NCBI GenBank assembly: GCA_965202585.1 | Contig: OZ241829.1 | Span: forward strand, 15,190,001 to 15,254,000 | Reading direction: 5' to 3' | Length of the DNA stretch: 64,000 nt | DNA from: Thalia democratica | Lineage: Eukaryota | Part shown: one piece after another, positions 1 to 64,000 of the stretch | Position numbering within the stretch: the first letter of the stretch is position 1 | Layout: each line of letters starts with the position of its first letter | The notes under the pieces: generated by a model | What the model saw: only the letters and a program-made list of their open reading frames with translations | Databases searched by the model: none | What the model was told of the DNA's origin: nothing | Translations under genes and position numbers: made by a program

Positions 1-3000
1 AGCTAACACATTTTGTTAACTTACCAAAAACTAATTTTTGGAAGCTTAATTTGAAAGCCTGAGTGGATAGGTGTCACTTTTGCACAAAAGATCACTTTTG
101 CACAAGCAGTAACTGTTGAACATGCTCAGCCTTAACCCTGATCATGACCCTAACTATAACATTAAACTATGAAACCCTGACCTTAGCCCTAACCTTGTAC
201 AAAAGTAACCTGTTTCCTTACTCGTACACTATGAAATTTTTTAAAAACACAGTTAACTATTGTAAAAGTAGCAATTGTCTGTAAAAATTTCCTACTACTT
301 TTAAACTTTCAAAACAAAACCAAGCCATACAGATATAAATAGTATAGAGAATAATCCTATATAAGTAATTCAGGTGTCTTTGTGTAGTTGTTGAAGACCT
401 TAGTTTTGACATAAAATATATAGTATTTTGAACAAATAATGAGAAAAGCTGGCCATATTTAAAATTAACATAACTTGTAGAATACTCTTAAAACAAATAA
501 TTTTGAAAAGAAGAAATCAGCTTTACCAAATATAATATAAAACTTATATCAGTCACAAAAATGTCAATTTTCACCTGACAGCCAAATGACTTAAACTTTT
601 CTAATTGATTCCTGTTAGCTTTTCTGTTTAATAAAATCATGATTATACTACAATAGTATTGTATTTTAAATTAAAGATTTATAAAATTAATATTTTTAAA
701 TTCTTTTTTGCATTAAACCTCACCCAAGGTTGAGCATCTACACTATGACTTTTCTTATTGATAGAAATTTTTATTTAAAAAATGTCAAAAACTGTTATAT
801 AGTTTAAGGTCTTATGAGGATGAAGCTCTTTTACACGTGATGATCTTATTTTTAACATGTTTTTTTAACTTATTTGTCAGTTGCTTACCATTTTGTAATA
901 TTTAAATTAGTTTTTGATATATAAGCAGAGTTCCCCTTTCACTATAAATTCCTATAACTCCCTATAAATTTGCAATATTCTGAAAAATCTCAAGAAATCC
1001 CTAGAAAAAATTAAAAATATGTGAAATACCCTAGAAATTAGGTTTTTTGCTTGGTGATTGAAATTTAAAAGCCAAAACAGCAAACTGCATGGTGAAAAAA
1101 CACATTAAAATTTTTTGCATAACCTAACAGATAACATTTTTCTTTTTTTTACCATATAAAATACACTTTATCTAAAGTTTGCTTAATTGACTAAAATTAG
1201 AGCTCAAAAACCCTTGCTCTTATGTAAATTTCTTATTAAGACTGTGGTTATAAACAGTTAATGACATATTTTACTTTAAAAACCTTAAAAATATGTTTAT
1301 AAAGTTTAAAATCCATGTTTTTTTTTGATAAATTCCCTATAATTTTTTTTAATTAATTTTAATTGGAACCCTGTATAAGGGTATAAGGTAAATTTGGAGA
1401 ATTTAATATTTTTCTTATGGAAGGACCAAGGTAAAGAAGACTAATTCATTAAAAATCTACCTCCTCCTACAGTTTTTAAGCTATAGTTCTGAATATTTCT
1501 CATCTTAATTTTAACAATGCTATTGTAACAATTTTTTTAGTTTTGAGTAAAACTGTCTTTTCCAAAAAAAAAAAAGGATTACAACTTTATTTTGGTTGCA
1601 AACATCTTGAATACTAATTTTTATTGTAATCATTGCAGTGGGATTTTTTCTATTATTGTAGGAAACATTTTGTGAAAATTTTAGTTTTAGTTGATAAAAA
1701 ATAACAACAAAAAAGATTCTAGTAATTTCTTAAAAGTTCCAAGAAACTGGCAATGAAAAATTTCTTTTTGAATTTGTATCACAATTTTTTTACTCAATTG
1801 ACTATATTTCAAAGGCTAATTTTTTTATACTCTGTGAAAAGTATCTTGTAGTATATAATGTTAGCTTAATAATGTTGTTAAGGGCTCAAGTTAAATTTTA
1901 TAAAAAAATATACTGAACCCCCTATGGCCTTAAATGAGTCTCATTTGAATTTAAAAAAAAGTTTAGACTTAAGTATTTTTTAATGCTTGAGCTTTTTAAT
2001 TAACTTTTTGATTAAAAAAATTTACCTTCCACAAAATTTTTTGTATGTAATCTAATAAATCAAAATTACCAAAGTTTGTAAATTAAGTACACCTACAGTC
2101 ATATATTATAAACCAATACCTCTTAGACTATTTATTAAACTGAAATTATTAACAAACTTTAATAATACAGTTTTTTAGAATAAACAAACATATATTAATC
2201 TGCTTGAAATTAAAATAGAATTAGATTTTAATAAATGTTAAATAGAATAAACAAATGAAAAACTTATAGAAAAGTGTGTATTTATTATCTAAATAAAAAT
2301 AACAAAAAATAAGACTAATTTATTGATATTTTTCCTATTTTTACTGACTGTTTAGCAGTTTTTTGTTAGCTTTTTATGTTCATTAAAAATTTCAGTCAAA
2401 ACCTATGTTAATTTGAATGAATTTACACTTTTAGTCATTCAAGATGATAAAGACTTATTATAAGCTCATATTCTGAAGTTTAATGCATATTTTATTAATT
2501 TTTCCACAAACTATATCAAACATGTTTAATTACTGACAGTTTTAAAATTTCCAGTTTTAATAGAATGCTTCTTTTTGATCTCATATCAATTTACTCGCAG
2601 GTTTAAGAAGTTTCAAGTAGCAAGTTGGTCGACCCCTTGTTGGTTCACCTGGTTTCATGTACCAACAGAGTTCTCTCCATGTATCAACAGAACATTTCAT
2701 TAAGTGTGGAGAAACACCTTGTACAAGCTGCTTTGCGAGGTCTGAAAGGTTGTTTCGTTTCATAAAATCAAATTGCTTGTGTATCAAGATACTAAAACTT
2801 AATCGTTATAGTTTTCATGTTGTTTTTGGTGGCTCACCTAGTTTCATGTACCGATGTAATCTCTCGTCAACACCTTTCATTAAGTGTGGAGAAACACCTT
2901 GTACAAGCAGCTTTGCCAGGTCTGAGAGGTTGTTTCGGTCATGAATTTAAATTGCTTTTGTATCCAGAGACTAAAACTAAGGTATTATATCTAGATTAAT

Positions 3001-3612
3001 TTTATAATTAATGCATTCAAATAGTTTTGTTCAATTTTAGTATACAAAAATTTTTTTTTGTCAAATCTTGGTTAAAGAAGTAGTACGTATACTATTATTA
3101 ATATTTTTAACCCTTATATGATAGCTGTATAACAATTGATACACTAGTAAATATACTTTAAATCAATCAATCCTTTCCCAATTTGCGTTAGTTAGTAAAA
3201 ATTTAAAAAATGCATCTATTGTTGGTGGTGTTAAATTTAACTATTATATAAATCTTTAATGATATCTTCTTTTTTTTTTGCAAAGAACCTTGCAATAATA
3301 CCAACGTTTTAGTTGAAAATTTTTCCAGCTCTATATTTTGCTAAAGCTTTTTTTTCAGTGTCATTTAAAGATAATGAAATATATTAGGCTGATTTGGATC
3401 TTTAGACAGTCCAGAGGTATAATTTGATGCCAATGTACAAGAAATATTGTAATTAAGTTTCTCTTTTCAATCTGTTAGAAATTATTTTTATTCCTAAATT
3501 GCAGATACAAAATAATATGAAAAAATAATGTTAAATCTTCTCTTTTGAACAACCTTCTTTACTATTGGATTTCCTTTTCCTTTGTGGGTATTTAATTATT
3601 TTTGAAGTTATT
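1..3612. repeat. Interspersed repeat R1, copy 1 (runs off window start); direct copy at 42861-46253
   Basis: Colinear similarity, from agctaacacattttgttaacttacc (1) = agctaacatattttgttaacttact (42861) through gaagttatt (~3612 / ~46253). No recognisable ORF; class unknown. Confidence 0.9.
926..1373. mobile_element. hAT-like MITE nested in R1 (second copy 43781-44226)
   Basis: Terminal inverted repeats CAG(A/G)GTT(C/T)CC ... GGAACCCTG, subterminal aaattcc(c)tataa repeats, and tataag on both flanks in copy 1 (imperfect TSD). Confidence 0.5.
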
Positions 3613-3630
3613 AATGTTTTTAAAAACACT

Positions 3631-4260
3631 GGTATTTATGCAGTTGAACTTACTCTGAAGACTTCTGTGCCAGCCTTCTGTGCCAGCCTTCTAGAGCATT
3701 GTTAGTTCGATGCTCTCCTGACAGTGTTTGAAGGTACACATTCCATAATGAAATAGGGAATAAGGGCTGACAGTTGCTTCCAGAAACTCCCACCAAGGTA
3801 TCTTCAAAATATGCAAAAAGAGGCAGAGTTCTTTAATCAAACTGATTAGATTGCCTCATCATCTTCAGGGACAAACGCCAATGCACTCATTTGCCTAATT
3901 GAGTGGGCAAAATCTCCATTCTCCTTTTCATATGGTTGCTTTAAGCTGAGTTCTATTACTTAACAATATATGAACAGAGTGAAGTAAAAGAAACAGCCTT
4001 CAGCAATACTATTGATGTTTTCATAAAATATATTAATGACAGCCCTTTCAAAATCAGTGTGCCATTCAAAAGGTCTTAAGACTTACATTATCAAGTAGTG
4101 CATTAATCATAGTCCTATATGTAGCTTCCCTTTTATTAGGTAACAAACAATACACTAAGGGAACTACTGAACCGTAGCATTTACCTTGTATGGTATACAG
4201 CTGGGGAAAAAGGCTTCCAGAATACGTAACTGAAAAGATTTCTCGGTCAAAATCAAACTA
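3631..4260 (-). mobile_element. Decayed MULE/Mutator transposase remnant
   Basis: Manual minus-strand translation gives FPQLYTIQGKCYGSVVPLVYCLLPNK, TDFERAVINIF..EGCFFYF, QMSALAFVP, AYFEDT and PISLWNVYLQTLSGEHRTNNALEGWHR, all MULE transposase motifs. Stops and frameshifts present. Confidence 0.8.
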
Positions 4261-4545
4261 AAAATTGTCTTCTTTATAATTTTTCGCACACTGATCATTG
4301 TTAATCAAGTGTTGTGCAATCACAGAAATTTTTTTTTGCAGATTTTCAACTGAAGGCTTATTTTGGTGATGGAATTTGGACTTCCTTGCTTTTTTTGCCA
4401 TAAACCTGGTTATTTTAAAACCTGGTTGTTTTGTTTATATGTTTTTACCTGTTTTGTTCACCTTGATAATTTAAATTGACAACAAGTAACATAGTTTTTA
4501 TAGTATTGTTTGACTCAAATTCACTCTTTTTTACTGTTGCAGTTA

Positions 4546-4860
4546 TTAAATTATAAAAACAAAAAGTTTAAGATAAATAAAAATCAACAAACCCAGAAAA
4601 CTGCATCCTGATTTGTCTATGCTTTCATCCATGTAAAAACTACAACTCTTTCCCACCATGTCAGTTATAATAAACTTTCTGAATATTGGTGCAAGAAAGT
4701 TAAGTACAATTTTTGTACATTTTGTTCGTTTTAAGGTAGCTGTGTCATGAACACTACCTATTTTCTTCATAACATCTACTAGGTGTGTGCCACTTTTCGA
4801 CATAATAGGTTTTAAGTTTGTAGAAAGGCTTAGAAATATTTTATTTCTAGTACCATGCAA
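4546..4860 (-). mobile_element. hAT-family transposase fragment (DUF4371/ZBED-type region)
   Basis: LKRTKCTKIVLNFLAP...SFYMDESIDKS..FLG resembles the hAT motif KCT.I..N.LAP...FS..IDESTD.S containing the first catalytic Asp. Confidence 0.6.
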
Positions 4861-5248
4861 ACATGGTACAAGACATTTTGCATATTTTCATTACTTTCTT
4901 CTCTCAAGTTTCTTGCACACAGCGTTCAGATGATCAAGTTTGACGTCAGGCGACTCAAGGAGCAGTCGGTTAGCGAATTGAGAATAACAGAACAGGACGC
5001 CTTCGTGACTGATAACGTCATGCTTGAATTTAGTCAACTTCTAACCGGAGTTCGAAAATTTTCAATTATTTTAACTGCTAGTTTTTGATGAGTTTTACTC
5101 ATATATTTTCAATTTTTCAACATTTTCTATTATTTAATAACGTTTTTAATATGTAAAAATCTTGATTATTTTTAGCTTAAAAAACAGTGCTTCTGCTGCA
5201 TTGTTATTTGGTAAAAATTTAATTTGTTAATTTTTTTTACAATCTTCT

Positions 5249-6179
5249 TTATTGATCAACTTTCTGGAAGATCATGTCGTTCAAAATTATTCCAGGAAAG
5301 ATTTTAAATTTTGATATCTTTGATACTCAACATTTAAAATACAAAACTAATTTAAGTATTGTCAAAAGTTGATCCTGTAAAAACTTACTTGTTGATAAAT
5401 AAAATGGTTAACTTGCATCTTCTACACCTTTTCAAATTTATTATTTTTGAAAAACTCTTCTTATATGTGCTCGGGTTCGCGAACAACGTCAACCAATTCG
5501 AATGAAGTTTCAGTGATCCGTTGCGGAAAAAGTTTTTTAAAAATTTACTAAAGAGGCCTTAAAAAACAGAAAATATGAGATCTTAAAATTTAGCAAATTA
5601 CAATGTAAGGATCATCAGCAGAGAAATCATCGAAAATGTACACCACTTTAGTGACATCTTTGCATACTTCTCTGATCTTCTCTTCTAGCCAGAACACTAA
5701 TTTCCAGATGGGCTTTTTCCGGTTCCAGTTGCCTACACTCAGGGCTACAATGTGGTGGTGTTTGTCCCATGGAAATAAATTATGTATAAAATTATAATTT
5801 TTTAATCTAGATGTTTATTTGTGGCAACAAACTAACCTGATTGTGGCAACAATGGCAACAGAGTATCGTAGTAGAGACATTTTTTCGTTATTGTATAAAG
5901 CATTTTTTCGCCGTCCTCATGCTTTAAGGCTCTTTTTATACGCTGTTAATTTATGATTTTGTTTAAAACACAATCTCTTGAATATTGTCAAGAATGAGCA
6001 TATCTCATACAAACTTATGTTAAGTTTACAGTTTAAGAAATACCTGAGTATATTCATTTACAGGGATATAAGCGAATTGCAGCAGGTCTCTAACAAGAGT
6101 TCTTCTTTGTTTCAAATGTGGTTTTGGCGGGCAGCTCGTTTTGCAAACGGCTCTAACTGCAAATCCGAATGCAGAAGAC
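5249..6179. repeat. Repeat X, copy 1; direct copy at 50887-51817
   Basis: attgatcaactttctggaagatcatgtcgttcaaaatta ... ccgaatgcagaagac is colinear in both places. Confidence 0.9.
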
Positions 6180-6448
6180 CTGTATCCTTTTTATTTCGAG
6201 TGTTATAGCAATCAAATTATTATTAAAAAAAAGAATTACAAAAAGTAACCTCAGTATTAGGTCTTCATTCCTAGCTGCTTAGCGTACAATTCTATCCCCT
6301 TCCTTCTGATGTTTTTCAGCGGTTTCACAACGGTTTAAAACGGGAGAGATTCTGTTTCGTGTTCTGATTATTTTTCAGTATTTTTTTACTCTTGTTTACT
6401 TAACTTAAATTTACATCAATAAGTTTAAGATATTGTTTACCAACTGAA

Positions 6449-6594
6449 ATACTAGTTTCCATAAAACGAACAGTTCTAAGCAACAAACCTGTTGCTAGGC
6501 AGCAGTTGGTTTTAAGATCACAGTCACCGATTGACGACAGCATTTTTTTGTATATTATGCAGGCCATTTCCCTTCTGATGTCCCAGGAGTTTAT
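6449..6594. repeat. Repeat Y, copy 1; direct copy at 53124-53283
   Basis: atactagttt(c/t)cataaaacgaacagttctaagcaacaaacc ... cccttctgatgtccc(a)gagtttatg is shared. Confidence 0.85.
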
Positions 6595-6830
6595 GATCAG
6601 AGTTGATCAGAGTTTTGCATCTCCTAGAGGAATAGAAGAACAGTTCTTCAGAGTTTCCTCTACCCCCGTGTTTAAGACTTTACCATTTCTGATTTTTCCT
6701 CAGGGTTTACTCCCGAAGCCTTTGCTTAGCCAAAAGCAACCACAAGGCAGTGGTGGTCGGCAAAGGTTTTACAGAGCTGATGCTAAATCAGCTCCAACCC
6801 CAAGGGGAGATCATGAAAGTTCTTCAGGGA
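6595..6830 (-). mobile_element. RTE-type LINE 5' UTR fragment (copy of 56158-56382)
   Basis: Near-identical to 56158-56382, which runs on into an RTE endonuclease ORF. Contains gggagtaaaccctgaggaaaaatc on the minus strand. Confidence 0.6.
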
Positions 6831-6851
6831 TCTTCTGTGTCATCTTTGTGA

Positions 6852-7777
6852 TCATCTTTTGAAAACCGTAATTTTGTTTCCTTTTACCATTCCAATAGAA
6901 TCAGGAGAGTCTTCGTCTAATATTTCCTTATCATTCAATAGAAAACGAACACTATTTTTTTCAACATCTTTTGTGTTGCAGTAGTTCTCAAATAAGCTTT
7001 TAAATTGAGCGTGTTTAAATACTTCATAGCATAATCGTCCATTGTCTAATTCTAATTTTCTCACACCTTCATCAACAACTTCATTAAAAATATCAGATGT
7101 TTTACAAGGTGCATCAGAAGTAGACGATTGTGAAAAGTGATTATCACTTTTGTAAGTAATAAGATAATCAAATTCGTCATCTTCAACAAGAGCATCGTTA
7201 CAAATGAGTTCAGAACGATAGTGTTCTTCATCATACAGCCTTTTTATAACTTCAAACTCGTTTCATTTTTCATTCAAAAAGATCTCGGGGTGTCATGCTC
7301 AAAGAATTCTGTTTCGTTGATAACAAAAGAAAATTTCTCTCGTTCAAGTCCTTTAGCCTCACAATAGTCCTGTATTAATCTTCTTAACTTAGTGTCATCA
7401 TTAATTTTGTAACTATGCGATCCGTCATCAAGAATAGTTTTGCTTAGTCCCTCATCAACGTAAGTGTGGAAAATATCATCAGTATTATCGAGTTTATCCG
7501 AAGTAGTTGTTGAAGGCTGTGAGTCAGTTTCTGTATTATCAAGTTTATCCGAACGACTTGCTGAAGGTTGTGAGTCAGTTTCATCGACATTACTTGATGC
7601 AGCTTCTATTTCCATGTTTTCTTTCTTCTTTGAATTTTTTCTCCAAACATCTAGACCATTCATTTTTTTCCATTCTTCAAAGAATGATCTCGGTCGAGCA
7701 GTGAAGTGCTTTTTTTTCCGACGATACGGATTTAAAAATTCAAATGCCTCAAGTTCTTCAAGGAAATTAAAATTCAT
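6852..7777 (-). pseudogene. Tandem SUMO-like-domain protein (Rad60/Esc2/NIP45-like architecture), copy A
   Basis: SLD1 YKINDDTKLRRLIQDYCEAKGLEREKFSFVINETEFFEHDTPRSF; SLD2 KSLFENYCNTKDVEKNSVRFLLNDKEILDEDSPDSIGMVKGNKITVF. Premature TGA at 7274-7276 and a 1-nt deletion near 7260 relative to copy B. Confidence 0.75.
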
Positions 7778-7829
7778 ATCTATGCTAATTAACTTATTAG
7801 TTTTTTTATTCAAATAGAATCAAACAATA

Positions 7830-10340
7830 AAACCATAAAGTTTACTATTATTAATAACCATAAAACCATATTATACTTTTAGTCTTAAAAGGCAAATTTT
7901 TAATGATGAGTATATTTTTGTTAGAAAACTTTACCTAGTTTCGTCAAACTTTGATCATATTTTTATGACATTTCCAAGGTAACAAAGTCAACGTTGTCAT
8001 TTCGATCTAAGAGCTTAAAAATTTGATCTTAAATGAAAATTTTACACTGATTGTAAACTCAACATAAGTTAATGTATGAAAACAGACTATGTACTACATC
8101 GTAATTATATTAGTACCAAAAACTTTCGTTTAAAAGTATCTGGTGTTTAAAACTATATTTTAAAGCCTCAAATATTATTAGGATTTGAAAAAAAAGTTTT
8201 AACCTCTCTCTTAAGCAGTAAGTTCGCCTCTATCCTTCATTTGATCTTTTATATGCATTGGTGAATTCACTCGCTTTAGTTAAAATTTACTTATAAATAC
8301 AGTTACTAACGAGCAACATTCACATGTTTTTGTTTTTGTGCACTTCATATTCAGTTTTAAACAGTTGTTTGAGAGATTGAAATATGAATTTTGTATTTTA
8401 TAGAAGAAACAGTTTTATATGTATCTCTTGTGACCCATGTACTGTTTTGTGTTGTTTTACATTCAGCCCGATTTTTAAGCTGATAAAATCAGTACTAGCT
8501 GTAGACTACAATATATTTCGCAGTTTAGTATAAAAATGAAATAAACAAGCATTAAGTGCTAAGACTACAGAATTAATTTTTTATAACACCGAAAGTAAAA
8601 AAGATTTTTCATATCCAGCTTTCGTCATTTTGTGAATATTTTTATACTAAGTTATCTTCATTAACAATTTTTTATTCAAGTGTATTCATCAATAGTTTTG
8701 GTAACACTTGTATCCTCGTCAAAATTTCAGCAAGCATCGACTTGAAGATTATCATTCATGTTCTTGGGAGCCATTTTTTGCTTGTATTTTTTTTTATAAG
8801 TTGTTTGTCAACAGATACGTCTTTAAGTTTGAAGTTTGCTGATAACGGTTGGTAGTTTTTCTCTTTTAGCAGTCCTACTTTTTTATTTTTCAACTTTTAT
8901 GTTAAGTTACAGTTCAGTCACTGTACTTCATTGATGTGAAGACTATTTTATCAGTTGATTAACTAGCTTTATCTACCTTTTTTTTTTATTGTAGCCTGTT
9001 GCTTAAACCTGCATTCCCTTACTAATCTGTATCATATGTTAGGAAGTACTAGTCAAAACATGTGCTGTTTTTTTATATATAATGATAATGTGATGTTATA
9101 GCCAGCATGCACAGGAAGTGGTATTCCATATTTAGCAGTCACCTCAGATAAATGAGATCACGTAAACCGTAGAAAAATCTTCTGCCTCTAAACTTCATCT
9201 AAATCAGTTCTACAAGTTGCTTGCAATACATCAAAATCTTGGCAGTGTATAGGCTCGCCGCGTTGGTACGTGTGCCATCTACTGCTCCGCGTGAAAGCTA
9301 ACATCTTAGAGAAGGCCTCATTAATGAGACCCCCCGTATAGATTCCACTACCAAGATAGACAAATTTTCTTTTTAAGAAAGTCATCTTGGACATGTGCAA
9401 AAAATAAGGTTCTTCATCCGTCTTTGCTCCGATTGTAACATTCATCCCAAAGCGTTTTCTCACCAGCCGTTTAAAGATGTTGAATTTAAACCAACCCCTT
9501 GCGGATTCATTAACAATAACAATAATGTCGTCCCCATAGATAGCAAGGGAAAAATACTCCTTGAACATCTCATAGGTGAGATGCTTACTCACCGCTTCCT
9601 TATAAGCTAATCTAGCAGTGGTATTGTTAATGGCAATATTTATGATTGAATTGTCGGGGGCAGTACCTGGTTGGCCTGAAATGTGGCCAGATGGCAATTG
9701 ACAAAGGACGTTGTTAACAAGACATAAGGGTTGCCGGAGTGCAGTAAAAAACCCGTTGCGAAGTAAATCATCTTCCGGCTTCCAATTAGGGTCAAAACGC
9801 CGATACAGCGTATTATAAAGATATGAAAAATTGTTCCTTCACAGTAATGTCGAATACCTTATAGTCAGCGTCAAATCCATAATGTCCATTCCGGGTTAAA
9901 TCTTTATAGAGATAGTTCCACTCAATAGATTGCGGGACTACGCCAATTGGGTGGTGGGACAGAGTTTCCGCCAAGAGGTTATGAAGGGCGCCGTTATACC
10001 TACGACCAACAATAACACCGTCAACAGGACAAGCACAAAATATGCGGGGTTTCCCAACTTTCTCAATAGGTCTGGCCTCATCTTTAAGGCAAGCAGTAGC
10101 TATCATCACTGTGCGTCGCTCGGCCTTACATTCGTTAATAAAATGCGAAATCTGAAATAAATATGTATATTTCTTTAGGTTTTCCATTTGTGGATTTAAA
10201 TATTATACTTGAAAACTATTTTTTTTTAATAGAAATCTATTTTTTATTTTTAGTTATACTGGAAACAAACTTTACTACAACAAGGACACAAGTATCCCTG
10301 TAGTATTTCGCTCTTGTCCTTTTTCTTATTTCTCAATTTT
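7830..10340. repeat. Repeat module W, copy A (7830-9096 and 10163-10340, interrupted by the RdRp insert); other copies 50140-50760, 57420-58850, 60280-60570, 61720-62760
   Basis: Shared blocks such as gtaacaaagtcaacgttgtcatttcgatct, gttcgcctctatcctt, cagcaagcatcgacttgaaga and cttaggttttccatttgtggatttaaa. Confidence 0.85.
9097..10162 (-). pseudogene. Endogenous viral element: picorna-like (+ssRNA, Picornavirales-type) RNA-dependent RNA polymerase fragment
   Basis: Motif F LKDEARPIEKVGKPRIF, PIGVVPQSIEW, motif A FDADYKVFD, motif B SGQPGTAPDNS, motif C YGDD and motif E TFLKRKF, in correct order. ORFs 9813-10187 and 9188-9697 are joined by one frameshift near 9816-9839, bridged by YNTLYRRFDPNWKPEDDLLRNGFFTALRQPLCLVNNVLCQL. 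GC is visibly higher than the flanks. Confidence 0.93.
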
Positions 10341-10974
10341 TAAACACACATAATTACAAATAGTACAAACGAAACACCAATTTACTAAATTATTCACATC
10401 GTTTCATGTATAAATATTCTGTTTAAGACACCATATTTCTGCTTCTTCCTCTGCTGGCCATCCGAACGCAGCCAGAACACCTTCCTCCTCCTTTTTTTTG
10501 TATTGCAGATTTTTAATTTTATATTTTATTTATTAAAAAAAAATTTAAAAAATAAAATTGGTGATCGCAGCTTGATCTTGCACAATTGTTATAATCTTTT
10601 CTTAAAACTGCCTTACAAATTCTGTGATCCTACGTGGTTCTTATTCAACAATATTTTCGTATAGAGATGCTTGACGTTTCAATACAATGTCCAACTATTC
10701 ATCTGTGGCAACCCTCAAACTTATGAACAGCTTCCTTTATTTTAAACCCTTTGTAGCTCTTGCTGTCTTAATTTTTCTTTTCAAAATGTAATTACAATCT
10801 GAAAACACAAAACACAATAACTTTCACCAGACAGTACAGATCAGGTAATCTTTCTTCTTTCCAGTTTTATCTAAAACTAGCGGAACGTTGGTGGGATCCA
10901 TCAACGAACAGACAATTAGTTTCTTTATTTGAGTTTGGTAAGGCGTTGAGTTTAAAGGTTAAATATGATGAAAT

Positions 10975-11190
10975 TAATTAAACCGTAAGTTTGCTAATCT
11001 TAATATCACTAAAGCGTTGAGCAAAACATTTCCCATTTGATATTGCCACTTATTTTTTGTATAATTCATAACAGAAAAATCACGCTCAATCCTGGCGTTG
11101 CTAAAAGGTTTTTTTTAAAACTTAACCATCAACTCACACAATTCTTTGTACTTTTTTAAACCATCTTTCCAGAATTTTACGGTTGTAAAA
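10975..11190 (-). mobile_element. hAT transposase C-terminal dimerisation-domain remnant (copies 59270-59490 and partial 63940-64000)
   Basis: KFWKDGLKKYKELCELM...SNARIERDFSVMNYTKNKWQYQMGNVLLNAL matches the hAT consensus FW...SNA..ER.FS.MN..K.K.RN....LL.AL. Confidence 0.75.
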
Positions 11191-12739
11191 CTTCCTATTA
11201 AAATATAGCATTTGTTTTTGACAATTTGTTTCTATAAAAAAACTTTTAATAGTAATTTAATTCAAGCTAGTAAAATAAGTTTAAATGCTGATATTTAATT
11301 CATAACAAATTTTAAAGTATTAGGGTAACATTAATTTATGGTTTAACAATTTAATCTTGTTATAATTGTTTGAAAAGTAGTAAGCAAGCATTTAAAAGCA
11401 TATGTTATTTATATGAAACACAAAAGTTCTAACTAATTTGTTTGGCTGACAACACGAAATTGATTATTTTTTAGATAAAAACACGATTTTTTTTGATCTG
11501 ACAAGTTATACATAACTTTGAAATTTTTAGGTTCAATAAGTTTGTTAATATCCGTTGACTCAAGGCCTGTAATAAAACATATAATGTTTTGCAAAACAAT
11601 GTATTTGTTTTCATTAAAAAAAGCTTAAAAAAAAGCAACTATTTTGATCAACAACTTTGTTTGATGCTATTAAGTCTAGATTCTGTCGCATCCTGTTATC
11701 ATTTTTACTTAAAGGTTGTATTGTGTAACTTCTATACAGTTGTATGGCCCAATTTGGGACATCGAAGTTTTCAGTGCTGTCGGTTTTTTTCCACATAGTT
11801 TTATCATAGAACATAACTGATTTGCATGTATGCATAATTGTATCTATCTTAAATTCTGTGAATTTTGAATAAGAATTACAGAAGTTGATTATAGTAGATG
11901 TTTTCTTTATATTGTTGGATTAAAGTTTTTGATGTCAAAGTACACGAAGCGTTTGTCGCTTTTGTTGCTGATTTTTTTGAACCAATCTACTACTTCGTCA
12001 AGCAAATTCAATTGATATAATACGATCTAAAATAAAAAACACGTTGAATTTTATTGACAAATTTAATAAAAGACAAATATAATGCAATAAAAATTTGTAA
12101 TTACTTTCAATTAAACCGAGTTGTATGTAGTCAAAATAAAAAATAATAATCTTCATGAAAAGAATCTTCGTCAACAATTTTTTAAATAACCGCAATGTCC
12201 ACAAAACCACTTTAAATTCTCTTAAAGATTTAAGAATGCAATCATTGTAAGGAATGCAATTAAATGGAACTACTTTTTACAACCTCACATCTCAACTAAA
12301 AAAAATAAAGTTTGAGAAATAAGAACGTTAGTTAAAAACAACTATTGATGTTCTATATTTTAGTTCCGACAGACAGCTATACAAAATTAAGAAAAGCTTA
12401 CTAACCTACTTTACCTTTTCGTTCTTCTTTTTCCTACGCCACGCAGGATCATCTCTTGTACATTTGTAGCATTAAAAATTATTTACGACTGAAATTAAAA
12501 ATTACGTAGAACTTGATCAATATGTAATGTTTAAAAATGTAATGCTTGCTCAAAAATTTCATTTATTTTGCTTAGTAGTAGTTGAAATTTATTAGTTAAC
12601 CTCCGTGCTTTATTAGGCTTGTTGCAATTTCTAAGCGTTTTGAATTAAGGTGTTCGCAGTTAGTCTCGACACGTATGTTTGTTAAAGACAGAAAAAAGCA
12701 AGATATAAATTGTTCTGCAACCTAAGCAAATTAATAAAA

Positions 12740-13020
12740 GTTCATTCTCATCTGTATTATTTTTTCTTAAACATATTATTCTATATTTTTTTCCAAACTT
12801 CTTTATTGTGCAATACTGATTTATATGCATTTAAGGTTATTTTTATTTCCTGCTCGCTTATTTTTTTACTTTCGTTTGCAAAAGCTAAAGCATTTTTTAG
12901 TAATTTTTCTGATATTGATGGGTAAAATTCTACAATGTCATACTTCATGAACTTGTACTTGTATGTACTAAGTGTTTTGTACCTATTAATAACTTCTTGA
13001 GTGTTTCGCAATTGGAGATA
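12740..13020 (-). mobile_element. Penelope-like element reverse transcriptase fragment (copy 61370-61610)
   Basis: RNTQEVIN...KYDIVEFYPSISEKLLKNALAFA...I...EIKI...KSVL...WKK matches the PLE RT motif FDI.EFYPSI. Confidence 0.75.
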
Positions 13021-13439
13021 TTTGATTAATTTTCTTCAAATAGTATTGATTCTATCAACTCTACATTTGCTAATTTGATTTATATCTTATGTTGTTTGCT
13101 AATATAATTATAATATATATATATAAAAAATATTGACATAATATAATTATTTTCTTCTTGATTTATCAAGCAGTATAAGATGCTGAATAAGTGTGGGTAT
13201 CAGTAAATTATTTGTATTTGTAGATCATTCAACTTCATATCTTATTTTTACTAAAAAGAACGGAATTTTACCGAATACAGACATGATAAAAACTCAACAT
13301 GGTCTTTATAGCTTATATCATAGTTGTTTGAGTCTCATTTTTTGATGAAGCACAACATTACCATCACGTTAAACTGTTATTTTGTTCTTTGACTGAAAAA
13401 CGTTTTCAAGTTTTAGTAAAAGCTATTTTAATACTGAAT

Positions 13440-14386
13440 TATTATTATTAAGTTTATTGTCCAACAAAGGACCTAGGCATTAAAACCTAGGTCACTTAAA
13501 CTGAAAGACACTAAAAAGAAAAAAACAAATTACAGTGATTAAATAAACATAAACATAAAACTTATACAAAGTACAAACTGAATAAATTAAAACTTTCACA
13601 ATTCAACGATTCCAAAGTCACCAATCTCCAATTATACGTTCCAAAGCAACAAATACCTGTAACAAGCATTTCTGTCAAATCTTCAGAACCTGTCTTCATC
13701 ACGCAGAACACTGATCTGAGCTACTATTTGCCACTCGTTATGACGGCAAATTCAGTCAAAAATCACTTCAAAAATGTGGCAGCAACAGTTCACAAATCTA
13801 GCTTAGAAATCAACTGAGTATCCAATAATTTCAAAATCTAAAGCCCAAAGCACATTAACAACAGCCCTTCCGAAAAAATCAAAGTTGAAAAGTACCTAAA
13901 ATCTATAAGGGGAAGGTGTAGCTTACAGATTAAACTACCAATAAACTACATACCACACACCAAATCAATGGCTAAAGAGATGAACAAAACTAATCACTTA
14001 TAAATTTTACTGGTAAATATTTTATTTAAATCAAATCTTTTTAAGTTTAATCGAAAATCTTTAAGATTTTTGCACGATACTAGTTCATTTGGAAGTTTGT
14101 TCCACATTTTTACCGAACGATAGAAAAAAGATTCGTGCCAACCAACATAGTTGAAATGATATTTGCATGTATATTTTCTATTATTACCTCTAAGTGAGTA
14201 ATTGTTTTCATAAGGTTTAAAGAAAGTTTGAGAATCAATAGTAGTTTCATTGTTAATCAGTTTAAAAAAAGTAATTAGATCAAATTCAAGTCTTCTGTAT
14301 TCTAAAGTTTTTATATTAAGCTGTTTTAAGAACTTTAAAACAATGAACGACAATAAAAAATAACTATGGTTATAATAAGAATATTG
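13440..14386 (-). mobile_element. 5'-truncated CR1/L2-clade LINE: ORF2 C-terminus, 3' UTR and TAA tail
   Basis: LNIKTLEYRRLEFDLI..FK...SLRGN...FFYRSVKMWNKLP.ELVSCKNLKDF is a typical CR1-group ORF2 end. The 3' end has a gacctagg..cctaggtc stem and an aataataataa tail at ~13440-13495. Confidence 0.8.
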
Positions 14387-14522
14387 AATCATAATGCAGT
14401 CGTGAGGCAATAGACAAAGCTAGACCATAATATAACAAAATACACATAAAGAGCTAAAATTTAAAGAATCTACAAAACTTATACAAAAGCGAGCGCATCA
14501 CAGAAGTAGCCACAGCCATGAA

Positions 14523-15056
14523 CTAAGACGAAATGTTATGTTTGAATTCAACCTTAGCCATGATTTTCGTAAACAACGTACGCTTCTCATTAGGCATGTC
14601 AGGTATCTCTCTTTTATGTTTTAATTTCCTACAATTATTCTCCATAACGAAATCGTAAGCAGCTAAGGCGTAACACAAATCACCTGCAGTCTTATAATTG
14701 ATAAAGATGTCATAATCTTTTAGCAAACAATCAATCATCATCAGGTTGATTCTCTTTTTTCGTCTGAAGTTTAGAATTAATTGACCCTTATGCCACTCGT
14801 CCTCTAACATGGCAAGTTCGCCATCACAATCCGATCTGTCCAAGTGCCTTAAAAACTCTTTCTTCTTAAGTAAAAGACGATCCTCGTCAGTCCACCTCCT
14901 ACTGTCCCCCGCGCCCGCGAGCCCCAGGTCTGTAGTTTGCTTAACTTTCCAGTTGACTTTATCTAATATAATTCTTCTTCCGTTATGGTTAATCACCGAA
15001 GAAGCGGAATCCAGCAACTTGCCAGTTACTAGCATACCACCTTCCTTATCCGGCAA
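14523..15056 (-). CDS. Orphan 177-aa ORF in a GC-richer island, copy 1 (candidate virus-derived)
   Basis: ORF track. The frame continues upstream past one in-frame TAG (SRLDEKVLLPTVIHIQDDQSVASLAAEMLLMGE*LGFDILPDKE). No introns; no family recognised. Confidence 0.5.
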   Translation of the reverse strand: MPDKEGGMLVTGKLLDSASSVINHNGRRIILDKVNWKVKQTTDLGLAGAGDSRRWTDEDRLLLKKKEFLRHLDRSDCDGELAMLEDEWHKGQLILNFRRKKRINLMMIDCLLKDYDIFINYKTAGDLCYALAAYDFVMENNCRKLKHKREIPDMPNEKRTLFTKIMAKVEFKHNISS

Positions 15057-15898
15057 TATATCAAAACCTAGCTACTCACCCATCAATAACATCTCTGCGG
15101 CCAGCGAAGCTACACTCTGATCATCTTGAATGTGTATGACAGTAGGGAGAAGGACCTTCTCATCTAACCTTGAATTATGACTTAAATCCTGAATTGTTTG
15201 AAAATGATTTGAAAATTACCTTTTGTTTTCATAAACTTATAAATGTCATTTAAAGATACATTTTAATGCATGTATCATTAAAAGTTCTGCTGCGTTGATA
15301 ATAGAAATGGAACAATCATACTACACACGTTTAATTAAGATACTTTTAAAGTAAACTCCTATAACTTTTACATACTTATCATTCAAATTCAACAAATGCA
15401 AACCAAATACTTTGTTGGACAACACCTAATTTTACTATCTCTCGTTTTGCAGGCTGTCTGAGACTCAATTTTGGCTTACTAAAATAATAACTTATAATTA
15501 ACCTCGTATAAGATTAGCATAAATGGAGCTATATATTGTTTTTTATTTTTATTTCATTGATGACAACTATTTTAATTAAGAAAAGCTTACTAACCTACTT
15601 TACCTTTTCGTTCTTCTTTTTCCTACGCCACGCAGGATCATCTCTTGTACATTTGTAGCATTAAAAATTATTTACGACTGAAATTAAAAATTACGTAGAA
15701 CTTGATCAATATGTAATGTTTAAAAATGTAATGCTTGCTCAAAAATTTCATTTATTTTGCTTAATCATAATGCAGTCGTGAGGCAATAGACAAAGCTAGA
15801 CCATAATATAACAAAATACACATAAAGAGCTAAAATTTAAAGAATCTACAAAACTTATACAAAAGCGAGCGCATCACAGAAGTAGCCACAGCCATGAA

Positions 15899-16432
15899 CT
15901 AAGACGAAATGTTATGTTTGAATTCAACCTTAGCCATGATTTTCGTAAACAACGTACGCTTCTCATTAGGCATGTCAGGTATCTCTCTTTTATGTTTTAA
16001 TTTCCTACAATTATTCTCCATAACGAAATCGTAAGCAGCTAAGGCGTAACACAAATCACCTGCAGTCTTATAATTGATAAAGATGTCATAATCTTTTAGC
16101 AAACAATCAATCATCATCAGGTTGATTCTCATTTTTCGTCTGAAGTTTAGAATTAATTGACCCTTATGCCACTCGTCCTCTAACATGGCAAGTTCGCCAT
16201 CACAATCCGATCTGTCCAAGTGCCTTAAAAACTCTTTCTTCTTAAGTAAAAGACGATCCTCGTCAGTCCACCTCCTACTGTCCCCCGCGCCCGCGAGCCC
16301 CAGGTCTGTAGTTCGCTTAACTTTCCAGTTGACTTTATCTAATATAATTCTTCTTCCGTTATGGTTAATCACCGAAGAAGCGGAATCCAGCAACTTGCCA
16401 GTTACTAGCATACCACCTTCCTTATCCGGCAA
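15899..16432 (-). CDS. Orphan 177-aa ORF, copy 2
   Basis: The 829-bp unit 15763-16591 is nearly identical to 14387-15215, with two amino-acid differences in the ORF (Q/R, K/M) and the same upstream TAG. Confidence 0.5.
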   Translation of the reverse strand: MPDKEGGMLVTGKLLDSASSVINHNGRRIILDKVNWKVKRTTDLGLAGAGDSRRWTDEDRLLLKKKEFLRHLDRSDCDGELAMLEDEWHKGQLILNFRRKMRINLMMIDCLLKDYDIFINYKTAGDLCYALAAYDFVMENNCRKLKHKREIPDMPNEKRTLFTKIMAKVEFKHNISS

Positions 16433-16993
16433 TATATCAAAACCTAGCTACTCACCCATCAATAACATCTCTGCGGCCAGCGAAGCTACACTCTGATCAT
16501 CTTGAATGTGTATGACAGTAGGGAGAAGGACCTTCTCATCTAACCTTGAACCATGACTTAAATCCTGAATTGTTTGAAAATGATTTGAAAACCAGAAAAG
16601 TTTAAGTTTCGTAACCGAAAGTCAATGGAAAGATTGTAGCACTCAATTGAAAAACTAAGTATTTAATACAAAAACTTCTAAGAAAAAAATTAGCGATTTG
16701 TTTTTAATTAGATTTGAAGTTCCAGTATGTAGTATAAAAAATTTTAAACCCAGTAGCTAGTACATTGTTAATAGTAAATAGTGTAAACAAATAGAAAGCA
16801 CAACAGCTTTATTGAAATTAAAATAACGAAAAAAAAACTAGGCGATTAGTTTTAATGAAATTAAAAGAACTAAATAAGAATATTATTTTTTCTTTCAAGC
16901 GAATCTATTAAAAAATAGATAGAACTAAGTTAGCTTTGCAAGTCTAAAAAGGTTTCTGTTTTTAAATAAATTTTAGAAGCAAGCTACAAGAAG

Positions 16994-17254
16994 TTAATAA
17001 CCGACAAAAATATTGTTCATGTTTTCAATTCTGAAATCTTCCAATGTCTTAGCATCGCCCTCTAAAGGTTGAAATTTACAGTTTCTGACGAGTATGAGCC
17101 TGATTTTCTGTGCATCAACTTCAAATTTGTCCTGCAAAATTGCCTTCAGTTCTGTTAAACTTGTGTCTTTTTGCAGTTCCAGACACTCTTTTCTCTTGTC
17201 TTTGAATTCGAAATGCAGGATAACTTTGTTTTCTGTCCACTCGTTTGTAATCAT
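16994..17254 (-). CDS. Small ubiquitin-like (beta-grasp) domain ORF, 86 aa from ATG; may be an exon or pseudogene
   Basis: SLTELKAILQDKFEVDAQKIRLIL...LEGDAKTLEDFRIENMNNIFV fits the ubiquitin-fold pattern LK..I.......QRLI...L.D.KTL.DY.I. Confidence 0.55.
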   Translation of the reverse strand: MITNEWTENKVILHFEFKDKRKECLELQKDTSLTELKAILQDKFEVDAQKIRLILVRNCKFQPLEGDAKTLEDFRIENMNNIFVGY

Positions 17255-20200
17255 CGTTAACAGTTTCAATTGAGTATAATTGTGTTATAAAGCTGGAAGA
17301 ATAAACATTTTTTTTTAATATTAATTGTTTTTTAAAGAAGTTTTTTTAGCAATAACATCTTACAAATAAAAACTTCCATATACAATTGGCAAACCATTTA
17401 AATTATTTTTTTAATTCTAATTAATTTTTAAAATAGAAACAATGTAAAAATGTTTTACTACATTAAAACTTTTTACAAATAGTATTAACAATGTTAAGCG
17501 TATATTTTTATACATTTGTATAAAACACAAACTGTTTACTGTAAATACTATTTTAATATTTGAAAAGTGTTCAACAATTTAAGTTATAGAAAAATTAAGC
17601 TATTTGACTAAAAATTCTTTTCTGATTCATTTACAGTTAGCTATAAAGTATAACATTTTATAGTTTTAAAGACCGTTGATTATTTTTATAAGAAGTTATT
17701 GCAAGTATATTTTTAACCTCTGACTATAATTTTTTTATACAAATTAACCTTAAAAAAGGAAAGAACTTATAATGATTATATGCACTAAATATTAACTTAA
17801 TCTACTGAAAGCTTAGTTTTTTATGATAATGTTTTAAATTGTAATAACGAAAAGTTAGTTTAAAGTTAAATTAAAATTTAAGTCAAATAAATAATACTTT
17901 TTACTTCGAACTATTGAGGCTTAAGTACCATTTGTTGTAACTCAAAATGTTTAAAACAATATCTGCAAACTTAAAGTTTTTGCTACTTTTGGCTAGCAAA
18001 ATTTATTTTTTATGATTGTAGTTTAAGTAACACATACTTACACAAAACAATTAATTCACTTTTTTAAGCAAATGAAATACAGAAGCCTTTCAAATAATTC
18101 ACAAAAGCAGCATAAGAATATTTTTTTTTATTGAACAAATAACTAAACGAAATAAGCTAAGTAGTTTCAATAAAAAAAGTAAACACATAGGAAAATAATT
18201 TTTGACACTTGTGTGTTTAAAAACAACTCGAGTAAATGACGTTTTATAAGTTTATGCAAACTTTAAATTAAATAATTAAATTGACAAAAAAGCTGAATTT
18301 TTATTGTGAAAAACTTGCTTATGATAGATATTTTTTAATGCTGTGTTAAGTACCAAAAACTTTCTTACAAAATGTATAAATTCAAGTAATTACAGTACAA
18401 AAATAACTAGTGTAAAACAATTGAGAAAAAATCCTCTATTAAACAACAAAATTAAAAGTTATTTAATTAATTTCATGTGTTCAACATTTTAATTGTCTTA
18501 TTATAACTTATATTTTCGTTTGTTATGTAGATAAATATAAAGTTCTCAATAACTGTTTTATAAGTTTAATATTTAAATAAGATCTTCAAAGGAAAATGTT
18601 TAAAACAAAAAATATAAATACTAGTAGACAGCTCAGATCATTTTATAAAAGCTACTTTTCTTAAACTATTTAATTTAGATTAATAACTGAACAAACTTTA
18701 TGCTAAATACTAAAAAAAACAATATTATACTATGACGTTCAGTTTTGCTTACCCTAACTTTGCTTAAATTTATAATCTAAACTTAATTTATTATTATTTT
18801 AGTAGCAAATTTTTAAATCTATGACATTTTTTCCTAACCAACTTTAATAAAATTTGGTGCACGAAATTTCAAATTAGGATGACTTTAATTCCAAAAGTCA
18901 AATTTTTGATAAACCTGAATTAGTTTTTTGTTTTCCCTTCTATTTTTTAACTATTTTCCTAATATCATAAAATTTATTTAATAATAAAGTTAAATTAATG
19001 AAAAATATTGTAATATTTTTTTTATTTGAAATTGTTTTTTAAGATATGGCTCCTTGGAAACTTTAAATTTGATTTGTCGTAGTTTAAATTGATACAAAAA
19101 TAAAAAATATATACTATTTCACTTTTCAAAAAAAAACTGTACAATTAAGACTTCTACTCAAAAACATAATCAACTAATATTTTAGGTTTTTAATGCTTTA
19201 AACTACTAAGACATAGTATTAAAAGAAAATGCGTATTAAGATTAAAAATTTTAAGTATTTAGTAAACAGTGTTTAGGATTAGTTTTTATTGTCCATTTAA
19301 GTAACTAACATTGTTTTATTATTACCTGTTTTCTAAGCTTTTTATGAAAACTAGGCTAAACACATTTAATTATATTTAAGTAACTTAAATAAGAGTACAG
19401 TTATTACATAATTCGCAGTTATATATTAGGCTTCGATTTAATGTGTTGATAATATTAGTATCCCTATTACTATTACTTTTAGTGTTTAATAAGATCAACT
19501 TGGCTTTTAACTAAAGTTTAAAAGACTGATTTGCATGCTACGTCGGTCAATAAAGTAATTTTGATAATTAAAAAAGAACTATTGTTTTAAAAAATTCAAT
19601 ATTTAGGTAATATGTATTACAATATTTGCACTTGTGTTGTATTCTATATAAAACTAAAATATAGAATATAAACGTCTGAAAACAATAAAAACTAAAAACT
19701 GAGTTTACCATAACAATAAAACTACTAAAAATTGCTCTTTGAAAAACTCAGGTAAATGTAGAGCTATATTAATTTTACCTACTTGTGTAAAAGAATAATT
19801 TCAAATAGTTGTTTAATAAGCTATAAAATTTATTGTTTTTGTTTGACAAATGTTAATGAAAAACATAATTCAATTAGTTAATATTTTTTATTTGCTTGAA
19901 CAACTAAATTTTTTATGTATAACTATAAATCTTCTCAAACTACAACAATTTAAACTTTAACTGCATTCTACATAATTTTGAAAACGAATAAAACATAATT
20001 TAAAAGGTCATAATTTGCAACTACTAATTAGCAAAAGTAATTACTTTTGTATAAATAGCTAAAAAGCTAGTTTAATTCTTTTCAATTTTTAAAGAGTTAC
20101 AGGTCTCTCATAAATTTTATTGTTTATTGAACAACACAAAAAGCACACAAAAAAATTGGTCTTATCACAAAACAAAAGGATCTAGTGAATGTAAAACCTT

Positions 20201-20312
20201 TCGGTTATCGAGTTGTACGACACTTGGAAGTTTAACGTCACTGTCAAAGACATAGTATTTTTATCCAAATAAAGCATCACTTACTCAATTTTTGTAATCT
20301 GATAAGCTACAT

Positions 20313-21142
20313 ATGCTAAAATTTAGTTTTAGGAAGACAAAAATTAAGGAATTAAGTTTAAATGACGATGAAATTTTTGAAAAGTTTACAAAACTTTTGG
20401 AAGTCCAAGTGATGCAATTTGATTTGGTCGACAAAATTTTACCTAAAACCAAAAAACTATTCAAGTAAGTGAACAAACTAACAGATCAGGGATTGAAAGT
20501 ACTTAAGTTCCTTCGATGGTGTTATAATAAGGTTTTGTTTATTTATTATTAACAACGTTAACTTATTTTTATTACCGATAAAAATTGTTGTTATCGTCCT
20601 ATTATTTAACTTATACTAACCAAATTATTAACTATTCATGGTCTTAAGATAACAAGAAATTTTATTCATATTTTGTTAAATTTTAGTCAGTAAAAAATAT
20701 CTTGAAATATAACACTACTTTAAACTTACAAAATTTGAAGTAAATTTATATGCAAATATACTTTGATGCACAGTGTGCACTATACTCACAATTTAATAAA
20801 AACATAAAAATATAGACTTTAATTTCAATTTAGAACAGCAAAGGCGAATTTAAAGTGATCACGTTTGTTCCAAAAATCTTGCATAAAAAGAAAGTAAAAA
20901 TGATCTTGCTGTCTAAAATTGATCAGGAATCATTAAACAACTTTTCTGTCAAATGTAAAAGTTTGAACCTTATTCTTAAAGAAGGTTACCAACCGGAATA
21001 TAACCATTGGAGCCCGAAGCCCTACAACAACAGAAGCAGTCACAACAAGAAGATTGAAGTTGAGATGATAAAATTGCAAATTAAAATTGAAAGCATTTTG
21101 GCTGAACTGCAATGGAATGTGGATAAATCAGAAAATTCTTGA
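20313..21142 (+). pseudogene. Spliced orphan gene, paralog 1 (exons 20313-20531 and 20834-21142), with in-frame TAA
   Basis: GT-AG phase-0 intron 20532-20833 at the same position as in paralog 2. TAA at 20466-20468 where paralog 2 has GAA. Confidence 0.65.
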
Positions 21143-21999
21143 ATTAAATCTGTTTAATTCATTTAGTTGCTTCGCTCAAACACTTTGCAAAGCAAACAAT
21201 AAAGAGGTGCTATTTTTCTTTATATATCATTAAAAATAAGTTGTCTATAACTTTTTTTGCAAACTAAACTTAGTTTAATTTTTATCATCTCTAAATTTTC
21301 ACTAAAGTAGAAAATATTTGTTTTAGTTTGCAGCTTTTATACATGTTCAATATAAAACATAGAAATACTTTTATCATTTGTTATTTACTTTTAAAGTTTA
21401 AAAACTTTCAATTAAAATGTTTTTTGTACCCTAGCTTGACAGTATAACAAATGTAGTGAAAAATAACTTAATTTTCTATTTCTACGATGTTAAACAGTTT
21501 AATTAGCAAGATTATACAAGTAGTGAACTTAGTTTTTAATAAGCCATTAAAGCTTGAATTTATCTAGTATGATACTAACAAAAAAAGTCATTATCATGAT
21601 TATTAAGTAACTGCTATTTTAAACATCCATGTAAAAGTATTTTTAAAATAGTAGATTAAGAAAATACAAATAAATTTTGAATCTAATCAAATTTTTCAAG
21701 TTACAGCTAAATAAAGTTCAATCATAGATGACATTGTAGTATTTTAGTACGTCAAAAGTTATACAAAACACTCAAAAAACTTAAAACAAATTTGAATCTA
21801 CAGGTTAAGATTAGTTATTAGTATTCTAACTAGTTACGTTTCAGTGCAATAATCTTAAAGTTTTATTGTAATTTAAATTTTTTTTCAATCTTAATAGTAT
21901 GTGCTTTATTAGTACTTCTATGTTTCAGTTTAGAAAATGATACTAATAAATAAACATTAGTACACTATTTTTACAACATATTATCATTAGTGTTGCAAA

Positions 22000-22060
22000 T
22001 TTATTGTCTTACGCTGGACCTAGGCATCAAAACCTGGGCAACTTAAACTGAAATACTCAC
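22000..22060 (-). mobile_element. Short CR1-like 3' end
   Basis: ttattgtc...ggacctaggcatcaaaacctgggcaacttaaactgaaa is similar to the CR1 3' end at 13455-13505. Confidence 0.5.
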
Positions 22061-22716
22061 AACGAAGAAACAGAAAAAAAGCACAGAAAAATTAATATCG
22101 TTGAAAATCAAAAAAACATATTTTAGTTTTTCTTTTTTAATAAACAAAAAATAAAAATGTTAACAAATAAAACTTAACTTATCAATTTATTTATGCTTTG
22201 AAGTAGAAGGTTATTGTCAAACATGTCTTTTCACCTCCTAATAAGCATTTTTATCATCAACAATTTTAATGATCTTTGAGATCCATCAATTGCAAAAACA
22301 GTTGAAAAAATTATATTTCAGCATCAACTCACAGCTTCTCACCAACAAAAAACCTTCTCTGCAAAGTTTAGGAAAACATACTGAGACGCTCAAGTCAGAC
22401 ATTTCATTTATGATTTTGATGCAAAAAATCAGCAATACAGTTTGAATCAGGCACTTCTACGTCTAAATGGGATTCTGAATCACTTCTATCCAAGTCATTT
22501 GGAACACACCAAAATATCAAAATACAAACCAAAAATAAAAGTTCAAGATTGAACTTTTTTTCGTGAACAAACATCAACCCAATATACACATCCTGACTTT
22601 CAGAACTTAGTTCTGCACATTTGTACACCTTTTTTACCAAGGCAAAATAAACTATTTAAAAGGTACAATATCACAATTAATAAATTATAAGATTAAAAGT
22701 CCTTATTCAATCAATA

Positions 22717-22849
22717 TGTTCGGTAGACATTTGTTTGGCTTGTCTGTTGTTAATATGATTTGGGTTTTAACCTCAAAAATTTAAATGCACAAAATATAAA
22801 ACCCAAATCATATTAACAATAGATAAGCCAAATAAATATCTATCGAACA
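22717..22849. repeat. Inverted repeat: 53-bp arms, 27-nt loop
   Basis: Arm 22717-22769 versus the reverse complement of 22797-22849 is 48/53 identical; all five differences are transitions. Confidence 0.9.
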
Positions 22850-25430
22850 CGTTGAAAAAGGACTTATCATACAAAGAGGAAAACTACTAAGATACAAAGT
22901 GAAAAGTATTTAAGATCAAAAACTAAAGTCCTTTGAATTATCAAAAAAAAAACTAGTTCCACACATTTACATTTATTAACCTACGAACAATTTTCCATAA
23001 CGAACTTACGATTAGCAGTCAATTTCACGATTATAAGATAGTAAAACGGTTATTATATATTTTTATTAGTATTTCATTCACAAAATAAGATACATTAGGT
23101 AATATATTAAGTTATATTAAATGCATTTACAATGTATTAATAAAAATTGCAAAACAAAAGTTTTTTTATGAGTATCATAAACGTTAGATTGTCAAAAACC
23201 AAACAAAAATATAATTGAATAAAAACAATTTTATCCGGCTTACAATTTTTTAGGTTTAACTAGTACTACCTAAAGCGAGTTTAGAAGATTTTAAACTATT
23301 TCAAAAATGTTTGTTTTAATCTAAAGGTTTTTGTTATTTAGCAATAGCAATCCATTTTTTAATCATTTCAGTTTAAACAACACGTTCTCTAAGAAATTAA
23401 TTTACTAACCAAAATACAGTACAGAAGCTTATAGAAAAAAACACAATATTTTAAGTTTTATCAATCAAGTTAAAAAATGAGCTAAACTAAACAGTTTACA
23501 TTTCTAAGAAATATTTTTAACAAAAAAAAAAATCAGCAAAAGAGATTGCACAATCTTTTTGTAAAAAATAATCTAAACTAATGATTTATAAAAAAAATCA
23601 TTAGTACATTTTAATTTGTCTAAAGTATTTTTTTATAACAACTTTTAACAATAGATTTATAAACAATTAGTATTTGACGATAAAAGATAAGATAAAAATA
23701 ATGTTTTAAACGACACAGGCTTGAGCAAATTTCAACTAAATTAGAATGCTTTAAATTTATAACCTTATTAAGTTTTAAGTAAGCTTTACCAAAAATGGAA
23801 ATTCACATTTTTTATAACTAATTGTAGAAAATTAACTTACATAAGTCTTTTTTGTCTAACTATTTCTTTTTGTTTAAAGCACTAAAAGCTTTCTTATTAA
23901 GTGCATTACAAGCAATGTTACAATACAAAGAAGTAATTTGTGTAAAACAGTTGAAAAAATGTTAGTTCTCTTCTAAATAACAAGACAACAAAAGTAACAT
24001 TTAAAAATATATCAATAAATGTTAATGTTCGTTGATTTTAAGCACTAATCTTTTCCTTCAGTATATACTAAGCAGAAAAATAAAACTAATATATATATTT
24101 CTTTTTTTGAAAATTTTAACAAGAAAGAAAAAAATACTTAAGTAAGGTTTTTAAACTAGCATGTAAATGATGTATTAAATTAGTTTTATTTTATGACAGC
24201 TTAAATAAAATTTGTTTGAGATATTGCATTTTCAAATACAAAACTAAAAGTGTGCTTTTATACCAAAAAATCTTTGTATTGTTAATTTTGTAATCTAAGC
24301 TTACTTAAGTTTATATTTTAAACTTAATCGAAAATTAGTTTAGTAGCTTTTTGTACCATCAAAAACGTTTTTTAGTTGTAGTGTTAATAAAATCATATAA
24401 TTGCTTATTTAAATAAAACCAGTAAAAGTTTAATGTAAAACTTATAATTTTAAGTAGTGTCAGTTGATACCTTTGAATCTGTTGATAATAAAAAGTATGA
24501 ATTATCAGAACTTATTATCAGAACTAGTTTCAATAAATACTTTTGATTTTTTTTCTATTACGAATATGTGAGTTACTTTAAAAAATCTTAATAAACTAAG
24601 AAAATGTGTATTCAGATAATAGTTTACATTATTGGGATTATTTTAACTAGAATTAAGTTTTAAATTTATTAAACTTACATTAATTTAAGATGATTTTTTA
24701 TAAGAATAAAAATTAATTTTGTTAATTAAAAAGTAGTAGAGCTGTTAGATAATTTAAAAATAAGCTTAGATAAAATTATTAATCTCTCACTAGATCTTGC
24801 TTATATTCACTTTAAATATTTATAAGTCTACTTTGTAGATTAAAAAAGTTTAGCTCTTAAACAAAATGCATTGTTTATTTGATATATATCATAAAACTTA
24901 AACCATAGTTGATTCAAAAGAAAAAATCAAAATTCATAAACATAGTTTTTTTAAACAATACACTCTCAGAACTTATTTTACTATGGAAACGAAACTAATA
25001 AAAACTTTTACTTTATATTCTGATGAAAAACCAGGTTTGTGCATAATTATGTTCATTATAATTTTTGTGTTGAAAATATTCTGATAGTTTTTAAAGTAAC
25101 TAAAAAACTCCATATTTTTTGTTGAACAAATGTTAACTTGTATTGATTCTAGTAAGATTTTACTTTAAAAAGAGATATTAAGATTTTTATGTATAATTGT
25201 GATTGTGTTTAAGTTCTAACCAGTAAAAATTTAGCTGTTTACTACATGACTTTGTTAACAAATAACACAAAATTTTAAAAGTAATACTTTCTGGCTATTA
25301 ATTACCTTCAAAGCTTATTTTATGCTATTTTTTACTCAAAATATTTTTCTTTCTAAATACAGCCATCAATTACTGATCAATTGTAAGTTCATAAACTATG
25401 TATTTTTTAATTATATTTCTGAAAACAGAA

Positions 25431-26516
25431 ATGGAGAAATTATATTTAAATGACCAAGACATTTTTGAAAAGTTTGCTCTAATTTTGGAACTGCAAATGA
25501 TGCAATTTGATTTGATTGACAAAATTTTACCTAAAACCAAAAAATTATTCAAGGAAGTAAACAAAGTAACGGAACAAGGTGTACTTGTGATAAAGTTTCT
25601 CCGCTGGTGTTACAATAAGGTTTGAAAACAGTTTTTGTTTTATTACTGTAAGCAGTAAAAGTAAAAGGTTTTATTAAACATATTGAAATAAGAAAGGTGC
25701 CATAGTACTAGTCCTTCGCAGACAAATTTTTATTTTTTTAGCCGTTCGTCGTAATTTTAGAAATCAAAAATAAAAATATTTTTATGAAAATTTACGAAAA
25801 GGTTAATTAGTACAACCGTTTACTTAAAAATAATCTATAAGCATTTATTCAATTGGTTACTATTAGAAACCTTAGTTTAAGCTGCTTTTTTAAACTGCTT
25901 TTAAGCTAAGAATATAAAATGGGTCGGAGATTTCTGTTTTGCTGGCCGCCTGTGTTAAAATAAACAGTTAAATGTTTTCTTTTCTCCTTAAAAACTTATT
26001 TCTTGGTTTGCATGTTTACGTTTTTTATTAATTTCTACTTTGATATTAGAAAATAGTTGTCAAAAACATATGTTTTTTTTTAAGACAAAAAGATTATTTA
26101 CACAACTTTCAAAAATAAATGTTGATAGAACTACACTTGTGTGTATGTGATTTTTTCAGGATAATGCAAGCTTAACTCACAATTTAATTTATAATAAACA
26201 ACACTTTTCATTTCAGAACAGTGAGGGAGTGTTCAATGTGATCAGTTTCGTTCCAATAAACCTGCAAAAGAAAGCGAAAATGATCTTGCTCTCCATAATC
26301 GACCAGAAATCGTTGAACGACTTCACTCTGAGCTGTAAAAACTTGAACATCCACCTGGAAGATGGGTACCGACCCGGATACCACCACTGGAGTCCCAAGC
26401 CGTACAACAACAAGACGAGTCGCAACAAAACCACGGAAGTCGAATTGGTGAAACTGCAAATTAAAATTGAGAGTGTGTTAGATGAACTGCATTCTGCTGT
26501 TGAGAGTTCTAATTAA
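25431..26516 (+). CDS. Spliced orphan gene, paralog 2 (exons ~25431-25619 and 26217-26516); further upstream exons possible
   Basis: GT-AG phase-0 intron 25620-26216. Both exons are open and align with paralog 1 (FEKF..LE.Q.MQFDL.DKILPKTKKLFK; KMILLS.IDQ.SLN.F; Y.HWSPKPYNN). Confidence 0.7.
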
Positions 26517-28094
26517 CAATCGAGCAACTTCTGTTGTTCTTTAAAATTGATTATTAATAAAACGTACAACTAATTTATGTAGTTTTCACAATGTTGATCT
26601 CTATTGATTTTTTTATGAATAAAAATTAAATTTAATTTTTGGTTAACATTACAATTTTTCTTTCATTTAGCCCCTTAAATTTATTTATAATAAATATTAA
26701 AGTAAATATTTGTTATTTTAAAAACTTTAAGTATGTTTTGTTTTACTTTTAGTTTCAATTACCTTATTTATAAACACTTAACTAATTTTTTAAAAGTTGT
26801 GCAACGGTTTTATTACGTATAATTTATAAGTGAAACTTAGCTGAAAATAGTGTTAATATTTTAAAACTTTGTTACTCTAGAATATGTTTTAATAAAATGA
26901 AAATGTTGTAGTAAAATTATATTTAATATAAAATTAGTGTTTTAAAACAATGTAATGTTTTATTATAATTTTAATGGTTTGTTGCATTTTGAAAAACTTA
27001 TTAAACGAATTAGACAACAAACACTCATGTCTAAAAAGTAAAGCAGCAATTTTAATTAACAAAACTAAGTAAAGTTTTTAGACAACCATTAACTCACAAA
27101 ACTAAGACAAAGAAAGCTCTTTATTAGTAGTCATTTCAATATTTGCTTTTTATAAATCCCAGATGCTTATTACTTCCGTTCATTTTAGTTTATCAATCAT
27201 GTATGTGGTAATAAACTTAATTCACCAGATTTAATTTTAGTTCAAGGTCTGCCCACGAAGACGTTAATCTTGCCTTTTAAATTTGTTAAAAGTTAACACT
27301 AGAAATTGTTGGGCTTATAATTAAAACAAATAAAAAGGTTAAAAGAAAAATTGACAAGAGGTACAAAGATTACAATAGATATTTTACATTTCAAATTCCA
27401 GGGTTCGTTTCGTTATGAAAAGTGATAAATAATACGGCTGGCAATTTTTTTTTTGGCTCATGATCACCAAATGCCTGCCGATTTTTGTTTTAGTTATTTT
27501 TTTTTAAATAAAAATGTGTGTAAGGTTTTACATAAACTTAACAAATTTCCAACTTCTTAATAAAATATATTCTACTTAACAAATCTAGATTTAGAGGAAT
27601 ATCAGACCAGGCATGTTTTAATCAATATTTTTTCTTTAAAATAATATGTATTAGAAATTCTACGTATATGGATGCCGAAGTTAACTTTATATTAATTATT
27701 ATTATATTATTAATGCATGTTTAAAAATATGTTGTAATAAAACTAAACCTTTAACATTATAACAAATTTTAGTATTACAACGCACTGTAGACTAAGTATT
27801 TGTTTTCATTTTAGTATTTTAAATTTAAAAATGTGTATTTCAGTTAGCTTTAAATTTTGTTATTTTTATTCGATAAACACGGCATTTATTTGAATTACTT
27901 ATGTAAAGTAAGCTAAAAGCTGCAAACTTTAATACAAAATTAAAATAAAACCAGATGGTTTGAAACTGTGTTATGATATAAACTGCCTTTTTAACTTAAA
28001 TATTTTTATTGCAACAAATTGTTTACTTTAACAAAAAGTTAAAAATAAAATAATCATTTGTCAATATTGTTCTAATTAAAAGCCTAAAGTTTCC

Positions 28095-29058
28095 TTATGT
28101 TTTAGGACATTTAATAAAAGAGAGATTAGTCAAAAACATGTAGTTATCTTCCACCATCTTATCTTCTAACAACCATTTTTTCTCAACTATGTCGTAAACA
28201 TAGACTTTTAGTTTTTTTGAAAAGCTCAAGTTACAAAAACATACAAATTTGTTGTTTATACTCAGTGCTTTAAGTTTAAGATTTAATGTATTTGAACCGG
28301 GTGTTTTAATCTTTAATATAGTAAACTTTGTAGAGATGTTCTCATATACTTCACAACATTCTGGATTTTCTTTTCTTATTACAAACATTTTGTTACCCAT
28401 GCTAACTGCAGAATGATTATACCTTCTTTCAACCATATCAGGTAAGTTGGTCCATTTATTTTCATGATGATCATATGCTTCTACGGATCTTAAACTTCCA
28501 TTATAGTTACAACCTCCAGTAACAACAATTTTGCCTTCAAAGACTGTACAAGCTGAAAAGCATCTTTCATTTTGTAAATCTGCAACTTTAGTCCACTTGT
28601 TTGGTTCATACTTATAACAACAGTTTTCAAATTTTTTTAACATAACATTTATCACAAAATCCACCAGACTCGGTAGAACAATATTCATTGTATCCAAAAC
28701 GACCACCAACTACATAAATACTTTTCCTAAATGAACAGACATTAAAATCAGTTAAACAGTCATTAGTGGATTCCAATTCCTTCCAATTGTTTGCTTTTGC
28801 ACTATACATTTCAAAAGACAACGACCAATCATACCCAATATAACCACCAAGTACATAAACATCAGTACCAATAACAGCTGTTCTGCTTGAGTGCCTTGGT
28901 GTTATCATTGGACTCATTTTGGTAGAAGTTTTAAAATCAGGACCTTTTATTTCAATAACTTCATTTTCACCTCCACAAATAACAATGTTAAAATCATCCT
29001 GATTGCAATAACGGTTTTCATACAAAACTAAAGGTTTATCTCGACAAAGTCTAGTCAT
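28095..29058 (-). pseudogene. Intronless Kelch-repeat (KLHL-like beta-propeller) gene with one frameshift
   Basis: Repeats VYVLGG..W, IYVVGG, ACTVFEGKIVVTGG..SVEAYDHHENKW, HSAVSMGNKMFV. The two ORFs overlap at 28627-28709 next to a T7 run (~28633-28639). No BTB domain seen. Confidence 0.8.
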
Positions 29059-30675
29059 TTTTGTATATAATTAACCGAAGCTACTTGAAACCTTAAAAAT
29101 TGAGTTTTTGATTAACCATTTTAAATTTTATACATGCTAGTTTATTATTTTATTTGTGAATGGTTACAGTAAAAGAAACGTAACTTTGTCAAACAATTTA
29201 TTAAGTAGTTAGCTTTTAAAATAGATGAACCATTTTAATAGAATATTTTTACAAGTAAAACAGTAGATCTTAAATAAATTAACTTAAACTACAAAATATT
29301 GAAAAAAAAGCTATTGTGTAACATTTTTTTTCGTTACAAGTATGTACTTTATAATCAATATAGTGTATATGTCTCATTTATGTCAAACTAATTTTTAGAC
29401 AGCTCCTTTAATTAGAAACTTAAAACTAAACTAATTACAAAGTATTTTATATACACAAAAGAGCATAATCATTTAATAAAAACTAACCTATTTTTATTTT
29501 ATTTTTTACCTATTTTGAGTTAAATTTATCTTCAATTTAAATAATTTTAATTAAAGTCAATAGATAATATCTATACATAGACTAGTATCTTTACAAAGAA
29601 TTAGCCTAATATTAAAATTATTGAGAAGTTTTTATTAATTATTCAAATAAAACAGTGATACAAAGTTACAACAAACTTTACTATTCAATAATCTGTTTAA
29701 TGCAGATTGAAGTTTCACAAACATTTAAAGTCTTCTTACATATTATTTTTACATAGGGTGTTCAACTAGCGAATGAAAATTTATTTAGATAAACTAAATA
29801 ATTTTTCGAATGTAATAAAATCTTTTTTTAAATCTTTTTTTTCATTTATGTTTTTTTTATACCGCCTAAGCAAAAAATATAATATTTTATTAAGTTTTGT
29901 TTCAAATTTTATTTCCTTATTTTTATGTTACTTTTATATTTTATAGATTTAATGTTAGAAATTGTTATAACGCTACTTGAGTGTAAAATCTTGTATAACT
30001 TTTTTTAGTTTACCTTCATCTCAGAAATAAATTATAAATAACGTGTACCCTTGAATACAAGTTTATTATAGTTGCAGAACAACTCTTTAAAACATTAAAT
30101 ATTAATATACAGAATGTTTTACTTAAGATATTTTAGTCTAATAACAATCTATAAAGACGAAAACAAACTTCAAAAAATTGTTTATTGAAGTGAACTTAAT
30201 TTGTAATTGTTTTATTAAATTTTTATTTTTAAACCTAAAATAATATACTTTGTCTATAAAACTTAAGCTGCTCTAAATATACAAAACACCGGTGAAAAGG
30301 TATCTTATGTTAGTATTTAGGTGAATATGCATTAGAGGAAACAATCGGAGTTTTACAAAAAAAAACTGCAACCAACTTTAAATAATAGATTTCTGTGATA
30401 GTTTAAAAATGCATGTGTATTCAAAAAAAGATATAAGTTATATCCCATACACAAATTTCAAAATAATATTTATTCATTCAAATCTTAAAACTACTATAAC
30501 TTTCATTTGTTAAAATCAGTGAGTATAAATAATGATGTCAATAGTTTATGCTTTCATACACAAATTATTTAAAAACTGTACACCAATAGTACAAGACTTC
30601 TTCTATCCTAAATCAGTCTTTCATTCACTTACTCATAGTTCTACAGCTGTTATAATTGGGTACCTTTGGCTAAAA

Positions 30676-33600
30676 CAGGGGTCGGCAAACTGCGGCCCGC
30701 GGGCCAATTGCGGCCCGCGAAGGGTAAATCTGCGGCCCGCGAGCATGTTATTTTTTTAAATGGAATGCGGCCCGCGAAAGAAAATTTTGTGGCCCGCGAG
30801 CATTTAAATGTGGCCCGCTGAGCAAAATTATATTTCTAGTTAAATTTTTTCGGTAATTCGACTTAATTTGATTAGTTTGATTTTAAGTCTCTATACAACA
30901 TTTTAAAATAATTTCAAGTAATTACTGCTTTAGTTTAAAAATGTGAAAAACACAGATTAGCGTTCTAACAGGATATGTTTCTCAGTTGCATAATTACTTC
31001 TTTTATACAACAGTAAGTAATTATTTGAAAAAAGAGTGTCAAGAGTGCCTTGATTTAATAAGTTGGTTATATAATACCTATTTATTAAATAAACTAAATG
31101 CAAATGTTTTCCTGTTTATACAAAAGTAATGCACAGTTATTAACTAAAGTGTCATTTCTTTATAGCTTAGATATTCTTTTTCAATACTTTTTATACTTCA
31201 GTTTCTTTTATAATTTTTTTATTTGTAAATGTTGTATTTTAGTGTGAAACTTTTAAAAGAACATAATAATAAGAAATAAGGTTCATTTGATTTTTGTTTT
31301 GACACATTTTAATTTTTAATAAGTTTTCTATGCACACCAACTTAAAAAATGTTTATATTTTAAACCACTTTAAATTTAATACTTTAGTTAGTTTAAGTTT
31401 AGTTTATGCATACTTTTCTACCAATGTTATTTATACATGTCATGTCTAAACTTGTACAGACACATTTAAAACAGTATATATGACATAAGTTAATATAGTT
31501 TTTGTTAGGTATACATTCCATTTTTCAAACATTGTTTCTTCAAGCTAAGTTAATTTTTATGCCTTGCATATCAATACACACAATTGCTGTTTTTTCGAGC
31601 TACCTATTTAATATAAACTAGATATAGGGATGGTAAATTTATAAAGTTTGTACATTGTTAATCAAAGTAGTTCAAATTCAAGCAAATAAACAACTAAACA
31701 TTGCAACACACTTAGATTATCACTATTTGAAGACTTTAAATCTCAGGCCAACTAAGCCATTTTTTCAGTTTTTGGCTAGAATTGCTTTTTGTATACAAAA
31801 ATATCAGGAATGTTTTTGTTGACTCAGGCTGGCTTTTTTGCTTGAAAGAGTGGCAAATTAAACTTATGTTGTATGTTTTGCTCAATCCACAGTGTTAGTT
31901 TGAGTTATAATATATGTTAAATTTTAAGTCTTGCAGCTGATATAATTCAAAATATTATTTATATTTTTATGTACATTATAGAATGAACAATCAGTGTTGC
32001 CAAAAAATTTGAATCCTTGAAAAGCTTTGAATTTGTGAATTTACGGTTAAAAATTCTAGAAAAAAACTTGAATTTGAGAGTTTTTGAAAAAACCTGGACT
32101 TTCAAACAATATTTACATGTAAAGTAATGAAATTTTGGTTTGACTCAAAAAAAATTACCAAATAAATGTTTTTTTATTAAGTAAATATATTATAGTAGCT
32201 TAAGAGTATTTTTTAATATTTATAAATGTTAATTTTTTTTTTAACTTTAATTAAACTTTATACTAAAAAAAAAAGAAGAAGTTGTACTTTCAAAAACTCC
32301 GTATTGGTACATTGCACTTTTGCTTAGAAATTTCACCGATTGTTGTGCTTTGTTTTCTACTAAAATGTCAAAGTTAGTAAAAACATCTCTAATAAAAATT
32401 CTCAGATGAGCAATAGTTTTTCTATCAGTGCTCTCATGTTAACAGTTTGATTAAAGTCCTAATTTGATTTATGCGACTTTATAACCTTAATGCATTTCCT
32501 AAACACGACTTCATGTTGTCATTGAAGATTAAACAAAAGTTTTTCATTACCGCCAACATCAATTCTTTATAAAAGTTTTCAATTATAAACGATAACTCAT
32601 TTTAGGTAATAAATTTGCAATGTTATTACTTGCCTTAACAATTTCTTCTTTTTATTCTGTAATTACTGAAGATAATAATGTGCTTTGTCGGAAATGACTT
32701 TGATGATTTTTTTTTATTGTTTCTCGCAATAACTCCTAACTAACGCTTTTTTTATTCTTGTAGCTCGTCTTATATTTTACAATAAATGTTTCTAAATGCA
32801 ATATTCTTATTGCAAATAAAGAATTGCTATCATGCTTAATAAAAAAATTTTTTTACTTCGCTAATGACTCAATAAAGTTTTATACTTTTGTTAAACTTGT
32901 TTAAGAAACTCAATTGTCAATTACAGCTGACTTATATATTTTTGGCATGTAATTTATTTACTGTTAATAACCTTTGTTATTTCTTTATGTAGTGAACTTT
33001 ATATTAACTGGATTGCTACACAAACAGGCTATTTTAAAAGCTTGAAAACTCAGGTGTGTGTGAAGCTTTTATTTCAAACACTTTAAAGAAATCTTTCAAT
33101 TTTCAGAACAGTTTTTATGACTGTAGTGTAGTTTACTAATTGCATTTTTTTTCTTGTTTTCTTACACTTTGTGTACTTTTTAATAATGATGATATTTTAA
33201 CTAGGTATTTAAGCTTGATTAACAACTATTTTTTAGCTTTTTCAAACTTTAATAAATTTAAGCTGGTTTGATAGATCTTAGATATTTTTGCTTTTTAGTG
33301 GCAACCGTGTAAAAGTCTAATTACTAATAAAATATTTTATTAAAGTATTTGAGAATTAATTATTTTAAATCATTTGTTTTAGCTTTCTGGAGTACAAACA
33401 GGTATTAATTTTGTTATATTAACTATTTACTAAATTTCTTAATGATTGTAAATTATTTAACTCGCAAAAAATTATTTAGAAGTAAATGTTCTTAGAAATT
33501 TGAAAAAGTGTTGATGATATAACAAATGTATAAAAGTAACCCATAAATTGTCTTTTAAGTTAAGTTTTTATAGAGAGTTAGGTTGTAAGTAAAATTTAAA

Positions 33601-33909
33601 AAGTATTAAGTTTAACTTATTAAGTGCTTATGAAAGTACATATTTTATTAACAATATTAGTACATATTTATTAAAGTATATTAGTCAATGTAAATCATAA
33701 TCTAATGAATATTAATTTGAATAAGCATTCTATGTATAGCTAAAAGTCATTTTAAATAATAAGGTGAATAAAAGTAAAACTTTTCTCTAGTGTGACTAAA
33801 ACTAAAACCATAAGATTATTCAAATGTTTGTAAAACTATAACTGCGGCCCGCGAAGACTTTAGAAACTTAAAATTTGGCCCGCGACCACCAACTGCCTGC
33901 CGACCCCTG
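30676..33909. mobile_element. Non-autonomous hAT (Charlie/Buster-like) element, 3234 bp
   Basis: TIR CAGGGGTCGGCA (30676-30687) and TGCCGACCCCTG (33898-33909), perfect 8-bp TSD GGCTAAAA (30668-30675 and 33910-33917), subterminal GGCCCGCG repeats. Confidence 0.92.
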
Positions 33910-36900
33910 GGCTAAAACATAGTTTTAATTAGTATAGATGACCAGTTACGTTATCAAGCTACAGTTAAATATAATGTAAAATAAACATATCATGTGTTAT
34001 ACTAACAATCAAGCTGTTTCATCTATGATACGGGTGGAGTATAAATATAAAAGTTTGTGCATAGTCATGCATTTTTTAGCTTGTACAACAACTGATATTT
34101 TTTAAAACATATATTTTAAAGTGTGATATTATTTTGATTTTTTTACATACAGGGTTGCAAAAGGTTTTTAACAAAAATATTACCAGGTTTTTTTTTTTAA
34201 GTTTTTTGGACCATTTTGAGTATAAAATTAAACTTTAGGTAAAAAATTTCTTAAATAGTATAAGAACATTGAAAAGACATTGTTAAGCTGCTTTAATCGT
34301 GTTAAAAACTTGTTCAAAAATTAAATTTGCATCAACAGTTTTAAAATCTTTAAATAATTTGAATCCGGTCTTAATACCATTTCAGTATAAACTCGCCATT
34401 TTATGATAAGTATAAACTCGCTGATAAGTAAGATAACAAAATGATAACTAACTAAATTCATATAATAATCTATTGAGTTTATGTATATTTAAATAGTACT
34501 TAATATATTAACTTATACAAAATTAAATTATTAAAGTTAACAAGTTTAGTATTTATTTTAACTGTGAAGTTTGTATAGTATTATATGCACGTTAACTACT
34601 TTCAAAATGCTTTGCACTGTTTAAATTTTCTGAAAAAAAAGAAACATAATGAAGTTTATGTCGAAATGTTACACAGACAAGTACAGAAAAAACATGTCGA
34701 AATTTTTGCTCACCTATAATGAATAATATAGGGAATAAAGTTAGAATTTCACAAGAAAATATTGATAGTGACATGGACTTAGGTACGAATCTAATGAACT
34801 TATTTAAAGTCAAAAATTTTGTTAAACTATTCCTATTTTGAAACTAAGAATATTTTAAATGATACTAAGAGCATATTTAAAATATTGATGAAGAAATGCA
34901 TACATACAAACATTTTTTAGGTGAGCATTGATTTAAAAAAGAAAGTTTAATAAGGTTTTCTGATTTTTTTAAAGTTTTAAAAACAACAAGTTTCCTTATT
35001 TTTTTAAGTAGAAAACTAAAATTAAGGGTAAAATGAATAAAGGTACAAATAAGATTTACTTACTTAAAAGTACTGCTACTTCAAGTGTGTTTAAAACAAA
35101 TAAAATCTTAACCGTCTAATAAATGAAGATGAGATAGTATTATATCAAATAAAAGAATATAAATAGATAAAGATGATTTGTAGAATTACATTTGTACTAG
35201 TTTAAAAATAAAATAGTTTTTAAAAAAATTAAAAATAACTACGGTTAATGCTAATCCAAAAAGTTTCCCTCCTAATTCTTTTTTCCCAAAGCAATTCATA
35301 ACTAATAAAAAACCACTTTTATTAAAAAAAAATAAAATTAAGTAAAAAAATTGAAAATATAGAAAATAGTAAATTAAAAGAATTTTTAATAACTGTTGAA
35401 CATTAAACTAAAAAAAATTATACACAAAAGAATGTTATCTTAAGAAAAAGCTTATGAAAAGTTACATAAAGAAAATAAAAATACAAGCTTAAATTTTAAA
35501 ATCTTTCTTTAAATAAAAATATTTGTGGTTATTGTTTTGTGTTTACTGTCCTAAATAAAAATCAAGTACTTTTATAGTAATGTTTTTACTGCTTATTGTT
35601 AGTACAAAGAGTTTGTCTTACATTTTTGAGATAGTTGTTAATTTACACACTTAAACTTACTTCGAATCTTTTTTTGGCCGAGTACAAAAATTATATCACA
35701 AAAGGTCACTTTGTCAGATTAAAAATTTTGGCTTAAAAAAAATTATAATTATCACAAAGCATCTCTTAATTAAAATTATATTGTAATTTAAACTGAATTT
35801 AAGGTTTTTTATAATAAATTTGTTTTAAATAATAAACTTATTTATTTAATTTTAGTTGTATAGTAAGTCATTTATAGTTAAAACAGGTTTAGTTGGCATC
35901 TTAACTTACTAACTAGTAATTAATAAAACTATGCTAAAAACTTTTAAAATACTTGTTGTGTATGCGGTTTTTATGTATTTGAATACAAATTTTAAATTGC
36001 TTATTAATTAGGTAGTCTATATAGTCTTTATAATTTTAAAATCTCAACTAAACAAGCTGTGCTAAAAAATTCTATTCATAAATATAAAAAACTGAAAAAT
36101 ATAAAACATTTATTGATATATTGTAGTTTGACTAATTAAATTAACTTTTAACTGACAAACAAAACTCGTGTATACTTTAAGAAACTCATAGAAACTTGAA
36201 AAGAAAACAAATTTAAACTTTTATCTGAAGTAAGAAATCTTAAATTTTAAGACTTTGACTTATATCGGTAGTATTTCAAATTTTCATGCAATTAAAAAAA
36301 CTTCAGTTTTACGATTCAGAAAGTAGACTTTTATTGTAAAATAATTTTTTTGTGGACTTTGACACACATCTAATTTGCTCTGCACTACATAAACACATCT
36401 AGCTAAAAAAAAAAGAAGCGATAAATAAATAATGATAAGTTTATTTTTTCGCAAGTTTAATTCATAATTTATGAAATAAAAAAATTATAAATGAACTTTT
36501 AATGAGCACAAAAAATGAAAAAAAAAAATTTAACAACAATATATCACCCATGAAGCAGTCATAAAAATATCAAAACGCTAAGTTAAAACTTCTAACTTTA
36601 ACATACTGTTTGTTTAATTTTTTTTTCGCTTACAGTATAAAATCTTTAGTTTAACTATAATATTTGTCTAATTATCATAAAAACGAGCTAGTCAATAAAA
36701 TTTGTATGAAATATAATATAAATTCTCCAACAATGACTAAAAAATAAACAAAGCAATCAATGTATATACTAGTTTTTGAATTTTCAGCTATTAAAAAATA
36801 TATTGAGTTTTAAAAAGTTTTTGTTAGCTACTCAATTTTTCAGTTAATTTTTGGAAACTAGATATCTAATGCAGCTTTTTAATTTAAAAAGCTTCTAAAG

Positions 36901-39212
36901 TATCAGACTTTAAACTTAAATTAGCATATAGGAATTAAAAAGATATCACGTACATAATATTTTTCGAGCCATGTAGTTTAAACTTGTTTTTTAATTTTTT
37001 CATGTTTGAAATATTAAAAAGTATCAATTTCTTACATAAGCAACAAAAGTTAGAGAAATCAAGTATACTAATTCCTTTTTTAATAAAAACAAAGCAATTA
37101 TTACAGCTTTTATCAATTTTTTATATATTTTTGTATTGCATAATAAACAAACGCTTTATCAACTATCAATAGAAATTAAAAAATCATAATAAAATGGTTT
37201 TTTTTTATACATAGTAAAATAAAATCAATCATCCGTGTTGAATATGTAGACTAAATTACATATCAAAATACTGATGATTTTATATTTGTTTATTTGTTCT
37301 TCTTAATCAAAGTATACTGTTGTAAAATTAATCTTAAGTATATATAAAGGGGAGTTATTTACTACCTTAGTGGATAAGCTTATGAATATAAAAATTTAAA
37401 CAAAAATAATAAAAGTTAGAACTTTATATTTTTCAAATGATATACATTCTTTAGAGATAAATCTTAAGTTATTTTACCTATCATAAGTTTATAATTAAAT
37501 ATAGTTAAAATAGAACATAATTATAATTTTACAAGCAACATATGATTTAAGTTAAAGCATCAAAAATAAGTATAATACTATATTTACCTACTAATAGCAT
37601 ATAACGTATATGATAAATAAGTTTTGAGTTATTGTAATTAAAAAATGTTCAATTAGTTTTCGATTTTAAATCAAACCCGTTTTAATAACAGATTGTGTGA
37701 TGAAATTTATTAATGTTAGCTTAAAAAACTAGGTAACTTACTTTTATAACAGTAAGTAAAATAGGTAATAGATTGTTTTTTAAGATATGTGTATACCGAA
37801 ATGTATATAAAACGTGGGAATAGAAACAATAAATGATTAATTTTTAGTATAAAACACTCTAAAAGCTAAATATATAGCTACCTTTTTTATCATTTAGTAG
37901 TTACCAATTTGAACTTATATGAAAAGTATCAAAACATTATTTTCATTAAACCAAATACTTTTAAATATTTTTCTTTAATTTAGCTTGATTAATTTTGATC
38001 AATCACACAAGAAAATTTCAAAATAAAACATCTTAGTTTTATTAAAGACAACAAAAGTGTATAGCTTATAAAACCTTAACAAGCTATTTCTTGTCCTGGA
38101 CAAAAAGTTAAAAGGTATCTGTGGTTTACAACTCAACAACTCAAAGATTTTTCGTGCACCAGGTCTTGGGACCAAGTATTTTGAGCGTATTTTTTTTATC
38201 GTGCAATAAACTATAACTCATTTAGACTATTACAATACTAGTATTGAGTTTCAGTGCTATGCAGTAGGAACTTAATTATGTGTAAAAAAGCTTTTTCAAC
38301 TAAAATCTTTACAATCAAAATCTTATAACATTTCTATATAAATGAAACTTTTCCATGTGAAGTAATGCAATAGGCTCAACAAACCTCACTTACAACATTA
38401 ACTTCCAAGATGGAAATTGTTAACTCTTTGAAGAACGATATGTTTCTTAATTAATACTAGCAGCTATCAGTATACTATTTCTCTTGTTTCAAACATAACC
38501 TTTTTCTTTGTTTTGATAAAAAATATCAAAGAAATGTTCTAAAAACAATATAGATGAACTACTTTAAGATATATTATAAATTTTACATTAACATTTTTTT
38601 TTTGAAGTTAAGAAGACTTTAAATGTTAATTCTTAAAGCAAAAAATTATAAGTGAAAACCATCTTATATTACTAAGTAATTATTTTAGACAAACAATATG
38701 TTGTTTTATTAGTTCATGGGAACTATACTTTAAATTTTTTAAATGACTGCAAAAAATACAGATTTGCCGAACTAACTAATTTACGTTATACATAAACTTT
38801 ATATGATTGTAATTTTTAGTAAACTGTAAAAAAAACTCTTTTTGTAAATAAAAATTTTGAACATAAATCACTCATTTGAAAAAGATTTATTAGTTAATTT
38901 CGTTTAGCTCATCATCAAAATAAAATTGCTAAAAACTGATAATAATATAGTATAAGTTTAGTTATTAACATTAATTTTGAGATACCTACCTAAAATTGTT
39001 ACGTCATATAGCATAAAATTTCGTTTAAAATATTTAAATTAGATTTGAATTATACTTAGGTGACTTGAAGTTGTTTGTAAAAAAAAAACTGTTAAAACAA
39101 AAACATTTAAGATAATAGAAAATTCACCTGAACCAAAATTAAATAAAAAGTATATTACAAAAATCCGACAATAAACGACAACAATAACATTAATTTATAA
39201 AGTTATTTATAA

Positions 39213-40440
39213 AGTTTTAATTTGTAAAAATCTCTTTGTTTGCAAATTTTCAGCTCACGAGTTCTAATAAACAAAGATTCTAAAACTGAGAAATGGTTAG
39301 TGTTTCTCGCTCTAGATAGAATTTTAAACCTACTATTCAGGTAGTTCTCAGCACAAACAGGGTTGTTGAAGAGGTGCTCTTGGATAGATGACTGTTCACC
39401 TTTCGGCTTAAAGTCGTCATTTAAAAAAAAACTTTTAGCTTTTTCGTGACATGCTGCTCTCGCCTGACGTGGAAATGTTGAAATGTTCGACCTACGTAGT
39501 CATTCCTGCAATGAAATTTAAATATGTATACTACATTACTTAAATCATAAATAAGTGTGGCATCTTTCGCAATTCCGTTGAGCGGGCGGTTGGTGTTGTA
39601 CACACACGTAGCGAAACGCTATTAAAGGTGGATTTTACAGCTAATGAAGCTTGCTTAGCCAGTTTTATTCAGTTTTCACCTACATAAGGAAGGCGTAGGT
39701 AGACTGGGCAATGATGTGGGCGGAAAGAGGGTAAGCAGTTTATTTTGGACTAAGTTGCCTTAATTGTATTCTTGATGACTGTTTCAGGGTAATCTAATGA
39801 GACACAAACTTTGTAATTGTTGTCAAGTTCTGTTGGTTATGAATTGTATGATCTTCAACTTTCGTTTGGTGGGACAAAACGAATTCCAGAAAATGTAGTG
39901 TGGACTATTTTTTTTTCTATACACAGAAGTAGAAAAGGTGATTTTGGTGTTTCTAGTAATGTTGATGTCTAAAAATTAATTTTACCGGTAACTTCTTCTA
40001 CGGCGGTAAAAACTATGCATTTGTGCATCTTATTTAACAAAGTAAAAAAGTTATTGACATTGTTTTTTGAAGGGAAAATAGCAAAAACATCTTCGACATA
40101 CCTAAAATACGCAAGTGGCTTACTGTTATCTAATGAAAGAAGACTTTTTTCATAATAACCGTAGAAATGTTAGCAAGAACAGGGCCTAAAGAGCTTACCA
40201 TCGCTACGCCGTCAATTTGAGGAAATATGAGATTTTTAAAACTAAATTGTACATTGTTCGTGGCCATACATAACATATCATTACAAACAGATCTTGGGAA
40301 AACAGGCGGAAGTAAGTCAGAATTGTACAACTGATTTAGACAAATATTCAAAACTTAATCAAGTGGAATGTTAGTAAACAAACTTTTAATGTCAAACGAG
40401 ACCATAAAGTTGTTTAGTTTGATCTAATTTAAATATTTTA
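39213..40440 (-). mobile_element. Decayed Penelope-like element (RT plus GIY-YIG endonuclease)
   Basis: MVSFDIKSLFTNIPLD, QIDGVAMVSSLGPVLANI, YFRYVEDVFAIF, FLDINI, then SNVVYIFKFHCRNDYVGRT.....RREQH and ESLFIR...LKICKQ. Confidence 0.85.
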
Positions 40441-42860
40441 GACAAACTTTTATGCTTTATGACGTAACAATTTTAGCTTGGTGTTTCAAATTTACTGTTT
40501 ATAACTAAACTTACACTATATTATTATAATTTTTTAGCAATTTTATTCCAATGATTTATTCTGATAAATAACTCAAAATTAATAAATAAACCTCTTTAAA
40601 ATGAGTGTTTTATGTTTCAATTTTTTAATTAAACCTGTACAAAAACCAAACTATCGATTTTGTAGAGGAAAAAAGAAAAACTAACATTTATTTGTAAAAC
40701 GAATCTAAGTTATTAACAGATTCTTAGACAAAACTTTATAATTTTTTTCTTTTTCCACTCAATAATCTATAATATTACAAATTTTATATATTTTATAAAA
40801 GTAATTTTAATTTTTTGTCGTTTTATGAGTTAAAAATTACTTAAAATATTTTTTTTTTCATCATATTCAGAAATTTTTCTAATTTTTATTTTAAATTACA
40901 GTACAAATTTTGTGCAGTAATATTATTTATGTCCTGGTAGATATTTGACAGATAATTAAAAAATCCTTTTCTCCGCTTTCAAAAATTTTTAGAAAAAAAT
41001 TGGAAACATCCTCACAGAATTCTTGAACATTCTTTCTCAGTTATTTCCTTGCACACAACAAAATGAATCACTACCTTGGATTGGAATTCACACATAATGA
41101 ACTGTTGGTTAGTAAACTTTTTATATATATCTAGTTATTGATTGAACTCCAAATGTTCAAAATGTTAAAATAGTTACGTTTTGAAAGTTAAACTTATCTA
41201 CCTATATTAACAATTATAGATCACACTAAAGGTTAAATTAATTATTTACTGTGTTAAAATTTTTGTTTAAATCATTCTAATACTTTTAAAAAGTTATAGT
41301 TGTTAATTAAATTTAGAGAGTTGCTAATTTAAGCTTAAAAGTTAGTCATGAATAGTTTAAGGCTTAGATAATAAATAATAACAGTATCTGTTTTTCTTTA
41401 GATCTTTTTTAAAAATAGCAAAGTGTTCTTCTAATTAAAGTGCCTTAAATATTTGATAATTAATTAACCTGTAAAACCAAAGTTGTTGGTTAATTTGCTA
41501 TAACTTTAGTAATTAATTCAGCAATTTATTATAGATATCTAATATGAAATTTATTGAATCATTTCTTATAGTTTTTTTATTCAGTATTGATACTATAAAC
41601 AACAAAGTTGCCACACATTAAGACTACTCTCACTAGTTTAAAATTTTTGAAAAACTCAGAATTATAAATGCTGTAGGGCCCAACATGTTTTTTTACTACA
41701 ACTAAAATAAGTCTTTTAATGAAATTTTATTGTATGAACTCTAAGACAGTTTCTGTAAAACATAAATTGCTTAATCAACTTTGGAATATAATTGTTTTTG
41801 AAAAATATCTGATAAAAACCCATGGGCCACAGATTGTTTGTTGTCAATTTATTAGAGACTAAATTCACTAAAGATTTATTTTTTTGAATTATCAAGCAGC
41901 TAGAAACCTCAAAATTTTAAAAAGTGTTTCTAGCAATATATTTAAAGATTTTATAAAACAAAGTTTGCAGTATAAAAAATAAAAAACTTTTAAGTTAAAA
42001 GTTTCAAATAAGCTTTTACAAAATTTTGTTAAGACTATTTAGACTAAAGAAAAAGAAATTGCTCAAACTTATACTTTTTTTTTATAATATTTTTTTGCTT
42101 CTAGTTTGCACCCTCCATATGAAGTCTATAAACCCTCAAAACTATATTGCTTAAATCTCAAAAGTTATTCCAAATTTTCACAGGTAGCAACTAGTAAATA
42201 ATACCTTAGATATTTATGTGAAAAATAAGATGAAAAGTAGATTTCTTACCCCATTTATATCTTATATTTTTTTAATTTAATTATTTTTAAGATAAACCAA
42301 CAGAAAACTGGTTCATTTTTTTTGCTCAACAAATATTTTTTAAATTTTCTCACAAATTCATGCTAAATCTAGCTGGCTTTTTTACCTTAAAAGTTAAAAC
42401 CCTGTATTAATAGTTAAGCTAAAGTTAGTAAATTGATGATGTTGCACAGTGGGCTGAAAATAGGGGTTTATGCGGACATTGATTTTTTTGGCTAAAAAAG
42501 ATATAAAATCAAAGAATAATAGGCTAAAAGATTTAGAACTGAAGTCCTTGAAAATTAAATTTTATATTTTCTTTTTAAAGAATTTCAGAAGTTGTTGAAT
42601 TTTTCAGCTTATAAGTTTTCTACAACTTTTATAAAATAAAAGGTTTTCTAGCACTACTGAAAAGTTGAGACTCAGACACCTGTAAATTCCTATTTTATAT
42701 ATTTTCCTTTTGTTTGAAATAGTTTTCATAAAAAAATGTAGTTTAAGTTACTTAAAGACTTGAAATTAAATTGATAGACATAGAAAAAGTTGAGATATTG
42801 CAATCAAAAACCTTATAAACTGGTTATTCACAAGACAGAAGTTTCTACAAGTTTGTTTTT

Positions 42861-45800
42861 AGCTAACATATTTTGTTAACTTACTAAAAAATAATATTTG
42901 GAAGCTTAATTTGAAGAGATATAAGTCCTGAGTGGATAGGTGTCACTTTTGCACAAAAGATCACTTTTGCACAAGAAGTGAACATGCTTATCCTGACCAT
43001 AGCCTTAACCCTGATCATGACCCTAACTATAACCTTTAACTATGACTTTTACAAAAGTGACCTGTTACCTTACTAGTACACCATGAAATTTTTTAAAAAC
43101 ACAGTTAACTATTGTAAAAGTAGGAATTGTCTGTAAAAATTTCCAACTACTTTCAAAACAAAACCAAGCCATACAAATATAAATAGTATAAATAATAATC
43201 CTATATAATTAATTCAGGTGTCTTTGTGTAGTTGTTGAATACCTTGGTTTTGACATAAAATATATAGTATTTTGAACAAATAATAAGAAAAGCTGGCCAT
43301 ACTTAAAATTAACACAACTTGTAGAATACTTGAAAAACAAAAAACAAATAATTTTGAAAAGAAGAATTCAGCTCTACCAAATATGATATAAAACTTATAT
43401 CAGTCACAAAAGAGTCAATTTTCACCTGACAGCCAAATGACTGACTTAAACTTTTCCAATTGATTCCAGTTAGCTTTTCTGTTTTATAAAATCATAATTA
43501 TACTACAAAAATATTGTATTTTAAGTAAAAGCTTAATAAAATTGATATTTTTAAATTCTCTTTTGCATTAAACCTCACCCAAGGTTGAGCATCTATACTA
43601 TGAATTTTCTTATTAATAGAAATTTTTATTTAAAAAATGTCAAAAACTGTTATATAGTTTAAGGTCTTATGAGGTTAAAGCTCTTTTACACGTGATGATC
43701 TTATTTTTAACATGTTTTTTTAACTTATTTGTCAGTTGCTTACCATTTTGTAAAATTTAAATTAGTTTTTGATATATAAGCAGGGTTTCCCTTTCTCTAT
43801 AAATTCCTATAACTCCCTTTAAATTTGCAATATTCTGAAAAATCTCTAGTAATCCCTAGAAAAAATTAAAAATATGTGAAATACCCTAGAAATTATGTTT
43901 TTTGCTTGGTGATTGAAATTTGAAAGCCAAAACAGCAAACTGCATGGTGAAAAAACACATAATAATTTTTTTTGCATAACCTAACAGATAACATTTTTCC
44001 ATTTTTTACTATATTAAATACAATTTATCTAAAGTTTGCCTAATTGACTAAAATTAGAGCTCAAAAACCCTTGCTCTTATGTAAATTTCTTATTAAGACT
44101 GATTATAAACAGTTAATGACATATTTTACTTAAAAAACCTTAAAAATATGTTTATAAAGTTTAAAATTCATCGTTTTTTTGATAAATTCCCTATAATTTT
44201 TTATTAAAATTTTAGTTGGAACCCTGTATTAATTTGGGTATTAATTTGGAGACTTAAATAATTTTCTTATGGAAGGACCAAGGTAAAGAAGACTTATTCA
44301 TTAAAAATCCACCTCCTACATTTTTTAAGCTATAGTTCTGAATATTTTTCATCTTGATTTTAACAATGCTATTGTAACAATTTTTCTAGTTTTGAGTAAA
44401 ACTGTCCTTTCCAAAAAAAGGATTACAACTTTATTTTGGTTGCAAACATCTTGAATTTTATTTTTATTGTAATCATTGCAGTGGGATTTTTTCTATTAAT
44501 GAAGGAAACATTTTGTGAAAGTTTTAGTTTTAGTTGATAAAAATAACAACAAAATAGATTCTAGCAATTTCTTCAAAATTCCAAGAAACCCGCGATGAAA
44601 AATTCCTTTTTGAATTTGTATCACAATTTTTTTACTCAATTGACTATATTTCAAAGGCTAATTTTTTATACTCTGTGAAAAGTATCTTATAGTATACAAT
44701 ATTAGCTTTTGTTAAGGGCTCAAGTTAAACTTTATAAAAAATATACTGAACCCCTTATGGCCTTAAATGATTTGAATTTAAAAAAAGTTTAAACTTAAGT
44801 ATTTTACTTTTTAATTAAAAAAAATTACCTCCCATAACATTTTTTGTATGTAATCTAATAAAATCAAAATTACCTAAGTTTATAAATTAAGTACACCTAC
44901 AGTCATATATTATTAACCAATTCCTCTTAGACTATTTATTAAACTGAAACTGTTAACAAACTTTAATAATACAGTTTTTTAGAAAATGAACATATATTAA
45001 TCTTCTTGAAATTAAAATAGAATTAGATTTTTATAAATCTTAAATAGAATAAACAAATGAAAAACTCACAGAAAAGTGTGTATTATCTAATTAAAAAAAA
45101 AAAGAATAATTTATTGATATTTTTCCTATTTTTACTGACTGTTTAGCAGTTTTTTGTTAGCTTTTTATGTTCATTAAAATTTTTTCCAATCAATCAAAAC
45201 CTAAGTTAATTTGAATGAATTCACACAACAGTCACTTAAATGATAAAGACTTGTATCCTGAAGCTTAATGCATATTTTTTTAGTTTTCCATAAATTATAT
45301 CAAAAATGTTTAAATACTGACAATTTACTTCAATTAATATAGAATGCTTCTTCTAAACCTCAAACCAATTTACATACAGGTTCAACAAGTACCATGTTGA
45401 TCCTTGATGGCTCACCCAGTTTCATGTACCGCCAGTAATCTCTCGTCAACACCATTCGTTGAGTGTGGAGAAACACCTTGTACAAGCAGCTTTGCCAGGT
45501 CTGAGAGGTTGTTTCGTTCATGAATTCAAATTGCCTGTGTATCCAGAGAATTTTATCTATAAAGGTTTTATAAAACATGAGCATTACAAGTGTTATGCTT
45601 TTTAATTTTGTATTCATTGCATCAAATAGTTTTGTTCCATTAAAAAAAAACTAATTGTTGAATCTTAATGAAGAAGTAGTAGGTATGATACTTCTGATAT
45701 TTTAAAATTCATTTATGATAGCTATATAACATTTGAAACATTAGTAAATATACTTTAAATTAAACCATCCTTTCCTAATCTGCTATATTTATTAAAAATT

Positions 45801-46253
45801 TAAAAAATACATCTATTGTAGGTGGTTTTAGATTTAATTGTTATATAAATTTATATTGATATCTTATTTGGTTTTGCAAAGAACCTTGCGACAGTACCAA
45901 TGTTTTAGTTGCAAATTTTTCCAGCTCTATATTTTGCTAAAGCTTTTTCTTCAGTGTCATTTAAAGATAATGAAATATTTTGGAAAAGATAATGAAATAT
46001 TTTGGAAAAGATAATGAAATATTTTGGACTGATTTGGATCCTTTGGCAGTCCAGAGGTATAATTTTATGCCAGTGTACAAGAAATATAGTAATTAAATTT
46101 CATTTTTCAATCTGATTGAGTTTATTTTCATTCCTAAATTGCAGAATACAAAATATTATGAAAAAATTACCTTAAATCTTTCCTTTTACACAACCTTGTT
46201 TACTATTGGATTTATTTTTCCTTTGATGGTATTTAATTATATCTGAAGTTATT
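42861..46253. repeat. Interspersed repeat R1, copy 2
   Basis: Colinear with 1-3612. It has one unit of the ~180-bp internal repeat, plus a 22-bp x3 tandem at 45963-46028 that is absent from copy 1. Confidence 0.9.
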
Positions 46254-47259
46254 ACTTTAAAATTTAATACAAAATTTGCAATACTTTATTTGCCTACTAA
46301 ACTCCTACAACTAGTTTCGATACTCAATCATTATCAAGTAGAGATAAATTTCTAAAGATAGAGCATTTTTAAGTAAGTATAAAAGTGAAAACATATAATA
46401 TAGTGACGTAACGATAATATTTAAATTTAAGAATTTTTAGTAAAAAGATAACATAATATAGCAGTTGTATTAATTTTATTGAGATAAAGACATTATTTAA
46501 GTAATTCAAAAAATTTTTTTAAAGATGCAGAAAACATTTTTCCCTAAAAACAATTCTGTTTCAAATCGAATTAAAATAGTTAAAATATTTAAAATACAAA
46601 CGTTTATTTCTAAACTTTAAACTTTTTCTTAGAAGTTTTAGTTAACAAGCTGTAAAATTAATTTTTTTTTAAGTTAAGTTGCATAACTTTTCTACGTACT
46701 AATTAAAATTTTTAAAGTAAGGTTTAAATAAAAAAACTCTAATTATTTTTGAAAAAATAAAGTACAAAAGTTAAAACATATGAAAACTAGTTTGATAATA
46801 TAAAATAATTTTAGTTTAATTGTTTATCTGTAAAAAGATAGTATTGTTTTGTTTATATTAATTATAGCTGGTAGTTTGTTTGTCCATATGCTTTCCAAGA
46901 AATTCAATTCTTCTTGATATTCTGAGCTATCTAAAAAAAGTTATTGTGAAGGCATTTTCAAATCCTTTGATTATATTGTATGCTTGTAATTTTATTATAG
47001 TGTAGTTTAGGTGCAGCTCGATCTCTAACCTTGAACTTTGTAAGAACTTTTTTTGGTCAAAAATTCTCCCAAAGCACTACTCAAAATCCCAGGAAAGTAT
47101 GACTCACCTGAAAACCTTTCTAACGCCTTATTTTTCTGCTGAATTTAAAATTGTCTTTTTTCTCTCTTGAGCCTGTTCCCTCAACTTCCCTCTACTATCG
47201 TGCTGCTCAAATACAGCCTCACAACTAACTATACCTAGAGAGGACATAAAAAGTAGAAG

Positions 47260-47520
47260 GCCAGCTTACCCATCCTCATGCTCGATTATACACAACATCA
47301 AAGCTGTTTTACCTGCTTCTGTCCATGGAACTTATTTTATGGAATTCTGTTCCATAGGGTTGCATTGAATGACTTAAGGTCATTAATTGTGAGTCCTGCT
47401 AAAAGCTTATTGAGCATGGGACGTGATGTGTAACAATTTTAAAGAGGAAGCAGCAGTTCTTCAAAGCAAGCATCTAGAAAGTGATCTTTTACCACAACAT
47501 CCAAACCTCTCTTGTAGGCA
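47260..47520 (-). mobile_element. Mutator-like transposase C-terminal remnant
   Basis: LNKLLAGLTINDLKSFNATLWNRIP*NKFHG resembles the G.TQN.NESFN..LW...PK..F.G motif of animal Mutator-like transposases. Confidence 0.55.
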
Positions 47521-47859
47521 CACCAACTCTAAGGCTTGGATCATAAATTGATCATTCTTGTGTAATTTAACTCAAAATTTAATTTCAAAACTGTGCTACT
47601 TTTTATTTTGAGTTGCCCATGTTTTGATTTAACTTATTAAGTGTTAGGATGCAATCTTTTTTTGATTAAATAAGTGTAACATAGCACTAAATTAAATTTA
47701 TGAATGTATACCTATAGTATGTTTTTATAGGTATGTTTCTCTATTTAATGAAACACAAATGAAATACATATGCATTTCTATCTCTTCAAATTTTACAAAT
47801 TTAGATAAGTAAGATTTATAAGTGCACAATTTATTTTAACATTAAAATTTATAATCCTG

Positions 47860-48230
47860 GCTATTGCACTAAGGTAGTCAAGTTTTTCCATCAATGGATA
47901 TCTTTCCACGATTGTTTTGACTCTTTCCTCTCTTTTCCGAATATCCTTCGAGGAAGATGAGGACTCTCACTGCTTTCGTAACGAGCCACTCTTGCAGAGA
48001 TCAGTCTTTGCTATCTCTTCAACGACTTAATGCACTTAAAAACACTGGGATTTGCGCAGTTGAACTTACTCTGAAGACTTATGTGCCAGCCTTCTACAGC
48101 ATTGTTAGTTAGATGTTCTCCTGACAGAGTTTGAAGGTACACATTCCATAATGAAATAGGGAACAGGGGCTGATGGTTGCTTACGGGAACTCCACCCAGG
48201 TATCTTCAAAACATGCAAAAAGAGGCAAAT
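47860..48230 (-). mobile_element. MULE transposase C-terminal remnant (overlaps the 3631-3830 sequence)
   Basis: 48043-48228 matches 3628-3830. Translation gives CFEDTWV, the WNVY region, NPSVFKCIKSLK and ERVKTIVERY...LDYLSAIA. Confidence 0.75.
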
Positions 48231-48981
48231 AGTTTAGAGTTTTTGCGTTATAATTGTTAGAATAAGGCAACCTGACAATGCACACAAAATTTGAACTATT
48301 TTTAAAATTTAAAAGAAATTCTCAATTTCTATTTCTTTTACATACACAATACAGCTATTAAATAAAAGAATTACCTGAAGAGTTCTGTAAAGTAATTTAA
48401 AGTATTTTAGCTCAACATGTACTCTGGTATATACCAATGCCATAAGTCTTATCTACTAGAAGGATGCGTGTACTTTTTAAAAATTACAAATAATATCAGC
48501 TATTTAAAGGTCAGTACAGACCAAATTCTGGTGAATCTCCTGCTAAATTACCATATGATTAGACAAATTCATCACTTGAATTTACTAAATCTTTTAAGGC
48601 GTGAATAAGATCTATTTTATACCGCTCAGCAATCTCGTACAGCAACTTCCTATCAACCTAACATGAAATCTATGGTCTTCAGTGCATTTAAGAGTAAAAT
48701 ATTTGCATGTTGTAAGATAAAAGCAGCATTCTTTTTTTTCACCAAATAACATTTTTTTTTAATTATTTTGGTTTGTTCAACCAAAAACCTGTAAAAATAC
48801 AAAGTTGTCATGTTATACGAAATTTAAGGAATTACTTCTATCCAATTATTTTACACCTTTTTTTGATGTTATTTTACAAACTTGCCTTAATATGTCTAAA
48901 ATAATTTTAGTGTAAAAGTTAGCTGGATCATCTTTAACACATTTGGTAGGAGTTGAGTGTTTCGAATAATTCCATTATTTC

Positions 48982-49909
48982 GTTTTTATTTTTAAGGTGC
49001 AGTTATTATTACACTTATTTTTTTACAATAAGTCTAGTGGAATTATCTGTAGTTTTTTTTAATTTTTTCATCACCAGAGAGATGGTTACCTATAATCTTA
49101 AAACATATTTCTCTTATTGGAAAGTCATCTAGATGCCGTGGGGTTTTTATTTGATATTTAGTGAGAAGAATCCGTTTAGTCAATCTGAAAGAATGCAAAT
49201 TTAGATTCACGAAGGTTAACATAGGATCTATATACCTCTTCGCATTAACATGCTCATTTTTGATTGATCCTATCCTTTTTAACAACTTGATGAACTCCTT
49301 TTTTGAGTAAAATGATTTATTAGCTTCAAGAACCATCTTGAGCATTGAATGCGGCTCCTGATCCAGTAGCTTCGTCGCTAAATCTATTTCATTCTCCATA
49401 GCTGCTAATCTATCGCTGGTGGATTTTGTCATCTTATCCTCATTTATTTGAGTCATAGAGTATGCTATGGCATAAATTCCCCGAGCCATAGCACTAAAAA
49501 ATCCAGCAATTTCATTCGCGTTCTTAATTAACTTTAATGTCGGATTAGCTAAAGAGAAAGCGGCAAGATCCTTTGCATTTATATAACTATAAGCGGGATT
49601 CATATTGTCAGTGAGAACCATATCCTCAGGAATGGTGGAAGCCAAAATATTAAGGGATCTGTACATAGACGACAACTGTTCATTACCCAAATCTAACAAC
49701 GCAAGAAGTGTCCTAATCTGAACCATTGTTATCGTTTCTTTTCCAACGGTGATGGTCTTTCTTTTCATATCCATTTTTGTACTGGTTTTTATTTTTAAGG
49801 TGCAGTTATTTTTACACTTATTTTTTTACAATAAGTCTAGTGGAATTATCTGTAGTTTTTTTTAATTTTTTCATCACCAGAGAGATGGTTACCTATAATC
49901 TTAAAACAT
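48982..49909. repeat. 125-bp direct repeats (48982-49106 and 49785-49909) bracketing a 678-bp unique segment
   Basis: The two copies differ at one position (gttattatt vs gttattttt); period 803 bp. Confidence 0.92.
49043..49774 (-). CDS. Intact orphan 243-aa ORF (candidate virus-derived or retrocopy)
   Basis: ATG in caaaaATGG context, no stops, intronless, GC above background. The last ~21 codons lie in the 125-bp repeat. No family recognised. Confidence 0.65.
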   Translation of the reverse strand: MDMKRKTITVGKETITMVQIRTLLALLDLGNEQLSSMYRSLNILASTIPEDMVLTDNMNPAYSYINAKDLAAFSLANPTLKLIKNANEIAGFFSAMARGIYAIAYSMTQINEDKMTKSTSDRLAAMENEIDLATKLLDQEPHSMLKMVLEANKSFYSKKEFIKLLKRIGSIKNEHVNAKRYIDPMLTFVNLNLHSFRLTKRILLTKYQIKTPRHLDDFPIREICFKIIGNHLSGDEKIKKNYR

Positions 49910-51962
49910 TTATTATTGAAGTTTGTTGGCTATACCGTGCTGTTTTTTATTAAAGAATATTCTTCTACGTTTCTTGATTTATTGCTTGGCTTTGTCTTCA
50001 AAGTTTGGTTCATTTTCTTGTCTTTCTTTTTTGATTTCAGTTTTATATTCATAAAACTTTTTTTTTCTAACGAGATCATTAAAGTTTCCCATATTTTATT
50101 TTTTATTTTTAAAGCAATTTTTTAAATGATAAGTATATAGTGTATAGAAAAATCTACCTGGTTTTGTTTTACTTCGATCATAGTTATGTGACATTTCCAG
50201 GGTAACAAAGTAAACGTTGTCATTTCGATCTAAAAGCTTAACAATTTGATCTGGAGAGAAAATTTTACACTGATTTTAAACTCAACAGAAATTAAATGTT
50301 TAAAAACAGATTAGGTTCTCCATCGTAATTACATTAGTATCAAAAACTTATGTGTACAACTCTGTTTATTACAGCTATATTTTAAACATTAGTATGCTGT
50401 TTACTTGATTAAAATAGACAAAGTGTTTTATTCAACACTTTTTATCACTCTGGTACAGTTGTAGCAAATTTTCTTTATTTACAGTGTTAAACACTTACTA
50501 TAAAACTTCATCTGTATTTTAAAAACTATATTTTAAAGCGTTAAATAATATTAAGAGCCAAGTTAAACCTTTCTCCTTAGCAGTCGTTTGCCTCTATATT
50601 TAATTTGATGTTATATATGCATCGGTGAGTTTACTCGCTTTAAAGAGAATTTTGTTTTAGATAAAATTACTAATCAGTAACATTCACATGTTTTTGTTCT
50701 TGTGCACTTCAAAGTCAGTTTTAAACAGTTGTTTAAAAATTTGAAGTGTGAATTTCGTTTTTTATAGAAAAACCAGTTTTATGTGGATCTATTATAAATC
50801 TGTACAAAATCAAGAGAGTCATTATCAGTCTCTACAGATTTTTTCAATAACTCTATTTGGTTAGCTTTTACAACACAATCTTCTATATTGATCAACTTTC
50901 TGGAAGATCATGTCGTTCAAAATTAGTCCAGGAAAGGTTTTATATTTTGTTATGTTTGACATTTAAAATACAATAACCACTTTAAGCATTGTCAAAAGTT
51001 GATTTTGTAAAAACCTACTTGTTGACAAACAAAATGGTTAACTTACATCTTCTACACCTTTTCAAATTTATTATTTTTGACAAACTCTTCTTAATATGTG
51101 CTAGGGTTCGCAAACATTGTCAACCAATTCGAATGAGAGTAAAGTTTTAAAGATCCGCTGCAAAAATAGTTTTTTTAAATTTACTGAAGAGGTCTTGAAA
51201 AACAGAAAATGCGAGATCTTAAAATTTAGCAAACTTACAATGTACATGAGCATAGAAATCATCGAAAATGTACACCACTTTGGTGGCATCTTTGCATGCT
51301 TCTGTGATCTTCTCTTCTAGCCAGAATACTTCTTTTCTGATGGGTTTTTTCCGGTTTCATTTGTCTACACTCAGGGCTACAATTTGGTGGTGTTAGTCCC
51401 ATGGAAATAAATTATGTATAAAATTTTCATTTTTAGTCTTAATGTTTATTTGTGGCATCAAACTAACCTGATTGTGGCAACAATGGCAACAGATTAACGT
51501 AGTAGAGACATTTTTTCGTTATTGTCTCAAGCATTTTTTGGTCGACCTCATGCTTTAAGGCTCTTTTTATACGCTTTTTATTTATGATTTTTGCATAAAA
51601 CACAATCACCTAAAAATGGTCAAGAATAAGCATATCTCATACAAGCTCTTATTAAGTTTACAGTTTAAGAAATACCTGAGTATATTCATTTACAGGGAGA
51701 TATGCGAATTGCAGCAGGTCTCTAACAAGAGTTCTTATTTGTTTCAGCAGTGTTTTTGGCGGGCAGCAGACTTTCGTTTTGCAAACGGCTCAAACTGCAA
51801 GTCCGAATGCAGAAGACATTTGCATAGGCGTGACATTTGAGTGGTTTTTTTGTATTTTTGTAATTTACCTGTTTTTCAATACTGCAATCTTTATAGTAGA
51901 ATGTGACTCATGTTTGATATTGTTTTTGAAGTTAAATAAATTGTTGAAGCTAGTAAAACACA

Positions 51963-52739
51963 TTAACACTTTTTTATCAAATCAAGACCCTCACTCCCGT
52001 CCTCCTTTGCATCGATTAAACTAGCGGCCTCCTCGTTGGACAATTTGATGTGATAACGCTTAACAGAGAAACTATCAATCATGGTTTCCACTTTTTTAAC
52101 TCTGGCAAAATACGCTCTGATTATCGCGGCACCAAGTGCATCTACCTGCTCTTTTTTATGATGATGATTCAGTCTAGGAATAGGAAGATTCTCGTTAATG
52201 TAGATTCTTGTTTCCTCGGAACTTTTTCTTTCTCTCAACATTCTATCTAACTTGAAGGCTGCCTCACTCAAAACTGTTGCGATTAATCGAAGAACCGAAG
52301 AAGTTCCTAGTCCATACTTACCCAGTTTTTCAATACGGTCCTTCTTTTGAATCTCTACCATTCCATTTCTCCATACAAACTTGCAATTTAACGTAGTAGC
52401 ATCTCTCGCAAAGTCTTTTGCATCTTGAATGCTCAATGCATATCCAATAACATTACCATAAACAGGGGGTTTAATCACGGCTACCGTCGCTCTTCCTACC
52501 GTTTGTAACTTGCCTATTTCGGCGTCTTCAAAGAACTTTCCAATTACCTTAACAAAATCAGTATCTTTTTTTGCTTTTTCAATACCAAGAAAATACTTAC
52601 ATCCCATCAATAAGTCCTCGTTTCCGCTCATAAAGATTTTAGAGTCATCAAAACCGTTTATCACGGCCTTAGCAGTTTTAAGCAACGGCAAACTATCTAT
52701 TCTTTTATCGCTTTTAAACTTTGAGAAAAAATAAGTCAA
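51963..52739 (-). CDS. Orphan ORF, 258 aa from TTG; frame stays open ~45 codons further upstream to ~52874 (candidate virus-derived)
   Basis: ORF track plus manual upstream translation (GRRLSADQLFYGGKISSVSFFTGFNAEVGDLELEEAWKVEDNINKL). Intronless, GC above background, no in-frame ATG at the 5' end. Confidence 0.6.
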   Translation of the reverse strand: MTYFFSKFKSDKRIDSLPLLKTAKAVINGFDDSKIFMSGNEDLLMGCKYFLGIEKAKKDTDFVKVIGKFFEDAEIGKLQTVGRATVAVIKPPVYGNVIGYALSIQDAKDFARDATTLNCKFVWRNGMVEIQKKDRIEKLGKYGLGTSSVLRLIATVLSEAAFKLDRMLRERKSSEETRIYINENLPIPRLNHHHKKEQVDALGAAIIRAYFARVKKVETMIDSFSVKRYHIKLSNEEAASLIDAKEDGSEGLDLIKKC

Positions 52740-55259
52740 TTTATTAATGTTATCTTCAACCTTCCACGCCTCTTCTAATTCTAGATCGCCGACTTCTGCG
52801 TTAAATCCGGTAAAGAAACTAACACTGGAAATCTTACCACCATAAAAAAGCTGATCCGCTGACAGTCGACGACCTCACTTTTTGTCTGAATCATTCTAAT
52901 GATATTAAACATAGTTGGATCATTAGTATTATTCTCCATAATCAAATTTAAACAAAATGTTCTGGCAATTAATCACCGTTCTTTTTGTCTTCTTTGATCA
53001 AATTTAAATAAATTATTCTAACAATCAATTTATTATCTTTAACTCTTTAGTCAAATTCAAATGCGAAGCTATCTAACAATTATTTTATTTGGCTCCAATG
53101 AATACTTTTTTAAATCCCAATTTATACTAGTTTTCATAAAACGAACAGTTCTAAGCAACAAACCAGGCTAGCTACAAAGTTGCTAGGCAGCAGTTTGTTT
53201 TAAGATCACAGTCACCGATTGACGACTGCATTATTTCATATATTATGCAGCCCATTTCCCTTCTGATGTCCCACGAGTTTATGTACTTAGCCGTGCACAG
53301 CGACCAACTCGAAAATTTACAACTGCTGTTATTTTCTCCCATTGAAAGTATTCTAGTCAATTTGTTCGAGGTATGAAGCTGTAGCAAATATCCAGGGACA
53401 CAGCGTCCTTTAACCACATAAATGCCTCCTAACTTTCGTCGGTTGTAGCAAAATAACTTGTTCTATACTCAAAATTTTCAGCTTTCATCTCTGCTAATCT
53501 AAATTTAAGTTCAGTTGGATGTTTAATATTTTGATAGTTAATAAGACAGATAAAACTATCAATTTAGTATCTACACTAAATGAATTGATAATTTCTAGCA
53601 CTTCGAGAACTAATGCCCGGATAAATGCTTGTAAATACATTACTTATGTTGTCATAAGTTTTTTTTCTTAATAATGGCATATACTTCCATGTTTATTTTT
53701 ATTAAATTTAAATAATTCTACACTTTCTAACATTTTCTAACCCCTAGCACCACCAGCTGCTACTATGGCATCATTATAAACGGTTTAAGTCTTTCTGGGT
53801 TCTATTAGACACCTGGTACCTTTCTCGTGATAATTTGTTCAAGAATTACATCTATCTGTTTTAGTCTTGTTTAAGTTTAACAACACATGTCCATATTCGT
53901 AATCCTTACTTGGAGTTAAGTTGTTAAAGCAAAGAAGGTGTAAATTTTGATAACATTTTCCGCAGCCTTTCTAAAATATTTATTTTTTATGATGATTTAT
54001 TATTATGTAAATTAAATGAATATTGTTTTTCTATATAGACCATTTGATGCTTTCTGTACATTAAACTGACTTAGTTACATCATACTCATCTAAACCACAC
54101 GAAAAACAAAATTTTGGTGCTGGAAACTTTTAAGTTACTAGAAAAATTTTTTTAAATCCTTTTTTTTTTGGTTACCGTGCAGATATGTTATAACACATGT
54201 TGCAGTTCTTCACAATTTTCAGACATAAGCATCCTACAGCGACTGGGCGACATTTGACAAAAAAAGATGCTGCGATAATATTTAGATTATTATTAAACTC
54301 GATTTTAGTTTAAATTATTGATTGTCTAGTTCAAACGCTCTCTTGAAATCGTCTTCTGTATTCCAAAGTTTTTTTGATGCAAAAACAATTCAACATGGTT
54401 GTCGTTGCTGTTTTTATTAATTAAGTTATTTCTCCACCATTTTTTGATGAAGTGCATAACCTGCACTTTGCATGTGTGGATTACGCACATTATTACGTTA
54501 AACCGTTCTTTTTGTTCTCTAAATACAAAATATTTCCAATACTGCAAAAGCTATTCCAATACTGATCTATTTAGAACCGATCTAAAAATTATCCTTTGCC
54601 TTCATAAATTTATTAATTCATTTTAAGATACACTTTGATGCTTGTATCTTTTAAATAAGGTGCTGATCCGTTCAAAATAGGAACAACCACACTCCACACG
54701 TTTAATTTAGCTAACTATAACATTTGGTAATATAAGGGAATTGCTTTTTTTAGAAACAATATGATAAAGTTACTTACAAAGAAAATAAGTGCTAAAACTT
54801 TAATATACTTAACGCTTTTTATGTCCCTTTTAATTAAGTTGAGCTATGGCCTGTAGTTGTATTGTTCAACTTTCTGGGAGATATGTTGCTCACAACTATT
54901 CCCGAATAGTTTTAGATTTTTGTATCTTTGCTGATGGAATTTCTTTTATTTTAGTAAAACTTGCGTTTAAAACTTCTAAACTCTGGGATAAAACTAAAAC
55001 AAATTCAACTGTTATCATCCACACGTAGGACTTGGTAAGTCTAAGAGAATGTTGGTTTACAGTTGTATTAGCGCAATGATGTCGTTCATTATGACGTAGT
55101 CGATGCTATCGTTTACATCCAGCAATTCAGCTATTTTTTCTGTATGTCAGGATATTTAAAAAAAAAAGTTTAAGAAAAATATAAGGCATTTAGTATTTAT
55201 TTACCTTTATTTTTTTTTTTGTCAATGTTATTAATGATGGAACCTAAATTTTCCATCAT

Positions 55260-56382
55260 GGTTAAGATTTTTACCTTTCGAAGACTATTTCCGTCTTTTA
55301 CATAAGAACCGTCAACTTTTACACCGTACTTTACACGCTTTTGCAGTTGTACACTTAAATATCATCCGGAAGTTGTTTTGATTGAAACAAAAATAGCTAC
55401 ATGTTGTAAGAGTGTATTCTTGACAGCAAAACCAACACCATATTCTTTACGTTCTTCAACAGACTTACCAAACCAGAAGAAAGTAAAATTTTTTTCTTTA
55501 ATTCAGCCTTGACCAGCAAGGCGCGTTTCTTGAAAAGCTGCAATATCAACTTTAAGACGAAGAAGTTTGTTATTTATAATAGCAGTTTTTCTTGCATCAT
55601 TTATGTTTTCGGGGTCCATACCAGTAGTCATGGTACGAACGTTCCAGCTTCCCAGTTTAAGAGTGGGTCTCTTTTTACGTTTATGTTTGTCAGGTGACAT
55701 AGTTTCAGTTTACTTTTCACTTAAAGCTATCCCCATTCACCCAATGAGGAAGGTAAACTGTGGCGGAACAACACCTTATTGGCTGAGGGCTGCTCAGCTT
55801 AAGGCAGGCGGTGGTTGTTCAGTGGAACTAAAAAATTCCTCCTACCGACGAATACGACCCCTGGCGCCCATCCTTTCGCCAAACAGGATTAGGCTTATCA
55901 CCGGTAACTGCCGTATTCCGTGTTGTGTCTTCGCGAAAAACCTGCGAAGCTGGAGTAAACCTCTCCAAGCACAAAGCCAGGGCATAACATTGAGATTCCA
56001 GCTGTTGCCCATGCAGCAGGATCTCACTCTCCACAGTGAGAAGAGCTCAGCGAAACAGCAAAGCTGATACAGCCAAGATTCATCATTGTCGCAGGAGCTG
56101 CCGGAATGACATTGAATACAAAGTCAGACCGCCTACGTGGCTCCGACTACGGCTTTTTGATCAGAGTTTTGCATCTCCTAGAGGAATAGAAGTACAGTTC
56201 TTCGGAGTTTCCTTTACTCCCGTGTTTAAGACTTTACCATTTCTGATTTTATTTCTGATTACTCCCGAAGCCTTTGCTTAGCCAAAAGCAACCACAAGGC
56301 AGTGGTGGTCGGCAAAGGTTTTACAGAGCTGATGCTAAATCAGCTCCAACCCCAAGGTGAGATCATGAAAGTTCTTCAGGGA
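55260..56382 (-). mobile_element. 5' part of an RTE-clade LINE (5' UTR plus start of the APE endonuclease), 3' truncated
   Basis: LKLGSWNVRTM...DARKTAIIN..L.RLKVDIAAFQETRL, then KEKNFTFFWFGK...ERKEYGVGFAVKNTLL. The UTR contains ggagagtgagatcctgctgcatgggcaacagc. Confidence 0.85.
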
Positions 56383-56445
56383 TCTTCTGTGTCATCTTTG
56401 TGATCTTCTGTGTCATCTTTGTGATCTTCTGTGTCATCTTTGTGA

Positions 56446-57370
56446 TCATCTTTTGAAAACCGTAATTTTGTTTCCTTTTACCATTCCAATAGAATCGGGA
56501 GAGTCTTCGTCTAATATTTCCTTATCATTCAATAGAAAACGAACACTATTTCTTTCAACATCTTTTGTGTTGCAGTAGTTCTCAAATAAGCTTTTAAATT
56601 GAGCGTGTTTAAATACTTCATAGCATAATCGTCCATTGTCTAATTCTAATTTCTCACACCTTCATCAACAACTTCATTAAAAATATCAGATGTTTTACAA
56701 GGTGCATCAGAAGTAGACGATTGTGAAAAGTGATTATCACTTTTGTAAGTAATAAGATAATCAAATTCGTCATCTTCAACAAGAGTATCGTTACAAATGA
56801 GTTCAGAACGATTGTGTTCTTCATCATACAGCCTTTTTATAACTTCAAACTCGTCTCCATTTTTCATCCCAAAAGATCTCGGGGTGTCATGCTCAAAGAA
56901 TTCTGTTTCGTTGATAACAAAAGCAAATTTCTCTCGTTCAAGTCCTTTAGCCTCACGATAGTCCTGTATTAATCTTCTTAACTTAGTGTCGACATTAATT
57001 TTGTAACTATGCGATCCGTCATCAAGAATAGTTTTGCTTAGTCCCTCATCAACGTAAGTGTGGAAAATATCATCAGTATTATCGAGTTTATTCGAAGTAG
57101 TTGTTGAAGGCTGTGAGTCAGTTTCTGTATTATCAAGTTTATCCGAACGACTTGCTGAAGGTTGTGAGTCAGTTTCATCGACATTACTTGATGCAGCTTC
57201 TATTTCCATGTTTTCTTTCTTCTTTGAATTTTTTCTCCAAACATCTAGACCATTCATTTTTTCCATTCTTCAAAGAATGATCTCGGTCGAGCAGTGAAGT
57301 GCTTTTTTTTCCGACGATACGGATTTAAAAATTCAAATGCCTCAAGTTCTTCAAGAAATTTAAAATTCAT
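56446..57370 (-). pseudogene. Tandem SUMO-like-domain protein, copy B
   Basis: Paralog of 6852-7777. It has 1-nt deletions at ~57257-57262 (T6 vs T7) and ~56650 (T3 vs T4), but is intact where copy A is broken (PRSFGMKNGDEFEV). Confidence 0.75.
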
Positions 57371-60300
57371 ATCTATGCTAATTAACTCATAAGTTTTCTT
57401 AATCAAATAGAATCAAACAACAAAACCATAAAGTTTACTATTATTAATAATCATAAAACCATATTATACTTTTAGTCTTAAAATGCAAATTTTTAATGAT
57501 GAATATATTATTGTTGGAAAACTTTACCTAGTTTCGTAAAACTTTGATCATATTTTTATGACATTTTCAAGGTAACAAAGTCAACGTTGTCATTTTGATC
57601 TAAAAGCTTAAAAATTTGATCTTGAATGAAAATTTTATACTGATTGTAAACTTAACATAAGTTAATATGTAAGAAAACAGACTATGTACTACATCGTAAT
57701 TATATTAGTACCAAAAACTTTCGTTTAAAAGTATCTGGTGTTTAAAACTATATTTTAAAGCCTTAAATATTATTAGGATTTGAAAAAAAGTTTTAACCTC
57801 TCTCTTAAGTAGTAAGTTCGCCTCTATCCTTCGTTTATCTTTTATATGCATTGGTGAATTCACTCGCTTTAGTTAAAATTTAGTTATAAATACAGTTACT
57901 AACCAGCAACATTCACATGTTTTGTTTTTGTGCACTTCAAAGTTAGTTTTAAACAGTTGTTTGAGAGATTGAAATATGAATTTTGTATTTTATAGAAGAA
58001 ACAGTTTTATATGTATCTCTTGTGACCCATGTACTGTTTTATGTTGTATTATATTCAGCCCGATTTTTAAGCTGATAAAATCAGTATTAGCTATATACTA
58101 CAATATGTTTCGCAGTTTAGTATAAAAATGAAATAAACAAGCATAAAGTGCGAAGACAACAAAATTCTTTTTTTTTTATAATACCGAATGTAAAATAACT
58201 TTTTCATATCCAACTTCCGTCATTTTTGTGAATATTTTTATACTAAGTTATCTTCGTTAACTATTTATTATTCAAGTTTCTTCATCAATATATTTAGTAA
58301 CACTTGTATCCTCGTCAAAATTTCAGCAAGCATCGACTTGAAGATTATCATTCATGTTCTTGGAGCCATGTTCTTGCTTGTGATTTTTTTATAAGCTTTT
58401 TAATCAACAGATACGTCTTAAGTTTGAAGTTTGGTTATAACGTTTGGTAATTTATCTCTTTTAGCAGTCTTACTTTTTTATTCAACTTTATTTTATAACA
58501 AGTTGCAGTTCAGTCACTGTACTTTGATGTGGAGACTTTTTCATCAATTGATCAACTAGCCTTATTTAAGTTTTTTGTAAGCCTGTTGCTTAAACCTACA
58601 CTCCCTTACTTATCTGTATCATATGTAAGGAAGTATTAGTCAAAGCATGTGCTGTTTTTTATATAATGATAAAATGAATTTTATATCTTAGGTTTCCCAT
58701 TTGTTGATTTAATTATTTTATACTTGACAACTGCTTTTTTTAAAATTTATTTCTTAATTTACTGGAAACAAACTTAACTACAACTAGAACACAAGTATCC
58801 CTGTAGTATTTCCCTCTTTTTTCTTATTTTTAAATCTTTAAACACACATTATTCCATTATTGTTAATTTATAGATTTATTTTTTTATTATACTCAAAGCT
58901 TCTTAAGTAGTTTTCTCACCATCATTATTTTCCATTCATTATTTTCGTATAGCGATGCTCGACGTTTCAATACAATGTCCAACCATCAACCTGTGGCAAC
59001 TCTCAAACTTCGAAACAGCTTCCTTTATTTTAAATCCTTGTCTTGTAGCTCTTGCTGTCTTAAAGCTTTTTCTTTTCAAAATGTAATTACAATCTGAAAA
59101 CACAAAACACAATAACTTTCACCAGACAGTACAGAACAGGTTATCTTTCTTCTTTCCAGTTTTAATTACAGCTAGTGGAACATTGGTGGAATCCATCAAC
59201 GAACAGACAATTAGTTTCCTTATTTGAGTTTGGTAAGGCGTTGATTTTAACGATTAAATATGGTGAAATTAATTAAACCATAAGTTTGCTAATCTTAATA
59301 TCATTAGAGCGTTGAGCAAAACATTTCCCATTTGGTATTGTCACTTCTTTTTTGTATAATTCATAACTGAAAAATCACGCTCAATCCTGGCGTTGCTGAA
59401 AGGGATTGTTTTCATTTTTAGCATCAACTCACACAATTCCTTGTATTTTTTTAAACCATCTTTCCAGAATTTTACGGTTGTAAAACATCCTATTAAGACA
59501 TAGCATTTATTTTTGACAAATTGTTTCTATAAAACAGTTTTAAAAGTAATTAATCTAAACTAGTAAAATAAGTTTAAATGCTGATATTAAATTCATAACA
59601 AATTTAAAGTATCAGGGTAACTTTAATTTATGGTTTAACAACTTAATCTTGTTATCGTTGCTTTAAAAGTAGTAAGCAAGCATTTAGAAATATATATTAT
59701 TTATATGAAGAACAAAAATTAACTAATTTGTTTGGCTAACAACACGTATTTGATTATTTTTTTAGATATAAACACAATTTTTTTTGATCTGACAAGTTGT
59801 ACATAACTTTGACATTTTTATGTTTAAGAAATTTGTTAATATCCGTTGACTCAAGGCCTGTAATGAAACATATTATGTTTTGGAAAACCATTTTTTTTGT
59901 TTTCGTTGAAAAAAGCTTAAGAAATAAGCAACTAGCTTGATCAACAACTTTGTTTGATGCTATAAAATCTAGATTTTGTTGCATCCTCTTACCAATTTCA
60001 GTTAAAGGTTGTATTATGTAACTCCTATACAGTTGTATGGCCCAATTTGGGACATCAAAGTTTTCAGTGCTTTTAGTTTTTTTTCCACATAGTTTTACCA
60101 TAGAACATAACTGATTTGCATGTATGCATACTTGTATCTATCTTAAATTCTGTGAATTTTGAATAAGAATAACAGAAGTTGATTATAGTAGATGTTTTCT
60201 TTTTGTGGTTGGATTAAAGTTTTTGATGTCAAAGTACACAAAACCTTCGTCGCTTTTGTTGCTGATTTTAATTTGCTGATAACGGTTGGTAATTTCTGAA

Positions 60301-63300
60301 TGTTAGCAGTCTTACTTTTTTTTCAACTTTTCTTTATAACGAGCTGCAGTTTAGTCTATTTACTTCATTTACGTGAAGACTTTTTTATCAACCGAATAGC
60401 TATTCTCAATTACGTTTTTTGTAAGCCTGTTGCTTGAACCTGCATTCCCTTACTAGTCTGTATCATATGTAAGGAAGTACTAGTCAAATCATTTGCTGTT
60501 TTTTATATAATGATAATATGATGTATATTTTCTTAGGTTTTCCATTTGTGGATTTAAATTCTATACTTGATGACTGCGTTTGTTTTTTAAGATTTATTAT
60601 CAATTGATATAATTTATTATTATCAATTGATATAACACGATCTAAAATATAAAACACATTGAATTTTATTGACAAATTTAATGAAAGACAATAATATGAT
60701 GCAATAAAAACTTGTAGATATTTTTTATTAAACCGAGTTGTATGTAGTCAAAATAAAAAATAATAATCTTCATGAAAATAATCTTCGTCAACATTTTTTT
60801 AAATAACCGCAACGTCCACAAAACAACTTTGAATTCTCTAAAGATTTGAATGGAGAATCATTCTAAGGAAGGCAATTAAAATGGAACCACTTTTTACAAT
60901 CCACATCCCAACTAAAAAATAAAGGTTGAGTAGTTGATCATTAAGAACGTTAGTTAAAAACAACTATTGATGTTCTATATTTTAGTTCGGACAGACAGCT
61001 ATACAAAATTAAGAAAAGCTTACTAACCTACTTTACCTTTTGTTCTTCTTTTTTTTACCCCACGCAGGGTCATCTTTTTTACATTTGTAGCATAAAAGTT
61101 TATTTACGACTGAAATTAGAAATTACGTAGAACTTGATCAATATGTAATGTTTAACAATGTAATACTTTCTCAAAAGTTTTATTTATTTCGCTTAGTAGT
61201 AGTTTAAATTCCATTCGTTAACCTCCGTGCTTTATTAGGCTTGTTGCAATTTCTAAGCGTTTTGAATTAAGGTGTTCGCAGTTAGTCTCGACACGTATGT
61301 TTGTTAAAGACAGGGAAAAGCAAGATATGTTCTGCAGCCTAAACAAACTAATAAAAGTTCATTCTCATCTGTATTATTTTTTCTTTTTACCCAGACTTCT
61401 TTATTGTGCAATACTGATTTATATGCATTTAAGATTATTTTTATTTCCTGCTCGCTTGTTTTTTTTACTTTCGTTTGCGAAAGCTAAAGCATTTTTTAGT
61501 AATTTTTCTGATATTGATGGGTAAAATTCTACAATGTCATACTTCATGTACTTGTACTTAGTATTTACTTAGTGTTTTGTACCTATTAAGAACTTGAGAA
61601 CTTCGCCATTGGAGATATTTAATTTATTTTCTTAAAATAGTATTGATTCTTTAACTATACATTTGCTAATTTGATCTATATCTTATGTTATTTGCTAATA
61701 CAATTATAATATATTGAAAAAAAAAATTTTAACCTCTTTCTTAAGCAGTAAGTTCGCCTCTATCCTTCAACTGATCTTTTATATGCATCGGTGAATTCAC
61801 TCGCTTTAGTTAAAATTTAGTTATAAATACAGTTACTAACCAGCAACATTCACATGTTTTGTTTTTGTGCACTTCAAAGTTAGTTTTAAACAGTTGTTTG
61901 AGAGATTGAAATATGAATTTTGTATTTTATAGAAGAAACAGTTTTATATGTATCTCTTGTGACCCATGTACTGTTTTATGTTGTATTATATTCAGCCCGA
62001 TTTTTAAGCTGATAAAATCAGTATTAGCTATATACTACAATATGTTTCGCAGTTTAGTATAAAAATGAAATAAACAAGCATTAAGTGCGAAGACAACAAA
62101 ATTCTTTTTTTATAATACCGAATGTAAAATAACTTTTTCATATCCAACTTCCGTCATTTTTTGAATATTTTTATACTAAGTTATCTTCGTTAACTATTTT
62201 TTATTCAAGTTTCTTCATCAATACTTTTGGTAACACTAGTATCCTCGTCAAAATTTCAGCAAGCATCGACTTGAAGATAATCATTTATGTTCTTGGAGCC
62301 ATGTTCTTGGTTGTGATATTTTTATAAGCTTTTTAATCAACAGATACGTCTCAAGTTTGAAGTTTTCTTATAACGATTGGTGATTTTTCCATTTTAGCAG
62401 TCTTGCTTTTTTATTTTACTTTTATTACAAGTTGCAGTTCAGTCACTGTACTTTGATGTTGATACTTTTTTATCAGTTGATTAAATAGCCTTATCTACGT
62501 TTTTTGTAAGCCTGTTGCTTAAACCTGCATTCTCTTACTTATCTGTATCATATGTAAGGAAGTATTAGTCAAAGCATGTGCTGTTTCTTAATATAATGAT
62601 AATATGATGTATATTTTCTTAGGTTTTCGATTTGTGGATTTAAATTTTATACTTGACAACTGTTTTTTATTTAACTGGAAATAAACTTAATTACAACTAG
62701 GACACAAGTATCCCTGTAGTATTTGCCTTTTTTTCTTATTTTTCTATCTTTAAACACACATATTTCCATCATTCTTAGTTTTTAAATGTAGTTTTTTAGT
62801 ATACTCAAAGCTTCTTAAGGAGTCTTCTCACCATCATTATCATCCACCCTACTTAAAACTATGTTGTTTTCTTTCTGAGGTCTTTCAATAAAATCAAGGT
62901 GTAAAATATTCTTTATTGACTTGAATTAATATCTTTTTTATTCAAGTAAAGTAATTCTCATTTTAACTATAAAATTTTACACTAGTAATTTTTCAAATTT
63001 ACTGTTCATAAATCGACCTGACTTATCCACTGAGCTCTTAAGCTTTTGGGATTTAATCAAGGACAAATACACATTCTGTAACTTTATAAGCTCTTTAAGA
63101 TAAGGTGATAACTTTTCTACTGCATCATTCAAGTTACAAAACTGTAAAACCCTTTTATTTATTAAGTTTATTCATAGGCTGAGTTTGTATTTAAAACTGA
63201 TAAAGTTATTTATTTTAGCAAAAATCAATATTTTTTTATCTTGTAAAGTTTTTTTTTAGCATTTAACCGTACAGAAAATGTTCTAGAAAAATAAATTGTG

Positions 63301-64000
63301 TTTTAAATCTTTTATCCAAATAAATACAAACGAAACACCAACTTACTTATTTTTTTACTTCGTTTAAAACAAAAAAAGTCTATTTAATACGTCATATTTC
63401 TGCTTCTTCCTCTGCTGGCCATCCAAACAGCTAGAACACCTTCCTCCCCTTCTTCTTAGTATGTGTAGATTTTTAATTTTAATTTTTTGTATTTTTAACT
63501 TAACTTTTACAAAAAAAAAAGGTGATTGCAGCTTGATCTTGCAAAATTGTTATAATCTTCCCTTAAAACTGCCATACAAATTATGTGATCCTACGTGGTT
63601 CTTATTCAAAAATATTTTCGTATAGAGATGCTTGACGTTTCAATACAATGTCCAACTATTCATCTGTGGCAACCCTCAAACTTCCAAACAGCTTCCTTTA
63701 TTTTAAACCCTCGTCTTGTAGCTCTTCCTGTCTTTTAGCTTTTTCTTTTAAAAATGTAATTACAATCTGAAAACACAATAACTTTCACCAGACAGTACAA
63801 ATCAGGTTATCTTTCTTCTTTCAAATTTTATCTAAAACGAGTGGAACATTGGTGGGTTTCATCAACAAACAGACAATTAGTTTCCTTATTTGAGTTTGAT
63901 AAGGCGTTGATTTTAACGGTTGGATATGATGAAATTAATTAAACCGTAAGTTTGCTAATCTTAATATCATTAAAGCGTTGAGCAAAACATTTCCCATTTG

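Follow-up and report, generated by a model that had tools for sequence, protein, structure and literature searches.

Strand-polarised tracts of transposon and RNA-virus pieces in duplicated Kelch-linked modules of Thalia democratica: candidate uni-strand piRNA clusters

A window of 64,000 nucleotides (C5:15,190,001-15,254,000 of the 802-Mb assembly; GC content 28%) takes part in a set of duplicated modules in which pieces of transposons, RNA viruses and a host gene are laid down overwhelmingly on one strand. The strand bias is genuine and modular and extends past the window, and there is more viral content than was first noticed. We suggest, at a probability of roughly 0.6, that each module is a uni-strand piRNA cluster transcribed away from its Kelch gene, where the transcription, its strand and the piRNA output are all deduced from the DNA sequence.

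Results

Self-comparison of 464 kb, together with further stretches upstream, gave the architecture of a module: a Kelch gene is followed by an AT-rich non-coding leader, then by a conserved block of about 170 nt, and then by a tract of foreign pieces, which we call the trap. A search of the genome with the conserved block returned seven matches, all within C5:14.86-15.24 Mb, three on the plus strand (the two modules of the window) and four on the minus strand, and these define six modules, two of them direct, in the window, and four inverted, upstream, with traps at C5:14.82-15.09 Mb. At the border of leader and trap the non-coding block stands in module A as two tandem copies (2516..3203, plus strand, positions being those of the window) and in module B at 45300..45800 (plus strand), both from the genome search; it may serve as a promoter or a first exon. 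The leader of module B (34000..45300), AT-rich and non-coding, is 65-75% identical to those of the inverted modules, and some 40-nt windows at the far end of the leader are about 90% identical between copies. A coding nature of the leader was rejected because it has no codon periodicity, and a giant transposon carrying the module was set aside because no transposase or capsid ORF was seen in the leader.

The Kelch gene was located in five of the six modules, by blastn and ORF lists (tblastn with Kelch matched only itself), and none was seen for the leftmost module. In module B it occupies 28095..29769 on the minus strand, as two overlapping frames with homology at 28095-29070 and a conserved upstream piece, within a host-gene zone (16587..30677) that lies outside the traps and holds a UBL gene, a spliced pair of paralogs on the plus strand and Kelch. 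This zone has an inverted duplicate at 104-120 kb. Near-identical tandem duplicates are frequent, such as 64.1-70.8 kb and 70.8-77.6 kb at 99% identity, and the traps measure 13-57 kb, as units of a duplicated module.

The sequence-only reading had counted 15 independent coding remnants in the window, all on the minus strand. Most of them are real and homology places them on that strand, but they do not represent 15 independent events. Confirmed in this way were the fragments of MULE transposase at 3611..4214 and of MULE (Mutator) at 47546..48227; an old hAT transposase N-part at 4463..5074, present also in the inverted upstream modules; a hAT dimerisation-domain fragment at 11049..11228, with a copy at 59344-59526; a Penelope-like reverse transcriptase (RT) fragment at 12720..13087, with a copy at 61337-61683; a young CR1/L2-type 3' fragment with a (TAA)n tail at 13438..14328, which is 98% identical to two upstream copies; an RTE piece at 55397-56453; the SUMO-like ORFs; and the RdRp, with its RdRP_1 match at 9188-10202. 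Three long orphan ORF islands are likewise present on the minus strand. UBL (16997-17284) and Kelch are on this strand by homology too, but they were rejected as foreign remnants, being host genes that recur in the inverted duplicate. The Penelope-like identity proposed for an ORF at 11.6 kb was not confirmed, two Penelope-like (PLE) queries giving no match there at E 0.05, and it was omitted from the count.

Self-comparison showed that -6012..9100 is duplicated at 35643..58685, so that the MULE and Mutator fragments count as a single group and a number of pieces are present in two copies, and the SUMO-like piece together with the RTE is one fused insertion and not two separate events. The spliced paralog pair had been taken as the only plus-strand exception; a 3.2-kb MULE-type element between Kelch and the leader (30670..33909, plus strand, by homology) had been overlooked. 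After duplicates were collapsed and host genes dropped, 12 of 13 independent inserts are on the minus strand (two-sided p=0.0034), a recount that takes in two ORF families oriented by their ORF alone; the earlier chance estimate of 2 x 0.5^15 was overstated. The bias was also described as window-wide, while it is confined to the trap tracts at 3.6-16.6 kb and 46-82 kb. The part of trap B that remains in the window (57459..64000, minus strand) consists of local duplicates of trap material, and its tract continues to about 82 kb. On the plus strand, Pfam gave nothing credible, with 0 of 114 ORFs of at least 50 aa matched at E<0.01; one of five longer ORFs there had a weak Pfam match, as a host glycosyltransferase-like exon.

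Two more minus-strand PLE pieces are found at 39.2-40.4 kb, inside the module B leader (by homology), and at 46.8-47.1 kb (46827..47050, in module B only, by self-comparison and homology), and they may or may not be among the two Penelope-like pieces of the sequence-only reading. A high-copy 147-nt repeat (51818-51965) and non-coding repeats at 21.9-22.6, 34.1-34.3, 35.2-35.7 and 38.1 kb could not be assigned an orientation.

An 802-Mb genome holds about 12,500 windows of this size, so the p value of the window alone is not significant, and for this reason DNA outside it was tested. Pfam on stop-to-stop ORFs is too blunt for decayed transposons, and we used a partial library that comprised about 180 of the genome's own ORFs (LINE, RTE, LTR, PLE, MULE, hAT and others), an antisense ORF wrongly labelled as hAT having been removed ahead of the counts; non-coding repeats, which cannot be oriented, are absent from these counts. 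With each trap running outward from its block until the next leader or Kelch gene begins, and with outer borders drawn after the data had been seen, 47 of 49 transposon elements found by tblastn in the six traps are co-oriented with their module, and their strand flips where the modules are inverted. The modules and their contents are heavily duplicated, so that raw counts overstate independence; joint collapse by DNA similarity left 21 groups, 19 of them co-oriented, one mixed and one opposite (p=2e-4), the last two both Penelope pieces. The biased classes (MULE, hAT, PLE, LINE and RTE) insert by different mechanisms. No LTR group appeared among the 21, although the library held 15 LTR ORFs. 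In the leaders four of six matches are co-oriented and two opposite. In eight control windows of 50 kb, 19 matches fell on the plus strand and 18 on the minus strand (25 of 37 on the local majority strand).

Unannotated DNA follows the same rule. The AT skew of such trap DNA is -0.11 (T-rich on the plus strand), and the inverted traps mirror its sign; 50-kb controls range from -0.015 to +0.029, with single 10-kb control pieces reaching -0.156. One could still attribute the whole pattern to chance and to the reader's choice of a striking window, given that among some 12,500 windows in the genome a p of 0.003 would be reached tens of times and that within the window the genome-ORF library alone puts seven of eight matches on one strand (p=0.07). 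This is scarcely plausible now and largely refuted already, since 39 of 41 trap matches outside the window are co-oriented and the skew of unannotated DNA tracks the modules.

Duplication itself offers another account. A hotspot of insertion and recombination, at which local duplication of a few old pieces in one orientation is joined by an insertion bias that orients new ones (polarity of nicking or of the replication fork), with selection on RNA playing no part, would go well with the common 99% tandem duplicates, with one hAT group of 13 copies and one MULE group of eight, and with pieces that distant tracts have in common. We hold it to be quite unlikely, because 19 of 21 groups are still co-oriented after the collapse, cut-and-paste and retroelements agree, and over a distance of some 100 kb the polarity switches precisely where the modules change orientation. 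New inserts of several kinds came after duplication and with the same polarity: the RdRp, the reovirus-like insert, the RTE and the CR1, which are copy-specific or young, all keep it.

A second polarised tract was met at C8:65.12-65.42 Mb, with 26 minus and 5 plus matches; collapsed to ten groups it gives six minus, one plus and three mixed. Around other viral or orphan loci, where the test covered 28 kb and small loci, transposon matches were absent from 11 of 19 loci, and of the 12 matches recorded nine are co-oriented.

The viral content of the modules proved to be larger than the single RdRp, with a second RNA-virus insert inside the window and a third in a sister module, so that three of the six traps carry RNA-virus pieces. 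The picorna-like RdRp insert (9101..10163, minus strand) lies in two overlapping frames, matches RdRP_1 with E 4e-16 and 7e-17, and no RdRP_1 match occurs elsewhere in the genome; its ends show a 4-nt ATGT overlap, and three paralogous sites are empty. Its best PDB matches are 8iic and 8iib, which appear in a paper on dicistrovirus RdRP (PMC10436059).

The second insert, at 49107..49784 on the minus strand and open throughout, is one of the former orphan ORFs (49.0-49.8 kb). It resembles a reovirus inner capsid protein, VP3 of PDB 7xr2 (E 7.4e-6 over 192 residues), which we take to be that of mud crab reovirus. A 125-nt direct repeat flanks it (48982-49106 and 49785-49909), it is the only long insert of its kind in the genome and single-copy except for 81 nt on the plus strand at C5:14.698 Mb, and in each of the two sequenced samples compared it is found on one 765-nt contig, with 0 and 2 differences. 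By protein similarity and defined junctions, both inserts qualify, from their sequences, as non-retroviral endogenous viral elements.

The third is a phenuivirus-nucleoprotein-like ORF at C5:14.850 Mb, on the plus strand of the leftmost inverted module. It is related (E 3.5e-28) to an ORF on C8 that passes the Tenui_N cut-off, and six of its six weak PDB profile matches are nucleoproteins; the Atlas gave no usable match for it. A search for close viral relatives of the viral inserts found none. Not all viral inserts of the genome sit in traps, as a 3-kb mononegaviral L insert at C1:23.09 Mb adjoins a calpain-like gene with no polarised tract around it. Genome searches with the families Bunya_RdRp, RdRP_4, DDE_Tnp_4, DDE_3 and GH6 gave no match, three of these families being silent in controls too and hence uninformative.

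A host gene has been copied into two of the six traps. At 6858..7865 (minus strand) lies a processed retrocopy from a SUMO-like gene family, whose four exon blocks are contiguous here and split by introns in the genes at C1:20.03-20.10 Mb. The retrocopy directly abuts the 5' tandem repeat of an RTE, whose 5' UTR piece, from a young RTE-type LINE, takes up 6603..6857 (minus strand; 96-98% identical to dispersed copies). In trap B a 1.06-kb RTE 5' part, 98% identical to dispersed copies, is fused to a second SUMO-like retrocopy (55397..57458, minus strand). Template jumping is known behaviour of R2 and RTE elements, and a LINE reverse transcriptase that jumped in this way would leave such a fusion.

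The genome encodes an intact Piwi gene with a 946-aa ORF (Piwi structure match E 3.6e-223). Structures of Piwi and Piwi-like protein 2 match it at E 4e-223 to 1e-215, and Siwi (E 8e-159) and 'Protein piwi' (E 3e-147) rank lower, an order that points weakly away from insects. A second locus has motifs that we presume to be of PIWI type.

Discussion

The idea of a virus and transposon archive, proposed in the sequence-only reading, gains in part from these data: two further RNA-virus inserts were found, the bias flips with inverted modules and PIWI-clade genes are present. It would be logical to suggest that a long RNA starts at the leader or at the conserved block, head-to-head with Kelch, and runs outward, and that this precursor would be cut into piRNAs antisense to the co-oriented pieces of transposons, RNA viruses and host retrocopies. 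The pieces would be captured by a LINE reverse transcriptase, which would have jumped templates in the case of the retrocopy-RTE fusion; selection would retain antisense inserts, and clusters would exchange pieces with one another.

Proxies of transcription are consistent with such a direction only in part. By raw counts the presumed precursor strand has fewer AATAAA motifs than its complement in five of five tracts, with 57 on the plus and 128 on the minus strand in trap B. By the ratio of observed to expected, only trap B (1.11 vs 1.41) and the C8 tract (1.11 vs 1.33) show a clear difference between strands, and control 8 has a similar one (0.98 vs 1.22). Skews of host genes at five loci are inconsistent and so cannot calibrate the direction of transcription.

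The AATAAA counts of trap B would be equally welcome if a long plus-strand host transcript, a lncRNA or an intron, spanned each tract and sense inserts were lost owing to the harm that their splice and poly(A) signals do to it, with no piRNAs involved. The same polarity and its flip with inverted modules are predicted in that case, and the conserved block could serve as first exon. Still, we consider a host transcript of this kind unlikely, because it leaves unexplained why the sole RdRP_1 insert, the sole long reovirus-like insert and the phenuivirus-like insert are in these tracts, and why the bias is near-complete and includes DNA transposons. The antisense bias of introns is usually modest.

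Transcription could also run on the strand of the inserts, with the tract as a long upstream region of Kelch whose RNA enters a sense decoy or siRNA pathway; in every module where Kelch was located, it lies on the strand of the inserts. Against this speak the leader, which lacks coding exons, and the CR1 3' tail and the AATAAA surplus on that strand, which would be expected to end the transcript. We know of no precedent for a sense decoy from such a tract, and find this option very improbable.

The preferred reading, a uni-strand piRNA cluster transcribed away from Kelch, can be compared with known systems. Drosophila clusters chosen by transposon strand bias yielded strand-biased piRNAs, and flamenco and flam-like clusters are likewise long one-strand transposon tracts visible from sequence alone (PMC10643416). 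Those are driven by Gypsy LTR elements and reach 227-1,085 kb (PMC10643416), whereas our six traps have no LTR match, are composed of MULE, hAT, PLE, LINE and RTE pieces and come as units of 13-57 kb; in the strict sense of a Gypsy-driven bias they are not flamenco-like.

In Aedes, viral inserts are enriched in piRNA clusters and produce antisense piRNAs, reovirus inserts are known from Ae. aegypti, and, as in our modules, incomplete ORFs from several RNA viruses, some duplicated and some unique, gather in few regions (PMC5497376). LTR elements abound in the Aedes regions, and their piRNAs have been measured (PMC5497376), unlike the traps described here, which are known from sequence, and the LINE and PLE neighbours of our inserts suggest a capture route other than that of Aedes. 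Mammalian piRNA clusters resemble the modules in harbouring a reversed host pseudogene and in a duplication that spreads copies together with the neighbouring gene; their orientation bias is slight and non-significant, their regulatory role is doubted, and viral inserts are not seen in the available text (PMC6461890). In the dog whelk, virus-matching small RNAs occur outside arthropods, and that source, as far as it was available, describes no genomic locus for them (PMC6085071). No such locus is described in the available part of PMC6128900, and no such module came up by title or abstract in the available literature on viral elements and piRNA clusters of tunicates and marine invertebrates, a search that ran outside supplementary cluster lists and most subscription papers, nor in the accessible literature on invertebrate piRNA clusters with retrocopies and segmental duplication.

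What licenses a locus to produce piRNAs is an open question, and so is the existence of a piRNA memory of viruses outside arthropods. The six copies that occur naturally here differ in age and orientation and have in common one short conserved block at the trap border, which makes a defined and testable element, and the single-copy viral inserts allow unambiguous mapping of reads. Even if no piRNAs are made, the modules show clearly that genes of RNA viruses can be captured with a strand polarity.

A more far-reaching proposal is tentative, and we regard it as doubtful in its entirety. Kelch, leader and the block of about 170 nt would together form a portable cassette of immune memory, which starts a one-way trap wherever it is duplicated and in either orientation; the traps would be loaded with pieces of RNA viruses and host mRNA via LINE template jumping, and would swap material between distant clusters. 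If true, it would amount to a heritable antiviral archive with an identifiable licensing element in a non-arthropod animal.

An exchange of pieces between clusters would be in line with the two orphan families of intronless ORFs, for which searches for a family, a structure or a named relative found none, and whose AlphaFold models (mean pLDDT 28 and 42) are too poor for use. One family, virus-like by composition only, is represented by two tandem copies of a fragment at 14387..16591 (minus strand), with relatives of 540 and 567 aa at C10:7.60 Mb; the other lies at 51966..53115 (minus strand). Copies at C10:7.61, C5:13.975 and C8:65.13 Mb match orphan pieces with 98-100% identity, pieces of the second family being 100% identical to the C5 copy and 98.6% to the C8 copy. 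All 14 matches of this second family at C8 are on the minus strand, which is the majority strand of that tract.

Other polarised tracts in the assembly

From its sequence, a locus on contig C6 (67.116-67.131 Mb; stretches L278, L279 and L281) is probably another candidate uni-strand piRNA cluster, and it contains a rhabdovirus nucleocapsid piece on the plus strand (Rhabdo_ncap, E 8e-26). Phenuivirus-N-like pieces adjoin the nucleocapsid piece, LINE and MULE fragments are also present, and every piece, the viral ones included, lies on the plus strand. A second polarised tract, mostly on the minus strand, was found at C8:65.12-65.42 Mb (L066-L081), where tandem orphan ORFs are accompanied by other virus-like ORFs; in a motif count over 100 kb, GGTAAG occurred 24 times on its minus strand vs 0 on the plus.

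On C5, three of the inverted traps, the tracts of co-oriented transposon, virus and host pieces, open right past the conserved block with one shared plus-strand ORF (L007:2280-2678, L213:9427-9804, L267:93-479). The tract at C5:14.938-14.956 Mb (L272, L214, L273), situated left of a Kelch gene, is possibly a seventh module: all nine of its matches, duplicates among them, are plus-oriented, and the conserved block was not found there. Our count of six modules leaves this tract out.

Origin of the captured pieces

The orphan at window 14387..16591 (-) derives from the family of two intronless ORFs of 540 and 567 aa at C10:7.603-7.610 Mb (L064, L065), which share 69% identity and are without known relative. 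Trap B carries, on the minus strand, an ORF (L025:7054-7821; 81.0-81.8 kb, window numbering) that shares ~70% identity with a family arrayed in tandem at C5:10.27-10.32 Mb and is likely a second host-derived piece.

The reovirus-like insert is bounded on both sides by a 125-nt duplication (window 48982-49106 and 49785-49909; 99%), unusual in its length. Elsewhere, mononegaviral L-gene inserts occur at C1:23.095-23.099 and C7:31.965-31.968 Mb (both within L286-L289), the latter directly following a Penelope element of the same orientation, and additional phenuivirus-N-like inserts at C8:63.72 (L280), C8:56.34, C8:30.15 and C6:45.24 Mb.

Follow-up and report, generated by a model that had tools for sequence, protein, structure and literature searches.

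The window, by which we mean the whole analysed stretch of 64,000 nucleotides, contains a fragment of a picorna-like viral RdRp gene that joins host DNA at exact junctions, is absent from paralogues of its target site, has decayed, and lies co-oriented with transposon and reovirus-like pieces (Table 1). We propose, with a probability of about 0.55 for the reading as a whole, that a non-LTR reverse transcriptase of the host produced this EVE from viral RNA in the germline, and that the EVE has since been kept in a block that would silence through piRNA-type RNAs. The one-strand, multi-virus context of the insert was missed in the earlier note on this DNA, which had been concerned with the insert and its empty sites.

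Table 1. Coordinates of the insert, its target site, the surrounding blocks and the other viral loci (positions are those of the window where no locus is named).
Feature	Position	Strand	Remark or basis
Picorna-like RdRp fragment (EVE)	9097..10162	-	1066 bp; both ends fall inside the domain
Open piece A (motifs F, A)	9816..10160	-	RdRP_1 match
Open piece B (motifs B, C, D, E)	9191..9838	-	RdRP_1 match
Left ATGT	9093..9096	+	flank alignment
Right ATGT	10163..10166	+	flank alignment
Empty site A, diverged	~58677..58680	+	paralogue alignment
Empty site B, single ATGT	60521..60524	+	paralogue alignment
Empty site C, single ATGT	62607..62610	+	paralogue alignment
Block A, mosaic	3600..16590		GC 0.32; plus strand rich in T and C; fragments code on minus
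Block B, sister mosaic	47700..64000, on to ~79,500		GC 0.31; polarity as block A
MULE-like transposase fragment	3625..4212; copy 47844-48193	-	E 0.011, weak
SUMO-like (Rad60-SLD) repeat gene remnant	6855..7819; copy 56449-57269	-	family search
Penelope-like RT fragment	12720..13086; copy 61331-61682	-	tblastn matches
Young LINE, 5' part (endonuclease + RT frame)	55397..56410; part also 6603-6857	-	RT/endonuclease domains
303-aa orphan frame	51963..52874	-	variants 60-66% identical elsewhere in host genome; candidate viral piece
567-aa orphan family fragment	14526..15215; second copy 15902-16591	-	candidate viral piece
Reovirus inner-capsid (VP3-like) fragment	49107..49784	-	7xr2_A, E 7.4e-6, 192 aa; 678 bases; block B
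Picorna-like SF3 helicase piece, ~1.4 kb	L111:622-2043, C8:56.368 Mb	+	one in-frame stop
Phenuivirus-like nucleocapsid pieces	L113:6693-7466, L152:6808-7605, C8:56.34 Mb	+	on the strand of the helicase piece and with it in one block resembling A and B
Phenui-N piece	L147:4196-5389, C8:63.72 Mb	-	antisense among dynein heavy-chain exons, outside any block
Mononegavirales-type L pieces	L034/L035, C1:23.09 Mb; L036/L037, C7:31.96 Mb		family search

Two minus-strand open frames match RdRP_1 (PF00680), the first at 9816-10202 over model positions 129-245 (E 6.9e-17) and the second at 9191-9838 over model positions 271-415 (E 4.1e-16). The claim of some 325 codons with ordered RdRp motifs is therefore borne out, at E ~1e-16 in each of the two frames. 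The motif order F-A-B-C-D-E is canonical, with F at 10085-10038, A at 9872-9849, B at 9679-9647, C (YGDD) at 9538-9527 and E at 9379-9368, the letters F, A, B, C and E being what we take to be their usual labels. The internal frameshift that had been claimed was recovered between ~9840 and ~9820, that is, between motifs A and B. As for the claimed decay at the C-terminal end, a profile built from 58 relatives covers the insert between 10154 and 9194 and, behind this main piece, aligns a collinear tail piece (9157-9116), an arrangement that fits two extra frame breaks near 9190 and 9150, although the tail pieces are individually non-significant with this profile (E ~1 and ~5). Homology to the profile begins eight bases inside the proposed insert boundary, and the best tblastn matches stop near 9113-9122. 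The insert has a GC content of 0.42, versus 0.29-0.30 in its flanks, and is single-copy in the host genome according to both a DNA search and a family search.

The relatives of the fragment are viral. At E <0.001, 583 representatives matched it, the best being 34-40% identical and mostly 1,800-2,900 aa long. RdRP_1 was present in all 18 top matches scanned and the picorna-type RNA_helicase in 16, the two proteins lacking it being partial, and no cellular or retroelement polymerase occurred among these 18. The top relatives come from aquatic picorna-like viruses and have the layout of helicase-(protease)-RdRp polyproteins, followed in some by a calici-type capsid, as the claim of a viral RdRp would have it. 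Of the 29 viral matches looked up, 6 have virus names, among them Beihai sipunculid worm virus 5, Apostichopus japonicus-associated virus, Pot worm picorna-like virus, Vittapili virus and Crogonang virus 134. The insert thus resembles the picorna-like viruses of aquatic invertebrates in its RdRP_1 domain and motif order, but differs from them by its long branch (1.5-1.6 changes per column). The phylogeny called for in the earlier note gave this long viral branch and left the sister group divided between the two pieces: a quick tree of 71 of 151 rows puts piece B together with four unnamed viruses and the Vittapili clade (SH-aLRT 95), whereas piece A, in a quick tree of 30 rows, does not group with the Vittapili clade. 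Both trees are built from the RdRp, the only viral gene present, and neither includes Picornavirales family references, so to judge from these alignments the insert represents an unclassified picorna-like lineage, without family assignment. No closer virus was found by a word search limited to lengths of 379-2000 or in viral contigs, and a metagenome search with the insert returned one match, at 31%. Our literature search found nothing on 'Vittapili', and nothing joining ascidian, EVE and piRNA.

We then considered whether the fragment truly resides in the host genome. It lies on a host scaffold of 85.7 Mb with no N within the window, in a neighbourhood that encodes an animal-like Arp1 as well as kelch genes. 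As the earlier note had described, a host repeat is split with ATGT present at both ends; in a simulation of 200,000 trials, a blunt random insertion mimicked a duplication of at least 4 bases in 2.1% of cases. The uninterrupted sites were likewise found, two paralogues carrying ATGT once and a third being diverged. These empty sites are paralogous, not allelic, and an older paralogue ~115 kb upstream has the same flanks only ~570 bases apart, which leaves too little room for the insert. Contamination by viral sequence or a chimeric assembly would hardly produce frame breaks along with junctions that are exact to the base, at a site whose paralogues are empty; several further broken viral pieces in host context also speak against it. 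Picorna-like viruses have, to our knowledge, no DNA stage, hence nothing that could enter a DNA library, and a host reverse transcriptase is required. What can be said for an artefact is that no second haplotype or allelic copy of the flank appeared among 17 matches and that the junctions are known from the assembly, for which reason inheritance of the insert is something we infer. Six sequencing runs were listed for a query stretch of which 51% was insert; two of them share a sample and contain 0.61 and 0.60 of its words, but as this sample may be the source of the assembly we do not count them as support. No RNA run was among those listed, and the small shares that marine metagenomes had of the stretch say nothing about habitat. 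Altogether, on the scaffold, the continuous host flanks, the empty paralogues, the frame breaks and the single copy, the assembly upholds the claim of integration: the fragment is very probably a germline insertion, and an artefact is highly improbable.

The age of the insertion can be bounded. Over 900 bases of left flank, the K2P distance of the filled site is 0.079 to empty site A and 0.087 to empty site C, and A and C differ by 0.049, which caps the insertion at ~0.06 on the filled lineage. The insert carries ~3 breaks per kb, compared with 3.0 frame-breaking indels per kb in a nearby SUMO-like stretch at 2.5% divergence. These sequence comparisons suggest an age of ~2% divergence, roughly half that of the local duplication, with a ceiling of ~6%. 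The earlier note had considered the insert datable by the segmental duplication; a rough ceiling is indeed obtained, but not a precise date, since divergence varies along the mosaic flanks from 2.5% to 13%. Across positions 6860-11975, divergence from the paralogues was 2.5% at the far left, 8-13% beside the insert and 7-10% on the right, as if the insert had hindered homogenisation. The ~950 bases of pieces A and B that read without an in-frame stop might be taken to mean that a viral polymerase gene was domesticated and still works. However, at 2% divergence a lack of stops is nothing unusual (P=0.52; at 8%, P=0.08), and the truncation at both ends and the single copy make domestication extremely improbable; a working enzyme was rejected because the frame is broken between motifs A and B.

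How the viral sequence entered the site is less clear-cut. An RNA fragment of the polymerase gene would have been copied in the germline by a host non-LTR reverse transcriptase, and priming by a LINE or Penelope-like enzyme at a staggered nick would produce the 4-base ATGT duplication. Such enzymes have left traces in both blocks, among them a young LINE, presumably RTE-like, whose family shows 95-99% identity in 39 of the 43 matches listed. A target preference is suggested by several copies of this LINE (L065-L086) that lie, all oriented alike, within one tandem repeat. We would put priming at a staggered nick, rather than break repair, at about even odds. The insert ends within the RdRp with no A run, so there is no poly(A) at its junctions, and no LTR sequence is joined to it, both flanks aligning straight onto the empty sites. 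With only 4 shared bases and no poly(A), end-joining would fit, and viral cDNA could have been captured through microhomology during double-strand-break repair, with no target-primed step. ATGT may itself be a target-site duplication or microhomology; by admitting a single additional T on the left, the match can be drawn out to 7 bases, TAT continuing the left-side match. Break repair would also agree with the helicase piece at C8:56.37 Mb, which an older paralogue 5 kb away lacks and which, compared with this 70-80% identical paralogue, has replaced or lost target bases without any duplication. On the other hand, no target base was lost at the RdRp site, and the VP3-like fragment is flanked on either side by a 125-bp direct repeat (48982-49106 and 49785-49909, 124/125 identical), suggesting varied routes and not one. 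We therefore regard break repair at the RdRp site as rather unlikely. The comparison with other animals bears on both routes, since mammalian EVEs have target-site duplications and poly(A) and insect EVEs are described with neither (PMC2987831). Our insert shares with the LINE-mediated mammalian EVEs of that report an apparent flanking duplication and an empty site that sets a maximum age; it differs from them in being an internal fragment with only 4 apparently duplicated bases and no poly(A), where theirs are whole genes with poly(A).

The second component of our reading concerns the setting of the insert. Blocks A and B stand out from the remaining sequence by their GC content (0.32 and 0.31 versus 0.23-0.25 elsewhere) and by negative skews, and both are heavily self-duplicated. 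In block B the motif AATAAA occurs 50 times on the plus strand versus 104 times on the minus strand. Ten source frames were picked by hand for tblastn, and eight gave matches; all 28 matches inside the blocks were on the minus strand, versus four plus and one minus outside. Counted per element, this polarity has p=0.016 for the 7 elements independently supported by family or structure, and p=0.001 for 11 elements when orphans and two short unsupported frames are included. There is one plus-strand match in block B from a frame of no known class (L004:1998-2396), and the other plus-strand rows derive from frames antisense to the same block elements. Save for that one match, transposon and viral fragments are co-oriented as in a uni-strand cluster. 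Rfam gave 0 matches in 42000-63000. Outside the blocks, an intronless BACK-kelch expansion occupies both strands (window 28095-29070; L006, L012, L018). As the kelch expansion resembles that of ascidians, the genome was searched for three cellulose-synthase-related families; two gave no match, and the third matched a gene that seems chitin-synthase-like by its motif. At C5:14.85-15.09 Mb (L132, L149, L150) older relatives of the target repeat, ~70% identical, lie in inverted blocks with mirrored skew.

Several block elements are orphans. The 303-aa family has three variants (window 51963-52874; L025, L027, L028, L029-L033) and one unnamed homologue at 62%; nothing was found for it in Pfam, PDB, Atlas or metagenomes, and its model (pLDDT 38) gave no fold match at E 0.001. 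Copying between blocks is suggested by a 420-bp piece of this family, of which at least 9 repeats at 98% identity lie within C8:65.1-65.4 Mb. The 567-aa family is intronless, with two variants, 69% identical, adjacent at C10:7.60 Mb (L042, L043) and four fragment copies in or near the window (14526-16591; L014, L015); searches gave no match, and its model has a pLDDT of 28. More GC-raised orphan frames of the same polarity occur at L051:2565-3380, L053:4158-4619 and L015:7054-7821, with no family or PDB match for those that were searched.

Viral pieces are also found elsewhere in the genome. The structure matched by the VP3-like fragment of block B is the inner capsid of mud crab reovirus (PMC9207676). 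An Atlas search with the VP3-like frame gave no match, and a 27-aa VP3-like piece recurs at C5:14.70 Mb. The Mononegavirales-type L pieces are, we assume, rhabdo-like and chu-like; the one on C7 is duplicated and directly borders, with shared orientation, on a GIY-YIG Penelope-like element. Host-genome family searches for Bunya_RdRp, Orbi_VP1, RdRP_4 and Flu_PB1 came back blank, which does not prove absence: the Tenui_N search found one locus and missed two weaker pieces at C8:56.3, so that our counts of viral loci are lower bounds. Along the viral sense, flank AT skew was 0.067, 0.079, 0.103 and 0.061 at four viral loci, a value of at least 0.06 being reached in 0 of 25 neighbouring bins and 1 of 11 blind bins; at a fifth locus, C8:63.72 Mb, found after the prediction had been made and so its single fresh test, the skew was 0.006 and the prediction failed. 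A control on LINE flanks was positive in 18 of 22 but was discarded, at least 6 of these flanks sharing one tandem repeat and so being non-independent; it shows all the same that such skew is not unique to viral loci, and it may be only an echo of the A-rich coding strands of co-oriented pieces. Among the pieces shared between loci, 82 of 99 were concordant and 17 opposite by a hand count; 32 of the 82 are concordant by construction, and their removal leaves 50 of 67.

We speculate that each block is read on the plus strand, which would yield piRNAs antisense to its cargo, and that such an output would favour the retention of inserts in the same orientation. Judging from the arrangement of the fragments, the odds that the block is transcribed in this way and forms a uni-strand piRNA-type cluster seem to us balanced. 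A serious rival is that the insertion is real but that duplicated DNA has merely piled up around it, in a neutral region prone to recombination, its orientation stemming from tandem duplication and nested insertion and not from silencing. The heavy self-duplication of the blocks agrees with this, as do the viral locus found outside any block and the EVEs of horseshoe crabs, for which no piRNAs were found (PMC12282059). Duplication, however, preserves the orientation of copies and does not align 7-11 unrelated elements, and the polarity rule is seen on other chromosomes as well, so that we consider a neutral dump possible and somewhat doubtful.

The putative silencing cluster has its closest parallel in mosquitoes, where nrEVEs are captured in antisense by core piRNA clusters (10.1101/2022.08.22.504762). 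As in Aedes, several RNA-virus groups are co-oriented with transposon pieces in blocks of tens of kb (10.1101/2022.08.22.504762; 10.1101/127498; 10.1101/396382). The polarity that Aedes EVEs have in common with LTR elements was attributed to LTR recombination (10.1101/127498), whereas here the junctions carry no LTR and the insert is accompanied by pieces of LINE, Penelope-like and MULE-like elements and of host genes; moreover, the viruses are picorna- and reo-like, and the cluster is one predicted from sequence. Across 48 arthropods, piRNA clusters are enriched for EVEs, and the EVEs belong for the most part to unclassified, rhabdo- or parvo-like viruses (10.1101/396382); the word 'picorna' is absent from the main text of that study, whose supplementary family lists may hold picorna-like EVEs, and from the main text of an amphioxus survey (PMC10145014). 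The statement in the earlier note that +ssRNA EVEs are reported less often does not hold in general, as most classified EVEs in Bombus are +ssRNA (PMC12922265) and dicistrovirus-like EVEs occur in two horseshoe crabs (TgEVE3, TtEVE3; PMC12282059). EVEs from Picornavirales are thus uncommon but already published. Those of horseshoe crabs are, like ours, fragments of a Picornavirales non-structural polyprotein in a marine animal genome; they differ in virus lineage, in that no piRNAs were found for them and in that no base-exact empty site is noted in the report (PMC12282059).

Filled and empty versions of one site, base-exact and in the same assembly, are uncommon for a picorna-like EVE, and this site permits a direct view of how a virus that has no DNA stage enters a genome and leaves neither poly(A) nor LTR traces. 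The interest of the locus lies in these clean empty sites and LTR- and poly(A)-free junctions, and further in a one-strand, multi-virus setting of putative function. It also preserves an unsampled virus lineage, the best match being 39-40% identical. A bolder suggestion, which we advance tentatively, is that a marine and possibly non-arthropod host may keep genome-wide one-strand archives of picorna-, reo-, phenui-like and Mononegavirales-type viruses, built without the help of LTR elements, with pieces copied between loci and giving rise to antiviral piRNAs, and that the 303-aa and 567-aa orphans may stem from unsequenced viruses. If the cluster role is true, the blocks indicate where orphan viral genes can be mined; and if small RNAs confirm the cluster, the antiviral memory provided by EVEs, for which mosquitoes have been the main evidence, would also be a property of this host and would cover picorna- and reo-like viruses.
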